DNA of 64,000 nucleotides, taken from the IMG/VR virus record IMGVR_UViG_3300032213_003144, positions 96,001 through 160,000 of that record; one strand, given 5' to 3'. The translations under genes were made by a program, and so were the position numbers. The notes under the pieces were generated by a model. The model saw only the letters and a program-made list of their open reading frames with translations. It did no database searches and had not been told where the DNA came from. This stretch comes from a virus. Every line of letters begins with the position of its first letter. Positions within the stretch are counted from its first letter, which is position 1. Positions 1 through 64,000 of the stretch are shown in pieces.

Positions 1-1
1 G

Positions 2-1543
2 TGGGGCGAGAGTTGTCATTAGGCCTTTACCTAATCCACCTGTGAGCATCTTCGTCATCATCCCGAATATCTGTGCAACCATATTCATTATCTTCGTAAG
101 GAATGGAAGAAGGTCAAAAAATCCTTTCTTAAGATTCATAAACAATTCTGAACCTTTTGAAATCATTCCAGCAAGAGCCTCACCAAAGGCGCTTACTTCT
201 CCTTCGTTTTTTATTAATAAATCATTAAACAGCCATAAATTGCTAGCACCACCCTGAAGAGCTTTACCTATTGGCTTAAATGCTTTTTCCAGAACTCTTG
301 CACCATCCTGAAGTGGTCGCATGTAGTCATTAACGCGTTTCCAGCCTTGCTTGAAATCTTTCATCCAACTGCCCATACGTTCGAACATACCGGTAGCTTT
401 CGGTAAGAATTCCCGAATCGTCTTTACCATCCAGTTGCTTACGGAATCAACAGCATTGACCATGCCGTCGGTAATTGTTTCGAACCCCATTGACTGACCA
501 ATTGTTGCACTTATTCGCTGAAGGTCTCTTTTGATTACCTTAAATACGCCCTCAAAAGCACCTTTTGTTGGTTCAAGGAACTGGTCTCCAAAGTCGGCAA
601 ATTCAGTTTTTAACTGAGTCATGTATGACTTAAGTCGACCAATCAGTGTGTTATTTATTGCATCGAATTGCCCTGCCACTCCACCTTTTTCAGCAAAAAG
701 ACCAGAAAACAGGGCATCCTTAAAGCCAGCTTTTGTTTGTGTGAACTTTGATTCCTTCAATGCTTTTTGCATCTCTGGTCCTAGTTTGTTCGCTTCGGCT
801 TTTACATCCGCAAGACTTTTCTTCTGGTCATTGAGTGCAGCGACAACAGCTGCAACTTGCTCGATTGCCTTCTGTGGGTCTTGCCCAGCGGAACCAAAGT
901 CCATCAATGCTTTTAAAGTTTTATTGCTTGCGTTTATCTGTGTCGAACTCATTGTTTTCGACATAACGGCATATGCTTTATTTAGACCATCAACACCAAG
1001 AATTGCCAGGTCTGCATCAGCCTGTAAGTTGCGCATTGCCATTCTGGTCTGATTCATTGCTGAACCGAACTGTTGTGCGCCCTTGCCTCTGTAGGCGTAC
1101 ATTGCTGCCTGTTGTTCGCGCATCGCTGCGGCCGCAGCTCCAAGTGCCATGGTTAGCGCTGCAGCACCTCCGGCAATTAACTGCATTGCCCCACCGTATG
1201 CCTTCATCAGGAATCTTCCCGAAGCAAAAAGTGCGTGAGTTGCAAGCATGGTTGCGCCGAGAAGACCCATTTCCAGAACAACGCCTTTAATGGCCATACC
1301 CAGGAACTTGGTCATTCCTTTCCCGGTCATTTTGACCATGGAATCTATTTGGTCAAAACTTTTTTTCCATTTTCTTGATGTATTCTGAAAGCTTAGAGAC
1401 GACCTGGCCATCTGTGCGCCGAGGTCACGACTACCCAGTTTCTTGGCTGCTCTATCAAGAGCAAGTAATTCGAGGCGTGCTTTTACAAGTTCTTTAGTCT
1501 TGGCATCAAATGAAATTTTGATTTTTACAAGCTCGTCTGCCAT
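2..1543 (-). CDS. Tape measure protein, N-terminal part (runs off window)
   Basis: ATG at 1543 gives MADELVKIKISFDAKTKELVKARLELL... It is Ala/Gly/Met-rich and helical-looking, and lies directly after the tail chaperone, tube and sheath. It is absent from the ORF track, consistent with no stop inside the window. Confidence 0.85.
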   Translation of the reverse strand, partial: MADELVKIKISFDAKTKELVKARLELLALDRAAKKLGSRDLGAQMARSSLSFQNTSRKWKKSFDQIDSMVKMTGKGMTKFLGMAIKGVVLEMGLLGATMLATHALFASGRFLMKAYGGAMQLIAGGAAALTMALGAAAAAMREQQAAMYAYRGKGAQQFGSAMNQTRMAMRNLQADADLAILGVDGLNKAYAVMSKTMSSTQINASNKTLKALMDFGSAGQDPQKAIEQVAAVVAALNDQKKSLADVKAEANKLGPEMQKALKESKFTQTKAGFKDALFSGLFAEKGGVAGQFDAINNTLIGRLKSYMTQLKTEFADFGDQFLEPTKGAFEGVFKVIKRDLQRISATIGQSMGFETITDGMVNAVDSVSNWMVKTIREFLPKATGMFERMGSWMKDFKQGWKRVNDYMRPLQDGARVLEKAFKPIGKALQGGASNLWLFNDLLIKNEGEVSAFGEALAGMISKGSELFMNLKKGFFDLLPFLTKIMNMVAQIFGMMTKMLTGGLGKGLMTTLAP

Positions 1544-1618
1544 GGCTCTTTACCACTTCATAGTGTGATTTTTAAGTCACGTGAGTGTAAAAAGCGCCGG
1601 AGCTATGCGGACATTCGG

Positions 1619-1818
1619 TTATGCCTGCTGAGTCTTCGACTTGCGCTCTTGCTCTTCGCGGTCGTTGGATATTACTTTAGCACATGACATGAGCAGTAGC
1701 CAGTCAACATCGTCCCTATCGAGGAGGTCTAACGGGTTTTGCCCGAATAACTCTCCAAGTCTTGCTGCTGATTGGATTATGGAATCTTTGACTAGCTCGT
1801 CGAAGACTCCTTCGTAGG
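1619..1818 (-). CDS. Frameshifted C-terminal extension of the tail assembly chaperone (gpT-like)
   Basis: The -1 frame is open across the chaperone 3' end: PYEGVFDELVKDSIIQSAARLGELFGQNPLDLLDRDDVDWLLLMSCAKVISNDREEQERKSKTQQA*. It occupies the classic position before the tape measure gene. Confidence 0.7.
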
Positions 1819-2355
1819 GTCCGATGCTGACACCGTATCTGAGTATCCAGCAGCATCAAGGATTGCAAGAGCAGCTGATTCGATATGTGGGTCAACGCCG
1901 AACAGAGCTCTAACAGCGTCTGGAACAGGCTTAGTTGTCTCAGTCATTTCAAGAATAAATGGATGAGCAAAGTTCATGATGTTGCCATACTCATCGAATA
2001 CTTCTTCATCATCTACATAAATGCCAATTGTTGTATGACCAATTACCATGCAAGCAAACTTTGTTGCATCAAGGCCATTGCGTGAATCTTCACCACACTG
2101 CTTGCGCCAGTTCTTCATCTGTGTCTGAGTGATGTTTGGGCTCACCTTGACGCTGAGACCTGGTCGTTCTGGGACTTCAATAAGAACAGGGTTTCTCTCA
2201 ACCTTGCGCTTAACAAGAGTACGTAGCTTGTTTAGCTGAGTCTCTTCTGGGACAGAGGCAATAGTCGAGCTAGCTGCCGAAGTATCCTTCAGGGCTGCTC
2301 TCTTTTGCTTCTGACTGTCTGAATCTTCTGTTGTGTAAAGTGTGTTGTCGCTCAT
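1792..2355 (-). CDS. Tail assembly chaperone (gpG-like)
   Basis: 187 aa between tube and tape measure; ends ...DPTKESSTS with an overlapping -1 frame. Confidence 0.75.
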   Translation of the reverse strand: MSDNTLYTTEDSDSQKQKRAALKDTSAASSTIASVPEETQLNKLRTLVKRKVERNPVLIEVPERPGLSVKVSPNITQTQMKNWRKQCGEDSRNGLDATKFACMVIGHTTIGIYVDDEEVFDEYGNIMNFAHPFILEMTETTKPVPDAVRALFGVDPHIESAALAILDAAGYSDTVSASDPTKESSTS

Positions 2356-2406
2356 GTCCTGAAAACTACCACACCTTTATCCGCCGTAGCGGAAGTACCC
2401 TTTCAA

Positions 2407-2910
2407 CTATCTAAGGGTTGAAGTGACGTCAGATATGGCGAATGTGAGGGCGAATGTCGCTGGGGCACCGGATGATGAGTCACCATCTGGCTCTGTGATG
2501 CCAACCAAAAGGGCATCATAGTAGTAGCGGTCGTTCGTTGGGTCCTTGATGTCGCAGTCGAAAACTGAGATTACGATGTTGTAGTAGGCAATACCTACGT
2601 ACTTACGCAAACCCTGAAGCTTTGCTCCGATACCAGCAGCCGTCTCGGCACTCACCATGTCATCGTCATAGTGGGCTGTGAGCGTGATGTCGCCAATTTC
2701 CGAAGGAGCGCAAAGAACTGTCGGGCGTGACTTTCCACCTTCGTAGATTTTCTCTACAGAAGCCGTTATTTCGCCACCAGACACCTGGGCGAACTTAAAA
2801 CCAGTCCACTTAGGGAGGTTCGCCTGGACGTTTGTTTGCTGCTTGGCGTTGCTCGCAAAGTTACTTGGGAAAATCTCCGCAAGTACTTGTCTCTGTGCAA
2901 TTTTTGCCAT
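2407..2910 (-). CDS. Tail tube protein
   Basis: 167 aa directly after the sheath; GG...GDITLT...DSSSGAPATFALTF pattern typical of contractile-tail tubes; GGAGG SD upstream. Confidence 0.85.
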   Translation of the reverse strand: MAKIAQRQVLAEIFPSNFASNAKQQTNVQANLPKWTGFKFAQVSGGEITASVEKIYEGGKSRPTVLCAPSEIGDITLTAHYDDDMVSAETAAGIGAKLQGLRKYVGIAYYNIVISVFDCDIKDPTNDRYYYDALLVGITEPDGDSSSGAPATFALTFAISDVTSTLR

Positions 2911-2924
2911 TTCCTATTCCTCCG

Positions 2925-4385
2925 TTATACGACTGTTGAAGTCAGGTTTGATTTGACGATGTCAATTTCAATCTTGTCACCGACGCTTGATACTCTTACG
3001 CCGACTCTTGCTTTGACAAGACCTGTTTGAAGCTGTGCAGCTGGGTTGATTCCGGAATCACACTTAACTGTGTACCCGTTGTCAAGCTGCTTGCCGTTTG
3101 CATCGAATGCTGGGTAGAGAGCACCAAGGTCTCTCATTCCTGCAAGGATTACAACGAGTCTTGCTTCAATGTTTGCAAATATCGTGTTTCTTCCGTCGAT
3201 TGTTGAGAACACAAGGTCCTCAAGCGAACGGTAGCACTCTGTAACAATTGTGTTAACAACATCTTGCTGTGTGATATAGCGGAAGTTGTCACTGTCTGAT
3301 GACAATGAGCGAGCTCCATAGATTCTCACAGTGTTCTGGATTACACGGATTGCGTTGACGTAATTTTCGTCAAGGTCATCTCCAGTGCTCTTATCGATGT
3401 CTGTTGCTGCTCCTGATACAAACTTTGCTGTAGAAATCAAGCCAGCAGCTGGAAGCTGAGGACCTGTTTGGTTGTGGGCAACAGCTCTTTTTGCTGCAAC
3501 ATAGCCATCTGGCGGAATTGTTCTGGTTACACCAGCAATACCAGAAGGAACAGTAACCCATGGGTAGTAGAGGGCTGCATGCTCAGCGTTGTCTTCAGCT
3601 TGAAGGGCAAGTGCTGTTGCCTTTATATCTGCACTATTCGCACCTGCTGCACCATGAAGGATTGCAATTCTGCTGTAGTTATTTGCATGAGCAATAAGAC
3701 CTGCACGAAGTGCCACATCATCGTTTGAAATTTCTGGGCATGAGACAGCTCCAGTTCCAAGTGCGTCATTAAATACTGTCAACGTGGACAGATACTTAGC
3801 TGCGTTGACTTGGTTTTCGTAAGAGTTTCCTGCAGCGAGGGTCGTTGAAGTTATCGTTTTTGGAAGGGTGCTTGCTGAGTTCACTCCCGCAGATACGTAA
3901 CGCGAAGCTATCGAGCTTGAGTTAATTCGGCCAACCATTTGTGAAGATGTGGAACAGTTGCCCGTTGTATAAACAAGCGTACTCTCAAAGTACAGGTCAA
4001 GCTTGGCTGTTGTGGTGTTGTTCGTAACTACAACCGCTACATCTGAGCTCCATGCCCCAGGGCCGTTTGCGGTGAGTGTGATGCAGTTTACGTTTGCAGG
4101 ATTCAAGAGGGAAAGGTTGCCAACTGTTGCGCTGGCCCCTACCGCACGAGCAACATACGCCTGCGTGCCGCCCTCTTCAAAGAAGGTCTCCACAGTTGGG
4201 TGTAGATATGAATCTGAGCGGTAATCACCAAACATCGATTCAAACTCGGCGATGCTCTGTACGAGAACTGCTTCACCGCTTGGGCCTCTATTAGCAAGGC
4301 CAACGACGAATAGTTGTGATGATTCTCGGACCGTCGCTGTCGATGGGCCGGTTCTTACTGAAGTTGATATTACTACGCCAGGCAT
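2925..4385 (-). CDS. Tail sheath protein
   Basis: MPGV start, FFEEGG, YYPWV, PPDGYVAA and VNAIR...YGARSL motifs of phage tail sheaths. Confidence 0.95.
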   Translation of the reverse strand: MPGVVISTSVRTGPSTATVRESSQLFVVGLANRGPSGEAVLVQSIAEFESMFGDYRSDSYLHPTVETFFEEGGTQAYVARAVGASATVGNLSLLNPANVNCITLTANGPGAWSSDVAVVVTNNTTTAKLDLYFESTLVYTTGNCSTSSQMVGRINSSSIASRYVSAGVNSASTLPKTITSTTLAAGNSYENQVNAAKYLSTLTVFNDALGTGAVSCPEISNDDVALRAGLIAHANNYSRIAILHGAAGANSADIKATALALQAEDNAEHAALYYPWVTVPSGIAGVTRTIPPDGYVAAKRAVAHNQTGPQLPAAGLISTAKFVSGAATDIDKSTGDDLDENYVNAIRVIQNTVRIYGARSLSSDSDNFRYITQQDVVNTIVTECYRSLEDLVFSTIDGRNTIFANIEARLVVILAGMRDLGALYPAFDANGKQLDNGYTVKCDSGINPAAQLQTGLVKARVGVRVSSVGDKIEIDIVKSNLTSTVV

Positions 4386-4520
4386 AGGACCTTCCTATTA
4401 CTTCTCATTGAGGGTGGGATTCCCTTATGTGAGTCAATTGTACAGAGGCAAAGTGATTATTTTGTGCAACTATCACTGGAACCTCAAACAAGTGGCTTTA
4501 ATAAGAAAAACATTTATAAA

Positions 4521-5198
4521 TCATACACCAGGGCCGGTAACGATGACCTCACCATTGGCTCCAGTGAGAACTATTCTGTTATCAGTTGATGGAGTTTCAA
4601 GACCAGGAATGTCATTACCGGAGCTGACAGAAACAGTGTCAAACTCAATTTGCGACACTGCAGCATGGTCCTTGCGCATCACGACTTCATCTATCTGGAG
4701 TGTGTATGCAATATAGGAGCCTGCCATAACGCGCTCACCTTTGAGTAACGTTATATCTGAAAATTCCTCACGAATTGTTGATTCATCGATTACGGCACGA
4801 AAAGAAGTCCTTGAGTCATAAGCTCGTAGACACGGATAGTCAAGCAATGCGGAACGGACTATCGTCGTCATTCTGTCTCTCATTAATGTGCATTCCTCTG
4901 AACCCTCAGTCCTGACCCAGACGTATGTACGCATTGAATAGCTGACACGATATAACGGGTCGCCATTGTCAAATCCAATTCTTTCCATCTCATTTGTGGA
5001 GAGAACCGTAGTAATGAGTGACGGCCATCTATCAAGTGCTAATGGCTCATGGAGTATGTACTGCTCTGGCGGTGGTAGTTGTTGATTATCAAGAGCCCAA
5101 CCATTCTGATAGTCAACCAGGCGTGATGGAATATCCAACTGGAGATAGTCGTTCACATACTTTTTGGCGAAGTGGGCACCATTCATCAGGTTAATCAT
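4521..5198 (-). CDS. Putative tail terminator/completion protein
   Basis: 225 aa between neck genes and sheath; call is mainly positional. Confidence 0.5.
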   Translation of the reverse strand: MINLMNGAHFAKKYVNDYLQLDIPSRLVDYQNGWALDNQQLPPPEQYILHEPLALDRWPSLITTVLSTNEMERIGFDNGDPLYRVSYSMRTYVWVRTEGSEECTLMRDRMTTIVRSALLDYPCLRAYDSRTSFRAVIDESTIREEFSDITLLKGERVMAGSYIAYTLQIDEVVMRKDHAAVSQIEFDTVSVSSGNDIPGLETPSTDNRIVLTGANGEVIVTGPGV

Positions 5199-5680
5199 GT
5201 GAGCTTGCTTCCTTGGATTATGTACTTTCTTGCAGCCTTGCCAACATCTCTGTCAAAGTCTCTCGGTGTAAAAAGTATTGGTCTTGCTGGCATATTTTCT
5301 GTTCCGTATTGATGAAACTTAGCAATCCTATTATTGACTGTTAGCGTTATGGACTGGTCGCTCGCTGCTCCACCAATAACATCAAGATGAGTTGCATCGA
5401 ATAATAATCCACCAGTTCTTACCAACATTGGAGTGGGCCAGTGTGTTGCCTTCCATGCTCCGTACTCAGGGGAGAGCGGTGGCCACGCTCCACCGAGCAT
5501 TGCTTTTGCAGACATAGAACCTTGTGATAAAAAATTCTCTTTAGTTGCATCTTCTAGTTTGTTTTTTGCCCACCTAAGAACAGGACCCATATCCCGTGTT
5601 CTGTCGCCCAAATCATCTAGTCGTTCTTTTGCTTCGTCAGAGTCGATTGAGACTCGTGTTACTACGCGTACTCGTGTCAC
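5195..5680 (-). CDS. Virion morphogenesis (tail completion S-like) protein
   Basis: WPPLSP...AKFHQYGTENMPARP motif. Confidence 0.8.
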   Translation of the reverse strand: MTRVRVVTRVSIDSDEAKERLDDLGDRTRDMGPVLRWAKNKLEDATKENFLSQGSMSAKAMLGGAWPPLSPEYGAWKATHWPTPMLVRTGGLLFDATHLDVIGGAASDQSITLTVNNRIAKFHQYGTENMPARPILFTPRDFDRDVGKAARKYIIQGSKLT

Positions 5681-5682
5681 TA

Positions 5683-6327
5683 TTAAATCCGTGTTCTTTT
5701 ATATCTTCTCAAAGTTGAAAGTTCAGTATCCATGAATCCAGTCATCATCGGAGCAACATTTCTTGGATTTAGGTCTTTTACACCAACAACATCGTCATGC
5801 ATGTTTTGCATTTCACGAGTTGCCGCACGAAGAATCATCAGTTTGAAAACAGGGATACTTGCCCCATCTAAACCTGCAGTATAAGTAATCGTCATCAGGT
5901 CATCTGGGTACCCATAGTAGAAATCTATTCCATACGTTCTTGTTACATAGTCCTGTTCATTAACTAGGATTCTTTCTGTTCCTTGTGCTGGCTTAACTTT
6001 TACCTGAGTTATAGAAACTATTGGGGTATTCTTTAGGTATATGGCTGGAGGGGGAGCGGCGTACGTCGTGTTATTGACCACGTTATCGACGAACGTATCG
6101 CTGTAGTTGTTGTCCGTAATCGACAGGAATGATGACATCGGTACACCGTAATGACCAGCGTCCAGGCGATGCTCCTCAACAAACTGAGTTGGCTCTATAG
6201 GTCGGCGAAGAAAAGCTTCTAGTTCGCTTTGGAGCCCTTCTAGAATCATTTCGCACGCGTCTATCTGGCGGTTAGTCAAGGATATATCCATGTAGACCTT
6301 AAGGTCATTTACCGTAACAAGTGCCAT
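5683..6327 (-). CDS. Head-to-tail adaptor/connector
   Basis: LVTVNDLKVYM N-terminus and ITYTAG motif typical of gp6/gp15-like connectors. Confidence 0.75.
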   Translation of the reverse strand: MALVTVNDLKVYMDISLTNRQIDACEMILEGLQSELEAFLRRPIEPTQFVEEHRLDAGHYGVPMSSFLSITDNNYSDTFVDNVVNNTTYAAPPPAIYLKNTPIVSITQVKVKPAQGTERILVNEQDYVTRTYGIDFYYGYPDDLMTITYTAGLDGASIPVFKLMILRAATREMQNMHDDVVGVKDLNPRNVAPMMTGFMDTELSTLRRYKRTRI

Positions 6328-6446
6328 GTCATCCTCGGGTCAAAAGTTATTGGGACTCTTTATAGTCCATAATTTTAACATTTTTTACCTATTTTTGAGG
6401 TCAATGATTGATTGACCAACCACTTAGATGCTGGTAGTGTACGGAA

Positions 6447-6833
6447 ATGGCCAAACCGAGCAAAACAGAAACAAAAGAGGATGTAGTAAATATCCTCAAT
6501 CATGTCACTGAAACCCTATTTTTCTTTTTTGAAGATAACGAGGAAGACATTGAAGAAGACGATGAGGCTCTTGATGAGTTTACTGACTTCATGTGGGTGA
6601 TTGCCAATGTAGCCATGGGTGCAGCGGGTATGACTATTACTGGAAGAAACCCAGACGGGACAATCAATGCGGTATTCAATCCAGTTAAAAGCGTTAAAAA
6701 GTTCCTACAAGAGGAATACACCGGAGATGACACCGATAGATACTTCGAGGATATGGTTACCGTTAATGACGACCCATCCGAAATGGACCTAGGGGACTTC
6801 GACGAATTATTTACTGGAGAAAAGAAGAAGTAA
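6447..6833 (+). CDS. Acidic hypothetical protein
   Basis: 128 aa, D/E-rich; -10-like TAGTGT 6 nt before the ATG. Confidence 0.7.
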   Translation: MAKPSKTETKEDVVNILNHVTETLFFFFEDNEEDIEEDDEALDEFTDFMWVIANVAMGAAGMTITGRNPDGTINAVFNPVKSVKKFLQEEYTGDDTDRYFEDMVTVNDDPSEMDLGDFDELFTGEKKK

Positions 6834-6835
6834 AA

Positions 6836-7597
6836 CTACTTCTTTCTCGTTACACTACGTTTTTTGCCGCCAGACTTAACTGTCTTCTTCGTCTTTGACT
6901 GAGCTGTTTTTGCTCTTTTTGAAGAAGCTGCAGCACGTGGTCTTTTAACAATTGGCGGTCTAAGACCCTTCATCGGTGACTTAACTCCACCAGCCTTGTT
7001 GATTCCAGATGGTGTTGCTCGCTTTGCTATCTGCAATCTATCCAATCCTTCTTCGTTGGTGACGCGCTTTTTCTTTCCAGCACCAACCCTAACTCCGCCA
7101 CGCTTGGCCATTCTCTCGAATGCGCGCTTCTTGATGTCGGTGTATTGTTTGGTTTGTGTCAAGCCAATATATGATGAGCCCTGACCTGCACGACGTGTAA
7201 CTTTTTCATCACTTCTACGTAGGCTCTCTTTTGTATCTCTCTTGAGCTTTATTCTTCCAGTTCTCTTGTTTTTTGCAATTTTAGCTCTTTTTGACGCTGA
7301 ACCCTTTTTGGTAATACCATCACGAGAGTATTGCTGCATTTTAAAAAGGTCGCCGTAGTTACCCTTCTTTAAATCGCGCTTTGTAACACCAAAGATGTCA
7401 GTTGCCATAGCGGCGAAACGGTCATACTTTTGTTGGTCTCGTTTGTTGAGTTTGGCTGCTTTTACTTTTTTCCCAGCCTTTTGGGCGGCCTGAGCTGCAC
7501 GCTTGAGTGACTGCTCTTTTTTATTGAGGTCGACTATGCCCTTATAGATATAAGCAGCATCATCCGAAATATCTGGGCCGTAACGTACACCTGGCAT
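6836..7597 (-). CDS. Highly basic Lys/Arg-rich protein, possibly DNA-binding
   Basis: 253 aa, strongly K/R-rich; AAGGAG SD upstream. Confidence 0.7.
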   Translation of the reverse strand: MPGVRYGPDISDDAAYIYKGIVDLNKKEQSLKRAAQAAQKAGKKVKAAKLNKRDQQKYDRFAAMATDIFGVTKRDLKKGNYGDLFKMQQYSRDGITKKGSASKRAKIAKNKRTGRIKLKRDTKESLRRSDEKVTRRAGQGSSYIGLTQTKQYTDIKKRAFERMAKRGGVRVGAGKKKRVTNEEGLDRLQIAKRATPSGINKAGGVKSPMKGLRPPIVKRPRAAASSKRAKTAQSKTKKTVKSGGKKRSVTRKK

Positions 7598-7671
7598 AAA
7601 ACTCCTTGGACATAAAAATATACCAGAAAATATGCCTACAACCTGGACACCATTTAATTAAGTTTTATTAA

Positions 7672-8232
7672 TCACCTGTCAGCATTTGGTGGCGATTCAA
7701 AGAATGGCCCAGAAATACCCTCTTTCCCGGATGGGGCCTCTATCGGGACCCATGCACGAGCATAGTTGTGTTCTTTTATCTTTCGCACTTTTATCAGACT
7801 GCTGTCAAGCATTAACGATAACTCATCAGATTTCATGCACAACATGTCATCAAAATCCTGGTTCGTGTAGCGACCTGACCGTTTCATCTCGCGAACTATT
7901 TTTGAAAGCTTTGCTGCAACAATGACAGATTTTCCTCGATTTAGCTGAATGTGCATCATCATTGCTTCTAGCTTGTCGCAATCATGGAATACAACAGGTA
8001 TACGATTGCCGTGAATTTCAGATATTTCAGAAATACTCATAAATAGGTTGTATCTCTCCGAACCATCTATTATCTCGCCAGTCTCCCTCCGTGCGTGTAT
8101 TGGGTGTATGAACCCATGCTGCATTAAGGATGAAGAAATTACGAGCAGCTCAGGTCTAATCGTGTATGTTGTCTTCCAATCTGGGATAACGAGCGAGCCA
8201 GCACTAACCCATTCAATTTTTATTTCTTTCAT
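7672..8232 (-). CDS. ParB/Srx-domain protein (IbrB-like)
   Basis: GFIHPI...EIIDGSER...LNRGK; degenerate DG(H)xR motif. Confidence 0.75.
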   Translation of the reverse strand: MKEIKIEWVSAGSLVIPDWKTTYTIRPELLVISSSLMQHGFIHPIHARRETGEIIDGSERYNLFMSISEISEIHGNRIPVVFHDCDKLEAMMMHIQLNRGKSVIVAAKLSKIVREMKRSGRYTNQDFDDMLCMKSDELSLMLDSSLIKVRKIKEHNYARAWVPIEAPSGKEGISGPFFESPPNADR

Positions 8233-9356
8233 AGTTCTAGTTCGCTTTCAATTATTCTCACTGCATTTGCTTTGGTCTTTGGTCCAACAGGGGTCGGCGA
8301 ATTAACATCTATCTCATTGAGCATGAGATTTCTTATTAACCAAGAAATCGGATATCCATATGGGTCCTGAATATGTTTTTTTCTAAACTTTGAAACATAA
8401 ACACGCGCTTCCATTTTTCTTCTATCGCCAACAAGATACTCTTCAATAAACTCAGATGCACCATCAAATCCTCTACCAGAGTATCTGGCAATAAGGCTTT
8501 CGCTGTCAAATTCAGGCCACCACCTTCGCTGCGCGTCGATGAACGGGAAGCACTCCCAAAGCCTGTCATAAAATTCTGGCTCAGTAGCAATAACATCGCC
8601 TATCCTTCTGATTGCTGTTGCATGGAGCGGTATCCCAACCCTCGTATTACTACCAGTAGCTACCGCCAAGTCGTAGTACTCACAGTATTCGGCTCCGTGT
8701 TCTTCTGTTATGAACTTAAATACGTCATTCGTATTCCAGTCATAAATTACTTTTGCAAATTTAAGAGGAATTCCAGCCTTGAGTTTATATGGAGTATTGA
8801 TGTAATTTTCGTGCAGTTTCTGGACTACGGAGCGATATCGCACCATTGACTCACTAGCCCTAACTCCTGTAAGAAACGCAACATTGCCCTTTTTACCCTG
8901 CATCGTGTAGTAGTCGGTTTGTTCAGGGAGAGACGTACTATGCGATAGACCAAAGTGGTTACCGTTGATAGCAAACTCTGGCATGTCTCTTAGCCATCTT
9001 TGCTGCTCGCCTCTTTGCTCACTCCATAGGATTGTTGTGAGCCTATATCCAAGAATCCAAATTTCAGCAGGGTATGGCAAGCAGTACCACTCCATATCAA
9101 CCCAGTCGTAGTTCCTGACCTTCTCAACGTATTCAACAACGCTTGGGCTCACCATCTCTTCGTCACGGAAAATAACTTTTACCGGACCGAGTCCTCTTTC
9201 TTCGTGCACTTCTTTGGCTAGATAGAGAATTGCTGTTGAGTCTTTCCCACCAGAAAACTGAACGCACACCGTGTCGAACTGGTCGTAGACATGCCTAATA
9301 CGCTGTCTTGCAGCATCCACGCATGTCATATCTAGGAATAATCTCTGTCTAGTCAT
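8229..9356 (-). CDS. PAPS reductase-family protein (IbrA-like)
   Basis: PP-loop FSGGKDS, GVRASES..R and IYDW motifs. Confidence 0.9.
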   Translation of the reverse strand: MTRQRLFLDMTCVDAARQRIRHVYDQFDTVCVQFSGGKDSTAILYLAKEVHEERGLGPVKVIFRDEEMVSPSVVEYVEKVRNYDWVDMEWYCLPYPAEIWILGYRLTTILWSEQRGEQQRWLRDMPEFAINGNHFGLSHSTSLPEQTDYYTMQGKKGNVAFLTGVRASESMVRYRSVVQKLHENYINTPYKLKAGIPLKFAKVIYDWNTNDVFKFITEEHGAEYCEYYDLAVATGSNTRVGIPLHATAIRRIGDVIATEPEFYDRLWECFPFIDAQRRWWPEFDSESLIARYSGRGFDGASEFIEEYLVGDRRKMEARVYVSKFRKKHIQDPYGYPISWLIRNLMLNEIDVNSPTPVGPKTKANAVRIIESELEL

Positions 9357-10162
9357 GGTGTGTGCTCTGAGATAAATGAAATTAATTTCTCAGCAACAGT
9401 GTCACCTTCCAATCCTGCGTCAGAACGTAGCCACTTTATGAACGTATACCACTCAGCTTGTTGCTGAGTGTCGTCAAAAACTATTGTGTACTGAACAACA
9501 GCCTGTGGTGCCGAGCGAGGGGAAACCGTGGTTGAACCCCTAATCACTGCGTCGTTCTGGTCGACTCCAGGACGAACATTTATTTGCTGATTTCCATCTT
9601 TGTCTTTTGTTATTGAGACGGTATTTAGGTCGACCGACGTGTCTTTCTTTACTTTTTCTTCTTCTTCTTCTTCTTTAGAAAAAATAATTGGTGGAACGTA
9701 TTTGTCCGAACCAAGAACTTGATACTCTTCCCTGATTGATGTCTGTTCAAATTCTGCAATCTCGAACTCATCCCATCCAAGACTGTCAACGAGCTCTGGA
9801 TACTCTTCGTGAATTTCAAGGATGAACTCACTTAGCAATTCCGCTTCTGTGTAGCCAAGCTCCATTGTTCTGTTGTCGGCAATAGCAAATGCAATCGCCT
9901 TCTTATTGTCAACGTCATAGCTAACTGCTGCTATCTTGTCCCATCCAAGAAGTTTTGCTGCTTCTAGCTGATGGTTACCCGCAATAACTGTTGCCGTTCC
10001 ATCGTCGTTTGGGCGAATAACAATTGGTTTTATCTGCCCAAATTCTTTATATGAAGCCATGATTGACTGGACGTTACCTTTTCTTGGGTTTCCCTCAAGT
10101 GGAACAAGTTTGTCGACATCAACAGCAAGTTGCTTTAATGATTCGTGAATTTTATCTGACAT
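9353..10162 (-). CDS. ParB/Srx N-terminal domain protein
   Basis: NPRKGN...FGQIKPI...IAGNH...AIADNRT. Confidence 0.85.
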   Translation of the reverse strand: MSDKIHESLKQLAVDVDKLVPLEGNPRKGNVQSIMASYKEFGQIKPIVIRPNDDGTATVIAGNHQLEAAKLLGWDKIAAVSYDVDNKKAIAFAIADNRTMELGYTEAELLSEFILEIHEEYPELVDSLGWDEFEIAEFEQTSIREEYQVLGSDKYVPPIIFSKEEEEEEKVKKDTSVDLNTVSITKDKDGNQQINVRPGVDQNDAVIRGSTTVSPRSAPQAVVQYTIVFDDTQQQAEWYTFIKWLRSDAGLEGDTVAEKLISFISEHTP

Positions 10163-10164
10163 AG

Positions 10165-10500
10165 TTATACCTGTGTTCTGACGTTTGCATTGAGTGTTCT
10201 CATTGCGTCAATTGATGTTCTTAGGGATAGAAGTAATTCTCTCTTCGTTTTAACTAACGCCTCTGCGCACCTGTAGTCAAAATTTTGCTCGTCCATCTTG
10301 TAGTCCGCCCAAGCTTCTCGCTCCTTGATTGAACCCTTCGCGGATAAATATTCGCGAGCCCATGTTGACTTATAGAGCGCATCTTTTTTTGCAGCGTCCA
10401 TCGCTAAGGTTTCAAATTTTTCTGTTTCTGTTTCAAGTCTGTCTATTAGTCTTATAAGCTCTTGTTCAATTTCTACCTGGCTTATGGGTGATGTTCTCAT
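10165..10500 (-). CDS. Coiled-coil protein, UvsY-like recombination mediator candidate
   Basis: Start set to ATG 10500, which overlaps the ruvC stop (TAATG); helical 111 aa; function inferred from context. Confidence 0.45.
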   Translation of the reverse strand: MRTSPISQVEIEQELIRLIDRLETETEKFETLAMDAAKKDALYKSTWAREYLSAKGSIKEREAWADYKMDEQNFDYRCAEALVKTKRELLLSLRTSIDAMRTLNANVRTQV

Positions 10501-11027
10501 TATTCCCCTTTTTTCTCGATTGGCGTCCAATCTACCTTGGCTAGGGCATCCATGTTCTGTGCCGGCCAATTAAATCGTGGTTTACCTATGTGGGCCAAGC
10601 CCATCTCCTGCAGAACCCACGCGTCACATCTGTCATCAGCTCCAGGATTTTGCCAAACAATTCCAGTACGTGCTGATATAGACGAAATCACTTCATTTTT
10701 TGATGCGTTTCCTTTTCCGGTTGCAAACTTTGCTCGACACGTTGGGGGTATCGTTACGTAGGGAATTCCAATTTGCCACAGCAGTAGGCGAATCACCCCA
10801 CCGAGCTCTCCAATAGAGAAAGCCTGACCGCTGCGTGAAGCAAACGAGTAACCCTCAAGCATGACGGCCTTTACCTCGTATCTATTGATTAGGGATTCTA
10901 TTTCCCTTTTTACTAGCCAGAGTCTTTCTGGTCCAGACTTATTAAAAGAGATAACTCCAGATTCGTCGCCAAACGCATACCCAGTTGATGTTAGGGATAG
11001 GTCTAGTCCAAGAAAATCGTTTATCAC
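10500..11027 (-). CDS. ruvC: RuvC-like Holliday junction resolvase
   Basis: LGLDLSLTSTG, MLEGY, KFATGKGNASK, DDRCDA. Confidence 0.9.
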   Translation of the reverse strand: MINDFLGLDLSLTSTGYAFGDESGVISFNKSGPERLWLVKREIESLINRYEVKAVMLEGYSFASRSGQAFSIGELGGVIRLLLWQIGIPYVTIPPTCRAKFATGKGNASKNEVISSISARTGIVWQNPGADDRCDAWVLQEMGLAHIGKPRFNWPAQNMDALAKVDWTPIEKKGE

Positions 11028-11044
11028 AGTGACATACTAACCTA

Positions 11045-11085
11045 AAAGCAAAAACCCACCGAACATCCAGCGAGTTCGGTGGGTT
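11045..11085 (-). terminator. Intrinsic terminator
   Basis: 12-bp perfect inverted repeat 11053-11064 / 11074-11085, followed by U-rich sequence on the - strand. Confidence 0.8.
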
Positions 11086-11198
11086 AAATTCGAACCGTTT
11101 GCGGCGGCTCAGAATCATTGCCGTGTAGGAACACTCGACTCTTGGACCACCGCCTTTCTTCCGTGAAGGGTAGATATCGGCTAGACGAATTAAGGTTA
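11045..11198 (-). ncRNA. Predicted structured small RNA with a 16S 3'-end complement
   Basis: -10-like TAACAT at 11210-11205; closing stem AAUUCG(ucu)AGCCG / CGGUUCGAAUU; contains AGAAAGGCGGUGGUCCA; ends in a terminator. Confidence 0.55.
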
Positions 11199-11254
11199 GC
11201 ACTTATGTTATGCACTAATAAGTGAAGAGCTTTTAAATAATGTTCCACTAAAGT

Positions 11255-11298
11255 AAAAAACGCAAAAGCCGAGTGAGTCTCCCCACCCGACTTTCGCG
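11255..11298 (-). terminator. Intrinsic terminator with GNRA loop
   Basis: CGCGAAAGUCGGGUGGG-GAGA-CUCACUCGGCUUUUGCG-UUUUUU; fully paired only on the - strand because of four G-U pairs. Confidence 0.85.
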
Positions 11299-11318
11299 CC
11301 TATAACGGTCCTAAGAAT
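11255..11318 (-). ncRNA. Predicted ~60-nt RNA antisense to 23S rRNA helix 69
   Basis: -10-like TATCGT at 11328-11323; then CUUAGGACCGUUAUAG (11315-11300); then a 17-bp hairpin with GAGA loop and U6. Confidence 0.65.
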
Positions 11319-11374
11319 TACAACGATACACCCGTACTAAATAGTGAAAGTGTTAATTATAAAACTATAAATAA

Positions 11375-11716
11375 TTATCTTTCCCAGCCATGTTTTGCTA
11401 ACCCTAAATCAAACGCAAGTTGAGGGTAATTACCAATTCTTACGTGACACAGCCTGCAAACTGCAAGTACATTTTCCTCATCAAGTATGGAGCCACCCTG
11501 AGAGCGTCTGATTATTTCGTGAACATCCCTACTGAGATGTTGGTTGTATGTCGTCTTGCCGTCGTGAGTTGCAAAAACTTTACAAGCCTCGCATGCCGGT
11601 CTTTCCCTTAGTATTTTTTCAACAAACTTACGCCGTTCGACATAAATCTCTTCGGTTTTTGCACTTCTTTTTTTAGGAGGGCCACTTCTCTTGATTGGTT
11701 TGTTTCTTCGAATCAT
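11375..11716 (-). CDS. HNH endonuclease
   Basis: CEAC...DVHEII.RSQGG...ENVLAVCRLCH. Confidence 0.85.
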   Translation of the reverse strand: MIRRNKPIKRSGPPKKRSAKTEEIYVERRKFVEKILRERPACEACKVFATHDGKTTYNQHLSRDVHEIIRRSQGGSILDEENVLAVCRLCHVRIGNYPQLAFDLGLAKHGWER

Positions 11717-11744
11717 TGGCGACCTCTATGCTCATGTTGTTTAC

Positions 11745-12254
11745 CTAGAGTGAATCCTCGCTAATGTCTTCGAATGTCCACTTGTTATCAAGAGTATCCC
11801 ACAGCGAACGGTCTATCGCCGTATCTTCTAGGTCAAAATCCCTGAGCATTGCTCTGTGCTTTGCTATTGCTCGCTTGAAGAACTCAACCTGTTCCCAGCC
11901 ATCGTTTTGCATTTCTTGGCCAGTCGAAATCATGACAGCAACTTCATCAAGCCTTCTATCAACATGAAATTTGAAGCGTTTAATTCTTGTTGCCTTGGTC
12001 TCGTAGTAGGAACCAGCTTCGCGAGTTAGCTTTGTTCCAGCCCTCCCTAGCGAGCCGTATCGTGCAAGGTCGGACTCTGAGTCAGCCTCTATATCGTCGA
12101 TTTGAAGTTGGAGATTATTGGATAGTGCGAGAAGTGCGTCTTTCCATTTTTCCCAGTTCTCCTGCTTCATTAATTCTTTTTTATGCAAAGGTGACAGTTT
12201 GTTTTTAACTTCTTCTGCAACCATGCGCGCAAAAGCATCGTCGTTCGTAATCAT
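11745..12254 (-). CDS. Hypothetical coiled-coil protein
   Basis: 169-aa ORF within the - strand operon. Confidence 0.7.
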   Translation of the reverse strand: MITNDDAFARMVAEEVKNKLSPLHKKELMKQENWEKWKDALLALSNNLQLQIDDIEADSESDLARYGSLGRAGTKLTREAGSYYETKATRIKRFKFHVDRRLDEVAVMISTGQEMQNDGWEQVEFFKRAIAKHRAMLRDFDLEDTAIDRSLWDTLDNKWTFEDISEDSL

Positions 12255-12264
12255 TTAATTCCCC

Positions 12265-13068
12265 TTATTTCCAGGCTGGACAAAAAGACTTGTATCCGCA
12301 CCATCCACACAAAACTGACTTCTTGGCTTCAAACTCCCCGGAGACACATCTTTCGTCTATTCCGGACTTTGTGTTTTGTATCTTCTCAACAACCCGACTA
12401 ACGTCAGATGGGGTTATCTGCATCTCAAAGCGAACTCCGTCTTTCAGGTACAAAAGTTCGGCTGATGATTCTTCTGATTCAATCCCGATGCTTGAAAGAA
12501 GCTGGGAATAAATAATCAATTGGAAGAACCTGTCTTGAAGGTCTGATTTGCGTGGAGTTTTACCTGTCTTGTAGTCACTGATTTTTGGTGCTCCAGTAAC
12601 TGCGTCCTGAGTAAGTCGGTCGATGAATCCACGTATTTTGACTCCACCAATCCCACCACTAACGAAAGACTCAAGGCTATGAGGCGCTATTAACGCTGGG
12701 TCTTCAAGTCTCCAAAGGTTTTCAACACACCACCAAGCAGACCATCTGAATAGCTTTAGATTTTTGTCATCGGTCACAATCTCTTGAACCTGTACCGCCC
12801 ACTTTGTGTCCCACTGTTCTTTGGCAATTATTTTTGCTTGTTCCTGTGTTCTGAACTCTGGTGGGAGTTTGTACATTTCTTCAAGAATGTCGTGAACAAA
12901 GTTGCCGAGAAGAGCTTCTTTGCCACTTGGGTCCTTGATGTTGTCAATCTTGCTGTACTTAAATTTAAGCGGGCACTGATTAAATGTAGAGATGGATGAT
13001 GGTGATAGAAACTCTGGAGCTTTTAGTCCACCATTACTGTTACTTTGTGTCGACATATTTGCCACCAA
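12265..13068 (-). CDS. RecB/Cas4-like PD-(D/E)xK exonuclease
   Basis: LSPSS..F.QCP, GFIDRL, DYKTGK, QL..Y and C-terminal CGWC...CP. Confidence 0.9.
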   Translation of the reverse strand: MVANMSTQSNSNGGLKAPEFLSPSSISTFNQCPLKFKYSKIDNIKDPSGKEALLGNFVHDILEEMYKLPPEFRTQEQAKIIAKEQWDTKWAVQVQEIVTDDKNLKLFRWSAWWCVENLWRLEDPALIAPHSLESFVSGGIGGVKIRGFIDRLTQDAVTGAPKISDYKTGKTPRKSDLQDRFFQLIIYSQLLSSIGIESEESSAELLYLKDGVRFEMQITPSDVSRVVEKIQNTKSGIDERCVSGEFEAKKSVLCGWCGYKSFCPAWK

Positions 13069-13747
13069 ACTGAAGACGCAAGGCTTCTACTACGAGGGCC
13101 TGTAGGTCATCGAGTGACGCTGTTGTCTTCGTTGGCTTTGGCTTGCCGCCACTGTGCGTGGACCAGAACTCGTTGAGTTCATTCTTTTGCTCCTTGGTGA
13201 GCGCTTTTGTTATTTCAACAAAAGTATCCCACTTCTCTTCCAGCTCTGTTTTTGGTGCTACCTCAACTGGTTCTGCTTGGTGGGGTGTCGAGAAGCCGGC
13301 TTCCATTGCATCCTCAATATCCATCGCGTCTGCAGAGCGTGACAGGTAAAGGCCAACACCAATCAGTTGCGCAGCTTTTTTGAGCGCATCAGAAACTGCC
13401 ATTTTTCTTGAGTTTCCGTAATCCAACGGTTTCCCAGTTGCTTTGATTCTTTTTACTGGTGCTCCGCCAACGGCATGCTTTACGACTCTCTTGCCGTTTC
13501 CAAAATCAACAGTGAGGCTCACATGGGCACTCAGCTCATCGACATTTGTTGAAACTTCATCGCAGCTAATTATTTCGAACGACCAACCATCAACGCCGAG
13601 AACTTTGTTGAGACGATTTATGACTTCACTCACGGGGATGAACTTTAAGTTGACCCCAGAAAGATTCATGCTTTTTTCCATCTCCTCAGGGAATGGTGCG
13701 TAAAGCGCTTGGGTTATTGCCTGTTCGTTTACTTGTTGTTGTTCCAT
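13040..13747 (-). CDS. Rad52/Rad22-family single-strand annealing protein
   Basis: VINRLNKVLGVDGWSF...K.AVSDALKKAA..IGVGLYL. Confidence 0.9.
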   Translation of the reverse strand: MEQQQVNEQAITQALYAPFPEEMEKSMNLSGVNLKFIPVSEVINRLNKVLGVDGWSFEIISCDEVSTNVDELSAHVSLTVDFGNGKRVVKHAVGGAPVKRIKATGKPLDYGNSRKMAVSDALKKAAQLIGVGLYLSRSADAMDIEDAMEAGFSTPHQAEPVEVAPKTELEEKWDTFVEITKALTKEQKNELNEFWSTHSGGKPKPTKTTASLDDLQALVVEALRLQFGGKYVDTK

Positions 13748-13775
13748 AGTTGGTTCTATCTCCTATTTCTAGTGG

Positions 13776-14267
13776 TTATTTTGCTTTGCGAACAATGATG
13801 CTTGTTTTGAGGTCGCCGACTTCACAGTAGTTGTCTGGATTAATGCCAATTTTATTGAGTTCTTTAACTCTCCAGTACGATGGCGCGCAATAGGTCAGCA
13901 TGTCAAGAGCGATTTCTTGTGGAGACTTTGTAATCTCACCAGTATCCATGTCTACGGACATCTTCATCAACTTGTCCGCAACCGCAGAACCAAGGTCTTT
14001 GTGCTTCCAGCCCTTGCGCTCGTATGACGAGTTCTTTTCAATTTTGATTCCGCTTGCAAGATTGACCTCTTGCTCATCGCCAATGATTCTTCCCATTGCA
14101 TAAACGTAAGAATCGTAAGCAGTTGCTAAATCGCGCTTCAAGAAATTCAACTCAGCCAGTAACTCGCATGCCTCTGTGACATCTGGATTTGAGTCTGCGT
14201 ATTCCATGAGTTCTGAATCAAGCTCAGCGACGAGCTTTTTAATAAGGTCTAATTTTTCATTGTTCAT
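13776..14267 (-). CDS. Hypothetical protein
   Basis: 163-aa ORF in the operon with an upstream SD-like AAGGA. Confidence 0.7.
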   Translation of the reverse strand: MNNEKLDLIKKLVAELDSELMEYADSNPDVTEACELLAELNFLKRDLATAYDSYVYAMGRIIGDEQEVNLASGIKIEKNSSYERKGWKHKDLGSAVADKLMKMSVDMDTGEITKSPQEIALDMLTYCAPSYWRVKELNKIGINPDNYCEVGDLKTSIIVRKAK

Positions 14268-14299
14268 TTTTAATATTCCTTGTGGTAGTGGGTCTATCT

Positions 14300-15613
14300 C
14301 TAGAGCAGTATAGAAACTTTTCTCCTCTGAGGCAACCCCAGGCCAGTTAAAAATGTGAAAGCTCCAGTAGCGGAGTCAACCTGGTCGTCGTGGTCGCAAG
14401 ATTCAGGAAAAGACGAGAATTCGTCTAGCCAGTTGGATAGCCATGGAGCCCTAACGACCCTCACGTTTCCATTTGCAACAGCAGCCGCGAATGGTCTTGC
14501 TCTGGTTTCTTTATCTCCAGTTGACCGTATTGCGGAGAAGTCATAGCCAGGAAGGACGTATCTTGCGTACTGGTCGGCTAGGGCCTTGCCAGACGAGCCT
14601 GGTTCCTGCTCCATTCGTATCGCCACGCCATGCCCGTCCTCTAGTGCTGTTTGGGCTAGAAGCTGCTCAACCTTCTCTCCTCGGACACGGGCTCTCCGTA
14701 CGTCAAGAACGTAGGATATGCCCTCATCAAGCAGCATAAGGGTCCCTACGGTCCAGTCAGGGTCAGGGTTTGAAGATGTTGGCTCTGATGCTGCCAAGTC
14801 CCAGAATCGAACAACTCGCGCAGAACTGGTTATTGGAGGGAGTTCGGCCGAATCAATGATAACGAACCCTGTTCTATCAAATAGGGTGCCGAGCGTTGTG
14901 CTCCACCAGTCGCCCTCCTCTAGTCGTCTGCGTTCAATTGGGTCTAGGGCCTGAAGGGCTTGGCGATATGAAACAGCATCAATTCCTGGGTTATCTGTCA
15001 GTTTTGAAGGAACGAAGATTCTCCCCTCCTGGCGGCCCTCAACGATAAATCGCTGCCTAACCCAATTGGGTGCTGGGTTTGAGGCACATCGCATTCTAAG
15101 GGGAATCTGAGAAACTGGTCCGCTATTTGGACGGCGCAATCGTGAGAAGAGGTATCTATAGTCTGACTCTCGTATTTCAGTGACTTCATCCATCCCTATA
15201 AATTGGAACTCTGAACCCTTATAACGAAGGTAGTCATTGACATTGTTCAGGTAACCGAAAGATACCCTGGCTCCAGATGGGAAGGTAGCGATAAACGTAT
15301 TGCTATTCCAGTGGATGTCATCGTAGTTTGCCATCCATGTCTTGAATCGGTCCATCAACGCTCCAGGGAGCGACAAGTCAGCAAAAGTTCTACGGAAGAG
15401 AATTGCCGAATAACCAGGAATATCTACGTATTGAAGTGCCGACATTAGTAGTGCTGAAGATTTGCCACCACCAGCAGCGCCTCCAAAAAGGGCTTCAAGT
15501 GCGTGCGTTCTGAGAAAAACCTTTTGATTGAGTGATGGCTCCTCAGGACAGAACGGAGTCTCCTTTGGCGTGAGGTACTTAAGCACCTCGTCCCAATTTG
15601 GTTTATTAGCCAT
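14300..15613 (-). CDS. terL: Terminase large subunit
   Basis: Walker A GGAAGGGKS, Walker B IGMDE, coupling motif ASNP, nuclease WDLA and HDDQVD. Confidence 0.95.
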   Translation of the reverse strand: MANKPNWDEVLKYLTPKETPFCPEEPSLNQKVFLRTHALEALFGGAAGGGKSSALLMSALQYVDIPGYSAILFRRTFADLSLPGALMDRFKTWMANYDDIHWNSNTFIATFPSGARVSFGYLNNVNDYLRYKGSEFQFIGMDEVTEIRESDYRYLFSRLRRPNSGPVSQIPLRMRCASNPAPNWVRQRFIVEGRQEGRIFVPSKLTDNPGIDAVSYRQALQALDPIERRRLEEGDWWSTTLGTLFDRTGFVIIDSAELPPITSSARVVRFWDLAASEPTSSNPDPDWTVGTLMLLDEGISYVLDVRRARVRGEKVEQLLAQTALEDGHGVAIRMEQEPGSSGKALADQYARYVLPGYDFSAIRSTGDKETRARPFAAAVANGNVRVVRAPWLSNWLDEFSSFPESCDHDDQVDSATGAFTFLTGLGLPQRRKVSILL

Positions 15614-15667
15614 CGGATTTACATTCCCTAATGTCGTAACTCGTGTTTATAGGCTACTGTATGTTAT

Positions 15668-15868
15668 ATGCCCAAACTGAGCACTTTGTCCAATAAGTTC
15701 AAGTCCGTAATAAAACCCAGACTAAATAGACGTACGTTCGCTAATCTGTTCATGGTTTCATTTATACTATGTACAAGTATTGGAGCAGGTTTAATATTCC
15801 CGCCAGCGGGATTAGTGGTTGCCGGACTGACGTGCGGTCTATTTGGTTTATTGTTAGGACTTGAGTAA
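15668..15868 (+). CDS. Small membrane protein preceding the portal
   Basis: 66 aa with two hydrophobic C-terminal segments. Confidence 0.7.
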   Translation: MPKLSTLSNKFKSVIKPRLNRRTFANLFMVSFILCTSIGAGLIFPPAGLVVAGLTCGLFGLLLGLE

Positions 15869-15871
15869 AAT

Positions 15872-17950
15872 ATGGCTTGGAATTCATCCGAAAATAAGTC
15901 TGCTGGTCAAAAGCAGACTAAATCCGCCATTGGTTACGGCGCGCCCGTATCAAGTAACCCAAGTTACACGGATAAGCCATACAGGGACTCGTGGGATATT
16001 GAGCGTGCCTATAGAGAGGGCATGCAGAAAATTACCTGGGTTAACAGGTGTATAGATGCAATTGCTGGGAACCAAGCAAGACTTCCGATAATTCTAAGAA
16101 AAGACAATTCAAAAGACGGCGAAATCGTAGTCGGCCGTGAGGCCAAGCGTTCTTCATTGCTTGAGCTCCTCAACGTTAAATCAAATATCGGCGAGAACTC
16201 TTTTATTTTCAGATACAGACTTTCTGCCCAGTTACTACTTGGTACGCGCGGAGCATTTATCGAAAAGATTCGCGGACGAGATGGTGGCGTTATTGGGCTG
16301 AACCTTCTTCCGCCACAGTCAACTGCACCAATTCCTGACGCTAGAACATTTGTTTCTGGGTACGAAGTGCAGATGCCTTACGGTAAAAAAGTAATAATGA
16401 AGCCAGAGGATGTTGTCTGGATTAGAAGGCCTCACCCGCTAGACCCATATCTGTCGCTAACTCCATTGGAAGCATCTGGAGTTGCCGTAGAAATAGAAAA
16501 CCTAGCCAAGTTGTACAACAGAAACTACCTGCTTAATGACGGAAGACCTGGTGGATTACTTGTTGTCAGAGGTGAGATTGACGAAGACGATAAAGAGGAA
16601 TTACGCAATAGATTTAGGGGTAATTTAGGGAAAACTGGGCACACAACAGTTATCGCTGCAGACGAAGGTGTTGACTTTGTTGATACTTCGGCAAACCCAA
16701 GAGACGCTGCCTACATACAAATGCGTCAAATTACAAAAGAAGAAATTCTTGCTGCGTTTGGAGTTCCAGAATCAGTAATTGGAAATGCCTCAGGACGAAC
16801 GTTTAGTAACTCATCTGAAGAGATTAGAGTTTTCTGGGTAGAGACAATGTTGCCTCACTTGGAGCCAATAGCAAGAGCTCTCGATGAACTTGACGAAAAG
16901 TATTACCTTGACTTTGACACAAGCGAAGTTCCAATTTTGCTGCTTTACAAACAGGAACGTGAAAGATACCTAAAAGACGAATTGGGCCAAGGTCTCATCT
17001 CTGTGAACGAATACAGAATTGCGAGCGGAAGAAAAGAAGTTGAAGCAGACCTCGCTGATTCATTACTCATGAATCCGAACCTGATTCCTATTGCTAATAC
17101 AAAAAAGAAGATGGAAGAGAATGCCGCCCAGATACCCGGTGGCGCTCCTGGGGCACCAGGAATGCCTCCAATGCCAGGTATGCCACCAGTTCCAGGTATG
17201 CCACCAGTTGAGGGCGCAGTTCCACCACTTGACCCAAATACGATGCAAGGTGCAATGGCTGAAGTTGCAGCCGGTGGTGCTGGTGACATGGCTCAGACTA
17301 CGCTCCCACCAGAAGTGGCCGGAATGGCACCAGCAACTGGAGCAGCCCCAATACCGCAAGGCATGGCTAGCGACCCACAAGATGGTTTTCAGTACAAAAC
17401 AGCACTGACCGAGGATTTTGATAAATCGGAAATGGCGATTGAGCGCTGGTCAGAAATTCTCTCCAGAGGAATCGAGAGGGTCGTTGAAAGACAGCAAAGG
17501 GTTGTTCTGGAAAAGGCTGGCAGCAGCAAGTCCAAGAAAGCTCTGATGTCTGGGACTCTTGACCTTGATTCAATTTTCGCCACAGATACATGGAACAAGC
17601 AAATGGAAGACGACTTGCGTCCTGTTATTTCCGCAATAATCAATGACTCTTTTGAATTTAGAAAAGAATCGTATTCTCAAAAAGGACTCAAGCCGAGAAC
17701 AATTGCGCCTGCGACAATTAAGAAAAATATCGATTCACAGATATCAAGAATCATCTCAATCAACTCAGGTATTCGTTCTTCAATGGAAGAAATGATGATG
17801 AAATCATTCTCCCACGCTGGAGAAGAGCAAAGATTTTCCGTCTTTAGAGAAGAGCTTGTGGGCATGTACGCAAACATTCTTGCCAAGGACCAGTTGGAAA
17901 TTTCAGAAACTGAAGCAAAAAATGCATGGACGTTTGGACAGGTTGGATAG
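15872..17950 (+). CDS. Portal protein (HK97 type) with Pro-rich linker and C-terminal extension
   Basis: WVNRCIDAIA, LSLTPLEA, NDGRPGG, EILAAFGVP, ISVNEYR. Confidence 0.95.
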   Translation: MAWNSSENKSAGQKQTKSAIGYGAPVSSNPSYTDKPYRDSWDIERAYREGMQKITWVNRCIDAIAGNQARLPIILRKDNSKDGEIVVGREAKRSSLLELLNVKSNIGENSFIFRYRLSAQLLLGTRGAFIEKIRGRDGGVIGLNLLPPQSTAPIPDARTFVSGYEVQMPYGKKVIMKPEDVVWIRRPHPLDPYLSLTPLEASGVAVEIENLAKLYNRNYLLNDGRPGGLLVVRGEIDEDDKEELRNRFRGNLGKTGHTTVIAADEGVDFVDTSANPRDAAYIQMRQITKEEILAAFGVPESVIGNASGRTFSNSSEEIRVFWVETMLPHLEPIARALDELDEKYYLDFDTSEVPILLLYKQERERYLKDELGQGLISVNEYRIASGRKEVEADLADSLLMNPNLIPIANTKKKMEENAAQIPGGAPGAPGMPPMPGMPPVPGMPPVEGAVPPLDPNTMQGAMAEVAAGGAGDMAQTTLPPEVAGMAPATGAAPIPQGMASDPQDGFQYKTALTEDFDKSEMAIERWSEILSRGIERVVERQQRVVLEKAGSSKSKKALMSGTLDLDSIFATDTWNKQMEDDLRPVISAIINDSFEFRKESYSQKGLKPRTIAPATIKKNIDSQISRIISINSGIRSSMEEMMMKSFSHAGEEQRFSVFREELVGMYANILAKDQLEISETEAKNAWTFGQVG
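17156..17209 (+). repeat. 18-bp tandem repeat x3 encoding PGMPP(M/V)
   Basis: ccaggaatgcctccaatg / ccaggtatgccaccagtt / ccaggtatgccaccagtt. Confidence 0.9.
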
Positions 17951-18046
17951 TTTCACTAAACTATTTCTGTAAAACATTCACTTTTTTTAAATACTTACAT
18001 TCTGGAACATGTTTTTCGTTTAATATCGACTAGCAGCCGAGAGAAG

Positions 18047-21000
18047 TTGGTTCCAAAAATGTCAAATGAAGCATTCGAATACAAGTCATCGGCGCACGGC
18101 TCTCAGTCCATCAAAGGAACGGTCAGCCTAGACGAGGCCCAGGGGATAGTCGAATGTTTCGTAGCTGGAATTGGTAATAAAGACTCAGTCGGAGACGTAT
18201 GTGCTTCAGGAGCCTTCACAAAGAGCCTTCTTCGCAGAAAGCCAAGAGTTGTATGGGGCCACAACTGGAATGACCCTATTGGTAAAGTATTGGAAATATA
18301 CGAGGTTGGTCCACAGGACCCACGCCTCCCACTGAAAATGAAACTTGCCGGGATAGGCGGTTTGTTTGCAAAAGTTCAATTTAATCTAAGTTCAGAAAAA
18401 GGAAAAGAAGCATTTGCTAATGTCCACTTTTTCGGAGAAGAACAAGAGTGGTCGATTGGATACAAAACACTAAGAGCTCAGTTTGACCAAAAGTCGCAAG
18501 CAAATATTCTTTACGAAGTTGAACTCTACGAAGTTAGCCCTGTTCTCCACGGAGCCAATCAGCTAACAGGAACAATATCCGTTAAGGCAGATGATTCCGC
18601 CTACGGAGGTTCAGTAGCAATGATGCCGCAAAGAGAAGAGAGCAACGGCTACGAAGAAATGGAGAAGGAACTCTCCAATCTATTCGGTGCAAAAGTTTCT
18701 GTTCATTCAATCGATGGCGACGAGGTCGTATTCACACGCCAAGAGATGAACGGTGCGAAGAAGTACAAGTGCGGCTTCATGAGAAATCAAGGCCGATACA
18801 TGTTCGGAACTCCTGAAGTAATCAATATTCCGCAGTCCCCAGTTCGTTCTCCTCAATCAGCACCAATGCCTGTGGTGAGCGGAAGACCTACTCCACCCAA
18901 CGACCCACAACGCGTCATTAGACCACAACAGATGCCTTCAATACCAGTTGCGATTAAGCCAAGCGACAATGGGCTAATGATGATTCCTCTTCCAGCTGTT
19001 CAGTATGACTCAAACGAAAAGCCGTCCCTGGACAAGGAGGAAGCAGACCTCCGTGATGCGCTGTTAAAGATAGTTTCACGCCACGGCAAATTTAACGAAG
19101 ACTCTAACGGCGTATGGGCTGGATACAGCCCTGCAGAAGAAAACGAAGTAGCACGTATCGGTGTTAAATGCTCAAACTGCGTCTTCTATCAAGGCGGCTC
19201 AAAGTGCAAAATTATTGACATGCCAGTTGAGCCAGAAGGGAAATGCAGATTTGCTGTTATTCCAAATGGGATTGTTTTGAGCAGTGGTTCCAAAGAACTC
19301 GAAGAGCATGTTTCCGAAGCAGAAAATGCAATCATCGATGTACTAGAACTAAAATACCCAGGCGAGTTTGTTCTTGGAATTGTCAGAAATGCAGTTGGTA
19401 AGAAAAAGAAGAAAAGAAATAAATACAAAAATCTTTCAGAGTTTGGTGATGACGACGACATGGGTGAAAAGTCGTACGTAATACCAGTCGAGCCAAGTTT
19501 TGCATTTAGAGTAAAAACAGCCCTTGACCCAATATTCGATTACCACAGAGCAGAGACTTTTGTTGACTCAGAAGGAATAGTGATTACCTCTGGGGTAACT
19601 GAAAATCTCATAGACGCAGTCGATACGGCTCTTCACAACTTAAAAAAAAAATTCTCAGAACATGAAATAGAGGGAAAATCCCTCGGTTACAGAATAGGTC
19701 GGTCGCTTGGTTCGAGGCTCGTAGATAGACCAAACCTCGGTGGTGGTAGGGATAGAAACAACCGTGGCGGCGGTCGTGGATTCGGGATGCCGGATGGCGA
19801 CCTTGACCCCAGGACAAGAGTTGACAAGAATAGGGATGGAACACTTTTTGATAATGTCCCAGGATGGGAACAGCCAGACCCAACCCCAGATGGACCTGGT
19901 TCGATAAATAACCGAAAACTCTCTTCCTCACAAAGAAGAGATGTTGCCAATATTCCGAGCGAGAGCGTAAACCCAGAATCGGTAGACGGTGACGTAATAA
20001 AGAGCCGCAAACCAAGGTATACGGCTGATGACCTTGGTGAAATCCTTGGAGAAAAGAAGAAGCCAACGAAGAAGGCAGTAGCAAAAAAATCTCCTGTTAA
20101 AAAAGAAAAAGTAAAGCGTGGAGAACTTGATTTCGCTAAGGGTCCCAAAAAAGATAAGACACCATCACTATCCTCTGGTGAGGAAAGACCGCCACGTACT
20201 GCAGTTGCAATGCAGATGGACCCAAAGAATTCGAAGCTTGCAAGACAGATTGATTACGACCCACAGAATGGTGACCTCACTGTTTATTACAGAGATGGCA
20301 AAAAAGAAACATTCAATGATGTTCCTTATGACCGCGTGCGTAAGGCTGGATTTGACGACAAGCCAGATGCATTAATCAGTGCACTACAGAGAGAACAAAA
20401 GAAACCACAAGGCAGGATTAGTCTTGCATCTGGGGAGCAAGAAAAGAGACTTACCCGCCACTCTGGTGACCCAAAATTTGAATCACTTGTATCTCCAGAA
20501 GAACTTGAAAAGCGTAAGAAGTTTGAAGAAGTAATTAAAGACTGGAAAGACTCTGGTTACGGATGGGAAGACGTTCCTAGATACAAGCCAGACGTCTACA
20601 AGTCCCCGGATTATTTGCGTGGTAGGGAAATGGGCGTCAATCAGGCCAAAGTTATGTGGCGTGGAGATAGCACGGTAGAGAGACCAAAGGGATTCAACGA
20701 AAAGCAAAAAGCCTCACTTGATTATCAAGAGTGGTATTCACGAATGGTGATGAGGGCTGGAGCTTTTCTAGAAGCATCACGTGGCGATGACAACGAATTC
20801 TACAACGGCATGGAAGATGCCATGCATGAATTCATGTACAACAATAGACCAGATATAACAACCTACAACATCGATGGAGATAGAAAAGAACCGATGGCCG
20901 ACTGGATGCGTCAGTACGGATTCGACCCAGGCTCACCGACTCCATTAAGAAAGAAAAAAGAAGGAAAGAAGAGAAGTTCACTCTCCCTCTCTTCTGGCGC

Positions 21001-24000
21001 AGACGACGATACAAGACCAAACTTTGATGAAGAGAATTACGAAAGTGATACCAACGTAGATTTCTACGACACCCTTCTTGACATGATGGGCCCAGAAGAA
21101 GAAAGACCAAAAGTCACTTCTCGCAAAAAGCCAAAAGACATGAGTGATGAAGAGATTTATCGCAAGAGAACAACAACCGGAGCATCCCTGCAGGATGTTG
21201 CGGAAGAACTTGGTCTAACTAGAATGGAAGTTAGGAAGCGCGAACAACGACACATGCGCAAAATGCGCAATGAAAAAGACGGCGTATCACTTTCTTCTGG
21301 AGCAAGCGATGACTGGGCCACTTCTAGGGGATACGAGCCAGACAGATTCGACCTTCGCGAAACGATGAATCAAATTGGTAGAGGAAACATAATGGCCATA
21401 TCTGGTGGCCGCGTTGAGCGTAGAGGGAATGAAATGATTCTTCCTTCTACAAAAGACCAGCAAGTAGTCATCGGGTACAACTCGGTTCCAGACCTCTACT
21501 ACGTCAGAGCTGAGCAGAAAATAAATACAGGTAAGGACAAGGGAACCAACAGAATTCTTGCGCAATGGGACGAGGTTTATGCTGACGAAATTGGCGAACT
21601 CGCATATCAGGCAAGTCTCAAGCCAGCAAACCTCAATAGTGAGAACAAGGAGTACTGGAAGCTCGGCAAGGGAAATCAATTTGCAGACAGACTCGTTGAT
21701 AGACGTAGCGGAAAGCTCGTAAGCAGAGAATCAAGAAATCTTCCATCAAAGCCAGCGCCAGAGGAAAGCCCAACTCTTTCTTCGGGTGGCAGAGGTCGTG
21801 ACTACTACAACTACGACATAACAACAACCGATGAAGGAAATGGATTACTCGACCAGGTGCATGATTACCTTGAAGAGAACCCCCTAATCAAAGATGACAT
21901 AACAACCGATATTGCAGACATGCTCGGTGGAGATGGAATAGTTGAGGCTAATGGCTTTGACACAAAAAAGGCATTTGACCTGGTTACTGGTGGAGACGAT
22001 GAGTTCCAGGATTATATGGACATCGTTGATGATGCCATGGAGGCCCTAAGTAATGGCTCCCTAGCAAAGCACAAGGCAACCGTTCGCGATACGAATGTAA
22101 GACTTGAGTCAGCAAAGCCAGGCAGTAATGAAGCAGGAAAACTCGAAGCAATCCGTGATAGGTCGTACGAGTGGATTGGCGACATAAACAAGTATTCACG
22201 CGTATCCACAATTAAAGATAAGAAGAATATTGAAGCCAGCGACGTGGCAACAAGAATGATTTCCAAAGAGCAAGATTCGCTCTGGAATGCTCGCGCGTCA
22301 ATAACAGAAAAATATATTGAAGATATTGCTTCAGCTGGAAAAGAATCAAAGCGCCGTGTATCAATCAGCGCAGTAGATACAGACTCTCGCGACATTCCAG
22401 AGTATGATTTAGCTCTCTCGTCTGGCAGTGTTTTTAAGGATAAACCAGCATCAAAAACGCTTTCCGGTAAGGCTGATGGCCTTTCTCTTGCCTCTGGAGA
22501 AAATAAAAAGATTTATGACGAAATAGGTAAGTCCATTCTTGAGGCATTAATTGAGATGGATAAGAACCCAACAGCAACCTATTGGGACGTACCGTGGAGA
22601 ACACCAACCCTATACGCAAGAAACCCAACAAAGAATCGCCTTTATCAGGGAATGAACTCCCTACTGCTTGCCAATGCGCATAGGCAGAATAAGTACAGAG
22701 GAAATTTCTGGGCCGGGAAGACTCAGTGGGCAAAGTTCGGTGGAACAATAAAGAATGGCAAGGATGGAGTAAATATCCTTGTTCCAAGAGAGGGTTCAAC
22801 CGGAAAATACTTTGTCGTACAGACCGTATATAACCTCGATGATATTGAAGGGCTCCCAGATGCATATGTAAAGAAGCTTCTAGATACAGGAAAGGAACTT
22901 CTTGACCCAGCGACAAAGATAAAGGACGCCGAGTCGGTAATGGAGGAAATTAATCCTGTCATCAAGTTTGGCGGAGATGCTGCATACTTCTCAATTACGA
23001 ATGACCATATTCAAATGCCACCATACGAGATGTTTAAGTCTCCAGAGCAGTACTACTCAACCCTACTGCATGAGCTAACACACTGGACTGGCGGAAAGTC
23101 TCGTCTTGGAAGAAAGCAGGTAGGCCGCCAACAGGACAAGAAGGCTTATGCATACGAGGAATTAATTGCAGAAATGGGTTCTTCTTTCCTTCTTGCCGCA
23201 CTTGGCATCGCACCAGAAGTAAGACAAGACCACGTTGTTTATATCAAGAGTTGGATTTCCAACCTTCGCGAGGACCCGGGTGCATTCGTTAGAGCAATGA
23301 CTGAGGCGCAGCAGGCGGCAGACTGGGTCATGGATAGGTCTCCAACAATGAGAAGACTTTCCGGTGTACCTGATAGCGAAAGAAAAGGAAAGCCAGATGC
23401 GGTTGATGCTGGGGAATCCGCAGTCTCAGAAGTAGTTGAAGAGACTAAGGGCTCTGTTACAGCACTCTCATCCGGCTCTCAAGTTGGATTAAGGAAAGCA
23501 AAAGAACTCAGATACTTTGGCGATGAAAAAGAATATGGCTCAGGCATAACTCAAAGAGACTCCAGTGGAAGGATTCTTGATGAATCTGGAGCACTTTCTC
23601 TTTCAAGTGGTGCAAAACCAATCGTCAGCCTTGACGGTAAAACAACGATTCCAAGACTAGACGACTCTGTCTCGTATAGAGAAAAGTATAAGTTCCTTCC
23701 TGATGAATTTGAACCAACAGAACAACAAAAGGCTTCAATAGACACGCTTGTTCATATGCTTGAAAGTGAGACACCAGGGATTGTCGCTATTGGTGCTGGT
23801 GCTGGTTCAGGAAAGACAACCAACCTTAAACAGAATGCTCGTGCAGTTGCCGCACTTTACCCTGGAAAACAAATTTATTACACCGTATTCAATAGAGGAA
23901 ATGCTAAAGACGGAAACAGGGTGATGCCTAGAAATACAGGTGTTGCAACTGGGAACCAAATAGCATATTGGTCACTTGTTCTTGGAACTGGAGACGCCTT

Positions 24001-27000
24001 CTATGGTGCTGGAACAACCAGAAAGATACAACTCGGAGTTGGTCCAAGAGACTCCAAGAAGTTGCGAGGAGCAAAACGTAACACCGTGAACGTTGCAACC
24101 ACGTTTGAGGGAGAAACAAAGGAATTCGCAGGAGAGATACCAGGGTACAGAGAGCTTGGGTACACAAGCTATGACTCTGCACCGAATATCGCAGAACGCC
24201 TTGCTAAAGATGGGATTGTTGACGAAGAAACTGATGATGGTTTTACTATTTCCCAAAATCTCAAAAAAGCTCTTGGCAGGTTTGCTGAAAGCTCGGATGA
24301 GAAGCTGTCAAAACAACATTTCCTACTTCGTGATATAGAGAAAATTCAGGCATTACAAAATGGTGAACCAGTACCAACTGAAGATTCAATCGATGAAAAA
24401 ATGGTTCAATATGCACAAATGCTTTGGGATGAAACAGTTGACCCAAAATCAAACGTGCTTATCCCGCAGGACTATCAAATCAAGATGTGGGCCCTAACAA
24501 ATCCAGACCTTAGGTATGACAAAGGACTGATTGGTCACAGGCCAAACGAAACAGTGTTTGATAAAGTTTTTCTTGGAACCGTTGAGGAAATGAACTCCGG
24601 AAAAATAAAAGTCGGAGACCTTGTAGAATTTAAAATTCCAGAAACTGGAGAAAAAGTTGCAGCAGTAATACGAAAACTAAACCCTCCATCAAAGAAAGAA
24701 ACAAAAAAGGGTGAGCTATCTGGCAGTAGACAAGTAACCGGAACTGTATCGATTGTTTCTGTCACGAGTGATAAGCCTCTTGATGTGTTCATGTTCGACG
24801 AGGCCCAAGACGTAAACCCTGTGTTGGCAAAAGTACTCGCCGATAATGCAAAGAACATGCCGATAATAATGGTTGGCGACTCACGCCAAGCAATCTATGG
24901 GTTCAGAGGAGCCATGGATGCCCTGGAGAAAGCTAATGCAACATTCAGACTTCCTCTAACACGTTCATTTAGGTATGGAGCAATCCCTGCATATTTAGCC
25001 AATGTCGTGCTGATGCAAGGCAATATAGACGATTTTAACTTTTATCAAAACATGGGAACACCCGAAAAAAACATATGGCACCATGTTGTAGGAGAGGCGC
25101 AAAATGTTGTTATAAACGCGCTCAACATAAACGGACCAGATGGGAAAATACTTCCTAAAAAAGAACTTGAAAAGAAACTTAAATTCATAGAAGTTAAATA
25201 CAAACTTGGCGGAAGAGCTGTCGACTTTAAGGGCAAAAACGAAAAAGAAGTAAAAGACATCATTTCAAAACTTTACGACGAACATGTCCCACGCGCTGAA
25301 GGTCAGATAGTTGAGGACATGACTAGTGCTGATGCTGTTCTAACTTCTACCAACTCCGGAGTAATGGTCGAAGCCTTGAAGGTAATCCAGGACGGTATTA
25401 ATGCACATCAAATCGCGTATCTCGACCTAGATGGAATAGAAGATATAAAAAATCCAGAAGAGCTAGCTGGAAGACTAAGAACATTATCCGAGAAATACAC
25501 TCTTGATGGTGTTGCTGTAGACCTTATAGAAATATTGGAAAAAGATGGTAGAGATTCAATGCTCAATGCCGTCAATGAACTTAGAGAAGAATATGCTCCA
25601 GGTGGAGCTGACGGGAAAATACCAGCCATTGGCATACCTGCCGACACACATGAAAAGTTTCTTGATTTCTTCACTCAACTCGACTGGATTATTGGTGACC
25701 TTGATAAGAAGTTTGGAATCGAAGGAAGACCAAAACCATCTAAACTACTTAAAGACGTATGGAGATTTGATAAGAAAAAGGGCAGATACCCATCAAAAGA
25801 TGAGATGCTGGCAAAAATTGACAAGATGATTAAGGGTGGAGAATCAGAACTTCGCACGCTTTACAACCTTGCTTACCCCAAGTCCAAGGATGGAGGGGTA
25901 AGAGGTGATGCAAAAGGGGCAAGATTCTTTAAAGACCTTTTACGTCCACAAGGCCAAAAATATACTGACATAAATGGAACTGAGGTTAAGTACCAAGGCC
26001 TTAGACCAATGCGTGAAGGAATCAATCTTCCGAATATGGAATCTGGTCGAGACCACATAACTACCGAAGAGATGGACAGAGTCGGAAAGCTTAAGCCTGG
26101 AACAAAATCTGGAAGCAGCCAAAAAATTTCCTGGATAATACCCAAGAAGGAAGAGAGCGTATCTGATGGTGAGGTATTCGTAAAACTTCACATCGGAGAA
26201 AACGGAAAGCCATCTGGAGCGTTGATAATTGCAGGCGATGGAGCGCACGGAGGAAAGTACAAAGTCAGAAGATGGAATAAGGCCAAGAAAACCTGGAGCC
26301 CAATCGAAGAGGGGAAACCAGGGAAGATTGACTACCACGGTGATATATCAAAAGTTATAAAAAAGATGAAAGCTGAATACCCAGACGCCGTAATTGAATT
26401 TAGGCAGGGACTAATACAGCAAGTTGGTACAGCTCAGACATTCCCATCAGACATATCTGATGATTTTGTCCCACCAATGAAAGGTGATTTGCCAGATAGT
26501 TCTGTGCCAAGAGCTTCGCTTCCAGGGTTCTTCATACAAGGAAAAGACAGCGAAGAAACTGCGCGTCTTGCCAATGAACTCGGAAACAGGGTTAGACAAC
26601 TTGCCACGGAAGGAAACACGGATACCGACATTATGACGGTTCATGTTTCCAAGGGCAGGGAGTGGAAGAGGGTCAGACTCGCTGATGATTTCAAAAATCC
26701 TGAAGACATGGTCCCAGTAATACCAGAAGAAGAATTAGCAAAGTTAAGTCCAAAGGACAGACTTGCTGTCGAGAGACAGCTCCAATTGATGCGCAGAGAA
26801 GAGCACAACAAGGTATACATTGCAATAACCAGAGCTCAAGAGCAAATAGATATTGGCGCAGTTCTTGCAAAACTTTATTTTGATGATTCACAAAACGCAT
26901 CTATAAAAAGTGCAAAAGATAAAATTGCAGAAAATCCAGATGGAATATATGACGAGCTTCAGGCTCCTGCTGGTTTCTATGTTCCGTATTCTGGTGATAC

Positions 27001-29131
27001 AGAAGCACGCGATGCTGCCAGAAAAGAACGCAGAAAGAGATTGGATGAGTCTTTCGATAGATACGTCAAGTCACAAGGAAAGACCAAAGATGTCGCTCCA
27101 GAAGAAGATGATGAACCAGAGGTGGAGGACGAATCTGGCGGTTTTGACTCTGGTGACCCTGATTTTGTTGATGTTGCTGGACCTGATGATGATGGAGCTG
27201 AAGAATTCGACGAAGAAGATGGCGACGTGCAGTCACTCTCCCTTTCTTCAGGAGCAAAGAAGAAGAAAACCAATAGGGCAAATAGGCGTCTTCCATTTAG
27301 TGAGCAAGAGAGACAAAGCCTTGCCGATGGAGACATATTGCGCTCAAAGAAAATACCCAAGAAGCGCAAACCAGCTCCGTCAAAAGAGGAGTTTGACGAC
27401 CTAGCTCTTGCCTCTGGAGCCAATACACCAGAGGGAAGATACGCCAGAAGACTGAGGTCGATAAGCCTTTCCAGCGGCAACAATGAGCTTGGCGCTGGAG
27501 CACAGAATCAAAGAATAAGTGGAAAGAGATTCGCCCGCAATATTTCCGGACCAAAAGACCTTGCATCGATAAGAGTTGATGGTGACCCAAGTAAAGACCC
27601 AAACGCAAAGAGAAAAATTGAATATGCGATGAGTTTCTGGCGTGGTGTCAGGGAACGCGGAATTGCTTTTGACCCCCAAGACGCATCACAAGATAGAAAG
27701 TCGATAGAAATTAATAACGCCATTTCTTCTGTGTCAAAATCCATGGCTACGCGACCAAAAGCCAAAATTGGTAAAGTTTCACAGAATCAAATAAAAGATG
27801 ATGTGAACCCAGACGAGTGGTTTGTCCCAGTATCAAAACTTAGGGATGCAATCAGAATTCCAACAGAATTCTCCAACTCCCCCGCGGACCCATCCAATCC
27901 AAATAGCAGAATGATTGCACGATGGACCCAAACAAGGCCATTAAGCAACGAAGAGTTGGGCAAGATGCTCTCTCTCAGCAAGACCGACATTGCAAAACTG
28001 TCAGACGATGATGCAGGAATAACCCACGACTCGGTTAGATTCCTGCTTGCGGCCATGGGGCAGCAGGAAGGTTTTGAGGCATGGAACTTTTTTGCTCCAA
28101 CATCTACTACCGAAGATGGAGTTTCCGCCATGTCTACTTCTGAGAAGTTCGTAGAGAATCTCGGAAGAGCCAACATGCGAGACAGGTTCATCATCGAAAC
28201 CTTTGGAAAAGACGCTTTCCCTTACTGGATTGACAAAGATGAGAATACCGTCATCGGCCAAAAGGAGTACTCATCGCTAGGCGAGGTCAGCGAGATGTCG
28301 AAGTTCAGGTCATCGGGTCTGTTTAGTAATAAGAGGAACGAATCAAACTTCTCCTCAACAGCCGAGGAGATGCTTCTTGAAGAGGCAGTATTTGGTGGAG
28401 ATGACACTCCAAGCGACATGGTTAAGCAGTCTGTCGTGGAAGCAGCTTCAGCCCCATCAGACAAGACCAGCCGAGAGCAGTTTGACGTAGACCAGCTCCT
28501 TGAGTCGTTGGGTATCGATAAGAGTGATAAGTGGCATGAAGAGCTGAAGAGGAGAATGGTCGAGTCTTTCGGGGTTGACGATGTCGGCCTGAATACGAGA
28601 GAGATTGCTAGAAACTGGGAGGCCGGTGGAGTCCCAACTACATACATAAATGAGATGATTAGAACAGGGATGATTCCTGATGCAAAGTCGGTATGGAAGA
28701 AAGATGAATCTGGCAAAAAGCTAGACCAAGAGCTGGCAGCATCTAAGCACTCCGTGTATGAAGCCCTGTATGAATTTACTCAGTCAAAGCACGCTGCTGA
28801 TAAAGCCAAAAACACTAGACGGAATAGGGACTACATCCTTAATTCTTCTGACTTCACGGTCTCCCATAAGGGTGTCGCTGCCAGAAAGGGAGCCACATTC
28901 TCAAAGAAAACTGGTGATGAAAGAAGATTCAGTCAGGGCGAACTACAGAATGTTGTAAATCGTTTTAATGAAATTTTTGGAACTAACTACAAGATTGATG
29001 ACATCTTTAGTGCTGAACAGTTGCGCAATGCAACAAAGAGATTGAGAGAGGAAGGCAGGACTCTGTATGGAGATGACGCCTCCGAACTCGGTAAAAGAGT
29101 TATCCTTAAGAAAGATAAAGACAAGAAGTAA
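18047..29131 (+). CDS. Giant prohead protease (HK97 family) fusion carrying KTSC, HTH, ArdC-zincin and SF1 (UvrD-like) helicase domains
   Basis: Protease: WGHNWNDPIG, WSIGY, EVSPVLHGAN. KTSC-like: IDYDPQNGDLTVYYRDG. ArdC-like: PWR..LYQGMN..LLHELTHWTG..YAYEELIAE. Helicase: AGAGSGKTT, DEAQD, VGDSRQAIYGFRGA, TVHVSKGREW, YIAITRA. Start may be ATG 18059. Confidence 0.9.
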   Translation: MVPKMSNEAFEYKSSAHGSQSIKGTVSLDEAQGIVECFVAGIGNKDSVGDVCASGAFTKSLLRRKPRVVWGHNWNDPIGKVLEIYEVGPQDPRLPLKMKLAGIGGLFAKVQFNLSSEKGKEAFANVHFFGEEQEWSIGYKTLRAQFDQKSQANILYEVELYEVSPVLHGANQLTGTISVKADDSAYGGSVAMMPQREESNGYEEMEKELSNLFGAKVSVHSIDGDEVVFTRQEMNGAKKYKCGFMRNQGRYMFGTPEVINIPQSPVRSPQSAPMPVVSGRPTPPNDPQRVIRPQQMPSIPVAIKPSDNGLMMIPLPAVQYDSNEKPSLDKEEADLRDALLKIVSRHGKFNEDSNGVWAGYSPAEENEVARIGVKCSNCVFYQGGSKCKIIDMPVEPEGKCRFAVIPNGIVLSSGSKELEEHVSEAENAIIDVLELKYPGEFVLGIVRNAVGKKKKKRNKYKNLSEFGDDDDMGEKSYVIPVEPSFAFRVKTALDPIFDYHRAETFVDSEGIVITSGVTENLIDAVDTALHNLKKKFSEHEIEGKSLGYRIGRSLGSRLVDRPNLGGGRDRNNRGGGRGFGMPDGDLDPRTRVDKNRDGTLFDNVPGWEQPDPTPDGPGSINNRKLSSSQRRDVANIPSESVNPESVDGDVIKSRKPRYTADDLGEILGEKKKPTKKAVAKKSPVKKEKVKRGELDFAKGPKKDKTPSLSSGEERPPRTAVAMQMDPKNSKLARQIDYDPQNGDLTVYYRDGKKETFNDVPYDRVRKAGFDDKPDALISALQREQKKPQGRISLASGEQEKRLTRHSGDPKFESLVSPEELEKRKKFEEVIKDWKDSGYGWEDVPRYKPDVYKSPDYLRGREMGVNQAKVMWRGDSTVERPKGFNEKQKASLDYQEWYSRMVMRAGAFLEASRGDDNEFYNGMEDAMHEFMYNNRPDITTYNIDGDRKEPMADWMRQYGFDPGSPTPLRKKKEGKKRSSLSLSSGADDDTRPNFDEENYESDTNVDFYDTLLDMMGPEEERPKVTSRKKPKDMSDEEIYRKRTTTGASLQDVAEELGLTRMEVRKREQRHMRKMRNEKDGVSLSSGASDDWATSRGYEPDRFDLRETMNQIGRGNIMAISGGRVERRGNEMILPSTKDQQVVIGYNSVPDLYYVRAEQKINTGKDKGTNRILAQWDEVYADEIGELAYQASLKPANLNSENKEYWKLGKGNQFADRLVDRRSGKLVSRESRNLPSKPAPEESPTLSSGGRGRDYYNYDITTTDEGNGLLDQVHDYLEENPLIKDDITTDIADMLGGDGIVEANGFDTKKAFDLVTGGDDEFQDYMDIVDDAMEALSNGSLAKHKATVRDTNVRLESAKPGSNEAGKLEAIRDRSYEWIGDINKYSRVSTIKDKKNIEASDVATRMISKEQDSLWNARASITEKYIEDIASAGKESKRRVSISAVDTDSRDIPEYDLALSSGSVFKDKPASKTLSGKADGLSLASGENKKIYDEIGKSILEALIEMDKNPTATYWDVPWRTPTLYARNPTKNRLYQGMNSLLLANAHRQNKYRGNFWAGKTQWAKFGGTIKNGKDGVNILVPREGSTGKYFVVQTVYNLDDIEGLPDAYVKKLLDTGKELLDPATKIKDAESVMEEINPVIKFGGDAAYFSITNDHIQMPPYEMFKSPEQYYSTLLHELTHWTGGKSRLGRKQVGRQQDKKAYAYEELIAEMGSSFLLAALGIAPEVRQDHVVYIKSWISNLREDPGAFVRAMTEAQQAADWVMDRSPTMRRLSGVPDSERKGKPDAVDAGESAVSEVVEETKGSVTALSSGSQVGLRKAKELRYFGDEKEYGSGITQRDSSGRILDESGALSLSSGAKPIVSLDGKTTIPRLDDSVSYREKYKFLPDEFEPTEQQKASIDTLVHMLESETPGIVAIGAGAGSGKTTNLKQNARAVAALYPGKQIYYTVFNRGNAKDGNRVMPRNTGVATGNQIAYWSLVLGTGDAFYGAGTTRKIQLGVGPRDSKKLRGAKRNTVNVATTFEGETKEFAGEIPGYRELGYTSYDSAPNIAERLAKDGIVDEETDDGFTISQNLKKALGRFAESSDEKLSKQHFLLRDIEKIQALQNGEPVPTEDSIDEKMVQYAQMLWDETVDPKSNVLIPQDYQIKMWALTNPDLRYDKGLIGHRPNETVFDKVFLGTVEEMNSGKIKVGDLVEFKIPETGEKVAAVIRKLNPPSKKETKKGELSGSRQVTGTVSIVSVTSDKPLDVFMFDEAQDVNPVLAKVLADNAKNMPIIMVGDSRQAIYGFRGAMDALEKANATFRLPLTRSFRYGAIPAYLANVVLMQGNIDDFNFYQNMGTPEKNIWHHVVGEAQNVVINALNINGPDGKILPKKELEKKLKFIEVKYKLGGRAVDFKGKNEKEVKDIISKLYDEHVPRAEGQIVEDMTSADAVLTSTNSGVMVEALKVIQDGINAHQIAYLDLDGIEDIKNPEELAGRLRTLSEKYTLDGVAVDLIEILEKDGRDSMLNAVNELREEYAPGGADGKIPAIGIPADTHEKFLDFFTQLDWIIGDLDKKFGIEGRPKPSKLLKDVWRFDKKKGRYPSKDEMLAKIDKMIKGGESELRTLYNLAYPKSKDGGVRGDAKGARFFKDLLRPQGQKYTDINGTEVKYQGLRPMREGINLPNMESGRDHITTEEMDRVGKLKPGTKSGSSQKISWIIPKKEESVSDGEVFVKLHIGENGKPSGALIIAGDGAHGGKYKVRRWNKAKKTWSPIEEGKPGKIDYHGDISKVIKKMKAEYPDAVIEFRQGLIQQVGTAQTFPSDISDDFVPPMKGDLPDSSVPRASLPGFFIQGKDSEETARLANELGNRVRQLATEGNTDTDIMTVHVSKGREWKRVRLADDFKNPEDMVPVIPEEELAKLSPKDRLAVERQLQLMRREEHNKVYIAITRAQEQIDIGAVLAKLYFDDSQNASIKSAKDKIAENPDGIYDELQAPAGFYVPYSGDTEARDAARKERRKRLDESFDRYVKSQGKTKDVAPEEDDEPEVEDESGGFDSGDPDFVDVAGPDDDGAEEFDEEDGDVQSLSLSSGAKKKKTNRANRRLPFSEQERQSLADGDILRSKKIPKKRKPAPSKEEFDDLALASGANTPEGRYARRLRSISLSSGNNELGAGAQNQRISGKRFARNISGPKDLASIRVDGDPSKDPNAKRKIEYAMSFWRGVRERGIAFDPQDASQDRKSIEINNAISSVSKSMATRPKAKIGKVSQNQIKDDVNPDEWFVPVSKLRDAIRIPTEFSNSPADPSNPNSRMIARWTQTRPLSNEELGKMLSLSKTDIAKLSDDDAGITHDSVRFLLAAMGQQEGFEAWNFFAPTSTTEDGVSAMSTSEKFVENLGRANMRDRFIIETFGKDAFPYWIDKDENTVIGQKEYSSLGEVSEMSKFRSSGLFSNKRNESNFSSTAEEMLLEEAVFGGDDTPSDMVKQSVVEAASAPSDKTSREQFDVDQLLESLGIDKSDKWHEELKRRMVESFGVDDVGLNTREIARNWEAGGVPTTYINEMIRTGMIPDAKSVWKKDESGKKLDQELAASKHSVYEALYEFTQSKHAADKAKNTRRNRDYILNSSDFTVSHKGVAARKGATFSKKTGDERRFSQGELQNVVNRFNEIFGTNYKIDDIFSAEQLRNATKRLREEGRTLYGDDASELGKRVILKKDKDKK

Positions 29132-29271
29132 GACGAAGGTCCAGGGTCTACATTTCCATCTAAACCACTAAATATTGCTAATCCATTCCAGAGGCGCGTG
29201 GTAGGTTATAATTTAGACCATTAACAAAAGGTAACACCAACTGGTGATTGCCTGTAAATTTCAGGAGTCAT

Positions 29272-30924
29272 ATGAGCTACGACGAAAAGGCCAATGTAAG
29301 CATCGATGCTGATGGAAACGTGCTGAAGTGCGCCAAGGGTGCCGCCCCTACCGAATGTGGCTTTGTAAAGGGTTCAGAGTTGTGCGCAAAATGTGGCGCG
29401 ATACCTTTACAGATGAAGATGGTCCCGATGGAAGACATGGTCGACGAGGACATGGTCGACGCCGAAAAGCCAATGAAGAAAAAGAATAAGAAGAAAATGA
29501 TTTCACTTCCAGATGGAAGCAATGAAGAAGAAGATGATGACGAAGAAGATGATGAAGTACTGGGCGACGGAGAGATTCCGGAAGATGCCGTTGGCATGAC
29601 AAAGCCAGACCTCAAGAAGCCAAGCCAAAAAGGCATGGACATGCAAATGGACGCCATGATGGCAGAGGGTGAAGAAGAAGACGAAGATGACGAAGAAGAA
29701 GACGAAGAAGAAATAACCGCCGCAGAGGGAATGGAAGACGAAGACATGTCTGAAGAGGAGCTTGAAAAAGCGCTCAACTGGATGAAGAGTCGTCGCATGG
29801 CCGAAAAGGGCGACATGGAAGTTGACGAAGAAATCGATGAAGAAGTCTCGGCAGAAACAGAAGTTCCTGAAGATGAAATGTCGGAAGACGACATCATGAA
29901 AGCATTGAATTACGTTCGCAAAATGAAGAAAATGCACGAGAAGGGTATTGACCCAGAGGAAGAAACCGACGAGCAAGTACTTTTCGATGCAGCAGACAAG
30001 GATTGGAATGACCTGAGAGAAGAGCGAATTGCATCGCTTGGAATCAAGTCGGAAGAAATTGGTCCTGACGGCTTTGTTTGTGCTCTTGACAGAAAAGCAC
30101 ATCCAGCAGGAATGTCGGTATGTGATGACTGCCCGGGCGGATGTGTTTCCGAAAAGGGACTCCCAGGACTTCTCCACGTTGAAGGTCTCGCCGAAAAAGC
30201 ATTTGATGGTTTTGTGGTTGACTCTGGTTATTCATCAGATGCCGACATGTTCGTCATCGACGTTCAGACAAAGGACGGCTCAGTCAAGGAAGTATTCGTT
30301 GACGGAACAACTGCGGAAATTATGGGATTCCATAAACTTGACTCAGAAGAGTTTGAACAAAAATCAGACTACACAAGTTTGAAACTTGTCGATTTTTCGG
30401 AAGCAGCAGAGATTGCTGTTAAGTCAATCGAGGGCCACGTAGTTGCTGTTGAGCCAGATGTTTTTGAAGGCTTCGATGCATACGCTGTAGAAATTGACGG
30501 AATTGACGGAAAGTCGTATGACGTTTTTGTTGCTTTGGACGGAGAAATTCTAGGTTACGACAAGTACGAGCCTGAAGAAGCAGAAGAGATTGAAGCAGAA
30601 GCAGCAGAGATTGCTCTTAAGAGAGCATTCACCGATGAGCAGAGAGAGTCGATGTCCAAAGAGGGCTCGGCAATGTCGGATGGCTCGTACCCAATTGCAT
30701 CTGAGAACGACCTACGAAATGCTGTTCAGGCTTTTGGTAGAGCAAAGGATAAAGACAAAGCTAAGCGTCACATCATGAAGAGAGCACGTGAGCTAAAGTT
30801 GGAGAGTCTTATCCCTGCAAATTGGCTCGCAGGAAGCAAGGAAAAGAGTGACGAGGTTGTAAATGATGCAGATTTCATGGCGGCCCTTGTTGAATTCCAG
30901 CTTCTCGAAAATAACATCGACTAA
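29272..30924 (+). CDS. Acidic head-associated protein (scaffold-like) with Cys clusters and PepSY-like repeats
   Basis: AGGAG SD before ATG 29272; D/E tracts; two Cys clusters; EVFVDGTTAEI and DVFVALDGEIL PepSY-like ends; C-terminal DGSYPI...DLRNAVQAFGRA. Confidence 0.6.
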   Translation: MSYDEKANVSIDADGNVLKCAKGAAPTECGFVKGSELCAKCGAIPLQMKMVPMEDMVDEDMVDAEKPMKKKNKKKMISLPDGSNEEEDDDEEDDEVLGDGEIPEDAVGMTKPDLKKPSQKGMDMQMDAMMAEGEEEDEDDEEEDEEEITAAEGMEDEDMSEEELEKALNWMKSRRMAEKGDMEVDEEIDEEVSAETEVPEDEMSEDDIMKALNYVRKMKKMHEKGIDPEEETDEQVLFDAADKDWNDLREERIASLGIKSEEIGPDGFVCALDRKAHPAGMSVCDDCPGGCVSEKGLPGLLHVEGLAEKAFDGFVVDSGYSSDADMFVIDVQTKDGSVKEVFVDGTTAEIMGFHKLDSEEFEQKSDYTSLKLVDFSEAAEIAVKSIEGHVVAVEPDVFEGFDAYAVEIDGIDGKSYDVFVALDGEILGYDKYEPEEAEEIEAEAAEIALKRAFTDEQRESMSKEGSAMSDGSYPIASENDLRNAVQAFGRAKDKDKAKRHIMKRARELKLESLIPANWLAGSKEKSDEVVNDADFMAALVEFQLLENNID

Positions 30925-30944
30925 CGGCATCATGGATACCCGCT

Positions 30945-33900
30945 ATGACGGGTGATAGAAACAAGACACGAGTAATCGTTTCTCAACGATTGATATCGCC
31001 TCTATCGTGCTGCAATAATTTCAATTCAAAAGCACTTGAATTCCGCTCGTCTGTAGTTCAGTCTCTTAGTTCTTCACGGCTTGATGCTGACGCAGCAGTT
31101 AAGGCTGCAATGGGCAAAAAACCGACATACGAAGATACAGATAATAGAAAACGTGAATTCACTGGAACAACAAAACCGGGTGTGACAGAGATTGCACCAG
31201 GAATCCGAGTCGAGGGGAATCAGGCTTGGGAAGAAGGCCGTGGCTTGGTTTTATACCCTAGCTGGAAATCAAAACGCTCCATGGACCTGGACGCAAATTT
31301 TGGTTGGATTAAAACAGAGAAAGATATAGATTTTCAAGCTGCGCAGAAAAAAAGAAAAGAAAAACCACAGCTTCAGTTCACCAAGTATCAGGTGAGTAAA
31401 AAAACAGGCGACGTAATACCTGATTCAGAAGTAAATATAGACATGGCTTACCCACATCTTGGTTTGTCGAGAGCGCAAAGAAGAAAAAAGAATAACTATA
31501 TAAGCAATCCAAAAATGGAATTTAAGGCTGGTCTTCCTGGTCGCTCTCTTGAATCCAGAGTTCCCGGCGGTAACCTCTTGGCAAGAACTGCAGGACGATT
31601 TGGAATAATGAGGGATGCTGCTAACAAATTTAGGTGCCCACCAGGAACACCAGCGGCAAACCAATTCACAGACCACCTTGGCTCCAACTGTTTTGGCGTT
31701 AGTGCTGAGAGAGCTGCCAAGTTCATAGCTGAAAAAATTTCAGATTTAATGAAGGTTAATGACGACTCAATTTCTCTTTCTTCTGGGGCAAAGTCAACAT
31801 GGAGAGAAAGACTCGGACTTGCTAGGCCAGATGTTGAGTTACCTGGTAGAAGCCCATCTTTTGATTTGGAGACAGGGGACAGAATACCGACAACGCCGGC
31901 TGAGATTGTTGATGTCCCAGGCAGGTTGAGATGGTTTAAGAATGCGACCGTAAATGCACAGAGAAACCTTGCTCGCTCTGAAAGCGTTATCCAAAAGCTT
32001 GAGTCAAGAATGGTCACTGGTGATTTCACCCCAGAGCAAAGAGCGGTAAACGCAGACAGGCATGCATTACTCCAAATATTATCAAATAGAGGAATTTGGG
32101 ATATAAATATTGAGGGAAGGTTGTCTGAGAGTGAAGTAAATGAACTTATTGCTTCAAGGCTTGAATCAATTCCAGAGTGGTCTTCGTTAACGGATGAAGA
32201 AAAACTAGCACTATTCACTGCTGACAAAAAAAGATTTTACGAGACAGAGAGGGCGATGCTTGACTCGCTTCTTGAACAGTTTGTTATTCGCCCAGAACAC
32301 ATGAGGACGATAGGGACAGTGCAGTTCCGTCAAGCAGCCCTTCCAGGAAACTCTGAAGCAGACACGCTCTGGGATGCTGGAACAAAAGGTGCAGAAATAA
32401 AATCAGTCATAAGAATAAACCTTGCACAAATAATGGAAAACCAGGAAAGCCTTATTCCAAATATGTCGGCAAGTGAGAGATTGGTTATTTCAGCTGTTGG
32501 CGCAAAGACCGATGCCGAAGCACTAGCTTCTGTTGCTGACTTCCTAATAAATACCGAATACACAGCACGTGGCATGGCTGGATTAATTGATGGGCCACGT
32601 TCTTTTGCCCGCCACATTATGTTGCACGAAATTGCCCATACAATCCAGGGCGAAGCATTTCTCGCAACAATAAAACAACAGATAGATGCAGTTGGTTACG
32701 TACAGGTTCCAGTTGTTAAGGATGGCAAATTTACTGGTGCTCTTAAAGAGGTGTCTGATTTCAAAAAATTGACAGGGATGGACCTTTCTGCTTTAGTGAT
32801 TAGTTCCCAGGACGATATAAATCTGACAGCACTCGAAGAAACAATGTCGAAAATTGAAAATGTTGCATTTTTAGCTGGAAGCTACCCTGGTCAATACAAA
32901 AACCCAGAAAAAATGGAGGTGTACGCACTTGAGTCGACTGCTGAGCTTTGGGGGCTAAGGGAAGAAGGTCTAATATTTGGTGACGACATAGATGATGCGC
33001 TTGGGTTCATGGATGACGCAATAGGAGCAAAAGCTTCTGAGGCTAGAGCAGCAACCGACCTTGAGATGCTTGAGAAGCTTGAGGAGTCATACTTCTCGCC
33101 GTATGAAAGAGGCGAAGATGTTCTTCCTATCAGAAAGCATCTACGCTCTGCAATTGAATTAGATAAAAAAGCAATTGCCATAAAACGTGAAGAACGTGAA
33201 ATAGCTGCGCACAGGGAAGAAATAAAAGATTTAGACCAAGACGGACTTGCTGAAAAACTTGCTGACACTATTTTTGAGATTGAAATACGGAAAGACATAT
33301 TAAGTAATCTAGAGAAAGAAAGAATTGATACTGAAAAAGCCGGGCTTCCTCTTGAATCCATAGATGAGGAAATTGAGAGAATAAAATCACCACTTCGTTT
33401 ATTAGAGAAGAAGAAGCAAATAGAAATTGCAAAAAATAGAGATTTCAACTCTGACGGAAAATCTAAGTCGGATAAAGAAATAACAGATATGGCTCTTGAG
33501 ATTAACAGGGCAAAAACACCAGCTACAGAAGAGATGGTTAAGCGCAGAGAGACAGAAGCTCGCATTGACTCCCTACGTAGCGAGGCTGAATCGCTAGATG
33601 AAAAGTCCCTGATGAAGACAATTGCAGACTACGACCTGAAGGCTTCCTCGCTTAAGCCGGACAGCGACGAATACATAACCGCGGTTGCTGACAGAGAGAT
33701 ATTTATCCAACAGCACATAGCAAACCAGAGAGCCGCTGGCGACACAAGACCAGAGAGAGCAATTCGAAATGAATTGAAAGCAGAGATTACCAAAGAAATT
33801 ACAGCATCACGCAAGGCTGTAGACGAGGCAAAGAGGGGGAAACTCAAGCCCCAAAAGATGAAGAGCAAAGAACAAATTGCTCAGAACGCGAAGAAGGAAA

Positions 33901-36900
33901 GAGCAAAGCTCAGAAGGAACATCACAAAGCAGCAGTTCGAAGCAGTAAAAGAAATAGATGACTTCAATACCGCAGAGATAACGCAGATGCTTGAGCCGGA
34001 AAAGCAAGTTGTTATTGGAAGAGCTATAAATAAGAGAAATAATAGGTTAAAGAGACTCGGCCTTGAGTCCGACCCATCATCGGTAGATGAGGGCTCGCTT
34101 GATGAGCAGGTTGAAAACATACTCATACCTGCAATGGAAGCTATTGATGCTTCGGACATAACAACTCCATTCGAGATGGAAGTTTTCCTAGATTCATCAA
34201 AGCTCTCTCGTGTCAAGCCAGGCAAAGAAATAGATATCGACTCGTTTGGTCAAGGCAAGGTTCTTTCACGCTCCATGAAGCCTGGGAAGCCGGAAAAGGG
34301 TAGTAAGAAAAAGCGTGTTGTCGTTCAGGTCAAAGAAGGCGACAGGGGGCTATTTCCATTAGCCAAAAAAGGCGATGACCAGCAGTTCGTGATACCTCCT
34401 GGAAAACTACGCGTTGTTGGTAGGGATAAAGATGGAAGTCTCATTGTTGAGATTTCTTCGCAAAAGGACACCGTTGACGTTCTTGATGATTTGTCGAAAT
34501 CAATTGGTGATGGTCCTGGTGATGCAATCTGGCGACAAGGCGCAAAAAAGAAGATACAGCTTGTTGCAGATAGACACGCAGTTAAGAGAAAAGATGAAGT
34601 ATCTGGAACAAAGTCTGATGATGCGATAAAAGTGACCGAGACTAGCGAGTCAGTCGTTTCTGAGGTTTCTACCGCTGGAGCAGAATTTGGTGAAACTTCT
34701 TCAGAAAAGTTTTTGACACTTTCATCAAGCGCTGAATTAACTACCGAGTCGTTGAGAACAAAGAGACATGAGAAATACGGTGAAGTAATTGGCAAGCCAG
34801 GGGAAAGGTCTGAGTCGCTAAAATCTTCTATTGCAGCCTTGATGGACGAAGATAGAAATCTTGCTGCTTCTGTTGAAGAAATTCTAGACAATGAATCAAA
34901 TGAGCAGATAATAGAAAGAATAGAAACTGCTGCTCAGAAATTGCACTCCGGATTTGACAGAAGAGTTCGAGTCAGAATGAACGAAGATGATATTCGTGAG
35001 CTTGCAGAACAGAGAAAAATTAGGGCAATTCGGAACACCGATTCCTCTGTTTCTTCTGGGATGTCACGAAGAACTGAAAGACTTTCACTTTCTTCCGGCG
35101 AAAAGAAAATGTCAAGAAAAGATACCGAAGAAGCATTTGCGAAAAGAGTAAAAGAAAGAATAACGACAAAACTTTCCAGAATTCCGCCCCCAAAACTGGA
35201 AGAAGGATTGTCGCCATCGGAAGAGGAGAAAGCAATAAGAAAACATGTCGACAAATGGTTCGACAATCTTACCGATGCTGAGCTTGCTGAGCTAGGTGCA
35301 AAAAGATTTTATTTACCAGACGGAACACCACTATTATCTAAAACAACTGGAAGAGTTATCTATCAAACGGAAAACAATGAAGTTGCTGCATCCCTGCTTT
35401 CCCTGGGTCAAACAGTAGAAATGCCAGAACATAAGCGCGGCGAATCATTGATGGTCAAACAGGCCGCAAGTCAAATCAAGAAGGCACTTAAGGAACTTGC
35501 TAAGGAAAATCCGGGACAAATAGTTACTGCCGACTTATGCAAATTCTATGTTGAGGGTAAAAACGTATTCTGTAGCGAAAACCTAAAAGTTGACAGACTT
35601 GAAATGCCACAGGTTGGCGGAAGAGCCGTGAACAATGAATCGATGGCCCTGCGTCTATGGGGCTCTGGATTGGCGACTGCAGAAACAGTCGAAGCTCATC
35701 CAGCCTTTGAGAATGGGAAGCTAACCGTAGGGTTGAAGGCTCGGCTCGCTACTCTTGAAAATGGAACGATGGAGGCAGAAGAGCTTGAAAAAGATATCGA
35801 AGTCCTTCAACTTATTGGGACAGGATACGAGGGTGCCGGCGTTGAGCAAATAGCTATAACCCCAGAACAACAGCGAGTAATGGATAAGTACGGGGTAACC
35901 ATAACTGCCCGAGAACTTAAGAGACTTGGTGAGAAATGGAACAGAACAGCAACTGCTCGAATCGAGGGCAAAGAACCAGACCCAAGTGATGAGTTAACGG
36001 ATATAGAAAGAAAGAATTTCTTTGACAATATTGATTATTCAATGATTGAACCAGATGGCGTTGACGCATTTACTAATTTCTTAAAAATGCTTGGAGTTGG
36101 GATACAGGAAGACAGGGTTACCAAACCAGACGAACTCATGGCGTCACAACGCGAACTGGACGGCCCCAAGGTCGACAATATTAGCGAAAATATACTTCAA
36201 GCTGTTAAAAAGTTAACCGAAATAAAAGACCCCGCCGAAAAGAAGAAAGAAATTGAAAGACTAAGAAGGGAACACGGATTATTTAAGAAAATTCTTATAT
36301 CAAAAGAAGGCTACATAGTCGACGGACATCACAGAATAATAGGCAAAATTGTCACAAACGGTGTTCTTTCGGAAGATATTCCAGGGTTGGACCAAGACGA
36401 CCTGGACATTCTTGGATTGCCGGTCAGACAGATAGATATGGGAATTATCGAGCTTCTTACCGTGTCTCGCATATATCAAGACTTTCTTGGGATAAAACCT
36501 GCGTCACTTTCTGCAACTGACGACGACTCATTCAAAACAGCAGGAGTTGTTGGGAAGAAAAGCAAAAAAATCATAACCGATGCAGAAGACATGCATGGTA
36601 TAGATAAAATTCCAAAAATAACACAACAAGAATTCGATGATGAACACGAAAAACTCAAGACTCAACTTGAAGAAAAAACAGACGAAATATACGCGCGCGG
36701 ACAATTTATACAGGTTGACTCGGTCGGATTGAACAACACCAAAGAATCAAAATTGTATAAAGAAGTACAACTAAAAAGACAGAAAGAAGCGACTGCCAGG
36801 GTTGACGCTGGAAAAGCCAGGTCTCCTGGCCTCAAGGAAAACAGGGATAGGTCTGTTCGTGAGTATGGAATGAAATGGAAACCTGAGTACTCCGAGGTTA

Positions 36901-39044
36901 AATCAGTTGAAGAATCAAAAGCATGGGATGGGTGGGATGGTGTTGAGGTTACTGAAGTTGATTTGTCATCAGACATTCTGCCAACTGAATCACACCTAAA
37001 AGGTTCTTCTATAGACAAAGTCGTATCTGGTCAGGAGCCATTTAGAGAGGGCTATTACCCGAACCTCGTAATTGACGTAGATGGGAAGATGTACATATCG
37101 GATGGTCATAATAGAGTCGCCATGAATAGGGCTCTTGGAAATCAGACAATCCAAGCTCGAGTTATAGACCTTAGAAAGATTGAACAACCATGGGGCGAAC
37201 AGAAGCCAGGTAAATCAAACTATGGTGGATACGACCTAGTTGAGCCAGACAATCCACTGCCAGAAAGCGGAAAGTACGCAGAAGATGTTGTTGACGCAGC
37301 AGACAAGCAACGAGAAAAACTAAAGCCTGTAGAGAAAGAAATAACCAAAACCCTAATCGACCTTTCCAACAAACATGGCGCTGTAATGATTGGTCTCGCT
37401 GCACGATTTAAATCAGTTAAATCTCTAGCGAGAAAGATAAATGACGAAAGAGGAAGCAGGACTGCCGAAGAGGCAGCTGCAGACATGTCTGATGTAATCA
37501 GGTACACGATGACATACACTCCAGAAAACTATGTGAGTGGAGCAAAATCTGTAATCGACGAATTGCAGTCAGCTGGATATAGGCTTACTGTTAAAAACTA
37601 CTGGAAAACAGGCGACCCATATCAGGGGATAAATATTGCTGCAGTACATCCTGACGGAACCAGATTTGAGTTGCAATTTCATACCCCACAGTCTGCAGTG
37701 GAAAAAGAAGTAATTCACAAGGTCTATGACGAATACAGGGTTGAAACTGACCCCAAAAAGCGTTGGAAGCTATACGACCGTATGACAAGAATGGCAGAAC
37801 GAATTGATATTCCGGTTGAACCAGGTATTCAGGATATAGGTGAAACCAGATTCCAAGATTTCTCCCTTGCTTCCGGTGCTCAAATAGATAAGCCAGAAGC
37901 ACCAGTACGGCAGTCAGGCGCAACCAAGAAAATAACCAACAGCGAAACAGTGGTAGACGAAAGCACTGGTCGCTCTGTTGGTAAAAATAGAGATAAAAAA
38001 GAAAGCACAAAGAAAGATGTTGCTGCTGAATGGTTCTCTTCGTTTAAGAGTTTTGAATCACCGGATTTTGGTAAGAATAAAGATGAATATGGAAGAATGC
38101 GAAAATACTACGAGAGCGTTGGTCTTACCAAGGACGTCAGAGACGACCTTATGCCGGTCTCTGGATATCTGGTTCACAAATCTGATATTCAGAAAAAGAA
38201 AAATGATGTTATAAAAAATAGAGTTGGCAACGTGGGCCCAGACGCAGTATTTGAGGTGCAAGATAACGACATAGTTGGTGACGGATTGACTTCCCTTGGT
38301 GATGTCGAGATAGTTCTGAAGCCAGAGGTATCAAAGAGGACCTCATATGGCAGAGGTTCTGGTATAAAGAATGGGCATAGACCGGTAAGGATGGACTCTA
38401 CGTCTAGGGATGATATAGCGCATGCTGTTTCGTACTCTCAAAATTCCAACACCAACGCTGATTCCTCTGATGCACTGGTTAACCTCCTTGCCTCATCTAT
38501 CGACGGGGATTTTTCAAGAGTATCCAGGAGTAGTAAAACAAAAGGAAACGAGAACTTCGAAGCACACATACTTGGCGGTTTTGATGCCGATGAGGTTGAT
38601 TCAATTAACTACCCATATTCGAAACTCTCAAAATTAAGCGAAAAAGAAGATATTTCAGACGTGGTAAACGATAAATCAATCGCTGCCTCACTTAGGGATA
38701 TGGGATTCACTCAGGCAGAAATAGATTACTTCTACTCGGTTGGTGGACCTGGTCAGATAAATACCGAAAGTATGGCGAAACTGCGCGAATACAGAATGTC
38801 GAAGAAAGTCAAAAATGAGTACTCAAGGCTTGGTTTCTCAAAGGTCAAAATTGCCCACCCACAAGGATTGAACATCGAGAACCCAAGAACTCATTCAAAA
38901 GCTTCTCGTGGGATAGAGGATATTGAGAGTCTTCTCAAGAAAGAAATAGCTACAGAGATAAAGAAGACCGTAGAGGAACTACTAAAGGAAATGCGCAAGG
39001 GTCAGAAGCCAAGAGTTGTCTCAAAGGTTGGTTCCGGAATATGA
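30945..39044 (+). CDS. Giant polyvalent protein: zincin, degenerate ART-like, two ParB/Srx, RelA/SpoT-like and a C-terminal domain
   Basis: HEIAH (32625), IVDGHHR (~36321), ISDGHNR (~37101), RFKSVKSLARK..DVIRY..YQGIN..ELQFHT (37404-37685), EAHILGG (38559). Confidence 0.8.
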   Translation: MTGDRNKTRVIVSQRLISPLSCCNNFNSKALEFRSSVVQSLSSSRLDADAAVKAAMGKKPTYEDTDNRKREFTGTTKPGVTEIAPGIRVEGNQAWEEGRGLVLYPSWKSKRSMDLDANFGWIKTEKDIDFQAAQKKRKEKPQLQFTKYQVSKKTGDVIPDSEVNIDMAYPHLGLSRAQRRKKNNYISNPKMEFKAGLPGRSLESRVPGGNLLARTAGRFGIMRDAANKFRCPPGTPAANQFTDHLGSNCFGVSAERAAKFIAEKISDLMKVNDDSISLSSGAKSTWRERLGLARPDVELPGRSPSFDLETGDRIPTTPAEIVDVPGRLRWFKNATVNAQRNLARSESVIQKLESRMVTGDFTPEQRAVNADRHALLQILSNRGIWDINIEGRLSESEVNELIASRLESIPEWSSLTDEEKLALFTADKKRFYETERAMLDSLLEQFVIRPEHMRTIGTVQFRQAALPGNSEADTLWDAGTKGAEIKSVIRINLAQIMENQESLIPNMSASERLVISAVGAKTDAEALASVADFLINTEYTARGMAGLIDGPRSFARHIMLHEIAHTIQGEAFLATIKQQIDAVGYVQVPVVKDGKFTGALKEVSDFKKLTGMDLSALVISSQDDINLTALEETMSKIENVAFLAGSYPGQYKNPEKMEVYALESTAELWGLREEGLIFGDDIDDALGFMDDAIGAKASEARAATDLEMLEKLEESYFSPYERGEDVLPIRKHLRSAIELDKKAIAIKREEREIAAHREEIKDLDQDGLAEKLADTIFEIEIRKDILSNLEKERIDTEKAGLPLESIDEEIERIKSPLRLLEKKKQIEIAKNRDFNSDGKSKSDKEITDMALEINRAKTPATEEMVKRRETEARIDSLRSEAESLDEKSLMKTIADYDLKASSLKPDSDEYITAVADREIFIQQHIANQRAAGDTRPERAIRNELKAEITKEITASRKAVDEAKRGKLKPQKMKSKEQIAQNAKKERAKLRRNITKQQFEAVKEIDDFNTAEITQMLEPEKQVVIGRAINKRNNRLKRLGLESDPSSVDEGSLDEQVENILIPAMEAIDASDITTPFEMEVFLDSSKLSRVKPGKEIDIDSFGQGKVLSRSMKPGKPEKGSKKKRVVVQVKEGDRGLFPLAKKGDDQQFVIPPGKLRVVGRDKDGSLIVEISSQKDTVDVLDDLSKSIGDGPGDAIWRQGAKKKIQLVADRHAVKRKDEVSGTKSDDAIKVTETSESVVSEVSTAGAEFGETSSEKFLTLSSSAELTTESLRTKRHEKYGEVIGKPGERSESLKSSIAALMDEDRNLAASVEEILDNESNEQIIERIETAAQKLHSGFDRRVRVRMNEDDIRELAEQRKIRAIRNTDSSVSSGMSRRTERLSLSSGEKKMSRKDTEEAFAKRVKERITTKLSRIPPPKLEEGLSPSEEEKAIRKHVDKWFDNLTDAELAELGAKRFYLPDGTPLLSKTTGRVIYQTENNEVAASLLSLGQTVEMPEHKRGESLMVKQAASQIKKALKELAKENPGQIVTADLCKFYVEGKNVFCSENLKVDRLEMPQVGGRAVNNESMALRLWGSGLATAETVEAHPAFENGKLTVGLKARLATLENGTMEAEELEKDIEVLQLIGTGYEGAGVEQIAITPEQQRVMDKYGVTITARELKRLGEKWNRTATARIEGKEPDPSDELTDIERKNFFDNIDYSMIEPDGVDAFTNFLKMLGVGIQEDRVTKPDELMASQRELDGPKVDNISENILQAVKKLTEIKDPAEKKKEIERLRREHGLFKKILISKEGYIVDGHHRIIGKIVTNGVLSEDIPGLDQDDLDILGLPVRQIDMGIIELLTVSRIYQDFLGIKPASLSATDDDSFKTAGVVGKKSKKIITDAEDMHGIDKIPKITQQEFDDEHEKLKTQLEEKTDEIYARGQFIQVDSVGLNNTKESKLYKEVQLKRQKEATARVDAGKARSPGLKENRDRSVREYGMKWKPEYSEVKSVEESKAWDGWDGVEVTEVDLSSDILPTESHLKGSSIDKVVSGQEPFREGYYPNLVIDVDGKMYISDGHNRVAMNRALGNQTIQARVIDLRKIEQPWGEQKPGKSNYGGYDLVEPDNPLPESGKYAEDVVDAADKQREKLKPVEKEITKTLIDLSNKHGAVMIGLAARFKSVKSLARKINDERGSRTAEEAAADMSDVIRYTMTYTPENYVSGAKSVIDELQSAGYRLTVKNYWKTGDPYQGINIAAVHPDGTRFELQFHTPQSAVEKEVIHKVYDEYRVETDPKKRWKLYDRMTRMAERIDIPVEPGIQDIGETRFQDFSLASGAQIDKPEAPVRQSGATKKITNSETVVDESTGRSVGKNRDKKESTKKDVAAEWFSSFKSFESPDFGKNKDEYGRMRKYYESVGLTKDVRDDLMPVSGYLVHKSDIQKKKNDVIKNRVGNVGPDAVFEVQDNDIVGDGLTSLGDVEIVLKPEVSKRTSYGRGSGIKNGHRPVRMDSTSRDDIAHAVSYSQNSNTNADSSDALVNLLASSIDGDFSRVSRSSKTKGNENFEAHILGGFDADEVDSINYPYSKLSKLSEKEDISDVVNDKSIAASLRDMGFTQAEIDYFYSVGGPGQINTESMAKLREYRMSKKVKNEYSRLGFSKVKIAHPQGLNIENPRTHSKASRGIEDIESLLKKEIATEIKKTVEELLKEMRKGQKPRVVSKVGSGI

Positions 39045-39541
39045 AAGCAGCACTAGTTGGCTCATCTAGTGGTAGCAAGCTTTACTACATTATCGACGCG
39101 TCCGTCGACGATATGGATGGGGCAATAGAAAAAGATGATGGAACGGTGATTATGGTTGATTTTCAGTCACATGTTGCTAGGGCGAGAAATATAAAGAGAA
39201 TTAAAACTACCCCATTCCATAAGGTCTTCTGGGATGGGGATGATGGTGAGAATGAAAAAACATGGGAAATGATATTTATTCAAAAAAGTAAAGAGATACC
39301 AAAAGAAGTTCTAGTTGGCGTAAACATTCAGACATCACTTGGCAGAAATAAGAGGAATATCTCCCAAAAAAATGAAGACGCTTTAAGATTCAGTAAATCA
39401 GCAAAAAAATTATCCAGTAAATCATGCTGTGATGGACAAGTGGTAAAGTCTATTAAGAACAAATTAATGCGATTTTCCTCATCCGAGGAGAGAAAGTCTA
39501 TGTGGACAGCCATGTCCATACTTAGGGAGATTGAAGAATAA
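39041..39541 (+). CDS. Hypothetical protein (head module)
   Basis: 166 aa, translationally coupled on both sides. Confidence 0.7.
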   Translation: MKAALVGSSSGSKLYYIIDASVDDMDGAIEKDDGTVIMVDFQSHVARARNIKRIKTTPFHKVFWDGDDGENEKTWEMIFIQKSKEIPKEVLVGVNIQTSLGRNKRNISQKNEDALRFSKSAKKLSSKSCCDGQVVKSIKNKLMRFSSSEERKSMWTAMSILREIEE

Positions 39542-40185
39542 TGACAAGCGAAAACATTAAAGCCGACCCACTTGGCGGAATACTCCCACAGGAGCTTGTC
39601 ACTGGAGACATCCTAAGAGGCCATGGACCACGACGGGGCAACCTAGAGCGTCTGCTGCGCTACTGGCGACCAATCATGAAGAAGCCAGGCGGTTTTAGGC
39701 GCTGCAGATTGATACTTGCTAACCACCCAGAGCTCTACCCACTCTCCAATATATGTGCTTGGCTTCACCATGAGACAACTGGTCTGTGGCCAAATGAGGG
39801 ATGTCATCACCCAACAATGAAGAACTGCAGAAAAAAACTTCGGAAACTCACAAACTGGACCGACTCTCAATTCAGTTCATCACTGTCTGGGAAAAAACCC
39901 AAGAATGTCGTACGCGAGATTGGCGGAAATAAGTCTTTAGAAGAAGATGTTTTCTTTCATGATTTTGAAAATCAAGAATTTCAATTTAAATCAGTGGTGA
40001 CCGAAAACGACGTAATGCACGCCATTGAAGTTTTGAGAGACTTTCTCGAGATGGAAGATTCTTTTTGCAAGATGCTAAGAGACGACAAGAACTGGGAAAT
40101 TTCAGGAGAAGACGAAAACGGCCAAGAGAAGTCCATGCCTTACGAGAACACAAAGTCACTCGAGGAAGAGTGTTGTGGAAATTAA
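39541..40185 (+). CDS. Hypothetical head-module protein
   Basis: 214 aa with an LLRYW..FRRC..CAWLHHETTGLWP motif. Confidence 0.7.
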   Translation: MTSENIKADPLGGILPQELVTGDILRGHGPRRGNLERLLRYWRPIMKKPGGFRRCRLILANHPELYPLSNICAWLHHETTGLWPNEGCHHPTMKNCRKKLRKLTNWTDSQFSSSLSGKKPKNVVREIGGNKSLEEDVFFHDFENQEFQFKSVVTENDVMHAIEVLRDFLEMEDSFCKMLRDDKNWEISGEDENGQEKSMPYENTKSLEEECCGN

Positions 40186-42169
40186 TCAAGACTGCTGCCC
40201 TGAAGTAAAGGTGAAGCGGACGATAGTTGCTGACTTATTTATCAAATCAAACACTGACGCCATACGTGGCATAGGTGCAGTCAATCAACTATTCGTTGAC
40301 TACAAAGCAGTATCAAGATTGAATGGGAATACCAGAAGAAAAGATGATAACTCGATTCAATTTAAGGCTAATGCGGTAAGAAAACTAGGCTCGACTTTGA
40401 CAAGTCTCGCGATACCTGGTGACTCCGACCCACTTAACTCACCGATTCGCTCTACCGTCTACAGAACATTAACCCCAGGAAAGCCAGGAATACCCGGAAG
40501 CATGCCAATGAAGCCAAACCGCGGATATAGATGCCCAGAGGGGTATCAGTTCGGCGGCCGATTCACGGACTCCCGTCTCTCCACGTGTGGAGCAAAGCTG
40601 TTTGATATTCCATCCCCTCTTGGTCTTGCGATTAGTGCGGTAAGAAGAGCAATAAGAGGAAACGTGAGTCGTACGAGCGGTAGAGACATAACAGGAGTTG
40701 CCGCTCCGAGTTCTATCATTTCATCACGAGCACCACAAATACCAAAAGTAACTCTTGATAATCCTTCAGCAAGAAGAACAGGCTCTTCGTCCCTCGTTAA
40801 TGAGATAGGAAAATACAACAAATCCTCTAATGAACTTATTCGCAGAATGGTCAGACGTGACGGATTCGTCCTAGAGCCAGTAGTTCCAGACAAAGTGTTG
40901 AGAGCCATCCCAGACAACAGGGACATGGAGGGCGCTACATATATTCGTTCATTACTGACAATGGAAGATGTTGGAAATGAAGAACTTGGAATGCTTTCAA
41001 ACACAGGCGTTACATCTCTAATTTACGTAATGCCAGGCGGTTCAACAATCAGTCTAGAGAAGGCACGAAAGTTAACGGTTGGTGAAAGAAGAAAACTGGG
41101 CAGAACTATAAGTACTGCGATGTCCAACCCTGTTGGCAAAGACCCTTCTTCGCGTCTTAAGTTCGTTGCGAATGAGATGGGTGATGGAATCAGGTATTCC
41201 GAAGATTTCCGTGGAGTAAAGAACCCAAACAGTTTGATTTCGGGAAGTCCAAAGTGGGTTAATGACCTGATAAAGAACAGGAAGATATCTTCTCCAAAGA
41301 TACCTAGCTCTACGAGCCCATTAAAAGAAGACAAAAATGTGAAGTTGATAACCAACCTAGAGCAAGCAATAAATCACATTGCAAATGGCGGGAAACTGTC
41401 AGAGATTTCTCCAGAGATAATTGAACAGATACTCCGCGACCCATCAATATTGGCAAGACAGGAACTTTCGGATGCCGTTTCATTGGTCGCTGCCGGGGAT
41501 GGCAAATGGTTTCTTTACAAGGACCCAAAGGCGTTCCAGCATTTGGCTGAAAGATTTGCCTCGAGCTTACAGAAAAAACTCGGTCTACAGTCTCCAGATG
41601 TTGTATTTGCTGCAGGAAAGAACAACAACAGAATGTATATGAGACAGGATATCGAAAGCGTAATACCTGGCTCCAAGTTCAATCCAAATATAAAATTCAA
41701 CGACCTAGAGCCTCTTGATGTTGCAAGAATTATGGTTTCAGACTATCTGACTGACCAAAGAGAAAGACCAATGACGTCGATATATCCAGTCGACACAAGC
41801 GAGGGTGTTCGCGCAATTGTGGCCAATAACAACTCGTCAGGACTTGTTGACCTATCAAAAATAGAAATTACAAAGAGAATGAAGATGGCAATTGACAACT
41901 ACTACGAGTCACAGTTAATACCTTCCTATTCAGAGTACTACCAGGCCTTGAAGGTTGAACAGAGAATCATATTTATGAAGTACCTATCCCAACTTATAAA
42001 CAGGGCACGCTCAATTAACAAGCAAGAACTACTTGGTGAACTTGATAAATATGGACTCTCTACTGGAGAGAAAATACACATAAACATCATCGACAAATTA
42101 TTCTCACTGAGAATCGAATCACTAAATTCCCAAAAAGAAAAACTCAAATCAGTAGTACGCGGCGGGTAA
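40175..42169 (+). CDS. Head-module protein with degenerate HipA/PI3K-like kinase domain
   Basis: AERFAS.L...LGL.SPDV and SDYLTDQRER resemble HipA-like kinases; catalytic residues look altered. Confidence 0.5.
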   Translation: MEINQDCCPEVKVKRTIVADLFIKSNTDAIRGIGAVNQLFVDYKAVSRLNGNTRRKDDNSIQFKANAVRKLGSTLTSLAIPGDSDPLNSPIRSTVYRTLTPGKPGIPGSMPMKPNRGYRCPEGYQFGGRFTDSRLSTCGAKLFDIPSPLGLAISAVRRAIRGNVSRTSGRDITGVAAPSSIISSRAPQIPKVTLDNPSARRTGSSSLVNEIGKYNKSSNELIRRMVRRDGFVLEPVVPDKVLRAIPDNRDMEGATYIRSLLTMEDVGNEELGMLSNTGVTSLIYVMPGGSTISLEKARKLTVGERRKLGRTISTAMSNPVGKDPSSRLKFVANEMGDGIRYSEDFRGVKNPNSLISGSPKWVNDLIKNRKISSPKIPSSTSPLKEDKNVKLITNLEQAINHIANGGKLSEISPEIIEQILRDPSILARQELSDAVSLVAAGDGKWFLYKDPKAFQHLAERFASSLQKKLGLQSPDVVFAAGKNNNRMYMRQDIESVIPGSKFNPNIKFNDLEPLDVARIMVSDYLTDQRERPMTSIYPVDTSEGVRAIVANNNSSGLVDLSKIEITKRMKMAIDNYYESQLIPSYSEYYQALKVEQRIIFMKYLSQLINRARSINKQELLGELDKYGLSTGEKIHINIIDKLFSLRIESLNSQKEKLKSVVRGG

Positions 42170-42172
42170 CCC

Positions 42173-42925
42173 ATGAAAACATATGCGGTAATAAAAGATT
42201 CAGTAAGAAATACACCACTCGTTATAGCTGTTCGGGAAGAGGGGATGGTTTCTGTTCACGGTATCAATGAGTACGGTAAGTCGGTCACTCAGCACATTCT
42301 CAAGAGTGGCTCAATTGACAGCAAGTCAATGCCTGATGGGGTTGAAATAACTGAATTTAAGTCAATTACTGGCAATACAGCTGCTCTTTTTGAGAGCTAC
42401 ATCAGCAAGTCGATAATGAACGTACCAATTACTGAGTCAATTATCAATACCGAATTTGACAAAAAGACACGTGGGAAATCGTTCAAGGAAAGAAGCATTC
42501 TCTCCGAGGGTAAGGAGTCATCCCAGCATTCAGGCAAGCAGATACGCAAGTTCTCAAATGTAACAGCAAAAATTAATATGGTTGCATTTAAGGCCGGCTC
42601 ATTTAAGAGTAGATTAAAAAAGAGTTCTGTCATAACATCGCTGTCTGCTTACGGAGTTGGGTTTGATTCGTCTGCGAACAAAATCGTGCAGAAAGATTCA
42701 AAGAGAATCACCAATCACACCATAGACAAAATCAATGATTATGTCGGTGAAGGACAAATGAGAAGGTTTGCCAGAAAGACAATGGTGAGCAATTTAGACG
42801 GAACCAGACTCACCAGACGTTCAAGTGCATTGTCTAAAAAAATTGAAGAAATTTCAGAAAAGTCAGTAAGACCTGAACATAGATATTCTGAATCAATCAA
42901 GTCAAGACTCAAGAGACTCTCATGA
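42173..42925 (+). CDS. Hypothetical basic protein (head module)
   Basis: 250-aa ORF in the operon. Confidence 0.7.
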   Translation: MKTYAVIKDSVRNTPLVIAVREEGMVSVHGINEYGKSVTQHILKSGSIDSKSMPDGVEITEFKSITGNTAALFESYISKSIMNVPITESIINTEFDKKTRGKSFKERSILSEGKESSQHSGKQIRKFSNVTAKINMVAFKAGSFKSRLKKSSVITSLSAYGVGFDSSANKIVQKDSKRITNHTIDKINDYVGEGQMRRFARKTMVSNLDGTRLTRRSSALSKKIEEISEKSVRPEHRYSESIKSRLKRLS

Positions 42926-44007
42926 GCGAGAGAAAAAGGAAATCTACATACACAAACCCAAAGCTGCGCGAACGTCTTAAGAACAGAATCATGAGCGGCT
43001 CCCTTGGTGGCCGAAGCGGTCAGTGGTCAGCGAGAAAAGCTCAGCTCCTTGCTGCTGCATATAAGAAAAATGGTGGTGGATACCGTGGCGGGAAGTCGAA
43101 GACGCAGCGCTCCCTCTCTGATTGGACCAAGGAAAAATGGACTACATCTGACGGAAAGCCGGCCATTAGAGATAGTGGGACGACTCGGTATCTACCTAAA
43201 AAGGCATGGTCAAAACTTAGTGACGCTCAGAAAAAAGCAACGAATACAAAAAAGAAAAAAGGAAGCAAACTTGGAAAACAGTTTGTTGCAAATACCCAGG
43301 CCGCAGCCGATGCTGGTCGCTCTGCGCGGAAAAGCTACTTTGTCGACTCGGATGCTGAAACCAAGTCTCTAAATCTCTTTAATGAAATAAGAATAAAATC
43401 AGATAAGAAACTTCAAGAAGCGATGGATGTCGCAAAAATGATTGGTTGTTCTGGTGTCCACAAGGACAAGGACGGCAATTGGATGCCATGCTCGACAATG
43501 GAAGAGATGGACAGAATCTCCAACCTCGCAGAAGGCCCCAAGTGGAGAACCGTTGTTCCCGAGTCATCTGGTCCCAAGACCAGAGCAAAGGGAAGAAGAA
43601 GGCAAATAATGAACCCGAACCAACAATTTGAGGAATTACAAGAAAAACCAATAAGGGGCATAGTTGGTGTTCCAGGGGTTGGGATAGTCTCCGGGAAGTC
43701 AATTGGCCCAGAATACGTTAATGAAAATGGGCCAGACGTTTTCCTAGACCAAGAATCAGCTAGGGCTCGTTCGCGTCAGCTTGGCTGCATAGGAATAAGC
43801 CGAAGAATGTCCAAAAATGGACGGGTTGTCTGGATGCCATGCACAAATATGACCGATTACGCGAACAGGGCTGGGTCAACATCACTGGGACGCAGAAACA
43901 TTCAGAACAGAGAAAAAGAACGAATGGAATCCGCAGTAAGAACAGTGCTCGCCAAGAAAAATCCAAAGGTTCCATTGAGCCAGAGATTGAACAAAAAAAG
44001 TAAATAA
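42922..44007 (+). CDS. Basic protein, DUF5872-like N-terminus plus two GC.G...WMPC repeats
   Basis: GQWSARKAQLLA..YKKNGGGY..SLSDWTKEKW; IGCSGVH..WMPC and LGCIGIS..WMPC. Confidence 0.65.
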   Translation: MSERKRKSTYTNPKLRERLKNRIMSGSLGGRSGQWSARKAQLLAAAYKKNGGGYRGGKSKTQRSLSDWTKEKWTTSDGKPAIRDSGTTRYLPKKAWSKLSDAQKKATNTKKKKGSKLGKQFVANTQAAADAGRSARKSYFVDSDAETKSLNLFNEIRIKSDKKLQEAMDVAKMIGCSGVHKDKDGNWMPCSTMEEMDRISNLAEGPKWRTVVPESSGPKTRAKGRRRQIMNPNQQFEELQEKPIRGIVGVPGVGIVSGKSIGPEYVNENGPDVFLDQESARARSRQLGCIGISRRMSKNGRVVWMPCTNMTDYANRAGSTSLGRRNIQNREKERMESAVRTVLAKKNPKVPLSQRLNKKSK

Positions 44008-44155
44008 TGTATTTACACACTTTTGTTGTGAAACTTAATTAGTTGCACTAAGTAGTGTCAAATATCTGTTAATTTTGATATCACAGGGCTGGGTGCTTAC
44101 CTAAGCCACGGTAAGTAAACATAATCAACCCTCACATCTCAATAGGAGAAAAAAT

Positions 44156-45523
44156 ATGTCGCAAGACAAAGCAAGAACAGAAGAGTTGCAATCAGCTCTT
44201 CGCACGAAAATGGCAGAGAATAAGGCCATTGCGGATTCATTCAAAGTTGAAGAAGGAACTGTCATAGTTTCGACAGACCAGAAATCAGCATTCGACAAGA
44301 ACATGAGAGACATCAAGGAAATTAAGTCACTCTTGTCCGACCTTGAAACAATGGGCTCAGTAGAGTCATGGTCAAATCAGCCACAGGGCGAAACAGTTTC
44401 ATCTGCTTACGCCGCTGCAGCTGCCGACATGAATCACCTGTCGTCACATGAAATCAAGTCAATTGGTCAGATGTTCCTTGACTCACCAGAGTTCAAGTCT
44501 TTGGCCAATGGTCGTAACGGTGCAAACATGTCATCACCATGGCAAGTTGCAACTTCGTTGACAACACACAACTTCGGCATTCAGCAGAAGGACATTTACA
44601 CAGCATTGCCAACAACATCAGTAACAAACAGCCGCCTCGGTGAGTTTGGAACAGTTCAACGCGATGCCATGGTTCTTCCTCCAATGCGTACGAAGCGTGT
44701 CCGTGACTTGTTCCCAGTTCGTAGAACAAACGCAGCAGTTATCGAGTACTTCCGTCAGCTTGGTTTTACAACCCTTCAAGCTGGTCATGGAACAAACTCG
44801 GCATCATCTGTTGCTGAAAGAACAACAGCTGGAACAGCATTTGGTTTGAAGCCACAATCTTCATTCGCATTCGTTGGCGAGCAAGCTCCAATTCGCACAT
44901 TGGCACACTGGGAAGCTGCACACCGCAACGTCCTCGCCGATGAGCCACAATTGCGCTCAATCATCGACAACGAACTGATGTACGGTCTCCGTCTTCTTGA
45001 GGATAATCAAATCCTCAACGGCAACGGAACTGGCGAGAACCTTCTCGGTATTCTCCAGACACCAAACATCCAGAGCTACAGCTGGTCAAGCGGCGCAACC
45101 TTGCCGGTACCAGACACCAAGGCTGATGCACTTCGCCGTGCAGCAACTCTATCGTTCTTGGCATACTACGAGCCATCTGGCATCGTTTTGCACCCGAACG
45201 ACTGGGAAGATATCGAATTGACGAAGGACGTAAACGGCCAGTACTTGGTCGCTATGTCAGTCGCAATGGGCGGCGAGCCAAAGGTTTGGAGAATGCCAGT
45301 AATTGACACTCCAGCCATCACTGAAGGCCAAGCACTTGTTGGTGCCTTCGGAACCGGTGCTCAGTTGTACGACAGAGAAGAAGCAAGCATTCGCATCAGC
45401 GAACAGCACTCAGACTTCTTTGTCCGCAATGCGATTGTGGTTCTTGCAGAACAGAGACTTGCTCTCGCTGTCAAGCGCCCAGAAGCATTCGTCAAGGTGA
45501 CATTCAACAACGCACCAGCGTGA
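44156..45523 (+). CDS. Major capsid protein (HK97 fold)
   Basis: Coiled-coil delta domain, QILNGNG, LHPNDW, KDVNGQYL, FVRNAIVVLAEQRLALAVKRPEAFVK; AGGAG SD. Confidence 0.97.
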   Translation: MSQDKARTEELQSALRTKMAENKAIADSFKVEEGTVIVSTDQKSAFDKNMRDIKEIKSLLSDLETMGSVESWSNQPQGETVSSAYAAAAADMNHLSSHEIKSIGQMFLDSPEFKSLANGRNGANMSSPWQVATSLTTHNFGIQQKDIYTALPTTSVTNSRLGEFGTVQRDAMVLPPMRTKRVRDLFPVRRTNAAVIEYFRQLGFTTLQAGHGTNSASSVAERTTAGTAFGLKPQSSFAFVGEQAPIRTLAHWEAAHRNVLADEPQLRSIIDNELMYGLRLLEDNQILNGNGTGENLLGILQTPNIQSYSWSSGATLPVPDTKADALRRAATLSFLAYYEPSGIVLHPNDWEDIELTKDVNGQYLVAMSVAMGGEPKVWRMPVIDTPAITEGQALVGAFGTGAQLYDREEASIRISEQHSDFFVRNAIVVLAEQRLALAVKRPEAFVKVTFNNAPA

Positions 45524-45553
45524 TAACTGGCCCACAGGGCCTGAATTGAGTCT

Positions 45554-45599
45554 CACCCCCGAGAGTAGCCGTAATGGCGAAATCGGGGGTGTTTCTTTT
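45554..45599 (+). terminator. Intrinsic terminator after the capsid gene
   Basis: cacccccga / tcgggggtg stem followed by tttctttt. Confidence 0.8.
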
Positions 45600-45631
45600 A
45601 TACGGACATTTATGTGCGAGAATTGGTAATC

Positions 45632-46900
45632 ATGGATAACAACGAAATTGACTCACTGTACGAAGAGTTGCTCAAAATCGAAGAGATTTTTATAAAGAGT
45701 GATGTAGCTACAGAACATATAGAAGACGAAAAAGTGCACCTTGAAAGCACACCTCTTTACGACGAGTATTACGGAGCAAGAGTTTTCAGTGAACTTTCTG
45801 ATAAGTTTGATGAAAGAGAAGAGAAGTCAGCGTTAAAAGACCCAGACGGTGGTCTTACTGCTGAAGGAAGAAAATTTTTCAAGCGCACTGAAGGCGCAAA
45901 CTTAAAGCCTGGAGTAAAAGGCCCAGCAGATACTCCAGAAAAAATGAGAAGAAAAGGTTCATTCCTTACACGCTTCTTTACAAACCCTTCAGGTCCATTG
46001 GTTGACGAAAAAGGAAGAGCAACAAGACTTGCTTTATCCGCTACAGCTTGGGGCGAGAGAGTACCTAAGAATGCAGAAGATGCTGCTGCATTAGCATCAA
46101 AGGGTAGAGCACTGCTTGATAAATACGAAAATTCAAAAAAGAAGTCAGAAGAAATCGAAGATATTGAAGTAAAAGCTGGCGGCTCTGCCCTTGGTGCTTC
46201 AATAGGTCAGGCTGCTGGTGGTGCTGCTCCAACTGGAACGAATCCACAAGATACAAGAGACCATGACGGCGATGGAATGATTTTTGATGGAACACCACAA
46301 GAGCAAAGAAAGCCGTACGAACGCTCCAAGGATGCCAACTACGAGAAGCAAAGAAGAAAGTTTGTACGAGAGCAACTCAGAAGGCAAGGCATAAAAGCAA
46401 ACAGAAGAGTTGAAGATAGAAGTAAGGAAGAAAGAGATGCTCGAGCTAGAGCAAGAGCAGCTTTCGATAAAGTTCTACGTGACGGACAAGGAAAACCAAC
46501 GGCTGACGGCCTACCAAAGGGTCCAAGTTATCCACCAGGCCAATCCGTACCAAAGAAGTATCCACCTGGACAAAAGCCTGAATATAGAAAACCCGAGCCA
46601 CCAGCAGATAGAAAACCTGCTGATAGATATCCAGAGCCAGGCAAGAAGTATCCTCCTGGTCAGAAACCTTCCCCATCGAGCCCACGTGACCAAAAGCCAG
46701 CCGATAGATACCCGCAAACCAGCAATCCTTCTGCCACACGACCTGGAGCAGATAGGACAGAGCAAGCAAGTGGCCCAGCCAGAGGTCCGCGAGTTGACAG
46801 GGACAAGAATCCAGACCCAGGATTCTTCAAGCCAAAACCACAGCTCGGACCCCCTACACCAAAAAGAACACCAGGTAACAACGGGTTACGCAGGTCCTAA
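45632..46900 (+). CDS. Head-associated protein, DUF6321-like domain plus Pro-rich repeats
   Basis: KDPDGGLTAEGRK..NLKPGVK..RKGSFLTRF; DHDGDGMIFDGTP; repeated KKYPPGQKP and KPADRYP. Start may be GTG 45614. Confidence 0.65.
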   Translation: MDNNEIDSLYEELLKIEEIFIKSDVATEHIEDEKVHLESTPLYDEYYGARVFSELSDKFDEREEKSALKDPDGGLTAEGRKFFKRTEGANLKPGVKGPADTPEKMRRKGSFLTRFFTNPSGPLVDEKGRATRLALSATAWGERVPKNAEDAAALASKGRALLDKYENSKKKSEEIEDIEVKAGGSALGASIGQAAGGAAPTGTNPQDTRDHDGDGMIFDGTPQEQRKPYERSKDANYEKQRRKFVREQLRRQGIKANRRVEDRSKEERDARARARAAFDKVLRDGQGKPTADGLPKGPSYPPGQSVPKKYPPGQKPEYRKPEPPADRKPADRYPEPGKKYPPGQKPSPSSPRDQKPADRYPQTSNPSATRPGADRTEQASGPARGPRVDRDKNPDPGFFKPKPQLGPPTPKRTPGNNGLRRS

Positions 46901-47301
46901 TGGAGCGCTTTTGGTACGGAGCAACGCTTCTCAAGGTAATTGATGGTGACACGGTTGAACTAATGGTCGATTTGGGTTTCAATATAAATTACAAGATGAG
47001 AGTTCGCCTTTACGGGGTGAATACTCCCGAATCACGTACAAAAGACCTTGTCGAAAAAGAGCTTGGCCTAAAAGCAAAGAAATTTACGGAGGAGTGGCTT
47101 ACAAACCATCAGTGGGTTTTTGTAAATACCATTCCAGATAAAAACGATAAATATGGACGGATACTAGCAAGGATATTTTCATCCGACAAGATAGATGACC
47201 CGAAAACTGCATGCCTAAATATTGACATAATTCAATCTGGTCTTGCAAGGGAATACTTTGGCATTGGCGACAAAACGTGGGCTGAGTTCAAAACCAAATA
47301 A
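46900..47301 (+). CDS. Thermonuclease (SNase family)
   Basis: VIDGDT, RLYGVNTPE, DKYGRILA. Confidence 0.9.
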   Translation: MERFWYGATLLKVIDGDTVELMVDLGFNINYKMRVRLYGVNTPESRTKDLVEKELGLKAKKFTEEWLTNHQWVFVNTIPDKNDKYGRILARIFSSDKIDDPKTACLNIDIIQSGLAREYFGIGDKTWAEFKTK

Positions 47302-47325
47302 CAGCAAGTATGAGATAATGGTTGT

Positions 47326-47598
47326 ATGAAAAAGGACCTGCTGGTAAATGTATTACTTAGAATTCTTGCTACTTTCGCCGCATCTGGTCTTGGTGTTATC
47401 GGTGCAGGAACTATTGCTGGTGTTCCAATACTTAAAGCTGTCTTCATGGCTGGAATTGCAGGGGTTGCAGTCGTAATAGAGGGACTCTCTAGAGCATTCT
47501 TGGAAGATGGGAAACTTTCGAGTTCTGAAATAAACGACGTTTTCAACAAGATAGACAAGAAGGCCCCAGCAAAGGCGAAGCAGAATGAAGCGGTTTAG
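47326..47598 (+). CDS. Two-TM membrane protein, holin candidate
   Basis: Two hydrophobic segments and a charged C-terminal tail. Confidence 0.5.
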   Translation: MKKDLLVNVLLRILATFAASGLGVIGAGTIAGVPILKAVFMAGIAGVAVVIEGLSRAFLEDGKLSSSEINDVFNKIDKKAPAKAKQNEAV

Positions 47599-47809
47599 TA
47601 TTGTTTTTCTATCTATATTCTTTCTTGCTTCTTGTGGCTATGAGGGAAAATATCGATACTCATGTCAGGACCCTGAAAATTGGGGCAAGACAGAATGTGA
47701 ACCACCTATATGCGAAGTAGATGGGAATTGCACAAAAACCTTGCTTGGTTTCAATCCGACAGATACAACAATAGAAGCAAATCCAACAGAGGAAACAGTC
47801 GCACCATGA
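47585..47809 (+). CDS. Small lipoprotein
   Basis: Signal peptide with lipobox LASC; Cys-rich mature region. Confidence 0.65.
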   Translation: MKRFSIVFLSIFFLASCGYEGKYRYSCQDPENWGKTECEPPICEVDGNCTKTLLGFNPTDTTIEANPTEETVAP

Positions 47810-48087
47810 AAAAGCGCTTAACACCAGCAGAACTTGATGCACGCCTTAAGTTTGTTATCGGTTGCATGCTTGGATTTGTTCTTATGATTACAACGGTAGG
47901 AGTACTCTGGGCGCTTGTATTCGTGACACAGCCAATCGGCGCCCAAGCCGAAAACGACAAGATGTTCTTCGGTGTTCTGTCATCCGTGGCCACCTTTATT
48001 ACTGGTACGCTAGCAGGACTGATGATTTCAACCGGGAGAAATACCGAAGACAAAAACGGTAACGGCATCCCAGATAGCGAGGAGTAA
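47806..48087 (+). CDS. Two-TM membrane protein
   Basis: ATGA overlap at 47806 gives MKKRLTPAELD...; two TM segments; C-terminal DKNGNGIPD. Confidence 0.7.
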   Translation: MKKRLTPAELDARLKFVIGCMLGFVLMITTVGVLWALVFVTQPIGAQAENDKMFFGVLSSVATFITGTLAGLMISTGRNTEDKNGNGIPDSEE

Positions 48088-48088
48088 T

Positions 48089-48535
48089 ATGAGCTCTAGT
48101 ACATGGGGTACATATCAAGGCGCAATAACTGGCTTTAGGTTTGAAACAAAGGCAGACAAGAAATGTCCGCCCGCAACACAGGACATAGCTGTCAATCTCC
48201 GAAATCGCGGCAAAGCAATTAAGACTGCTATGTACGGTCCATTGAATCCATCTGAACCTAATGAAGATTACTGGAAGAAAATTGGCGATGAATGGGATGT
48301 TGATACTGCTACCGCAAAAAAACAACGATGCGGAAACTGTGTGATGTTTATTCAAACTCCATCAATGAAGGCATGTATAAATTCAGCAGTTACGGGTGGT
48401 GACCGTCAAGACGAATGGGAAGCCATAGATGCTGCTGGACAACTCGGGTACTGCGAAGCGTTTGACTTTAAGTGCGCATCAAAGAGAACTTGCCGAGCAT
48501 GGGTTACTGGTGGACCAATCACAAAGGAAAAATAA
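48089..48535 (+). CDS. Cys-motif hypothetical protein
   Basis: RCGNC..F...GYC..FDFKC...RTC.AW. Confidence 0.65.
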   Translation: MSSSTWGTYQGAITGFRFETKADKKCPPATQDIAVNLRNRGKAIKTAMYGPLNPSEPNEDYWKKIGDEWDVDTATAKKQRCGNCVMFIQTPSMKACINSAVTGGDRQDEWEAIDAAGQLGYCEAFDFKCASKRTCRAWVTGGPITKEK

Positions 48536-48780
48536 TGAGAGTCTGGATTGACCAAGACTTATGTACTGGAGACGGACTATGCGCAGAAATAGCCCCAGAT
48601 GTTTTTCACATGATGCCGGACGGTCTTGCGTATGTAAAAGAAGGGGACAAGATTTATGCGGCCGCTGTAGGGAACCCAGAAGGCGCAGCTGGCTTAGCAT
48701 CCTTTTCGGACAACAGGCTTGAAGACGTTATTGAGTCAGCAGAAGAATGCCCTGGGGAATGTATCTTTATCGAGCCTTAG
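48535..48780 (+). CDS. Ferredoxin (single-cluster, CxxDxxC...CP)
   Basis: MRVWIDQDLCTGDGLCAEIAPDVF...AEECPGECI; TAATG coupling with the upstream gene. Confidence 0.92.
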   Translation: MRVWIDQDLCTGDGLCAEIAPDVFHMMPDGLAYVKEGDKIYAAAVGNPEGAAGLASFSDNRLEDVIESAEECPGECIFIEP

Positions 48781-48923
48781 CGCCCGAGTCGTTCCCTCTC
48801 AAAGTTAATCCATTCTTGCTTTGCGGTAGTACTACCGTATGAGTCGTAATTACTTACTGCACTCATGATGTATTTATGGAATGAAACGACCAACACTGTT
48901 GTGACAATTAAGAAAATAAGCAT
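48777..48923 (-). CDS. Small membrane-anchored protein (48 aa, below the ORF-track cutoff)
   Basis: MLIFLIVTTVLVVSFHKYIMSAVSNYDSYGSTTAKQEWINFERERLGR*; CATAAT 6 nt before the ATG. Confidence 0.5.
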   Translation of the reverse strand: MLIFLIVTTVLVVSFHKYIMSAVSNYDSYGSTTAKQEWINFERERLGR

Positions 48924-48991
48924 TTGTACATTATGTCATCTAATCTCTTTTAAAGATTAAATAAACATAACTATCTTAGAAATAGATAGGC

Positions 48992-49255
48992 CTAATCTTC
49001 TGCCGTGATGCTATTTGTTTTTAATCGCATGTCAGCTAGGGCTAATTCCGGGGTATCACCGACACCGATAGTGGAAGCGATGCTTGAATCAAAGAAGTCC
49101 AATGCGGAACAGTCATCTCCATACATGTAATCCTGGTATTGCTCGGAATTTACAACATCGTCGAATTCTGGTATTGCGTGCCATTTTCCGCCCTCGTACA
49201 CACCGGAATATCTTGATTGAATAATCGCAACAGGGTATGTCCGATTTTCACTCAT
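48992..49255 (-). CDS. Hypothetical protein
   Basis: MSENRTYPVAIIQSRYSGVYEGGKW...; start overlaps the upstream stop. Confidence 0.65.
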   Translation of the reverse strand: MSENRTYPVAIIQSRYSGVYEGGKWHAIPEFDDVVNSEQYQDYMYGDDCSALDFFDSSIASTIGVGDTPELALADMRLKTNSITAED

Positions 49256-50036
49256 TTGATTTTTCCTTTCCAAAATTCGTAATGATAGTGCTTCCACTTA
49301 GATGCTGTCTGGGTATTGAGTAATCAGCAACCAGCAACCTCATCACCCATCTGTCGGTTCCATCGTATCTTGCGGCAAATGGCTTTCTTCCGTGGACGGT
49401 TGTTCTGTTATCTATCACAAGTAAGTCGCCTTTTTCTAGAACAATGTCCTGAATACTTTGACTTATTGCTTGATTAAATTCGTCTAGCGCTTCTTGTGCT
49501 TCTTCTGTTGTGCCTCGCATGAAGTATCTGTCATAAGTTATGTCAAATCCATCATCTGAATTCTTTTTAAGTATTCTTACAACCATTTCAAAATCTGGTT
49601 CGCCATTTGAACGAAAACTATCGTCTACTCGTGTTACGTAAATAGGCTGTTGGAGTAATTCGAGTGATTTTTTACTTATTTTCTTAATTATGTCTTCACT
49701 ATTTGCATACGTAGTTACGGCATTTTCGTCTCCCCTCAGGCACATGAGGAGAACATATGATGGCTTAAAGGGATGAAATGCTGTCTCGGTGTGTAGCTCT
49801 AGATTTGACTTTGATGATGTAGAAATTTGTCCATGCTCTGTCTTGAACACGGGAAGGACATGCTGTATCAGCTGTCCACCCTGTTCTTGCCTGTAGGCAA
49901 TTGGTTTACCCAAAGAAGAACCAAACGCCATGAGGGTTTTTTTCTCCGTCAGCAACTTACTATCGCTGATGAATGGGACTGCTGGGGTTGGGCCAATATC
50001 GCCCACCTCCAGGTTTCTGTACAGTTTTACACCCAT
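49248..50036 (-). CDS. TauD/clavaminate-synthase-like Fe(II)/2OG dioxygenase
   Basis: LHTE, LMCLR, DLLVIDNR..VHGR, RWVMR. Confidence 0.9.
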   Translation of the reverse strand: MGVKLYRNLEVGDIGPTPAVPFISDSKLLTEKKTLMAFGSSLGKPIAYRQEQGGQLIQHVLPVFKTEHGQISTSSKSNLELHTETAFHPFKPSYVLLMCLRGDENAVTTYANSEDIIKKISKKSLELLQQPIYVTRVDDSFRSNGEPDFEMVVRILKKNSDDGFDITYDRYFMRGTTEEAQEALDEFNQAISQSIQDIVLEKGDLLVIDNRTTVHGRKPFAARYDGTDRWVMRLLVADYSIPRQHLSGSTIITNFGKEKSNE

Positions 50037-50080
50037 GTTCAGATACTACTACGCCTTAAATGTCTCCATCAAGAGACAAT

Positions 50081-50155
50081 TGGAGCCCTCTCTCGGGATT
50101 GAACCGAGGACCACCTCATTACAAGTGAGGTGCTCTACCACTGAGCTAAAAGGGC
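50081..50155 (-). tRNA. tRNA-Thr(UGU)
   Basis: Canonical cloverleaf; anticodon arm CCTCA-CT TGT AA-TGAGG; encoded CCA. Confidence 0.95.
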
Positions 50156-50234
50156 TGGACACGCAGTCTGGGAGTCGAACCCAGAGACCGTCCGTTAGAT
50201 TCCACGGGTGCTCTACCGCTGATGCTTCTGCGTG
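50156..50234 (-). ncRNA. Aberrant tRNA-like RNA
   Basis: 7-bp acceptor stem with TCCA end and a TTCGACT loop, but A at position 8, bulged D stem, 8-nt anticodon loop GGAATCTA and 6-bp T stem. Confidence 0.7.
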
Positions 50235-50270
50235 CGTAAGAGAGTAACACAAATGGGGACAGGAGGGGTT

Positions 50271-50516
50271 CTAACCCTGCCCAACTTTTGAGTTTATTAA
50301 CTCCAGGGCTTTGCCAACGGTGTCTACGCCTTCAATCTCGGAGCCGGCAACGGTAACGCCAAACTCCTCCTCTAAAGCCATCACTAATTCTATGATGTCA
50401 AGAGAATCTGCGTTTAGGTCCTCCACAAGTCTTGCTTCTGGGACTATTTTTGATTCGTCAACAATGAGAATTTCTGCGGCGCATTTTATAAATCGCTTTT
50501 CTGTGTTATCGCTCAT
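50271..50516 (-). CDS. acpP: Acyl carrier protein
   Basis: EDLNADSLDIIELVMALEEEFG with the phosphopantetheine-attachment Ser; start ATG 50516. Confidence 0.9.
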   Translation of the reverse strand: MSDNTEKRFIKCAAEILIVDESKIVPEARLVEDLNADSLDIIELVMALEEEFGVTVAGSEIEGVDTVGKALELINSKVGQG

Positions 50517-50535
50517 GTTTAACAGTATATACATA

Positions 50536-50611
50536 TGGCTGGCGAGGTAGGGCTCGAACCTACGACAAGCGGATTAACAGTCCGCTGCTCTGCCAACTGA
50601 GCTACTCGCCA
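50536..50611 (-). tRNA. tRNA-Asn(GUU)
   Basis: Cloverleaf; anticodon arm GCGGA-CT GTT AA-TCCGC; encoded CCA. Confidence 0.95.
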
Positions 50612-50725
50612 CCGTGAGGGTAGACAGAGTCAGTTTCAGCACCACCTAGATGGATGCCCCCTCGTATTGCATCATAGCAATAGTAAGTCTTATTACCAGG
50701 ACTTACAATTGATATAATTACAAAT

Positions 50726-51307
50726 ATGGAAACACAAAATTCAATAAAAGACGTTGTTTTGATGGATTCAGATGGGAAAGTTAATTTAATCGACGAGATT
50801 TCTGGGAAGGTAACTCTTTTTGCGAACGTTACTGGGCACTGTGGCAATGCTGAGCAGTATGGGATTCTGGAAAAGGTTTATCAAAAGTATAAGGACAGAG
50901 GTTTTGAGGTTATTGCCGTTCCCACGAACGACTACTGCGGAGCAGGTGTAACTTATGGCAAATACGAAAACGGCATAACCGGAGCGAAGGATGCCGAAGA
51001 ATACGGACGAGCAGAGTGGAACGTCACATATCCGTTCTCTGAGATGGTTGTTTCCCGGGAAGCTCGTGATGGGGAAGAAGAAAAGCCAGATGTTCACCCC
51101 CTATACAGGAACTTAAATCCAGAGGGAGAAAAGGCTCCAATGAACGGTAACTTTGAGAAATTCTTAGTCGACAGAAATGGCCTACAGAGAGTTAGGAAAG
51201 CAAATGGGGTTTTGCTTTGGTGGGCTCACCGTGATGGGTATTGCGAGTCACCAGAAAAAGAATACGAGAACCTATGCAACGACATAGAGCGTCTGCTTGA
51301 CGAATGA
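50726..51307 (+). CDS. Glutathione peroxidase-like protein
   Basis: NVTGHCG, AVPTNDY, HPLY..L, NFEKFLVDRNG. Confidence 0.85.
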   Translation: METQNSIKDVVLMDSDGKVNLIDEISGKVTLFANVTGHCGNAEQYGILEKVYQKYKDRGFEVIAVPTNDYCGAGVTYGKYENGITGAKDAEEYGRAEWNVTYPFSEMVVSREARDGEEEKPDVHPLYRNLNPEGEKAPMNGNFEKFLVDRNGLQRVRKANGVLLWWAHRDGYCESPEKEYENLCNDIERLLDE

Positions 51308-51313
51308 CTATAC

Positions 51314-51985
51314 CTAAGGGCAGTTCATTCCATTCTCAACCCAAGCCTTATATGTAACTGGCATCTTGTCTGCAAAAATAGCCTCAACAGACTTTGCGTA
51401 CCTTCTAATATCAAGCTGAGCAGTTTTTGATAAACGCAAAGAAAGAAAATTCATTAAAGAACGAGCATTAACAGTCCAGTAAAACTGTGTGTACATTCCG
51501 ACTGGAAGAACCGTCCTTGATAGTTCTTTCGCAATACCAATATCTATAAGTTTTTTATATGCTTCATAAGCGCTGATGTTGGCTTGATTTATTATTTCTA
51601 TTGCTTGATTGGCAATGTCTTCTTCAACCATGTGAAACTCGTAGGCTCCTGGCTTTCCGACTTGCGACCTAACATCGTTTTGGTAAGGGACGAAAAAGTC
51701 TTCCCCTACTTCGCTGTATCTTGCTGAAAATTCGTTGAATGAGCCAATCCTGTGCCGAAACCACTCCCTAGCAACAAATACTGGACATTTAACATGAAAG
51801 CGAAATGAATTGTGCTCGAATGGGGTTCCATGTTTTTCGCGCATGAGGAAGTTGATTAAACCTCTACCCGAATCATCCATCTCTTGCTGGGACTTAGCAA
51901 ATGAAACTCTTGCCGAATTAACGACAGAGATATCATCTGCCATACACGAATCAAGACGAACGAAACCAAAACTCTGTGATTCCAT
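51314..51985 (-). CDS. thyX: Flavin-dependent thymidylate synthase
   Basis: HGTPFEH, RHRIGSFNEFSARY, NARSLMNFLSLR. Confidence 0.97.
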   Translation of the reverse strand: MESQSFGFVRLDSCMADDISVVNSARVSFAKSQQEMDDSGRGLINFLMREKHGTPFEHNSFRFHVKCPVFVAREWFRHRIGSFNEFSARYSEVGEDFFVPYQNDVRSQVGKPGAYEFHMVEEDIANQAIEIINQANISAYEAYKKLIDIGIAKELSRTVLPVGMYTQFYWTVNARSLMNFLSLRLSKTAQLDIRRYAKSVEAIFADKMPVTYKAWVENGMNCP

Positions 51986-52004
51986 CTTTTTCCTTTTCTA
52001 GTTA

Positions 52005-52081
52005 TGGCGCGCCGGGTAGGACTTGAACCTACAACCTACAGATTAGAAGTCTGTTGCTCTATCCGATTGAGCTACCGACGC
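52005..52081 (-). tRNA. tRNA-Arg(UCU)
   Basis: Cloverleaf; anticodon arm ACAGA-CT TCT AA-TCTGT; encoded CCA. Confidence 0.95.
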
Positions 52082-52088
52082 ATACCGA

Positions 52089-54014
52089 TTACTTTATCGG
52101 GCATGCTCCTGTAGCGCAATTGTCTAAATCCAAATCGCCCATGAAGGCCACGTCCTGTAATGGTGTAGAGAAATCAATCTTGGCGAGCATCTTGTCGTAC
52201 TCCTCCTTGGTTATTTCTTCGTATGGAGGAAGGGAGAAGTTGTGGTCAACGTGAAGCAGGAATGAAACTGATTTAACGCTCTTGTCGTAATTCTTTGAGA
52301 GCCACTCCTGGATTTCTCCAAGTTCTTCTTTGCGGTAATAGACGGTCACGGATACGGCATTATCCGCCCACTCGGTCTGCATCTTCTTGACCCACTCAAG
52401 TTGCTCTACTGCCGTCATTGCCGAAGCGAGAATTGAACCCTCTGGCGACATGCATGGGAAGTCCACTACATAGCGCGTATGGTCCTCCCTGCCGTCGATA
52501 CCAATATCCCACTGAATCTTGTAGCCACGCTTGCGACAAGCGTCTACAAGGGGGTCTGAGGAGCCAAAGCGGACACGTCTGGTGTAGAACGGAGCGAATG
52601 CTGGGTGAATTCCTGGAGTCACGCCTGGGAGCAAGGATAATGTCCCAGAAGGCTGAACCGTGGTCAAACGAACAGACTCCGGCCATCCACGCTCAGCGGA
52701 ATACTGCTTATCGAATTCCTGTAGGTATTCGTATGCTGGTGAAAGCCAAGAAACCTGCTCTTCTGAGCACTGAAGGATTCCAGTAACAGACTGTCCAAGT
52801 CGCGCATTCTTGCTAACGATGTTGGTTGTCTTTTCGTATGGGTACGCCATGCGGGTGATTTGCTTTTGTGTCTTATAAAGCAAACGTGAAATTTCCTCAA
52901 ATTGCTCCAATGATTCCACGTTTGGCAAAAATATTGTCGCGAGATTGCATGATTCGCCATCAGCCAATGCAATTTCTGCGCACGGGTTAAAACCTTCAAT
53001 CGAGTTATCTGGCTTTGCCTCACCAAGTCGACCATACTTTCGTGCAAGACGACGATTCAATAGGCCGTAAGGCTCGCCAGTTCCGTCGTAGCCCTTCCAA
53101 AGTTCGGTCATGATTTCGTCGTAATGGTCGGCATAAATGGAGTTATTTGAGTTCGCTCTCCATGCAGGAATATTTCCAGATGCCCAATTTTTTGCACGAA
53201 GGAAAAGAACATCATCTGGGTCACCCATTGCAATCTGCGCCGAACGACGTGATGAACCAGAAACAACGATGCGACCAATTATGTTGCAAATGTCCAGTAC
53301 ATCAATTGAACGAAGTTTCTTGCCTTCACGATTCTGCATGACTTTTGCAATATCCGCAATTCCCTCAATTAGTGCGCCAGGACCCGATGCGGTGCCACCA
53401 AATGTCTTCAATGGTGCGCCATACTCACGAATGAGAACCGTGGAATACGAGAAAGATTTACCAGTATCGAAATATGACTTCAGTACTGCATGAAGTAATC
53501 GCTTCCATCCTTGACGTGAGTCAGGAACAATGATGTCTGCATCGTTACTGCGTTCGTGCGTAATTGTCACGCCCAACTTAATCTTTGGCAGGTCATGAAT
53601 CTTCGAGCGCTCAACGGAGAATCCAACGCCACCACCGAGCATTAGGTATTCAAAAAGAAGCTCAAAATCTTCAATCTTTTCGATGTTTGTGAAATAGCAG
53701 TTGTTAAGTGATGTTGCATTGAGCTTCTGTACTAATGGGGTGCCAAGCTGCCAGAGTGAGCGCCCAGAAAACGAGCATCGCAGGTTGAAGCAATGGTCGA
53801 ATAGGGCTTCTGCCTCTTCTTGGGTGTAGTCGACACCAACCTCAATCGCACCGTTGATAACACGCTGAAGCGTCTCAACCCAGGTCTCGTTGTTCCCGTT
53901 TTCCTTCTTGCGGCTGTAGGTGCGGAGAAATACTATTTCTCCCATTCCATTAAAGCCCCATGGCGCTTGCTTCGTTTTGTAGGAGTCGACAAAAGATTGA
54001 CTAAGAGTTGACAT
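52089..54014 (-). CDS. nrdJ: Class II (AdoCbl-dependent) ribonucleotide reductase
   Basis: LNNC, GGGVG, RRSAQI, NPCAEI, CNL, TTVQPSGT and C-terminal CATGACPIK. Confidence 0.95.
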   Translation of the reverse strand: MSTLSQSFVDSYKTKQAPWGFNGMGEIVFLRTYSRKKENGNNETWVETLQRVINGAIEVGVDYTQEEAEALFDHCFNLRCSFSGRSLWQLGTPLVQKLNATSLNNCYFTNIEKIEDFELLFEYLMLGGGVGFSVERSKIHDLPKIKLGVTITHERSNDADIIVPDSRQGWKRLLHAVLKSYFDTGKSFSYSTVLIREYGAPLKTFGGTASGPGALIEGIADIAKVMQNREGKKLRSIDVLDICNIIGRIVVSGSSRRSAQIAMGDPDDVLFLRAKNWASGNIPAWRANSNNSIYADHYDEIMTELWKGYDGTGEPYGLLNRRLARKYGRLGEAKPDNSIEGFNPCAEIALADGESCNLATIFLPNVESLEQFEEISRLLYKTQKQITRMAYPYEKTTNIVSKNARLGQSVTGILQCSEEQVSWLSPAYEYLQEFDKQYSAERGWPESVRLTTVQPSGTLSLLPGVTPGIHPAFAPFYTRRVRFGSSDPLVDACRKRGYKIQWDIGIDGREDHTRYVVDFPCMSPEGSILASAMTAVEQLEWVKKMQTEWADNAVSVTVYYRKEELGEIQEWLSKNYDKSVKSVSFLLHVDHNFSLPPYEEITKEEYDKMLAKIDFSTPLQDVAFMGDLDLDNCATGACPIK

Positions 54015-54101
54015 GTTTCCATTCCTGTAATTGGCTAGTGATGAGAGAGACGAGTGTACCGTAAGGATGAATACTGAAATGGTCTAGCATCCAACTAATT
54101 T

Positions 54102-54437
54102 TTATTTTATAAGGCCAAGTTCCCTGGCTGTAATTAAAGGTATTTGTTTACCTTTTTTATATTTAAGAATTCTTGTATTTATTCCTGGCGCTATTTCAAA
54201 GGGAATCCAATAATCCTCAGTTACTATGAAAACCTGATTTGCATCAAGGGACGAGTGTGTGTTATATCCCCATAGTTGAATTATCTCATTACTTTCTTTT
54301 TCGTTTACACAATCACCAGTTGGGTGTCCGCAAACTAGACACGGAGTACGAGTTGCTCTTAAGTACGTAACTCCATCAATTTCTTCATTTTCATCTTGCC
54401 CGCCAAAACCAGGGCTTGAGTAAAATGGCTGATTCAT
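54102..54437 (-). CDS. Hypothetical protein with CxxCGHPTGDC motif
   Basis: 111 aa; TATAAT 6 nt before the ATG. Confidence 0.7.
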   Translation of the reverse strand: MNQPFYSSPGFGGQDENEEIDGVTYLRATRTPCLVCGHPTGDCVNEKESNEIIQLWGYNTHSSLDANQVFIVTEDYWIPFEIAPGINTRILKYKKGKQIPLITARELGLIK

Positions 54438-54456
54438 CTACTTATTATACAGCTTG

Positions 54457-55089
54457 CTAAAATTCCTGAAGAAGAAACCCAAACCTGGATATTTCATCCC
54501 TTATTTCATTGTATTGAGACATTGGTATCGATGAATCAAACTTTTCATCCATGGTCTTTCTGAGCATCACCGGATAAAGCGCATGTCTGGTGTGATTCTC
54601 GCCATTCTCTGGATAAATGAGAATTTCGTCCCAGTTGACCGTTTTTCCAAGATTCACTGTATACGGAGCCGCCAACATGGCAACAGGCATTATCTCCCCA
54701 TCATCCGTCGTGCTTACGTGGGTGATTGTTAGGCATTCCTTAACGGGCATGTCTGGGTCAAGAAACGCATCAGCAAGCTCAATACCTTTTGTCTTTTCCG
54801 AACTAGAAGAACAGTACCCTTCGGCAACCATGGTTATTCCGGTTACTCCCCAGTATTTTCTCAACATTAAACAAAGTTTTTTGCATTTAGTAAATCTTTT
54901 AGCGTGTGGCTCTTTTGATATCTCTGATTTCATTTGGGCTATTATCATTAGGCTTGGGCCAACCCAGCCTATGAAGTGAGTGGCTATATCTTCGCCAATA
55001 CCGTGCTCTTTTACGGCGGTATCTTTTGCCAGTTGGGCCGACGTCAGGGCAAGAGCACACTTGCCAAAATCGTCAATATAATCGTCCAC
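54457..55089 (-). CDS. Hypothetical protein
   Basis: 210 aa; TAATAT 6 nt before the GTG. Confidence 0.7.
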   Translation of the reverse strand: MDDYIDDFGKCALALTSAQLAKDTAVKEHGIGEDIATHFIGWVGPSLMIIAQMKSEISKEPHAKRFTKCKKLCLMLRKYWGVTGITMVAEGYCSSSSEKTKGIELADAFLDPDMPVKECLTITHVSTTDDGEIMPVAMLAAPYTVNLGKTVNWDEILIYPENGENHTRHALYPVMLRKTMDEKFDSSIPMSQYNEIRDEISRFGFLLQEF

Positions 55090-55171
55090 CGTGAGATATT
55101 AAGGGAAAATCTCCACCCCCAGGGGAAGCCCCATCCCCTACGACCCAAATCCATCGACTAGAGTCTTCTTT

Positions 55172-55465
55172 ATGGCAAACAACAGCAACCCCAAGAAAAC
55201 AGCTAATAAAAAGAGTCCTGCGAAAAAAGCAGCCGCTAAAAAAGCACCTGCAAAAAAGGCAGCACCGAAAAAGTCAACTGCGGCAAAGAAGACCGAAATC
55301 AAGGTTGGCGATTCGACGGTGTCTTTCGTGAATGCAGAAAAGTTCGTTAATCACGTACTTGACGATGTTGCATCAAAGTCAACTTTTGTAAATTTAAAGA
55401 TTGATGAGAACGTTCAAAAGCAGAAGCGCTCACTTAGAAGATTCTTCAAGAAGCTCTTCAAGTAA
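55172..55465 (+). CDS. Histone-H1-like Lys/Ala-rich protein
   Basis: Repeated AKK units (PAKKAAAKKAPAKKAAPKK). Confidence 0.7.
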   Translation: MANNSNPKKTANKKSPAKKAAAKKAPAKKAAPKKSTAAKKTEIKVGDSTVSFVNAEKFVNHVLDDVASKSTFVNLKIDENVQKQKRSLRRFFKKLFK

Positions 55466-55483
55466 AAACACATCTGGACGGTC

Positions 55484-55891
55484 ATGACAACTGACCACAG
55501 AAAAGCTCCAAGAAGACAAATTCTAAATGTCACCAAGAGTGGCAGCTGGGGAAACGTCGCGTATCATCACGAACTATCCTGTGGACATACAGAGATTCGT
55601 AAACGTGCGGCGACCGGGGACATTGCATGCGCTTGGTGTTTTCGTGCCAAACAGCGTGATGTCGAAATGAAATCACTTGTTCGCGGCCCTATCTTACTCA
55701 TAGATGAACCCGACTTGGGCTTAGAAGAGATGAAGATAGATAAGACAAGAGCAACCCTGTCATCCCGATTTGGGATTCCGCTTGATGCTGTTGATGTCAT
55801 GGCTGAAGATATAAATGGGAAACTAGTAATTAGAAATGCTGTTATTTATCTTTCTGCTTTGGATGTTGAAAAGCTGACACGCAATAAGTAG
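55484..55891 (+). CDS. Hypothetical zinc-ribbon protein
   Basis: LSCGH...CAWC. Confidence 0.65.
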   Translation: MTTDHRKAPRRQILNVTKSGSWGNVAYHHELSCGHTEIRKRAATGDIACAWCFRAKQRDVEMKSLVRGPILLIDEPDLGLEEMKIDKTRATLSSRFGIPLDAVDVMAEDINGKLVIRNAVIYLSALDVEKLTRNK

Positions 55892-55927
55892 GATGTCGTC
55901 CTTACCACTTGACTAAACGGGGGATAC

Positions 55928-56260
55928 ATGAATAGCTCTGAAGTATCGGCTAAACCACCAAAGAACGGCAAGTGTCTCGGCTATGACCCAAATATTTTTT
56001 TCCCGTTTGCGGAAAAATCCGGAGACTCCTATTCGCGGAGTTATGTAAGAGGAAGAGAAAATACGATTCTCGCAAAATCAATATGCAAAGAATGCCTCGT
56101 TTCGGAAGAGTGTCTTCAGTACTCATTGCTTCACGAACCGCACGGAATCTGGGGTGGCAAAACGGAACGAGAAAGAAAGACTCTGAGAAGAAGACTTGGT
56201 GTGTCGCTAGTACCGAAAGAGCCAATAAATATTTTGCTCGGATTTAAGTTCGGGGGCTAG
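55928..56260 (+). CDS. whiB: WhiB-family transcription factor
   Basis: C...FFP...AKSICKEC.V..EC...GIWGG.TERER. Confidence 0.93.
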   Translation: MNSSEVSAKPPKNGKCLGYDPNIFFPFAEKSGDSYSRSYVRGRENTILAKSICKECLVSEECLQYSLLHEPHGIWGGKTERERKTLRRRLGVSLVPKEPINILLGFKFGG

Positions 56261-56269
56261 GTTACAGAA

Positions 56270-58066
56270 ATGGCACAAAACCCATCAGAACAAACCTCCA
56301 ACTTCCTAAACAGGCTTAGTGGAGTGCGTCAAACAGGTAACGGCTGGCAAGCAAGATGTCCGTGCAGAGAGGACGACAATAATCCGTCACTCGCTATCGG
56401 TCAGGGCGTAGACGGAAGAACGCTTGTTACTTGCCATCGCGCAATGTCTTGCGATGTAGAAAAGATTTGTAGCTCGGTTGGTTTGAAAGTTTCTGACCTG
56501 ATGCCCCCAGATGGAAATTTTGTTCCGTCAAAGGATGTTTTCAAGCCAGTCAAGCAGAGCCCTGTAAAAAGCACGCAGGTTAATTCACCAAGTGCCAGCA
56601 AGCCAAAGTTCGTAAAAGCTTACGATTACACCGATGAGCATGGTGTTTTGTTGTTTCAAAAAATGCGTCTAGTTGATGATGAAGGAAAGAAAACCTTTAG
56701 ACAAAGAAAACCAGATGGCTCTGGAGGTTGGGTTTATTCGCTAGGCGAAACTCCCAAGGTTCTTTACAATCTCCCAGCTGTTCTTGAAGCGAAATCAAAG
56801 AATATTCCGATATGGCTTGTCGAGGGAGAAAAGGATGCCGACACGCTCATTGATATGGGTATTGTCGCTACAACTATGCCTGGTGGTGCGGGAAAGTGGT
56901 TGGATATTCACACCGAAGCCCTTGCTGGCGGGATAATCGAGATTGTTGCCGACAACGACGAAATAGGCAAGAAACACGCAGTTGATGTTTTCAATGAATT
57001 ACAGTCAGCCGGATGTGACTCGCAATTATGGATTTGCCCATCAACCAAGGACATAACGGACCACCTTGGTTCTGGAGAAAAGATTGAGGACTTAATTCCA
57101 CTCGATGCGTCGCAGCAGATTGAGCAGATTCAAATACCAGAAAAAGAAATTGAAGAGTTATCAGCAGAAGAATTAACTCTCATAAAGCTCAACGAACTCC
57201 TCAACAGAGACGACCTTACCGCAAAACAAAAGATTGCAAAAAGCAATCTAATAGTCGCATCATCCACAGTTGGGCATGTACTAGATACAGGAAGACTTGT
57301 TCAATGGAATGATTTTCTTGCAGAATCAACAAACGAAACACATGACTGGGTAATACCAGGACTGGTTGAGCGCATGGAGCGAGTGATTGTTGTTGCTGCC
57401 GAGGGCGTTGGAAAAACAATGCTTGCACGACAGATAGCAATTTGTTGCTCTGCGGGAATTCATCCTTTCTCCTTTCAGAGAATGCCACAAGTCAGAACCT
57501 TGACAGTCGACCTTGAAAACCCAGAAAGAATTATCAGAAGAACGTCGAGACAGATTGCCGCAGAAGCAATGAGTCTTTCAAAAATTGAAAAATTAGAAGC
57601 ATATATTTTGACAAAGCCATCGGGAATGGACTTACTAAAAGCTCAAGACAGGTCGATACTTGAAGAGGCGATTGAAGAAGTACAACCGCAGATGCTCGTG
57701 ATTGGACCGCTCTACAAAGCCTTCCTTGACCCAGGTGGAAGAACTTCTGAATCGGTAGCTCTAGAGGTAGCGAAATATTTGGACACAATCAGGACTGTGT
57801 ATAATTGTTCATTATGGATTGAGCATCACGCTCCACTTGGCTCGACAATGTCTACAAGAGACCTACGCCCATTTGGTTCTGCTGTTTGGTCGAGGTGGCC
57901 AGAGTTCGGTATCTCTTTACAACCGGACCCAACGGCTCTGGGCGATTATGTTTATGACGTTAAACACTTTAGAGGAGCGCGAGAAGAACGCCCGTGGCCA
58001 CTAAAGATGAAGCGTGGGAAGAGATTCCCGTTTGAAGTTATAGATTGGATGAAAGTTGGGCCATGA
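56270..58066 (+). CDS. DNA primase-helicase (TOPRIM plus RecA-like ATPase)
   Basis: N-terminal Zn site CPC..D..PSL, VEGEKDAD, ADND, AAEGVGKT, VDLEN, PFGS. Confidence 0.9.
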   Translation: MAQNPSEQTSNFLNRLSGVRQTGNGWQARCPCREDDNNPSLAIGQGVDGRTLVTCHRAMSCDVEKICSSVGLKVSDLMPPDGNFVPSKDVFKPVKQSPVKSTQVNSPSASKPKFVKAYDYTDEHGVLLFQKMRLVDDEGKKTFRQRKPDGSGGWVYSLGETPKVLYNLPAVLEAKSKNIPIWLVEGEKDADTLIDMGIVATTMPGGAGKWLDIHTEALAGGIIEIVADNDEIGKKHAVDVFNELQSAGCDSQLWICPSTKDITDHLGSGEKIEDLIPLDASQQIEQIQIPEKEIEELSAEELTLIKLNELLNRDDLTAKQKIAKSNLIVASSTVGHVLDTGRLVQWNDFLAESTNETHDWVIPGLVERMERVIVVAAEGVGKTMLARQIAICCSAGIHPFSFQRMPQVRTLTVDLENPERIIRRTSRQIAAEAMSLSKIEKLEAYILTKPSGMDLLKAQDRSILEEAIEEVQPQMLVIGPLYKAFLDPGGRTSESVALEVAKYLDTIRTVYNCSLWIEHHAPLGSTMSTRDLRPFGSAVWSRWPEFGISLQPDPTALGDYVYDVKHFRGAREERPWPLKMKRGKRFPFEVIDWMKVGP

Positions 58067-58719
58067 GCGAAGACAAGTCTAAGCCAATAACAACTAGGGA
58101 GTTTTTGAGCGAACGTGATATGCGCATATTCAAAATGCGTCAAGCCGGAACCTCAATAAATGAGATAGCCAGAAGATTCGGAATATCAAATAGCGTCGTT
58201 GCGAAAGCAATTCAGCGACAGCTAGAAAAGATGAACAAGGAAGCGGTTCTTGCTTACCCTGAGGTATTGCGAATGGAGCTTGAGCGACTGGATAATCTTC
58301 AGCAAGCAATCTGGCCTATGACTCAACACAGAAGACAGGTGATGGATGATGGCTCAGAGCAGTCAATAGAGCCAGACATGAAGGCTATTCAACAGGTTTT
58401 GTCAATCATGGATAGAAGAACGAAGTTGCTAGGTATGGAAAGCACCAATATCAATGTTCAGATGGATGTTAATGGCTCACAGAACGTGCGGGCCACGATT
58501 GCTGGACAGGAAGGCGTAACAAGGCCGGCAATAGGTTTCGACCCTGAATCCGAGGCAAAGAAGCTGCTTGAGTTGATGGCCATATCGGGAGTTCTTCCAG
58601 CCGACACAATAAAAGCCCTGATGGGTCCTAGCGAATCTGACATAATAGACGCAGAAATAGTCCCAATAGAAATAGATGATAGTGTTGACGAATCGGAAGA
58701 GGAAGATGATGTCATCTGA
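58063..58719 (+). CDS. HTH protein, small terminase candidate
   Basis: HTH SINEIARRFGIS followed by ELERLD.L...W...I..RR.KLLG; ATGA overlap with the helicase stop. Confidence 0.55.
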   Translation: MSEDKSKPITTREFLSERDMRIFKMRQAGTSINEIARRFGISNSVVAKAIQRQLEKMNKEAVLAYPEVLRMELERLDNLQQAIWPMTQHRRQVMDDGSEQSIEPDMKAIQQVLSIMDRRTKLLGMESTNINVQMDVNGSQNVRATIAGQEGVTRPAIGFDPESEAKKLLELMAISGVLPADTIKALMGPSESDIIDAEIVPIEIDDSVDESEEEDDVI

Positions 58720-59050
58720 AAATAATAGTCAAATGAATAATGGTGTTGTCCATTCAAACATCGGTCCCGCAATGGATAAATTGGCAGAAACAATGGATAT
58801 GACCATTCAACCAATAGAAAAAGACGATGACGGTCCAGCTCAGGTTCAGCAATTAATCAGATGCACCGATACCGACAGGGACAGATGGAGACAGGCGTCT
58901 GCGCTATCCAATATGACTGTTTCTGCATGGATTAGACAAACACTTAACACCGAGGCAAAAACTCTCCTTGAGTGTGAACACCCATTGAACGAAATGTTGT
59001 TGTACCCGTGGGCAAAAATATGCAAAAAATGCAATACTAGAATATTGTAG
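58706..59050 (+). CDS. Hypothetical protein (RHH-like plus Cys cluster)
   Basis: RW..AS...MTVSAWIR..LN, CEHP, CKKC. Confidence 0.55.
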   Translation: MMSSENNSQMNNGVVHSNIGPAMDKLAETMDMTIQPIEKDDDGPAQVQQLIRCTDTDRDRWRQASALSNMTVSAWIRQTLNTEAKTLLECEHPLNEMLLYPWAKICKKCNTRIL

Positions 59051-59107
59051 TTTTAGCTAATTATAAACTCCTGGCCTTTTGGGCATAGTGGTATCATTGC
59101 AAGCGAA

Positions 59108-62100
59108 ATGTCTTCGCAAAATAATGAGTTTGAGATTCCCTTTAGCCAGTCACGCCGTGGCAAAAAAGAGGAAATTAACGTTAAGGCAATAGGCCGGCGA
59201 ATTGGCTCATCGGCAGCAAGCAGACTCGTTGACCGACCGAATATAGGTGGTAGAAGAAGGCGCGGAACTCGTGGACTTGGCATCCCAGATGGAGACCTGA
59301 ATCCCCGCACTAGAGTTGATGTCGACGGAGATGGAACAATCTTCGATGGGTGGCCTGGCTGGGAGCAACCAGACCCAACCCCATCATCGATGCCTAATGC
59401 TCCAAAATTATCTCTATCTAGTGGAGAAAAAGATAAAAAACCATCTTTCCCACGCAAACCTACATATGGCCCATTCATTGGAAGTGCTGAAGACAGATTT
59501 GGCAAAGCAAAAACATGGGAAGAGTTTAAAGAAATTTACGACGACACCGAAATAAACTTCTTTGACTACGAAACAACTGGTCTTGTATTTGACGAATTCA
59601 GAGAGCCGTCGGCCAATGGTCAGCCAGTTCAGTTTGGCGTTGTGAGAATGAAGGGCGATAAGGAAATAGCTCGCTTGAATCTGTTTATGAACCCAAAAGA
59701 GCCGCTTGGCGAATGGTCGGCAAGAGAATTAAAAGATAGAGACGGAAACCAGCTAACAGACGAATGGCTATCCAGACAGATGTCCATGGCCGAAGCTCAC
59801 AGGGCACTCGTTGAATTCGCTGGAGAAGATGCAATATTTGGTGTGCAGAATGCTGCGTTTGACAAAGACGTTCTAGAACAGACGCTTAGCGATGCCGGAA
59901 TTGAATGGCGTCCCGGTGGATACCTAGATACAAAAGACATAGCAGACATGACTCTTCCTAAATGGTCTGAAGAAAATCAGGATGGGCCGTTCGTCATTGA
60001 CTCTGAAGGAAACAAAAAACCATCAAATGGCCTTGCAGCAATAACCAAATACCTAGAGGTTGAGCTAGGGGAAAAACACCACACTGCAGATGCTGATGCA
60101 CAGGCTACCGGCCTAGTGATGTCGGCGATAATAAATGGTGCCATTGAGAGAGACTGGCCGACAAATCTTCTTGATTCAGAAAAAAGAAAAACAAAACTGC
60201 AGAAAGATAATGAAAAATTTGATGCAGAAATAAAAAAATTTAGAGCAGCAAAAGAAGAATTTATTAAAGCTGCAAAGCAAAACGAACAGCCAAGCTTGTC
60301 GTCTGGTTCAAAAGAGCGCCCAATAATAAAACTAGAAAACGACAAAAAGCGCCCAGTGATATCGTTCCAGAAAGATGAACGAGAATTGCTAAAAAAACAT
60401 CGTTCAACAAAATACAAATATGGCGACAAGAGTGCACTTGGTGGAGAAATTAAGTCTACTAAAACCAACTGGCTAAAGGGTTTGTCAAGTGAGCAAATTT
60501 CAGAACTCATAGTTCCCAGTTCGCAAGAAGAGCACTACAGAATGTGGGTTGACGATATAGCCCCAGGCGCATATGAGACACCGTCAATCAATGAGGCATT
60601 CAGGAAATATTATGACGAGATGATGGCAGGAAATCCATGGGATGAGGTTGACTATTCTCCGGACAACGTCCAGGCTTCACGGGATGCAGTAAAAGCACTG
60701 CTTGACTCATCACCAGCCGTTAAATGGGCCTTTGAAAACCATGGGGCTCCATCCATTGGTGTGATGTCAGCAAAAGGAATTGAAACCTACGAAGCAATAC
60801 CATCTGTAAGTCAAAAATTGACCGCGCTGCAGAATGAAAGATTTTTAGCTAAAAAACCATTTGTCAGGGCAAGACTTTCTCCTGGAACCAATTTGCTGAT
60901 ATTTAACAAGCGTGCCCTCATTGATAGAGAGGGCTCGATTCCCGGGGAAGAGACTCCGCTCCTATGGTCAGACGCGCATATGCCACTAATAACCGATGCG
61001 CATATAGATAAATCAATCACTGGAACGATTGTTCATGAATGGGGACACTGGCTTGTTTTTAGAGCAGTAAAAGACACAGAGCAGATAAAAAGGAATAGAA
61101 CCAACTTCTTCGGCTCGGGGGACCTTAACGACGATAATTACATCAAAGCCCTCGCCCTATCTGAGTACTATTCAAAAACAGAAAAAAACAATGGACTTAT
61201 GGATTTATGGAATAAAAAAGTTCCCATAGAAGACTCCAGAGAGGTTCCGCGTGTTCTGACTTCATATGGTCACGTAAACGAGGCAGAAACATTCGCCGAA
61301 GGTGTAGTTGCATACTTTCATCCAAATCCAGAAGTAAGAAAAAATGCAATAAATGAAAAGTTGCGCAACGATATTGAGACATTCCTGGGAGATGGGGACG
61401 GAAAGAAACCGTGGGACGATAATGAATCCATAGAGCTTGCTATATCCTCTGGGCGGACATCTAAGCAGCGTTTGGAGAAGAGAGAAGCCAATTCAACCTC
61501 ATCGGAACAGGCATTTTCGTCAATGCCAGAGGATGACAGGGAATTGGCCCGACTTGACTACTTCTTGTCACTCTCTTCTGGCGCAATAATTCCCGAATCC
61601 GGCTCGCGCAAACTAGAAATAATAAACGATTTTGATGATAGAAAGAACGACAATTTTGCGACTCCGATACGCGTTGTGAGCTTTAAGGACAGTAACGGGA
61701 AAGATGTTGAGTACACGATATTTGCCACTGGGAAATTTGGCGACAGCGTTTACGTTTTTGAAAAGACAAAACTAGATAAATACGTATCAGAAAAAGAAGA
61801 AATGATTTCTCTCGCCAATGGGGTTCCATTTGAGGAGGTTGGCATATCCGTCATAAGTACAATGACAGACGAAAGAGAAATACGAGATAAAAAAAATGGC
61901 CTAGTTGGCGTAATGTCTGTCATGCCTCCGTCGGGTGACGGAGAAACATCCGTAGTACACGAAATTGCAATCGACGACAAACATAAAAGAAGAGGACTCG
62001 CCTCTGCTCTGTTTAAATACCACAGAGACTCATGGCCGGACCAAGACCTGCATCACAGCTCGGCACTTTCTGATGATGGGAGAGCGTTTGCTGCGGCTAC

Positions 62101-64000
62101 CCCGTTTGACGGAACGTCCAATCCTCCAGTCGGAAATCTTCAAAACGATTTAACCAATTTCGTAAGAGGTTTGATGGAAGTGCTTCCTGACGATGAAAAC
62201 GATAACGACATATCACTCTCCTCTGGGGCGAAGTATTCAGAAATTGTGAAGAGGCAGCCAAATCCTTCACGTGAGCAAATTGATTCTTCTAGAAACTTTA
62301 AGGATTTCGTTCAACTTGACGAACTAAGAAAAGAAGACGTATGGGCGACCACCGGCGTTGATGATTTCGGTGATGACATAACGGAAATGGTGGACTCAGA
62401 AGATAGGGCCAACATAAAGAAAGATATCAAGCAGTCAATTGAAACGTTGTTCTCTTACGAGATTGAGCTTGACGACAGTATTGTTGTAACGTCCAATTCT
62501 GGAGAAAAAATCAATCTCGGAAACAGGATAAAAATTACAGCTGTTGTTGAAGACGTTCAGGTCTCTGCTCTAGAAGAAAAAGATATCTCCGAACAGATTA
62601 ACGAGATAGGGCACATGCTTATCGGAGAAGATAAGAAGCCGCTCACAAGGGTGGATGTAAAATTCAAGATATCCCCAGCCGATTCCGCGGCTACGGAAAA
62701 ACTGCTCGCCTTAGGTGTGCCGGAGAGTCTTATCGATATCGACAATCCAAAAACAGACATTGAGCTTGGGCGCGCTCATAGAGCGATATTTACGGACGGC
62801 AGCAAGACGATAGTGTCCCATGAGTCAATATTCATTAGTAATAGCGCTCGCGGTAACGGTTTGGCTAGTGTATTTAATGCCAGAAATGAGTCGCTATATA
62901 GAGAGATTGATGCCGATTCAATAATAACCCAAGGCATGTCCTCATCGTCTTCAGACCAAATCGGCGCTACCCATTGGGCCAGAAATGGTTTTACTATCCT
63001 CGGCGAGCCATCGAAGCAGAGATTCATTGGCGTAATCGATGATGCCATAACCAACAAACCAGGGTCATTCTCTGAAGAGGAGAGGAAGAGAATATCCTCG
63101 CTATACAAAAAAGATAAAAAGACTGGGAAATTCACCTCTTCTGCAACCCCAGAAGAACTAATTGACTTCAGCGAAGCAGACGAAGTGTTTGGCCTCTCCA
63201 ACAACGGTGATGGAGAAGCAATATTTTTCACTCGCGAAGTCTCAAAGCCAAGCGGAATCAATAAGGCAATGAACAGAATGAGGAGAAGGGTTGGTTCGGA
63301 AAGAACTGAATCGATTTCTCCGTCGCTTTCTTCTGGGGCTTTTGATTACCGCGGGCTCCATGGGGCTCCAGGTCGTGGCTCTGGAGCACCACTGCACGAC
63401 CTGATATCCCCAGACTATTCGGTATACCCGGAAGACGTATATTCATCAAACGCTATTAAATACTACGGGGTTGGAGACGATAACCTTGATGCATCAGCAT
63501 TCAACTTGATTAGAAGCTTTAAGGGTAAGCCAAACGCAGAGGTCACTATATATAGGGCTGTGCCTACTTCTCCTGAGACGAGAATTTCTCGTTTGGAAAA
63601 AGAAAAAGCTCACATAATGAAGTATGGAAAAGTACCAAAGAGCGCCGTAACCAATCTAGGACCAAGCGAGTACTACGAAAAAATTAGCAATGAAATAGAT
63701 GAGTTGAAAAACAACCCAGAAGTCAGGTCTTCCGTTTCTTCTGGGGACTGGGTTACCCCATTTAGACAATATGCAGTAATGCATGGAGATGGTGCTCTTC
63801 GTGGAGATTATGAAATAGTAAAGAAGCGTGTAAAAGCAAAGAATGTCTATACGGACGGAAATTCATGGCTTGAGTGGGGCTATGACGATAGTAAGGGTTC
63901 GTTGTCTTTGTCGTCTGGGGAGCAACCTAAAATAAACCTATCAGATGATGAAAAAAGAGAGATAATACGTCTCGCATCTCAAAGGACGGATAGTTTCTCG
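59108..64000 (+). CDS. Giant polyvalent protein (partial, at least 1631 aa): DEDDh exonuclease, zincin, two GNATs, ART-like domain
   Basis: Segments translated by hand in one frame: FFDYETTGL..QNAAFD..HHTADADA; VHEWGH (H at 61034)..SYG..EAETFAE; HKRRGLASAL; ARGNGLAS..GATHWARNGF; IYRAV..GDWVT..EWGY. It is absent from the ORF track, consistent with no in-window stop. Confidence 0.85.
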   Translation, partial: MSSQNNEFEIPFSQSRRGKKEEINVKAIGRRIGSSAASRLVDRPNIGGRRRRGTRGLGIPDGDLNPRTRVDVDGDGTIFDGWPGWEQPDPTPSSMPNAPKLSLSSGEKDKKPSFPRKPTYGPFIGSAEDRFGKAKTWEEFKEIYDDTEINFFDYETTGLVFDEFREPSANGQPVQFGVVRMKGDKEIARLNLFMNPKEPLGEWSARELKDRDGNQLTDEWLSRQMSMAEAHRALVEFAGEDAIFGVQNAAFDKDVLEQTLSDAGIEWRPGGYLDTKDIADMTLPKWSEENQDGPFVIDSEGNKKPSNGLAAITKYLEVELGEKHHTADADAQATGLVMSAIINGAIERDWPTNLLDSEKRKTKLQKDNEKFDAEIKKFRAAKEEFIKAAKQNEQPSLSSGSKERPIIKLENDKKRPVISFQKDERELLKKHRSTKYKYGDKSALGGEIKSTKTNWLKGLSSEQISELIVPSSQEEHYRMWVDDIAPGAYETPSINEAFRKYYDEMMAGNPWDEVDYSPDNVQASRDAVKALLDSSPAVKWAFENHGAPSIGVMSAKGIETYEAIPSVSQKLTALQNERFLAKKPFVRARLSPGTNLLIFNKRALIDREGSIPGEETPLLWSDAHMPLITDAHIDKSITGTIVHEWGHWLVFRAVKDTEQIKRNRTNFFGSGDLNDDNYIKALALSEYYSKTEKNNGLMDLWNKKVPIEDSREVPRVLTSYGHVNEAETFAEGVVAYFHPNPEVRKNAINEKLRNDIETFLGDGDGKKPWDDNESIELAISSGRTSKQRLEKREANSTSSEQAFSSMPEDDRELARLDYFLSLSSGAIIPESGSRKLEIINDFDDRKNDNFATPIRVVSFKDSNGKDVEYTIFATGKFGDSVYVFEKTKLDKYVSEKEEMISLANGVPFEEVGISVISTMTDEREIRDKKNGLVGVMSVMPPSGDGETSVVHEIAIDDKHKRRGLASALFKYHRDSWPDQDLHHSSALSDDGRAFAAATPFDGTSNPPVGNLQNDLTNFVRGLMEVLPDDENDNDISLSSGAKYSEIVKRQPNPSREQIDSSRNFKDFVQLDELRKEDVWATTGVDDFGDDITEMVDSEDRANIKKDIKQSIETLFSYEIELDDSIVVTSNSGEKINLGNRIKITAVVEDVQVSALEEKDISEQINEIGHMLIGEDKKPLTRVDVKFKISPADSAATEKLLALGVPESLIDIDNPKTDIELGRAHRAIFTDGSKTIVSHESIFISNSARGNGLASVFNARNESLYREIDADSIITQGMSSSSSDQIGATHWARNGFTILGEPSKQRFIGVIDDAITNKPGSFSEEERKRISSLYKKDKKTGKFTSSATPEELIDFSEADEVFGLSNNGDGEAIFFTREVSKPSGINKAMNRMRRRVGSERTESISPSLSSGAFDYRGLHGAPGRGSGAPLHDLISPDYSVYPEDVYSSNAIKYYGVGDDNLDASAFNLIRSFKGKPNAEVTIYRAVPTSPETRISRLEKEKAHIMKYGKVPKSAVTNLGPSEYYEKISNEIDELKNNPEVRSSVSSGDWVTPFRQYAVMHGDGALRGDYEIVKKRVKAKNVYTDGNSWLEWGYDDSKGSLSLSSGEQPKINLSDDEKREIIRLASQRTDSFS

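Follow-up and report, generated by a model that had tools for sequence, protein, structure and literature searches.

A conserved structured RNA of lake phages carries an interrupted complement of the 16S rRNA 3' end and may dock on host ribosomes

The window analysed here comprises 64,000 nt (bases 96001-160000 of a 170,425-bp IMG/VR virus record), and coordinates refer to it unless the record is named. The - strand carries an array of genes for a terminase, a Rad52-like protein, a PD-(D/E)XK exonuclease and an HNH endonuclease, then a gap, then genes for a RuvC-like resolvase, ParB and a PAPS-reductase-like protein. The 347-nt intergenic gap between the HNH and RuvC-like genes harbours two predicted small RNAs, sRNA1 and sRNA2, the former 70 nt upstream of the latter, and is split by two - strand intrinsic terminators (11301..11258 and 11084..11049). 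The features of the region are:

14300-15613, - strand: large terminase gene
11375-11716, - strand: HNH endonuclease gene (113 aa)
11251..11315, - strand: sRNA1, about 65 nt, beginning with 5' CUUAGGACCGUUAUAG, the exact complement of 23S rRNA 1914-1929 (helix 69, H69), followed by a 20-bp terminator hairpin
11193..11226, - strand: promoter-like region of sRNA2, with an extended -10 element TGCTAACCT (TAACCT at 11198..11193) and TT(C/T)ACT (11226..11221) 22 nt upstream
11045..11185, - strand: sRNA2, a predicted transcript of about 141 nt, starting about 7 nt past the -10 box and extending to the U-tract
11159..11143, - strand: complement of the 16S 3' tail, AGAAAGGCGGUGGUCCA, forming 15 Watson-Crick pairs, one G-U pair and one central C.U mismatch
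11184..11180 with 11071..11067, - strand: pseudoknot formed by 5' CUAGC and the GCUGG loop of the terminator, 97.5% paired, one compensatory pair
11123..11134, - strand: internal hairpin GUGU-UCCU-ACAC with conserved flanks UCUAG and GGCAA, 95% paired, two compensatory pairs
11101..11108, - strand: masking strand GCCGCCGC, pairing with GCGGUGGU (11153..11146) and covering the 3' half of the motif in MFE folds
11049..11084, - strand: terminator ACCCACCGAAC / GUUCGGUGGGU plus U-tract, 99.3% paired, four compensatory pairs
11039..11034, - strand: TAGTAT -10 box of the RuvC-like gene, 6 nt before its GTG; box and spacing are kept in relatives
10500-11027, - strand: RuvC-like resolvase gene, GTG start at 11027

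A split RuvC gene or a group I intron around the HNH gene is ruled out, the RuvC N-terminus with its catalytic GLDLS motif being intact. The ParB and PAPS-reductase-like module lies downstream of the RuvC-like gene (8229-10162, - strand), and a + strand block contains two giant ORFs (18047-29131, 3694 aa, and 30945-39044, 2699 aa). The region has no cultured relatives among 50,697 phage records, and a search of the phage for a bS21 gene found none. The phage genome encodes two WhiB-family proteins (record 33260-33451, - strand, and window 55964-56185, + strand); this is the main clue that the host of the clade is probably an actinobacterium.

Relatives recovered with the RuvC-like protein comprise 80 loci from lake viral contigs (57-97% protein identity), and in 64 of these a homologous sRNA2 unit precedes the RuvC start by 115-165 nt. 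The order of its parts is kept: a TT(C/T)ACT hexamer, 22 nt, TGnTAnnnT, about 7 nt, 5' UCUAGCC, the 16S-complementary motif, the internal hairpin between UCUAG and GGCAA, a variable arm and the terminator. Downstream of the terminator, relatives show TA(G/A)T(A/G)T, 6-7 nt and the GTG or ATG of the RuvC-like gene. Both upstream elements are kept across lineages in the alignment, and the conserved TGnTAnnnT points to a promoter role. At both small RNAs (11193-11226 and 11323-11356, - strand) the -35-like hexamer (TTCACT and TTAACA, respectively) lies 22 nt before the -10 element rather than about 17, and such promoters may represent a phage-specific class.

In the window, sRNA2 has an MFE of -54.4 kcal/mol (z -3.8). 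With a putative promoter, an intrinsic terminator, a conserved structure and no ORF, it shows the general attributes of a trans-encoded sRNA gene. Conservation, covariation, the terminator and the -10 box thus bear out the original prediction of a discrete, structured, non-coding unit on the - strand, including its claims of a -10 box of its own (11198..11193, with conserved TGnTAnnnT) and of a terminator. The prediction had extended the RNA to 11210, whereas its 5' end most likely lies near 11185. A 16-codon GTG ORF, also proposed, is present in the window and is not conserved in relatives. No conserved ORF was found in sRNA2: 15 of 26 distinct sequences lack a start codon at 3-15 nt past GGUGG, and the remainder encode unrelated peptides of 2 aa to more than 30 aa. 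The suggested alternative of a small-peptide mRNA therefore fails, most relatives having no start at Shine-Dalgarno (SD) distance and the others differing in the peptide.

The checks proposed with the prediction included an Rfam search and covariation in related phages. The Rfam 15 covariance models gave no family match in the window or eight relatives: no hit reached the gathering score, and those at E <=10 were noise. Covariation, counted over 26 distinct sequences (alignment A1), supports the terminator, the internal hairpin and the pseudoknot. Overall, 90.4% of cells in A1 pair, against 31-43% when partners are slid by 1-3 columns. The predicted internal hairpin is present and covaries, its stem appearing as GUGU/ACAC, GUAGC/GCUAC, GUGG/CCAC or GUGA/UCAC. 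The ends of the RNA do pair, as had been claimed, in the form of the pseudoknot with the terminator loop rather than as a simple closing stem; here CUAGC:GCUAG changes to CCAGC:GCUGG, with U-A replaced by C-G in three sequences. A small hairpin immediately 5' of the motif is 53% paired in fixed register, and its register shifts among lineages. Because G-U pairs occur in the conserved helices, the transcribed strand is the - strand.

The predicted masking of the motif by a GCCGCC is seen in the window (11108..11101), and most lineages have a CCACC-like strand in its place. Equivalents include CCACC, CCGCC, CCACCUG and CUGCCUG, with pairing kept in each, whereas the arm is absent from lineages L067, L083, L097 and L105. 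In MFE folds of 10 lineages, GGUGGU(C) is paired with downstream CCACC, CCGCC or CUGCC, and AGAAAG is free; within the motif of the window RNA, bases of the 5' half are unpaired with a mean probability of 0.47 and those of the 3' half with one of 0.14. Since the motif is invariant, covariation does not tell its internal pairing from external pairing.

The + strand at 11143-11159, TGGACCACCGCCTTTCT, agrees with the canonical 16S end except at 2 of its 17 positions, and AGAAAGGCGGUGGUCCA would pair with UGGAUCACCUCCUUUCU, the 3' end of actinobacterial 16S rRNA. Three named actinobacterial 16S genes (...GCGGCTGGATCACCTCCTTTCTAAGG) and four small Actinomycetota genomes (1.3-1.5 Mb) supplied the reference end, TGGATCACCTCCTTTCT. 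The near-perfect complement described originally, with 15 of 17 positions matching and one of the two differences retained as G-U in the - strand RNA, is confirmed. Matches with at most three mismatches are expected by chance 0.24 times per window, and 21 of 100 shuffles contain at least one; at most two mismatches are expected about 0.01 times per window by our own estimate. A single 16S match in 64 kb is by itself only suggestive, and it is conservation that carries weight.

The motif is the most conserved part of the unit across relatives, in keeping with its place at the centre of the original prediction. Columns A27, G28, A30, G33 and G35-U40 are invariant in A1, where mean identity is 68%. 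Variants among relatives are AGAAGGG (A to G opposite U), GGC-A-GGUGG, GGCGGGUGG, GGUGGUGG and AAAGCAGGUGG; the extra A in GGC-A-GGUGG restores AGGUG and bulges the C. The changes either replace A by a G that still pairs with U or insert an A; therefore, pairing with the 16S tail is kept. The GGAGG core is never intact: each of the 26 distinct sequences has GGCGG, GGC-AGG, GGUGG or AGC-AGG in its place, and the interruption is always C, except for U in one case. In every lineage, the motif is the site at which the most stable duplex with the 22-nt 16S end is predicted (-22.9 to -29.7 kcal/mol), compared with about -17 to -19 kcal/mol (sd about 2.7) for dinucleotide shuffles.

The exact 17-mer is found too in unrelated gut-phage contigs. 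With two positions left free, the gut class reads UAGAAAGG-C-GGUG(A/G)UCCAAUAUCU and is complementary at 18 of 19 positions to the Firmicutes-type 16S end, with the same central C. The element begins at the UAG stop of an upstream ORF in all three loci checked and, across the class, is joined to differing flanking modules (scaffold, Prp-like protease, holin and lysin). Because it recurs with different modules, the string appears to function on its own, apart from the helices of sRNA2; the gut element may be a STAB-SD-like or ribosome-retention element. As a portable gut-contig element, UAGAAAGGCGGUG(A/G)UCCAAUAUCU(C/U)CC occurs in L002, L004, L007, L011, L019, L023 and L280-L291, always with GGCGG in place of GGAGG. 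In L023, a skipping-rope RNA (RF02924, 59 bits, positions 938-1017) lies about 100 nt upstream of it. Bacterial copies of the 17-mer were set aside: the 65 matches in 596 Gb are about what chance would give by our own estimate and lie in unrelated coding contexts, except for one Gemmiger prophage.

The neighbouring sRNA1 is complementary to the other ribosomal subunit. The + strand at 11300-11315, CTATAACGGTCCTAAG, is identical to Escherichia coli 23S 1914-1929, which covers the loop and 3' strand of helix 69, the core of intersubunit bridge B2a. This is the sole rRNA match of at least 16 nt in the phage genome, with 0.3 expected. A -10 box, TATCGT (11328..11323), precedes the seed by 7 nt, and the hairpin has a z of -6.1. 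The 16-mer is the same in nearly all RuvC relatives, the exceptions being one A-to-G change, which keeps a wobble pair, and one U-to-C change. More than 119 viral contigs contain the 16-mer extended by one base, together with widely differing, strongly covarying hairpins. The RuvC-like gene lies downstream of sRNA1 in about 81 of 95 informative loci and the HNH gene upstream in 63, and sRNA2 follows sRNA1 in about half of 75 newly fetched seed-bearing loci screened. Because sRNA1 complements H69, ribosomes are a plausible target of sRNA2 as well. A duplex between the two RNAs was rejected, their only pair being GGACC/GGUCC, which is not conserved.

Both putative rRNA targets are found in candidate host-like genomes. 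Of 201 Actinomycetota genomes sampled, 75, the small ones among them, have a CGGUCC stem in H69, and 16 genomes, most of them large, have CCAUCC; nothing claimed here rests on G091, an unpublished genome within the group of 75. The large-genome actinomycetes have a different H69, CUAUAACCAUCCUAAG, and small genomes typical of lake actinobacteria combine the CGGUCC-type H69 and the canonical 16S tail in one operon.

The original prediction also supposed that the phage has leaderless mRNAs, and the RuvC-like gene and about 24 others, with a TANNNT box 6-7 nt before the start, fit this premise. Of 193 phage genes, 24 have a TANNNT (often TAGNNT) whose first base lies 12-13 nt ahead of the start codon, compared with 0-4 at neighbouring offsets, which suggests that many first genes of the phage, the RuvC-like gene included, are leaderless. 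The box of the RuvC-like gene has the geometry expected for leaderless mRNAs, and sRNA2 is thus separate from the RuvC leader. An SD of at least 4 nt precedes 82 of 193 phage genes (42%), compared with a 13% background.

SD-like elements that do not initiate translation are known. Two of them, STAB-SD in the cry3A mRNA of Bacillus thuringiensis (Agaisse and Lereclus 1996) and the 5' stabiliser of phage SP82 (Hue et al. 1995), are SD-like and non-initiating and are thought to hold 30S subunits, as reviewed in PMC4113751 and PMC7509114. Like sRNA2, they are non-initiating complements of the 16S 3' end, and SP82 is a phage of a Gram-positive host. STAB-SD, however, acts in cis from the 5' UTR of a long mRNA, has an intact GGAGG (GAAAGGAGG) and blocks RNase J1, whereas sRNA2 is a free-standing, terminated and pseudoknotted RNA without a gene, has a 15-17-nt complement with a constant C and is partnered by an anti-H69 RNA. 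It therefore shares the SD-like complement of STAB-SD and has neither the intact core nor the coding part of a stabilised mRNA.

Small mRNAs of roughly 165 nt are transcribed from the rreB and rreR genes of Alphaproteobacteria, and 16-17 nt of each are complementary to the 16S tail. The reading frame of rreB opens with GTG, and experiments have shown that the RNA binds 30S (Hahn et al. 2017, PMC5711450). In rreB, as in the predicted folds of sRNA2, the 5' end of the complement is single-stranded and the remainder lies in a hairpin. The rre genes are cellular and have a conserved sORF immediately behind the extended SD and a perfect complement, whereas sRNA2 is viral, has no conserved sORF and no Rfam match, and its complement is cut by the constant mismatched or bulged C into stretches of 7 and 7-8 nt, not the at least 16 uninterrupted nt of an rre. 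Because its core is interrupted and it has neither an mRNA to stabilise nor a conserved sORF, sRNA2 falls outside both families. The Val-tRNA fragment of Haloferax (PMC5711459) is likewise a small RNA proposed to act on the small subunit by competing with mRNA; it is a processed piece of an archaeal tRNA, and its reported action does not depend on Watson-Crick pairing to the anti-SD tail.

Our best explanation, held tentatively and at slightly less than an even chance, is that sRNA2 is a start-less RNA that docks on the host 16S tail, akin to STAB-SD and the rre small mRNAs. Whereas the gene, its fold, its conservation and its complementarity are established, we infer the binding and any effect on translation. 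Several observations count for docking: the discrete - strand unit in 64 of 80 loci, with an invariant motif and no ORF; the near-invariant 16/16 complement of H69 in sRNA1; the presence of both rRNA targets in one operon of small, candidate host-like Actinomycetota; the free 5' and masked 3' halves of the motif, which mirror rreB; motif variants that keep the pairing, and a duplex prediction that favours this site in all lineages; the same 18-19-nt complement with its central C in an unrelated gut-phage element; and the precedent of the start-less STAB-SD as a 30S binder (PMC4113751). Other points count against it, namely the interrupted GGAGG core and the self-paired 3' half of the motif in most lineages, the 42% SD use by the phage itself together with the expected large excess of ribosomes over the sRNA, the unfolding of helix 69 that pairing in a mature 50S subunit would require, and the different H69 (CCAUCC) of some Actinomycetota.

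Under the docking reading, the unpaired AGAAAG in the 5' part of the site would act as a toehold, and the 16S tail would then displace the internal helix in which the 3' part, GGUGGUC, sits. The constant C within GGAGG and the missing start codon would stop the bound 30S subunit from initiating. Together, sRNA2 and sRNA1 may form a two-RNA, ribosome-directed module in WhiB-carrying freshwater phages, which would probably dampen or re-route SD-dependent initiation or subunit joining. The original prediction went further and envisaged a decoy that sequesters 30S subunits and spares leaderless phage mRNAs. The SDs of 42% of the phage genes count against such sequestration, as does the finding that rreB overproduction did not slow growth, ribosomes outnumbering rreB RNA (PMC5711450).

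A possible, rather doubtful extension is that the two RNAs are an antisense pair, in which sRNA2 clamps the 16S anti-SD and sRNA1 clamps H69, so that host ribosomes are reprogrammed or disabled by RNA-rRNA pairing. Host takeover by an antisense RNA pair against both ribosomal subunits was not found in the literature searched.

It is unlikely that sRNA2 uses the 16S tail only as a STAB-SD-like stabiliser, with a 30S subunit on the block protecting the transcript against 5'-to-3' degradation by RNase J while the real job resides elsewhere, in the UCUAG/GGCAA loop or the pseudoknot, and involves some other partner. Start-less SD-like elements do work in this way in Gram-positives, as in STAB-SD and the SP82 stabiliser, 27 nt separate the block from the predicted 5' end, and further invariant positions (U48, A51, G52, C63, G65 and A67) are compatible with a function outside the block. 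There is, however, no coding sequence to protect, the RNA ending at a strong terminator about 100 nt further along; the core through which STAB-SD acts, GGAGG, is broken in sRNA2; and the adjacent anti-H69 RNA is left unexplained.

A role as a cis attenuator of the RuvC-like operon is quite unlikely. GGUGG would alternate between the CCACC-like arm and the 5' half of the terminator (CCACC/CCGCC), tuning read-through, and its SD likeness would be incidental. The RuvC-like gene does follow the unit in nearly all loci, and the block complements both the masking arm and the 5' strand of the terminator (6-7 bp in the window, L067 and L097, partly by our own reading). The terminator strands covary with each other, however, and not with the block, and, since the RuvC-like gene lacks an SD and is preceded at leaderless distance by a conserved -10 box of its own, a read-through transcript would be poorly translated. 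Attenuation also leaves unexplained the AGAAAGG half, the exact 16S register and the same string in unrelated gut phages.

More improbable is an ordinary sRNA that pairs with a C-rich sequence in some mRNA or sRNA of the host or the phage, its 16S match being a by-product of a G-rich seed. Many sRNAs act on mRNAs, and the promoter and terminator architecture would suit one; yet the block begins exactly where pairing with the 16S 3' end starts and, at 15-17 nt, is longer than usual seeds, and the 170-kb phage genome contains no further site for the motif with at most three mismatches. That the block is an over-long SD for the peptide of the 16-codon GTG ORF, in an rre-type small mRNA, is very improbable: size, extended SD and GTG start do resemble rreB, and in the window lineage the GTG lies 12 nt past GGUGG, whereas 15 of 26 sequences have no start codon, the GTG where present is part of a hairpin stem and the peptides are unrelated.

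Further candidates were rejected. A tRNA-like or Y-RNA-like reading of GGUUCGAAU is not conserved in relatives and has no ARAGORN or Rfam match. For a 5S-rRNA-like origin (GGUGGUC, CCGAAC), searches of the window and eight relatives at E <=10 yielded no 5S match. The helices misfit, by eye, an HDV-like or twister ribozyme and a C/D-box guide, which also have no Rfam matches. A cos site or homing-endonuclease site leaves the -10 box, the U-tract and the strand-specific G-U pairs unexplained.

Whatever their function, the two RNAs add two uncatalogued families, each represented in many dozens to more than 100 lake viral contigs. In tandem with the anti-H69 RNA, sRNA2 offers a concrete hypothesis, that two short natural antisense RNAs are directed against the anti-SD and bridge B2a. 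If sRNA2 docks on the 16S tail as proposed, phages would act on ribosomes with small RNAs too, besides proteins.

Follow-up and report, generated by a model that had tools for sequence, protein, structure and literature searches.

The locus of the predicted small RNA

The window analysed here is a stretch of 64,000 nt from the genome of a virus (170 kb in total; IMG/VR record IMGVR_UViG_3300032213_003144, positions 96,001 to 160,000). In it, a gap of 348 nt, with an HNH endonuclease gene on one side and a ruvC-like gene on the other, both on the minus strand, contains a unit that occurs as a single copy in the genome. This unit consists of a short sequence complementary to 23S rRNA (from here: the seed) and a hairpin. 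The features of the locus are the following:

10500–11027, minus strand: RuvC-like resolvase gene, the downstream neighbour, probably leaderless and with its own −10 box
11045–11186, minus strand: RNA2, a separate structured RNA with its own −10 box at 11198–11193
11255–11316, minus strand: predicted small RNA of about 62–64 nt, starting at 11316 or 11315
11255–11260, minus strand: U-run (U6) 3′ of the hairpin, here an intrinsic terminator
11258–11301, minus strand: hairpin of 18–20 bp directly 3′ of the seed, with a GAGA tetraloop at 11278–11281
11300–11316, minus strand: seed, the complement of 23S rRNA 1914–1930 (helix 69 loop and 3′ strand, junction to helix 70)
11323–11328, minus strand: −10 box TATCGT (TAnnnT), 7 nt upstream of the seed
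11351–11356, minus strand: upstream promoter hexamer TTAACA, 22 nt upstream of the −10 box
11375–11716, minus strand: HNH endonuclease gene (phrog_15522), the upstream neighbour

The 16-mer at 11300–11315, which the initial annotation had recognized as 23S rRNA sequence, is present in the E. coli 23S rRNA (position 1908, RefSeq annotation) and corresponds to positions 1914–1929 in the standard numbering. Base 11316 adds a U-G pair with G1930. The TATCGT element noted earlier on the minus strand is located at 11328–11323, and the leaderless genes of this phage begin 6–7 nt after their TAnnnT boxes. The start of the RNA was therefore placed at 11316 or 11315, which makes the seed its 5′ end. The hairpin (11301–11258) has a fold z of −6.0. 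It had been described as a GNRA-capped terminator of 17 bp; the GAGA cap and the U-run hold, while the stem is 18–20 bp long. As had been proposed, G-U pairs fix the orientation, with seven of them on the minus strand versus none on the other strand in the near-identical relative L081. In many relatives, the U-run is weak or absent. The 5′ arm of the hairpin (window 11258–11299, minus strand) holds 7 nt identical to 23S 1945–1951 (helix 71), and the 3′ arm could therefore pair with helix 71; the conservation of this stretch is moderate and not significant alone.

A look for expression gave one weak metatranscriptome match, with two low-depth RNA contigs that carry no strand information and one of which ends inside the seed; a transcript of the unit was not seen in these data. 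Of 50 distinct relatives, 38 have a hexamer resembling TTAACA at 21–22 nt upstream of the −10 box. The promoter layout with a 22-nt spacer also precedes the major capsid and sheath genes of the phage. The long-spacer pattern is not clearly enriched genome-wide, so that a late timing is only suggested. In two other scaffolds with the same seed (L367 and L152), the genes immediately preceding the element encode a virion structural (capsid-like) and a tail tube protein, a placement that suggests late and abundant expression. Hence, the RNA may be a middle or late product.

Conservation and distribution of the seed

No exact match between the phage genome and host-type rRNA operons is longer than the 16-mer. 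According to our own estimate, about 0.27 matches of 16 nt are expected between a genome of 170 kb and rRNA, i.e. about one-in-four odds. The initial annotation had cautioned that a lone 16-mer match could arise by chance, and such a match alone is indeed not surprising; conservation therefore had to decide. Relatives were collected through ruvC synteny, without using the seed. Among the first 80 ruvC loci, 70 carried the exact seed and four a single A>G change, which lies opposite U1923 and retains a G-U pair, while the unit was missing in five and truncated in one. In 40 distinct syntenic copies, 15 of the 16 seed positions were invariant whereas the flanks were variable, and TAnnnT was located exactly 7 nt before the seed in 38. 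The pairing of the hairpin was intact in 368/368 cells, and 12 of 16 pairs showed compensatory changes, although the hairpin sequence itself varies freely. Its fold was more stable on the minus strand in all 68 copies compared. An alignment of the relatives showed only the −10 box, the seed and the pairing to be conserved. The base preceding the seed can pair with G1930 in 55 of 56 copies of the window's class; the pyrimidine at this position may also be attributed to promoter preference.

These data led us to reject a chance match, as the conservation was observed in a set selected by synteny. A seed absent or divergent in syntenic relatives had been named beforehand as the observation that would speak against a functional element; instead, the seed was kept nearly invariant. 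The pattern also supports the earlier view of the predicted minus-strand transcript of about 60 nt as an anti-helix-69 seed plus a hairpin. More distant relatives lack the unit cleanly, with the gap collapsed, which marks the seed-hairpin unit as accessory.

A search of phage genomes for the seed followed by a terminator, suggested as a check in the initial annotation, revealed the same seed in other scaffolds of unrelated phages. Our pattern searches located it in at least 119 viral stretches plus 27 others. These group into 16 flank clusters with 90 distinct elements in total; most clusters have no neighbouring genes in common, and one probably represents chance. In class B, the complement extends to 23S 1941 with G-U changes only (11/11 distinct copies), and in other groups it extends to 1933–1936 or 1910–1912. 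Since the search pattern did not require any extension beyond the seed, these extensions are the best independent evidence for rRNA as the partner. In yet another group, the terminator loop contains the complement of about 1930–1938. The 735-kb phage L257 (LR756501.1) has a C>U seed change opposite G1922 together with a matching change in its own hairpin. All observed seed changes are wobble-compatible. When the other actinobacterial helix 69 type was used as a control pattern, three matches resulted, all unstructured. No homolog of the window's scaffold was found in the cultured-phage collection.

In cellular genomes (596 billion bases), the pattern gave 53 matches, nearly all of them in coding sequences or rRNA variants; thus, it is chiefly a viral element. 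In Myxococcus and uncultured deltaproteobacteria (L238:2493, L252, L240 and L246), intergenic regions of the chromosome contain elements with 23S 1914–1934 in sense or antisense. In L238, L252 and L240 the 1904–1912 stretch appears roughly 100 nt further on, so that the order is swapped, and the element of L240 lies between a gene that by eye resembles TROVE/Ro60 and tRNAs.

The initial annotation had noted an anti-16S element about 140 nt away, and the end of RNA2 was measured at 140 nt. The RNA2 core (11143–11160) is complementary to the 3′ end of 16S rRNA; in every one of the 33 distinct copies listed, it pairs with the 16S end of the host type. The pairing has one interruption, always at the same place (a bulge or mismatch at U1537/C1538). 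RNA2 had no Rfam match. The 5′ end of RNA2 is complementary to 16S 1524–1532 as well and pairs with a matching segment of the RNA2 terminator hairpin; covariation was apparent on visual inspection. Both RNAs are present at 41 distinct loci, only the anti-23S RNA at 31, only the anti-16S RNA at three, and neither at eight. Found together in 41 and apart in 34 distinct loci, the two RNAs are companions rather than one obligate system. The proposed pair of RNAs against both ribosomal subunits therefore stands insofar as RNA2 is conserved and keeps its 16S pairing, but the two are separable.

A different RNA occupies the same HNH-ruvC slot in L290 (1345–1495) and L288. Its 5′ part is complementary to 23S 1939–1951 and, overlapping, to the 16S 3′ end (−29.3 kcal/mol). 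The 23S match was equalled in 3 of 300 shuffles, and both target regions are MazF-mt3 sites.

Probable pairing with 23S rRNA and the probable host

On host-type 23S rRNA, the seed duplex reaches −26.9 kcal/mol, at an opening cost on naked RNA of 4.7 + 1.9 kcal/mol, of which 1.9 belong to the seed; on naked RNA, the duplex is thus strongly favoured. The best site in the phage's own genome, as a possible off-target in cis, yields −18.8 kcal/mol; the perfect complement is rRNA. Judged from the sequence, the RNA is very probably transcribed and would bind to 23S rRNA.

The phage carries two WhiB genes, the usual marker of Actinobacteria phages (PMC10914622), which indicates a host among the Actinomycetota; WhiB similarity was too weak for host placement. 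Helix 69 occurs in two common types in Actinomycetota. One matches the seed exactly; the other, found in many Actinomycetota, has two mismatches and a duplex of −17.0 kcal/mol. The genomes G053 and G093, which are marked unpublished, entered this tally only as rows, and none of our conclusions depends on them. The six best matches of the phage SSB among 39 genomes all belong to one 23S clade, at weak similarity (best 51% identity), and 10 of 11 members of this clade have the exactly matching helix 69. The clade appears to be the Acidimicrobiia. The seed would match exactly in the likely hosts, a lineage of Actinomycetota whose helix 69 is of the E. coli type. In five of the six genomes with the best SSB matches there was no RlmH match; U1915 is therefore probably free of N3-methylation and able to pair.

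Seeds compensating for variant helix 69 sequences were not found in viral contigs. Ten metagenome candidates for such seeds lacked a hairpin, appeared chance-like and were discarded. With no variant-adapted seed found, a true covariation between host and phage does not appear to be supported; the target is nearly universal and hence permits little covariation.

Possible roles of the RNA

Starting from the observed anatomy, strand, conservation and complementarity of the gene, we infer with less assurance which particle is bound and what follows from binding. The explanation that we favour, albeit tentatively, is a protein-independent antisense RNA that binds helix 69–70 in 50S subunits that are immature or idle and withdraws these subunits from use. 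The phage would transcribe the RNA of ~63 nt, the free 5′ 17 nt of which would pair with host 23S 1914–1930 without a dedicated phage protein. Pairing would probably nucleate on the helix 69 loop (1914–1919) and then invade the short stem and the junction with helix 70, while the hairpin would terminate and protect the transcript. The target stretch is open as long as the 50S subunit is nascent or immature, still partly so in the free 50S, and buried in translating 70S. New and idle large subunits bound in this way would be taken out of use and exposed to host rRNA decay. As a result, host ribosome production would be curbed, nucleotides would be freed, and ribosomes on phage mRNA would be spared. 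Helices 67–71 are unstable in 45S pre-50S particles (PMC3737534), and rRNA decay acts on free subunits, in which the 23S rRNA is cut at 1942 (PMC4931109). The inhibition of E. coli growth by a PNA against helix 69 (PMC7038079) is also in line with this explanation. Against this explanation, each 50S subunit is briefly free in every translation cycle, so that selectivity is not assured, and the hints of middle or late expression fit poorly with an early shut-off of ribosome production.

Shine-Dalgarno sites precede 99 of 168 phage genes (59%; control 22%), including the major capsid and portal genes, and leaderless genes are enriched as well (24 of 168 versus 3.6% in the control). No RNase III or hibernation-factor gene was found in the phage. 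Since the phage needs ordinary initiation, a general ribosome block or a switch to leaderless translation would hurt the phage itself. This bears on a rather unlikely variant of the same pairing, in which mature ribosomes are the main target: subunit joining would be blocked at bridge B2a and, together with the anti-16S RNA, translation would be throttled or re-biased, e.g. to leaderless phage mRNAs. The seed does span the exposed helix 69 loop, the leaderless genes and the consistent pairing of RNA2 with the 16S end are in line with this variant, and synthetic antisense is inhibitory: a PNA against helix 69 is described, in a review's account, as inhibiting the growth of E. coli (Kulik et al. 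2017, reviewed in PMC7038079). Yet a general block would strike the many phage genes with Shine-Dalgarno sites, which also makes the steering of ribosomes to leaderless phage mRNAs unlikely, and the anti-23S RNA occurs without RNA2 at 31 distinct loci. Moreover, longer family members extend to helix 70, which is packed in the mature 50S subunit. The analysis of this locus thus weakens the leaderless model.

It is unlikely that the RNA is protective, masking or mopping up the rRNA stretch against host ribonuclease toxins or binding broken 23S fragments. Mycobacterial MazF toxins cut both regions in question, helix/loop 70 of the 23S and the anti-Shine-Dalgarno sequence of the 16S rRNA (PMC5408214); the late-type placement and the same-slot RNA of a distant relative, with its complementarity to 23S 1939–1951 and the 16S end, are also in favour. 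But the seed ends at 1930 and leaves the MazF site near 1940 uncovered, and helix 69 tied up in a duplex of 17 bp should already disable the subunit. We also considered the RNA as a splint across a fixed break at A1913/C1914 and rejected this, because other seeds extend to 1910–1912; the break signal arose from the search filter, and the "bridging" bases mostly belonged to a UUCG-type tetraloop. This idea is also weakened by the fact that Ribocin does not cut E. coli ribosomes.

That the RNA guides an enzyme to 23S rRNA or rDNA, be it the adjacent HNH protein or another nuclease or modifier of phage or host, is very unlikely, even though the seed-plus-hairpin layout is guide-like and HNH and RuvC genes flank it. 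The initial annotation had considered a guide or decoy linked to the HNH gene; we reject this link, because HNH and ruvC are retained without the RNA in relatives, including a 91%-complete genome (no seed at two mismatches), and the seed occurs in other lineages with no HNH gene nearby. Among the neighbouring genes in the searched flanks, no protein is common to the unrelated lineages. The RNA is not co-inherited with a dedicated nuclease gene, as would be expected of a HEARO/OMEGA RNA. The hairpin sequence is free to vary, no conserved box motifs as in TIGR-type or box guides flank the seed in the alignment of relatives, and Rfam had no family match at gathering score.

A function in DNA, as an I-CeuI-type homing-site decoy or remnant or an attachment site, or as a sense-strand mimic of helix 69, is scarcely plausible: the 16-mer is part of the I-CeuI site and some deltaproteobacterial chromosomes hold a similar stretch in sense or antisense, but the match ends at 1929–1930 in the window's class and the right half is missing (the full recognition sequence extends to both sides of the cut), wobble-type changes and the fixed −10 spacing fit only a minus-strand RNA, the hairpin is more stable on that strand, and a sense copy lacking the helix 69 5′ strand is unable to fold as helix 69.

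In its own promoter, unpaired selected 5′ seed and 3′ hairpin, the antisense RNA resembles trans-acting base-pairing sRNAs of bacteria. It is an independent non-coding unit, and its conserved, accessible seed shows pairing-compatible variation. Unlike these sRNAs, which target mRNA, it would be directed from phage against host at a universal rRNA centre through 17 contiguous pairs. The PNA shares its helix and the pairing principle but is man-made; the phage RNA would be its natural, phage-encoded counterpart. The box C/D and H/ACA guides of pre-rRNA in archaea and eukaryotes are likewise small RNAs with 10–20 nt of rRNA complementarity, which includes the helix 69 region. In contrast to them, the phage RNA belongs to a bacterial virus and has no box motifs, Rfam match or partner protein found. 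The toxins MazF-mt3 and MazF-mt6 (PMC5408214) and Ribocin (PMC13189344) also attack helix 69/70 at the subunit interface, with MazF-mt3 hitting the 16S anti-Shine-Dalgarno sequence in addition; they are proteins, whereas the phage RNA would recognize its target by pairing. In the literature, mostly its open-access part, we found no description of such a phage RNA. To our knowledge, the known small RNAs of bacteria and phages act on mRNAs or proteins.

We consider it quite probable that many unrelated phages encode antisense RNAs to the ribosome core, binding helix 69–70 of the 23S rRNA, frequently accompanied by another RNA directed at the 16S 3′ end, and steering assembly, joining or turnover without a protein; the 63-nt gene would be the minimal working form. 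The locus presents this form, one 5′ seed and one hairpin, in an actinobacterial phage family, with a calibrated start site and a probable host with an exact match. If this is true, a natural RNA aimed at the universal centre of rRNA would be a new route of viral takeover and an evolved counterpart of antisense antibiotics. The target is identical in the E. coli 23S rRNA, which makes the 63-nt gene directly testable in that species. The RNA would also provide a tool to study the late folding of helices 68–71, which is poorly understood, and the way in which ribosomes become committed to decay.

Several further features were observed. At 7672–10162 of the window (minus strand), a triad of ParB-like, PAPS-reductase-like and ParB genes possibly forms a DNA-modification module. 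Three tRNA genes, Thr(TGT), Asn(GTT) and Arg(TCT), are located at 50081–52081 (minus strand). Outside the window, at 2335–27122 of G000, about 58 copies of the 13-bp motif CTAATAGATAACT occur on both strands with at most one mismatch; this region consists of small genes, and the motif is probably an early promoter or regulator site.

Follow-up and report, generated by a model that had tools for sequence, protein, structure and literature searches.

A repeated L-S-S-G junction tag in three giant polyvalent proteins of a phage and the case for a processing code

Introduction

Three giant proteins encoded in the 64,000 nucleotides of phage DNA analysed here (the window, part of a 170-kb virus record that is 100% complete by CheckV) are punctuated by a four-residue motif, hereafter the tag, and the locus raises the question of what the tag does and which factor reads it. 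The proteins, A (3694 aa), B (2699 aa) and C (2583 aa), are strings of unrelated enzyme and DNA-binding modules, and their assignment to the phage polyvalent proteins is supported on three counts. Several unrelated domains score above Pfam cut-offs (S78, ArdC-N, MPTase-PolyVal and UvrD in A, RNase_T in C), the MPTase hub is present (PF18818 in A, with an HExxH zincin motif in each of A, B and C), and the A and B genes of this virus lie beside virion genes, between those for the portal and the major capsid protein, a position that fits packaging in the head.

Polyvalent proteins and their proposed processing by a zincin are already known: Iyer et al. 2017 suggested that the MPTase acts before, inside or after packaging (PMC5512222). 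What appears new, judging from the sequences compared here, is the repeated junction tag, which also occurs in the tape measure protein. A literature search for LSSG together with phage and cleavage returned nothing relevant, and no published description of the tag was found. The sequence-only reading of the window had proposed that the giants are packaged polyproteins, cut at the tag into separate effectors for ejection into the host.

Abundance and conservation of the tag

That reading had listed 23 copies of the pattern [LI][SA]SG, and a scan of the open reading frames recovered the same 23 at the same positions: 13 in A, 3 in B and 7 in the part of C that lies in the window. The count for C holds only within the window and becomes 9 when the protein is read to its end. 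Shuffled versions of the proteins (5000 each) are expected to carry 0.40 (A), 0.30 (B) and 0.24 (C) copies on average and never held more than 5, an enrichment of 30-60 fold. LSSG is also the most over-represented 4-mer of the three proteins taken together (20 observed, 0.31 expected), and these two results rule out chance or low complexity as the source of the tag. Elsewhere in the 170-kb genome, only scattered single copies are found. One of them, near the C-terminus of a standalone zincin and vWA protein (genome positions 24737-26290), is absent from the orthologues in the related genomes G002 and G003, and was set aside as a chance match.

Serine is encoded by both TCN and AGY codons, glycine by all four of its codons and leucine by all six, and tag copies are identical at about 6-9 of 12 nucleotides. 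Because the codons vary, the constraint must act on the protein, as had been proposed. The claim that the helicase is free of tags was likewise borne out, with zero copies in the 1214 aa of A that separate the tags at residues 1852 and 3066. The tag is supported as a selected short linear motif in the disordered linkers between modules.

The tag in giant proteins A, B and C

Protein A begins with an HK97-type prohead protease domain (S78), which is intact. Its catalytic residues, His72 and Ser136, do not vary across 30 sequences (alignment A5). The features of A are as follows.

18047..29131, plus strand: giant protein A, 3694 aa, with an S78 prohead protease in front of about 13 modules, 13 tags
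18146..18577, plus strand: Peptidase_S78 (HK97-type prohead protease), A residues 34-177 (PF04586, 42.9 bits, cut-off 21)
19277..19288, plus strand: tag A-411 (V-L-S-S-G), end of a Cys-rich domain, the weakest copy
19715..19888, plus strand: module of about 58 aa (RLVDRPN...PGWEQPDPTP), found again at the N-terminal end of C (64% identical over 76 aa by tblastn)
20168..20179, plus strand: tag A-708, pLDDT <50, module-deletion breakpoint in relatives L005, L009 and L012
20423..20434, plus strand: tag A-793 (L-A-S-G), motif scan, pLDDT <50
20987..20998, plus strand: tag A-981, pLDDT <50, L-S-S-G columns at least 90% conserved in alignment A3
21290..21301, plus strand: tag A-1082, motif scan, pLDDT <50
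21776..21787, plus strand: tag A-1244, motif scan, pLDDT <50
22415..22426, plus strand: tag A-1457, motif scan, pLDDT <50
22487..22498, plus strand: tag A-1481 (L-A-S-G), motif scan, pLDDT <50
22505..23299, plus strand: ArdC-N (A 1487-1579; PF08401, 46.9 bits) and MPTase-PolyVal zincin (A 1627-1751; PF18818, 132.8 bits, cut-off 27.5)
23069-23083, plus strand: HELTH of the MPTase-PolyVal zincin
23465..23476, plus strand: tag A-1807, motif scan
23600..23611, plus strand: tag A-1852, motif scan
23732..26848, plus strand: UvrD-like helicase region, tag-free (PF00580, PF13245, PF13361)
27242..27253, plus strand: tag A-3066, motif scan
27407..27418, plus strand: tag A-3121 (L-A-S-G), motif scan
27467..27478, plus strand: tag A-3141, motif scan

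The earlier domain names stood in part: S78, ArdC-N, MPTase-PolyVal, UvrD and RNase_T score above Pfam cut-offs, while Sigma70_r4, KTSC, GNAT and the zincin of C fall below them, and the ART call has no Pfam support. Tandem tags 20-55 aa apart flank the large modules and delimit fragments of 24, 45, 55, 20 and 43 aa.

Proteins B and C carry the following features.

30945..39044, plus strand: giant protein B, 2699 aa, 3 tags
31776..31787, plus strand: tag B-278, not kept in the G002 and G003 orthologues
32625-32639, plus strand: zincin HEIAH of B
34719..34730, plus strand: B-1259, degenerate L-S-S-S, opposite L-S-S-G in the G002 and G003 orthologues
35088..35099, plus strand: tag B-1382, end of a block conserved with G003 (orthologue comparison)
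37866..37877, plus strand: tag B-2308 (L-A-S-G)
59108..64000, plus strand: giant protein C, 2583 aa, 9 tags (7 in the window), running past the window end
59222..59383, plus strand: N-terminal module of C, common to A (tblastn), with the first tag directly after it
59414..59425, plus strand: tag C-103, boundary of the high-scoring segment pair (HSP) with G002 and G003
60296..60307, plus strand: tag C-397, motif scan and G002/G003 comparison
61034-61048, plus strand: zincin HEWGH of C
61442..61453, plus strand: tag C-779 (I-S-S-G), motif scan
61571..61582, plus strand: tag C-822, motif scan
62216..62227, plus strand: tag C-1037, the module after it preceding the exonuclease module in G002 (homology comparison)
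63326..63337, plus strand: tag C-1407, motif scan and G002/G003 comparison
63908..63919, plus strand: tag C-1601, motif scan

The statement that tags bracket the domains applies only partly to B, in which some domain boundaries lack a copy. This protein is far more sparsely punctuated than A and C (fragments of 278, 1104, 926 and 391 aa), and its few copies count against a cleavage reading of the tag. The C gene adjoins replication genes rather than head genes, which counts against the packaging of C.

Tags lie in linkers and at module-exchange points

A match between tags and domain boundaries was found in the AlphaFold2 model of A:690-1490, where 7/7 tags separate folded blocks and fall in coil of pLDDT <50; since 43% of the residues of this model have pLDDT <50, the chance of 7/7 is about 0.003. 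The model of C:1-1100 (9 rows; mean pLDDT 42.8, 69% low-confidence) is uninformative on the placement of its 5 tags.

Relatives were found at 420 loci, 80 of which were kept and examined. The tag core is nearly invariant in every giant open reading frame examined among these 80 and in 20 database homologues, even where identity over the query region A:1-420 is as low as 58%; module identities drop to about 25-45%. In alignment A3, the L-S-S-G of A-981 forms an island of at least 90% conservation within indel-rich linkers. In each of three complete genomes, the proteins rich in the motif are homologues of A, B and C together with the tape measure, except that G003 has one copy in a fourth giant open reading frame and a C homologue that is a short open reading frame of 1210 aa.

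Homologues were expected to swap domains at the tag, and they do: in both A and C, tags mark the exact limits of modules that have moved, been lost or been exchanged for others, and 17% of HSP ends are no more than 5 aa from a tag, compared with 3.3% of random positions. The C-terminal module of A, which follows A-3141, sits mid-protein in L078 with tags on both sides, and the module deleted in L005, L009 and L012 was lost by a break within the motif itself, which there has the upstream flank of copy 708 and the downstream flank of copy 793.

The flanks of the tag differ between lineages. They read [LPIV]-[SA]-L-S-S-G-[AES] in the clade of the window and x-[RK]-L-S-S-G-[KR] in other lineages, and the core in the wider family is, on the sequences compared, [L/F/M]-[S/A]-S-G with lineage-specific flanks. 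A, B, C and the tape measure all have one flavour in this genome; G002 has a mixed A, with B and C of the R/K type. This genome-wide, lineage-specific flavour argues for one trans-acting reader.

The tape measure is encoded at the left edge of the window.

2..1543, minus strand: tape measure, N-terminal 514 of 1648 aa in the window (assigned by synteny: sheath, tube, chaperone, then tape measure)

Its tag, P-S-L-A-S-G-A at residue 586, lies about 215 nt beyond that edge. The L[SA]SG column is kept in this phage and four relatives while the flanks diverge, and the copy follows the lineage flavour at a site that is not a module-exchange point. With this positionally conserved copy, the idea that the tag is limited to head cargo falls.

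Module permutations that terminate at tags, together with the breakpoint within the motif, would also be expected of a junction cassette without a reader, kept through in-frame module shuffling by recombination between copies. Such a cassette is very improbable, given the heterogeneous codons and partial DNA identity of the copies, their conservation at the amino-acid level across deep divergence, and the tape measure copy, which is conserved and follows the flavour yet lies off the exchange points; moreover, concerted flank shifts in four proteins need a common selective agent.

A reader need not be a protease. Strict conservation in linkers and a genome-wide flavour suit any trans-acting reader equally, and the tag could be a docking motif for a partner in packaging or threading or for a chaperone, or its serines could be modified, the giants staying intact like the virion RNA polymerase (vRNAP) of N4. 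The tape measure and the presumed cargo must both traverse the tail channel, and N4 vRNAP, ArdC and TraC1 are transferred unprocessed (PMC5512222). We nevertheless hold a non-proteolytic role to be distinctly unlikely: the tandem tags resemble redundant cut sites with spacer peptides, the modules behave as independent, exchangeable units, and every giant contains protease domains. An endoproteolytic processing site, served by one trans-acting endopeptidase per genome, is the probable function of the tag.

The prohead protease and its canonical substrates

If the tag is a cleavage site, the fused S78 domain is one candidate to cut the tagged cargo in the maturing capsid, as T4 gp21 and phiKZ gp175 do. 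Every A homologue examined starts with the fused domain (the sole candidate for a homologue lacking it, P0018 of L122, proved to be split by a frame change in a poly-A run), the domain is 76-99% identical across the family and as conserved as the L-S-S-G core, the A and B genes are flanked by the portal and capsid genes, and proteases of the same fold are specific for short motifs (PMC10052503). The structural proteins on which such an enzyme would be expected to act are the following.

15872..17950, plus strand: portal protein, no linker copy (PF04860, 170.7 bits)
29248..30924, plus strand: acidic scaffold-like protein, 558 aa, tag-free (50% identity over 84 aa to the C-terminal domain of the phage GMA6 protein)
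44156..45523, plus strand: major capsid protein (HK97 fold) with an N-terminal delta-like region (PF05065, 139.5 bits)

None of them carries the tag in a linker; the I-A-S-G at residue 384 of the portal is a chance-level match. The major capsid protein has no full tag in its sequence or in alignment A1, and nothing tag-like occurs at about residue 152, the point where the alignment with the mature HK97 chain begins. A conserved L-[ST]-S-[HR] at its residues 95-98 (L-S-S-H in this phage) could be counted in favour of S78; we rejected it as a link since it lacks the glycine, lies off the HK97-equivalent site and is expected by chance, the tripeptide L-[SA]-S occurring by our own estimate about 0.4 times in a protein of this size. 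The analogy with T4 gp21 and phiKZ gp175, in which one code serves capsid and cargo, therefore fits poorly. The tape measure, which lies outside the head, keeps a conserved copy of the local flavour, and between the lineages with Ser and with Arg/Lys flanks the S78 domain shows only conservative V/I and L/I/V differences. On balance, in-head cutting of the tag by the fused S78 protease is unlikely.

Candidate readers of the tag

For the cleavage reading, a phage zincin is somewhat more likely than the fused S78 as the reader, given that the tag occurs in the tape measure but in none of the canonical S78 substrates. With a zincin as the enzyme, the cleavage reading is a tentative possibility; with a host or other protease, it is improbable. 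Zincins usually prefer a bulky hydrophobic residue at S1', which fits the Leu, Phe and Met found at the first position of the tag. The Tal protein of lactococcal phage Tuc2009 is reported to be cut at a glycine-rich site, G-G-S-S-G, but this carries no weight here. With four or more phage zincins in each genome, singling one out is guesswork; the MPTase-PolyVal domain of A may be taken as the first candidate. No conserved column of the ArdC/MPTase module separates the Ser-flank from the Arg/Lys-flank clades, and since neither S78 nor the MPTase shows flank-tracking substitutions, this comparison does not decide between the two readers. Predicted as a complex with the linker A:962-1001, the S78 domain (alignment A5) scored 0.00, a value that we weigh neither way, and no homologue of the S78 domain with a solved structure was found by sequence.

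The infected cell after ejection would be the only compartment common to the tape measure and the presumed head cargo, and lineage-specific flanks could follow different hosts, both of which would suit a host protease that cuts the tag once the proteins have been ejected. The hosts are probably Actinobacteria of fresh water. We know of no host protease of such specificity, and at least five protease domains are encoded by the phage; a host enzyme is accordingly a rather improbable reader.

In the mechanism that we favour, a phage-encoded endopeptidase would release about 28 pieces from the three giants and cut the tape measure once. The S78 domain at its N-terminus probably carries A into the procapsid; B, encoded in the head module, would be packaged as well, and C might be. 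Cutting may take place after ejection into the host and not solely inside the head, and a second protease or post-ejection cutting is no less likely than cutting in the head by the fused S78.

Comparison with known systems

Like the polyvalent proteins described previously, the proteins of this phage are giant chains with ArdC-N, MPTase-PolyVal zincin, helicase, nuclease and GNAT-like modules beside virion genes. They differ in three respects: no conserved inter-module peptide is described by Iyer et al. (PMC5512222), whereas one tag with lineage flavours is common here to three giants and the tape measure, and the peptidase is an N-terminal S78 rather than the assemblin-like peptidase placed at the C-terminus of polyvalent proteins in that work. 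N4 vRNAP and P1 DdrB and DarB are likewise very large MPTase-bearing effectors that travel in the head and enter the host by injection. Iyer et al. describe N4 vRNAP as packaged without cleavage and DdrB as cut a single time (PMC5512222); in contrast to the giants described here, both are without a repeated junction tag.

In T4 (gp21, L/I-x-E), phiKZ (gp175) and SPN3US (gp245, A-x-E), a phage protease acts at a short motif in several virion proteins, including ejected ones (PMC10052503, PMC5694885), and the prohead protease of SPN3US cuts ejection proteins at A-x-E (PMC10052503). A prohead protease is present here too, fused to the cargo and with intact catalytic residues. However, the motifs of those phages mark capsid, portal and scaffold and serve mostly for the removal of N-terminal propeptides (PMC10052503), whereas the tag of this phage lies between the modules of multi-enzyme proteins and in a tail protein, and its capsid protein, scaffold-like protein and portal lack it.

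The closest parallels to the protease itself are in smaller proteins, the protease-scaffold fusions of related actinophages (Orf19 of Gordonia phage GMA6 and gp13 of Brevibacterium phage Cantare). The S78 domain of Orf19 is 41% identical to A:29-186, the C-terminal domain of Orf19 is 50% identical to residues 443-526 of the 558-residue scaffold-like protein, and the capsid proteins are 48% identical. In those phages, however, protease, acidic region and C-terminal domain form one protein of 418-485 aa without cargo or repeated tag, while in this phage the protease precedes about 3500 aa of cargo, and the scaffold-like part has a gene of its own. A search with megablast of the window against cultured phages gave no match, and the repeated tag is absent from a 3289-aa head-module protein of the cultured Actinomycetia phage DSL-LC01.

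The positive-strand RNA virus polyproteins processed by 3C/3CL proteases also consist of a long open reading frame with an embedded protease and a repeated junction site in disordered linkers. They differ in that the present case is a DNA phage with ordinary gene expression, in which cleavage is predicted from sequence and the apparent purpose is the delivery of enzymes in one chain, not economy of expression.

Implications

Polyvalent proteins are thought to be the earliest weapons that a phage or plasmid delivers into the cell. How a chain of 300-400 kDa with a dozen enzymes is activated was left by Iyer et al. among several alternatives, and the tag, which appears to be kept in hundreds of phage contigs from the environment and recurs in the tape measure, makes the question directly testable. 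It also supplies a rule for dividing giant phage open reading frames into modules, many of which belong to no known family, and the case illustrates how phages trade effector modules along a shared seam. Tag and reader together could serve as an orthogonal cleavage tool, provided that the reader is a specific protease. It is possible, if rather doubtful, that freshwater phages of a widespread family share a junction code that spans the genome and can be tuned by lineage, and that its reader is not the protease of capsid maturation; a dedicated protease would then free some 30 effectors from the three injected chains and the tape measure, only in the host or on the way into it. Should this be true, the system would be the DNA-phage counterpart of the RNA-virus polyproteins, with a code that doubles as the seam for module swapping.

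Genome context

The window's source record is 170,425 bp long and complete by CheckV, and no near match to the window was found among cultured phages. The host is probably an actinobacterium, since the major capsid protein and prohead protease share 41-48% identity with their counterparts in Gordonia and Brevibacterium phages. The genes are arranged as follows.

Minus strand: large terminase, recombination genes, tail sheath, tube, tail chaperone, then a 1648-aa protein, which by gene position is the tape measure
Plus strand: portal, giant protein A (18047-29131, 3694 aa), an acidic 558-aa protein (29248-30924), giant protein B (30945-39044, 2699 aa), five ORFs without annotated function, HK97-fold capsid protein
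59108 onwards: giant protein C, 14 kb beyond the capsid gene and directly after a primase-helicase gene, extending past the window end to 2583 aa

A, B and C are polyvalent proteins, the multi-module proteins of phages and conjugative elements, and all the defining features tested were found in them. Pfam recovered S78 (the Peptidase_S78 prohead protease at the N-terminus of A), ArdC-N, MPTase-PolyVal, UvrD and RNase_T. Matches for KTSC, Sigma70_r4, GNAT and the zincin of C fell under Pfam cut-offs, and Pfam did not confirm ART.

A selected linker motif

The domains of the giant proteins are punctuated by a four-residue tag, [LI][SA]SG (Leu-Ser/Ala-Ser-Gly), which is a selected linker motif. 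All 23 copies first reported were found at their positions, and reading C at full length adds two. Shuffled proteins carry 0.24-0.40 copies each (maximum 5 in 5000 trials), no 4-mer is more over-represented in the three proteins than LSSG (20 observed versus 0.31 expected), and other reading frames and other genes hold single copies only. The copies use many different codons for Leu, Ser and Gly, and the constraint therefore acts on the peptide, as originally suggested; the helicase, described as free of the tag, indeed has 0 copies across its 1214 residues. B is sparsely punctuated, with three copies and a degenerate L-S-S-S. At B residue 1259 (window 34719-34730), L-S-S-S stands opposite L-S-S-G in the orthologues of two relatives, G002 and G003, and is either a decayed copy or a tolerated variant.

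Scanning IMG/VR with A:1-420 gave 420 related loci; in the best 80 of these 420, which were kept, every giant ORF of at least 800 aa examined is punctuated, as are 20 database homologues of the ArdC/MPTase module. When A:690-1490 was aligned with 22 relatives, the four residues of the copy at residue 981 formed an island of at least 90% conservation amid indel-filled linkers. In the AlphaFold2 model of the same region, pLDDT averages 54.8 overall and 66-90 in the folded blocks. The model agrees with the proposal that the motif lies between domains: 7/7 copies lie in coil with pLDDT below 50, separating folded blocks (chance about 0.003, given 43% of modelled residues below 50), and none of the six long low-confidence segments lacks a copy.

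Module exchange at the tag

Homologues swap domains at the motif, a check proposed in the sequence-only reading, with modules relocated, duplicated, missing or replaced at tags in A and reordered in C. The C-terminal module of A (3083-3653) lies mid-protein in locus L078, between tags 1341 and 1772; L041 has a second occurrence of A:793-985 that ends at a tag; and the KTSC module bounded by copies 708 and 793 is exactly absent in L005, L009 and L012 and replaced by a different module in L076. At the L005 DNA junction, the upstream flank of copy 708 is joined to the downstream flank of copy 793, which places the breakpoint within the motif. Modules 102-386, 399-792 and 1037-1383 of C are kept in G002 but rearranged, and the blocks end at tags. 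When 13 divergent A homologues were compared, 17% of the ends of internal BLAST blocks fell within 5 residues of a tag versus 3.3% for random positions, a figure that may partly reflect alignments running as far as a conserved island. In G003 (G003:C1:100891-102405 and 102426-108653), a separate, unfused adjacent ORF encodes the C-terminal module of B (residues 2386-2696), which may represent gene fission near a junction.

Origin of the protease-cargo fusion

In Gordonia phage GMA6, a single 485-aa protein (Orf19) combines an S78 domain, an acidic stretch and a C-terminal domain; its S78 domain is 41% identical to A:29-186, and its C-terminal domain is 50% identical to residues 443-526 of the 558-aa protein that follows A. 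Because one GMA6 gene matches both, the ancestor appears to have been a protease-scaffold gene that gained some 3500 residues of cargo behind its protease. This comparison is the best argument here that A may enter the procapsid along with the protease. Brevibacterium phage Cantare (gp13) likewise has a single protease-scaffold gene corresponding to A's S78 and window 29248-30924. In one relative, a 180-kb ENA contig (L122:9880-10010), the S78 and cargo ORFs are split by a frame change in a poly-A (Lys-Lys-Lys) run, which is either a slippery site or a mistake of the assembly.

A (residues 557-614, window 19715-19888) and C (39-92, window 59222-59383) have in common a module some 58 aa long, RLVDRPN...PDGDL.PRTRVD...PGWEQPDPTP, which contains a DxDxDG-like stretch; G002 and G003 carry it in their A homologues too. 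In C it occupies the extreme N-terminus, with the first tag directly after it; by analogy with the T4 capsid-targeting sequence, it could be a virion-targeting or anchoring piece removed at the tag.

Lineage-specific flanks and the tape measure

The tag is flanked as [LPIV]-[SA]-L-S-S-G-[AES] in the window's clade, x-R-L-S-S-G-[KRA] in most other lineages and x-K-L-S-S-G-[RK] in one clade. This flavour is identical in A, B, C and the tape measure of the window's genome; in G002, A is mixed and B and C are of the R/K type. Independent drift would not yield a common flavour at about 25 sites, and gene conversion is excluded by codon diversity, which implies a shared trans-acting reader (whatever recognises the tag) or another shared constraint. 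The A homologue at L064:3850-12852 has F-S-S-G and F-A-S-G, plus three T-I-S-G, in place of L-S-S-G, so the first position tolerates Phe in some lineages.

A whole-genome scan found a lone P-S-L-A-S-G-A in the tape measure. The L-[SA]-S-G column is conserved in the tape measures of this phage and four relatives, at the end of a conserved N-terminal block, in a Gly/Pro-rich stretch with diverged flanks, and the copy matches the local flavour (S-R-L-A-S-G-G in the relative G001). A second tag, [FL]-[AS]-S-G, occurs near residue 40 in four relatives; this phage has K-K-L-G-S-R there, with L-G-S-R at window 1427-1438 (minus strand; residues 36-39), and this copy has been lost. The motif-rich proteins of three complete genomes are the tape measure and the homologues of A, B and C, except that in G003 one copy lies in a fourth giant ORF of 2106 aa and the C homologue is a short ORF of 1210 aa.

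Candidate proteases

Zincins rank first as candidate reader. Their motifs occur in all three giants (HELTH in the MPTase-PolyVal domain of A, HEIAH in B, HEWGH and HEFMH in C), and Leu, Phe or Met at the first tag position would suit a zincin S1' pocket. Processing of polyvalent proteins, by zincins and possibly after injection, was already proposed by Iyer et al. (PMC5512222).

The S78 domain, ranked second, is intact, with His72 and Ser136 invariant, and its 76-99% identity across the family parallels the invariance of the tag core. However, whereas a single code serves capsid, portal and cargo in T4, phiKZ and SPN3US (PMC10052503), here the capsid, portal and acidic scaffold-like proteins carry no tag in a linker; all that the capsid protein shows is L-[ST]-S-[HR] (residues 95-98), with nothing tag-like around residue 152, the point from which the mature HK97 chain aligns, and the tag-bearing tape measure is not a head protein. 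These observations count against S78 as the reader. No substitutions tracking the flank switch were found in S78 or MPTase. A host enzyme ranks last.

A further candidate protease is encoded outside the window (genome 24737-26290; L090:738-2291), in the non-structural region: a 517-aa protein, kept in 4/5 relatives, that carries a HELMH zincin motif towards its N-terminus and a vWA-like MIDAS motif (D-A-S-G-S) towards its C-terminus.

Relation to known systems and implications

Cleavage of ejection proteins by head proteases at short motifs is already published (PMC10052503). In the published literature, we found no single strictly conserved junction tag, no lineage-specific tag flavours, and no account of a tag present in the tape measure and absent from capsid proteins or acting as a seam of module exchange.

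On balance, we lean towards cleavage at the tag. Tags also occur as tandem pairs or triplets, 20-55 residues apart (window 22415-22498, 23465-23611, 27242-27478 and 61442-61582), flanking the ArdC/MPTase and helicase modules on either side and ahead of the GNAT-like module; if tags are cut, these tandem copies would free short spacer peptides.

Follow-up and report, generated by a model that had tools for sequence, protein, structure and literature searches.

Gene content of the locus

The window, the whole 64,000-nucleotide stretch analysed here, comes from an uncultured large phage (170 kb), probably a freshwater phage of Actinobacteria, with a divergent large terminase. Downstream of the portal gene, an open reading frame on the plus strand (18047–29131) continues for 3,694 codons without interruption. 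It opens with a TTG at 18047; because homologues start with MSNEAFEYK and the database copy of the protein has 3,690 aa, translation probably starts at the ATG at 18059. The gene order portal, polyprotein, scaffold-like protein is also found in L082, L083 and L087. The genes considered here are the following.

2–1543, minus strand: Gly/Ala-rich tape-measure-like protein (1,648 aa), first 514 aa
15872–17950, plus strand: portal protein (Phage_portal, 6e-50), directly upstream of the polyprotein
18059–29131, plus strand: protease-led cargo polyprotein (3,690 aa from the ATG)
29248–30924, plus strand: scaffold-like protein, acidic, Cys-containing (558 aa)
30945–39044, plus strand: second giant protein (2,699 aa), in which the HExxH at aa 561 is conserved and aa 2113–2291 form a head-morphogenesis block
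44156–45523, plus strand: major head protein
59108–64000, plus strand, continuing beyond the window end: third giant protein (2,583 aa)

A fusion of this size could in principle arise from an assembly or frameshift artefact that joined separate genes. Three related assemblies do break precisely at a run of adenines within the gene, each by one A, for which sequencing error is an equally possible cause; these breaks are single-A homopolymer differences, and homologous sequence resumes in the downstream frame. The layout, with the same continuous frame, is common to more than 90 independent metagenomic protein clusters, and the polyprotein frame is therefore not an artefact – a reading whose probability we put close to nil. 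Independent assemblies contain comparably long frames (P0003, 3,606 aa, 91% identity; P0009, 3,700 aa, 71% identity).

The polyprotein consists of an intact protease module (aa 1–535) joined by a disordered tether to 9–12 cargo modules, each bounded by a short tag, [S]-L-[S/A]-S-G. Its parts, all on the plus strand, are as follows.

18146–18577: HK97-type prohead serine protease domain (Peptidase_S78), with His72 in VVWGHNW and Ser136 in EWSIGY
19160–19261: Cys4 zinc-ribbon-like insert (C375, C378, C387, C400), present in many lineages, not all
19673–20176: disordered basic tether (aa 543–710; pLDDT mostly 43–52, one block 63), ending at the first conserved tag
20177–20431: KTSC-like cassette (85 aa), missing in some closer relatives (P0003, P0006)
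20432–20995: module b04 (188 aa), found in 44 family proteins
20996–21298: sigma-70 region-4-like HTH module (101 aa)
21299–22423: modules b06 (162 aa) and b07 (213 aa, acidic, pI 4.5)
22496–23473: ArdC-N ssDNA-binding domain and MPTase-PolyVal zincin (HELTH at aa 1675), with double tags on its flanks
23609–27250: SF1 helicase of UvrD/RecB type with long insertions (1,214 aa), free of internal tags
27476–29128: C-terminal module (aa 3144–3694 of the reading frame, 551 aa), usually the last module in relatives

The initial annotation placed an HK97-type protease after the portal, and the Pfam profile agrees: Peptidase_S78 (PF04586) matches aa 34–177 with 42.9 bits (cutoff 21). TIGR01543 covers 140 of 142 positions with 47 bits, below its cutoff of 59, so that the domain is a family member, not an equivalog. 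His72 and Ser136, which from motif knowledge we take to be the catalytic pair, are invariant among 18 diverse members compared, and family members share at least 73% identity in the domain. A PDB sequence search with the N-terminal 450 aa returned no match, nor did the block at aa 414–710 match any PDB sequence; the model of this block is of low confidence (pLDDT 58).

The annotation also named a KTSC domain, a sigma-region-4-like HTH, ArdC with a zincin, and an SF1 helicase, and we recovered all of them. ArdcN (PF08401) matches aa 1487–1579 with 46.9 bits (cutoff 22.6) and MPTase-PolyVal (PF18818) matches aa 1627–1751 with 132.8 bits (cutoff 27.5, 9e-39), HELTH intact; the module matches anti-restriction family phrog_7245 (2.8e-63). 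The UvrD-type helicase is split over aa 1896–2934 and has motifs I, II, III, V and VI (GAGSGKT at 1918, DEAQD at 2251, GDSRQAIYGFRGA at 2277, TVHVSKGRE at 2864, VYIAITRA at 2923), with 39.9 bits to PF00580 (cutoff 23) and 25.2 bits to PF13361, slightly below the cutoff of 25.6. The HTH (aa 1043–1075) scores under the cutoffs of both Sigma70_r4 (21.6 versus 24.1 bits) and TIGR02937 (20.8 versus 42.9), and PF04545 is listed for several homologues. The KTSC match (aa 729–762) is weak (E 0.079, 13.1 bits; cutoff 25); the cassette is ~90% identical to blocks in P0070–P0072, proteins listed with PF13619, and to a cassette in a lineage with a different tag (GFASR).

The description of the whole as DNA-handling cargo holds for about half of the mass; blocks 796–983, 1085–1246, 1247–1459 and 3144–3694 are without assignment. 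An atlas search with aa 1085–1459 (b06 and b07) gave no usable match. The C-terminal module has a confident AlphaFold model (pLDDT 79), for which Foldseek gave E ≥ 0.7 against the PDB and E ≥ 0.2 against BFVD, and the ESM Atlas TM ≤ 0.30; a wide VIA-align search reached a best Z of 4.7, to small HTH-like bundles only, and its profile had no match among PDB sequences.

A lineage-specific tag at module junctions

The tag occurs 13 times in the polyprotein against 0.23 expected, with a maximum of 3 in 2,000 shuffles. Its sites, on the plus strand, are listed below.

20168–20179: LSSG at aa 708, end of the tether
20423, 20987, 21290, 21776, 22415, 22487, 23465, 23600, 27242, 27407, 27467: starts of further tags
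19277 (aa 411): start of a doubtful tag, at a site not conserved in relatives

None of the 13 sites lies within a Pfam envelope (probability 0.0014 under random placement). Genome-wide, 24 of the 28 tag sites fall within three giant reading frames: the polyprotein, the second giant (3 tags) and the third giant (8 tags), the latter two being without a protease domain. The third giant contains an RNase_T exonuclease, a GNAT domain, a ParB-C-like block and two HExxH motifs, and its gene is located among those for primase, ribonucleotide reductase and thymidylate synthase. The tape-measure-like protein carries one tag, GPSLASGA, at aa 586, just beyond the window. The scaffold-like and major head proteins are untagged; a consistent site across lineages was not found in the former, nor a match to an N-terminal propeptide in the latter. 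The portal is without a lineage-matched tag, and we rejected its IASG (aa 383) as one, other lineages having LMSG and IGTG there.

Homologues of the polyprotein carry 3–18 tag sites each (~0.2 expected), and polyvalent proteins without S78 (P0102–P0109) carry none. In the homologue alignment, tag columns at ten sites are 92–100% conserved versus 26–88% for their flanks. Codons at these sites show free synonymous variation, which excludes a DNA-level recombination signal and rules out a DNA repeat as the origin of the tag.

The tag also differs between lineages, with GFASR, GLAS and FSSG as variants. The variant of each lineage is concordant in the second giant gene on the same contigs, and a phage of the GLAS type carries a concordant tag in its tape-measure homologue. 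Comparing cargo among homologues, as the initial annotation had advised, revealed a shared layout with swapped cassettes: identical KTSC and b06 cassettes bear the local tag version in each lineage. This covariation across unlinked genes, with conversion on cassette transfer, points to a sequence-specific reader. A recurrent boundary motif that is better conserved than its flanks and covaries with lineage is the sequence pattern of a polyprotein cleavage code. Judged from these alignments, the tag is under lineage-specific selection at the peptide level.

Could the giants work intact, with the tags as flexible linkers, recombination-junction peptides or Ser-Ser-Gly modification sites? In other systems O-glycans are known to be attached at Ser-Gly, which could be modified here, and the N4 virion RNA polymerase is packaged without cutting. 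A plain linker, however, would not need a consensus of 5–6 residues at 92–100%; nor does this explanation sit well with a tag that follows the lineage from gene to gene, with the lack of a DNA-level signal or with a family defined by a protease. We regard it as improbable.

A conserved adenine run between protease and cargo

The protease module ends at a slippery sequence.

19642–19651, plus strand: A10 run (TTA AAA AAA AAA TTC)

This run is the longest homopolymer of the genome. A slip that adds one A would lead to a stop at aa 539 and a slip that removes one A to a stop at aa 540. We found a run of A9–11 at this junction in 80 of 83 related loci and in all 57 long genes, across 26 sequence contexts; one other run of A≥9 occurs in 527 kb. 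The junction run is in frame, with stops 4–9 codons off in both slip frames. The locus thus combines the sequence features of a dnaX-like slippage site: a homopolymer of at least 9 bases, nucleotide-level conservation and nearby shifted-frame stops. Downstream (3') of the run, a search for RNA structure that could stimulate slippage found none (z 0.08). P0013, a candidate for a natural split between protease and cargo, was rejected since it differs by one base in an A13 run.

These observations suggest that the conserved A-run probably uncouples a short protease form from a long protease–cargo form. The dnaX tau/gamma genes (A9 in Thermus thermophilus; a −1 frameshift at A_AAA_AAG in E. coli; PMC1088944) likewise have an in-frame A-run with nearby shifted-frame stops, and yield a full-length and a truncated product, the short one making up ~50% in Thermus (PMC1088944); here the two products are predicted from sequence. 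The phage run differs in lying in a head gene, where truncation would part an enzyme from its fused cargo. It is missing from the GFASR and GLAS lineages, so that a two-product device is not universal in the family. If used, the run would add a new case in which recoding sets virion stoichiometry.

Predicted processing and delivery of the giants

The initial annotation had proposed that the protease's route into the procapsid is used to load anti-defence and early-takeover enzymes. Since the fusion is real, conserved and part of the head module, loading by the head-assembly route is a reasonable reading. However, the tag in two giants that lack a protease domain and in the tape-measure-like protein indicates that covalent linkage to the protease is not the sole route, and that the tag is not read solely inside the procapsid. 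A tag in the tape-measure-like protein would imply cutting that is not limited to the procapsid or that takes place after ejection; a tail protein and a giant encoded among replication genes would both be out of reach of procapsid-confined cutting. As for anti-defence and early takeover, the phrog_7245 match bears this out for the ArdC–zincin module, and for the helicase and HTH it is plausible.

We think it rather probable that the gene gives a short and a long product, that its tags are cleaved and that its cargo travels with the DNA into the host. Slippage of RNA polymerase, or sliding of the ribosome, at the A-run would yield a protease-only form of 59 kDa in addition to the full-length protein of 412 kDa, setting the ratio of protease to cargo as in dnaX tau/gamma. 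The long form would be carried into the procapsid along with the protease module. A phage protease would then cleave the tags, freeing the ArdC–zincin, helicase, HTH and other modules, and these pieces would leave with the DNA and act ahead of phage gene expression.

We weighed this model against an exclusively cytoplasmic role, in which the giants would be cleaved within the infected cell, supplying enzymes at fixed ratios for that same infection cycle, and the cargo would stay unpackaged. That explanation would account for the third giant's place among replication genes and for a tagged tape-measure-like protein that is never inside the head, and free protease from slippage could work in the cytoplasm. 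It fits poorly with a gene that lies between the portal and scaffold-like genes in the orientation of the head operon, and with the head-morphogenesis block in the second giant. Moreover, a late-made anti-restriction ArdC would presumably be useful only if carried to the next cell, and precedents for delivery exist among polyvalent proteins and among giant virion proteins of the N4 type. A purely cytoplasmic role is an unlikely account, and from gene context we predict that the polyprotein would reach the recipient cell together with the DNA.

As the enzyme that would cut the tags, we give the fused S78 domain close to an even chance. Substitutions specific to tag class recur in S78 at positions 52–53, 71 and 143–150, including residues beside the catalytic His. 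On a quick protease tree, tag class is clustered (10 changes versus 25 shuffled), which is weak evidence because relatives share labels.

A more tentative candidate is a zinc metalloprotease – the second giant's HExxH or the MPTase – with S78 confined to ordinary head maturation. The giants hold four HExxH motifs in ~9,000 aa (~0.25 expected, by a rough estimate from His and Glu frequencies), at least one in each. That of the second giant is kept in four lineages, with H, E, H and Q and a downstream E..AEL..R invariant; the surrounding region is only 20–56% identical, which leaves room for a change of specificity. A point against S78 is that it is 78–83% identical between lineages with different tags. 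Many zincins prefer a hydrophobic P1', which the tag's invariant L/F would suit. The tagged tape-measure-like protein is located outside the capsid, and the scaffold-like, portal and major head proteins – the usual S78 substrates – are untagged, suggesting another specificity for S78. Autoprocessing by MPTase has also been predicted (Iyer 2017). Against a zincin reader, polyvalent proteins with MPTase but without S78 are untagged, many tagged S78 polyproteins lack an HExxH of their own, and S78 itself varies with tag class as described above. The HExxH region of the second giant also matched no peptidase family and no significant Pfam or PDB family.

Polyvalent proteins (Iyer, Burroughs, Anand, de Souza, Aravind 2017, PMC5512222) are the closest described relatives in content. 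They have the same ArdC-N, MPTase zincin, helicase and conflict-type domains, are likewise encoded beside virion genes, and have been predicted to be packaged, delivered and proteolytically processed. Our polyprotein unites S78, ArdcN, MPTase-PolyVal and a UvrD helicase, with weak KTSC and sigma-r4 matches, in one polypeptide. Assemblin-like peptidases in polyvalent proteins are rare and 'always at the C termini' (PMC5512222), whereas the present family is defined by a peptidase at the N-terminus. Term searches in the text of PMC5512222 returned neither a junction tag nor a lineage-specific tag code shared with other virion proteins nor a slippery run, and our literature search for a protease-led tagged architecture yielded nothing beyond it.

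Cleavage of packaged cargo has a precedent in SPN3US and phiKZ (gp245/gp175, A-X-E motif; PMC10052503): the SPN3US prohead protease cuts packaged, ejected proteins at a motif, with multiple sites per substrate. There the protease is free-standing and of the T4 gp21 type, substrates come from separate genes, and removal of N-terminal propeptides predominates; here an HK97/S78 protease and its multi-module substrate form one polypeptide, functional modules are set apart by the tags, and a tail protein bears the tag as well. The nearest cultured-phage S78 (~41% identity) is in the Gordonia phage DalanDe gp27-type 'capsid maturation protease' (1,633 aa), also a long head-module fusion, but with S78 near the C-terminus and no further Pfam domain. 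Neither this gene nor the protease gene of Actinomycetia phage DSL-LC01 contains a recurrent motif.

A further parallel is the herpesvirus UL26 assemblin precursor, which consists of an N-terminal protease, a linker and a scaffold, with cleavage sites (V/L)-x-A|S. As predicted for the phage protein, a protease of the same fold family leads a longer head-interior protein, release sites have small residues (Ala/Ser-Ser), and the locus gives a second product of other size. UL26 differs in ending with a scaffold instead of enzymes, in having two sites as against 12–13, and in using a nested transcript, not a homopolymer.

The repeated tag between enzymes and the conserved A-run at the junction make it probable that a DNA phage produces a polyprotein and then cleaves it, in the manner of RNA viruses. 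Provided that the tags are cut, they would constitute a modular loading-and-release system in tailed phages, in which any enzyme cassette with the local tag on both sides could join the injected payload of the virion – consistent with cassette shuffling between relatives. They would also provide a handle on how large counter-defence payloads are packaged and polyvalent proteins activated. We consider it possible, though doubtful, that this extends to a family-wide strategy in tailed dsDNA phages akin to that of RNA viruses and retroviruses, with a peptide code, a co-delivered protease and a slippery A-run. The lineage's code would then mark every protein that exits during infection (head cargo giants, tape measure), and giants would leave by threading, either intact or cleaved in part, to be processed into active enzymes by the co-delivered phage protease. 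The A-run would fix the protease-to-cargo ratio, as frameshifting does for Gag to Gag-Pol.

Junction tags, their lineage variation and the conserved A-run were absent from the initial annotation. The tag allows the limits of cargo modules to be predicted from the sequences of hundreds of uncultured phage genomes.

Organization and family of the S78 polyprotein

The polyprotein gene is an unbroken frame of 3,694 codons at 18047-29131 on the plus strand of the window. The window corresponds to positions 96001-160000 of one phage contig, 170,425 bp long. Translation most likely begins at ATG 18059, since homologues begin MSNEAFEYK and the database copy is 3,690 aa long. Searches with Pfam, PHROGs and NCBIfam recovered every domain named in the initial annotation, each in the place it had been given. 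Polyprotein modules (plus strand):

aa 34-177, Peptidase_S78
aa 729-762, KTSC (weak match)
aa 796-983 and 1085-1246, blocks without assignment
aa 1043-1075, sigma-70 region-4 (sub-threshold match)
aa 1247-1459, block without assignment, acidic (pI 4.5)
aa 1487-1579, ArdC-N
aa 1627-1751, MPTase-PolyVal, HELTH intact
spread over aa 1896-2934, UvrD/RecB-type SF1 helicase with motifs I, II, III, V and VI

The C-terminal 551-aa module is usually the last module in relatives; it is confidently predicted to fold (pLDDT 79) and had no match in PDB, BFVD or the ESM Atlas.

The portal gene is the immediate 5' neighbour of the polyprotein gene, and the large terminase is divergent. On the 3' side come a scaffold-like gene (29248-30924), a giant of 2,699 aa (30945-39044) with a head-morphogenesis block and, further downstream, the major head protein (44156-45523). 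The product of the scaffold-like gene, which occupies the scaffold's usual place, has 558 aa, is strongly acidic and rich in Met, and gave no family match; its Cys motifs and its C-terminal half are conserved. C-rich sequence with short repeats (CCTACCTA... and CCCCA...) makes up both contig ends (contig positions 1-60 and 170366-170425), which may be genuine termini or may reflect an assembly artefact.

Searching 5.8 billion proteins with the polyprotein yielded 109 clusters of 2,031-5,154 aa, most of which combine S78, ArdC-N, MPTase and helicase, and at least 598 IMG/VR stretches match. The clusters come from independent assemblies that give the same S78-cargo layout, so the fusion is not an artefact. 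Identity in the protease domain stays at 73% or above across the family, whereas the cargo compared among homologues is variable, and modules are reordered between relatives. The initial annotation had proposed that the protease's route into the procapsid loads anti-defence and early-takeover enzymes; the fused architecture bears this out in part, and packaging and cleavage of the cargo are steps that we infer.

A lineage-specific tag at module junctions

We observed that the peptide L-[S/A]-S-G occurs 13 times in the polyprotein, where 0.23 would be expected; 2,000 shuffles never gave more than 3. The sites fall between annotated domains, with none inside a Pfam envelope (P = 0.0014 under random placement). 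Three giant ORFs hold 24 of the genome's 28 sites – the polyprotein, the second giant at 30945-39044 (3 sites) and a third giant (8 sites) in which tags again bracket domains (RNase_T, GNAT). A logo built from 24 sites reads [S/G/D]-[L/I/P]-S-L-[S/A]-S-G-[A/E/S]-[K/Q]. The third giant is encoded outside the head module, with primase, ribonucleotide reductase and thymidylate synthase genes around it:

window 59108-64000 and beyond (contig 155108-162859), 2,583 aa, tagged, with RNase_T exonuclease, GNAT, a ParB-C-like block and two HExxH motifs

Among ten full-length homologues, tag columns at 10 of the 13 polyprotein sites are 92-100% conserved, compared with 26-88% for their flanks. Sites 793 and 981 adjoin cassettes absent from several of these homologues. 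The aa 411 site, which follows immediately on a Cys4 insert, is kept in close relatives only; we therefore regard it as doubtful and the other 12 as good. At the tags, synonymous codon choice is unconstrained and even spans both serine codon families, which places selection at the level of the peptide. Conserved short spacers of 20-55 aa separate the members of double or triple tags at window 22424-22495, 23474-23608 and 27251-27475, on either side of the two largest enzymes (ArdC-zincin and helicase), and are reminiscent of retroviral Gag spacer peptides.

Most S78-bearing homologues carry 3-18 LSSG-type sites each (~0.2 expected), while clusters P0102-P0109 – polyvalent proteins with MPTase present and S78 absent – have zero. 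Sub-lineages without LSSG have recurrent tags of their own: GFASR(G), GLAS[S/T/R] or FSSG. Contigs of the GFASR and GLAS lineages share gene order with each other and with this genome, and their second giant gene carries the local variant, never LSSG. The KTSC cassette (window 20177-20431) is ~90% identical to GFASR-lineage cassettes in proteins ~50% identical elsewhere, yet its flanks read SLSSG and SLASG here versus GLASRG and GFASR there; polyprotein block b06 shows the same conversion. This suggests that the KTSC cassette moved recently between lineages and that its flanking tags were converted to the local version.

The tag also occurs in a putative tail protein:

contig 92597-97543, minus strand, tape-measure-like ORF, 1,648 aa, Gly/Ala-rich, overlapping the window start (first 514 aa at window 2-1543)

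Its one full-consensus tag, GPSLASGA (contig 95777-95788, minus strand), is kept in close relatives. In a homologue of 39% identity, GGLASAT and YGLASSG stand at the corresponding position; its phage encodes an S78 polyprotein with nine GLAS tags and no LSSG. The tag therefore co-varies between head polyprotein and tail protein, so cutting could not be confined to the procapsid. We infer that it takes place in the cytoplasm or after ejection, because every tagged protein may be one that exits the virion.

Candidate readers of the tag

The lineage pattern calls for a sequence-specific, lineage-specific reader acting in trans, and in a family whose defining domain is a protease, such an enzyme is the obvious candidate. 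The first tag always follows the protease module, and S78 residues specific to tag class recur at positions 52-53, 71 and 143-150, position 71 adjoining the presumed catalytic His72. Assemblin-type sites are Ala/Ser-Ser, which the tag core L/F-[A/S]-S resembles. We place the fused S78 protease as reader at just under an even chance.

The usual S78 substrates – scaffold-like protein, portal and capsid protein – are untagged, and every giant protein has an HExxH, which makes a zincin a tentative alternative reader. In the second giant the motif, invariant in four lineages, lies inside a fast-evolving region, marking that region as a candidate new zincin and rival reader. It reads HEIAHTIQ (aa 561, window 32625-32639) with a downstream E..AEL..R. 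However, no Pfam or PDB family was recognised there and no peptidase family matched, many tagged polyproteins themselves lack an HExxH, and MPTase-bearing proteins outside the family are untagged. A zincin reader is somewhat less likely than S78.

A homopolymer run at the protease/tether junction

An in-frame A10 run (window 19642-19651, TTA AAA AAA AAA TTC), the genome's longest homopolymer, closes the folded protease module and is followed at once by a ~170-residue tether predicted to be disordered; other lysine runs in the gene are interrupted by AAG codons. A9-11 occurs at this position in 80 of 83 loci, and all 57 long genes analysed have the run, in 26 distinct flanking contexts. Those 527 kb contain one other run of A≥9, and lysine codons elsewhere are 57% AAA. 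The amino acid before the run varies, while that codon's last base is always A. The run is in frame wherever the gene is intact, with stops following within 4-9 codons in both shifted frames. We found no RNA structure downstream, and the GFASR and GLAS lineages lack the run.

Thermus dnaX, through an A9 run, makes about 50% of its product in the short form (PMC1088944). By analogy, the A-run is likely a programmed slippage site, which would add a protease-only product of 59 kDa to the 412-kDa form. Three assemblies among the related IMG/VR and ENA contigs (L060, L078, L087) are broken exactly at the run by single-A differences, reflecting either homopolymer sequencing error or real population heterogeneity. 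Cluster P0013 was considered as a natural protease/cargo split and rejected: the apparent break is a one-base difference within an A13 run, beyond which homologous sequence carries on in the next frame.

What sets this family apart is the combination of an N-terminal protease, a lineage-specific junction code that other virion proteins share, and a probable slippage site at the junction. Polyvalent proteins were defined by Iyer et al. 2017, who predicted that these proteins are packaged and processed; their paper describes assemblin-like peptidases as rare and always C-terminal in such proteins, unlike the N-terminal protease here, and term searching of its text found no mention of tags (PMC5512222). 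In SPN3US and phiKZ the prohead protease acts on separately encoded ejection proteins, cutting at A-X-E and for the most part taking off propeptides (PMC10052503). In the nearest cultured-phage fusions, represented by Gordonia phage DalanDe gp27, S78 is C-terminal and the tag is absent.
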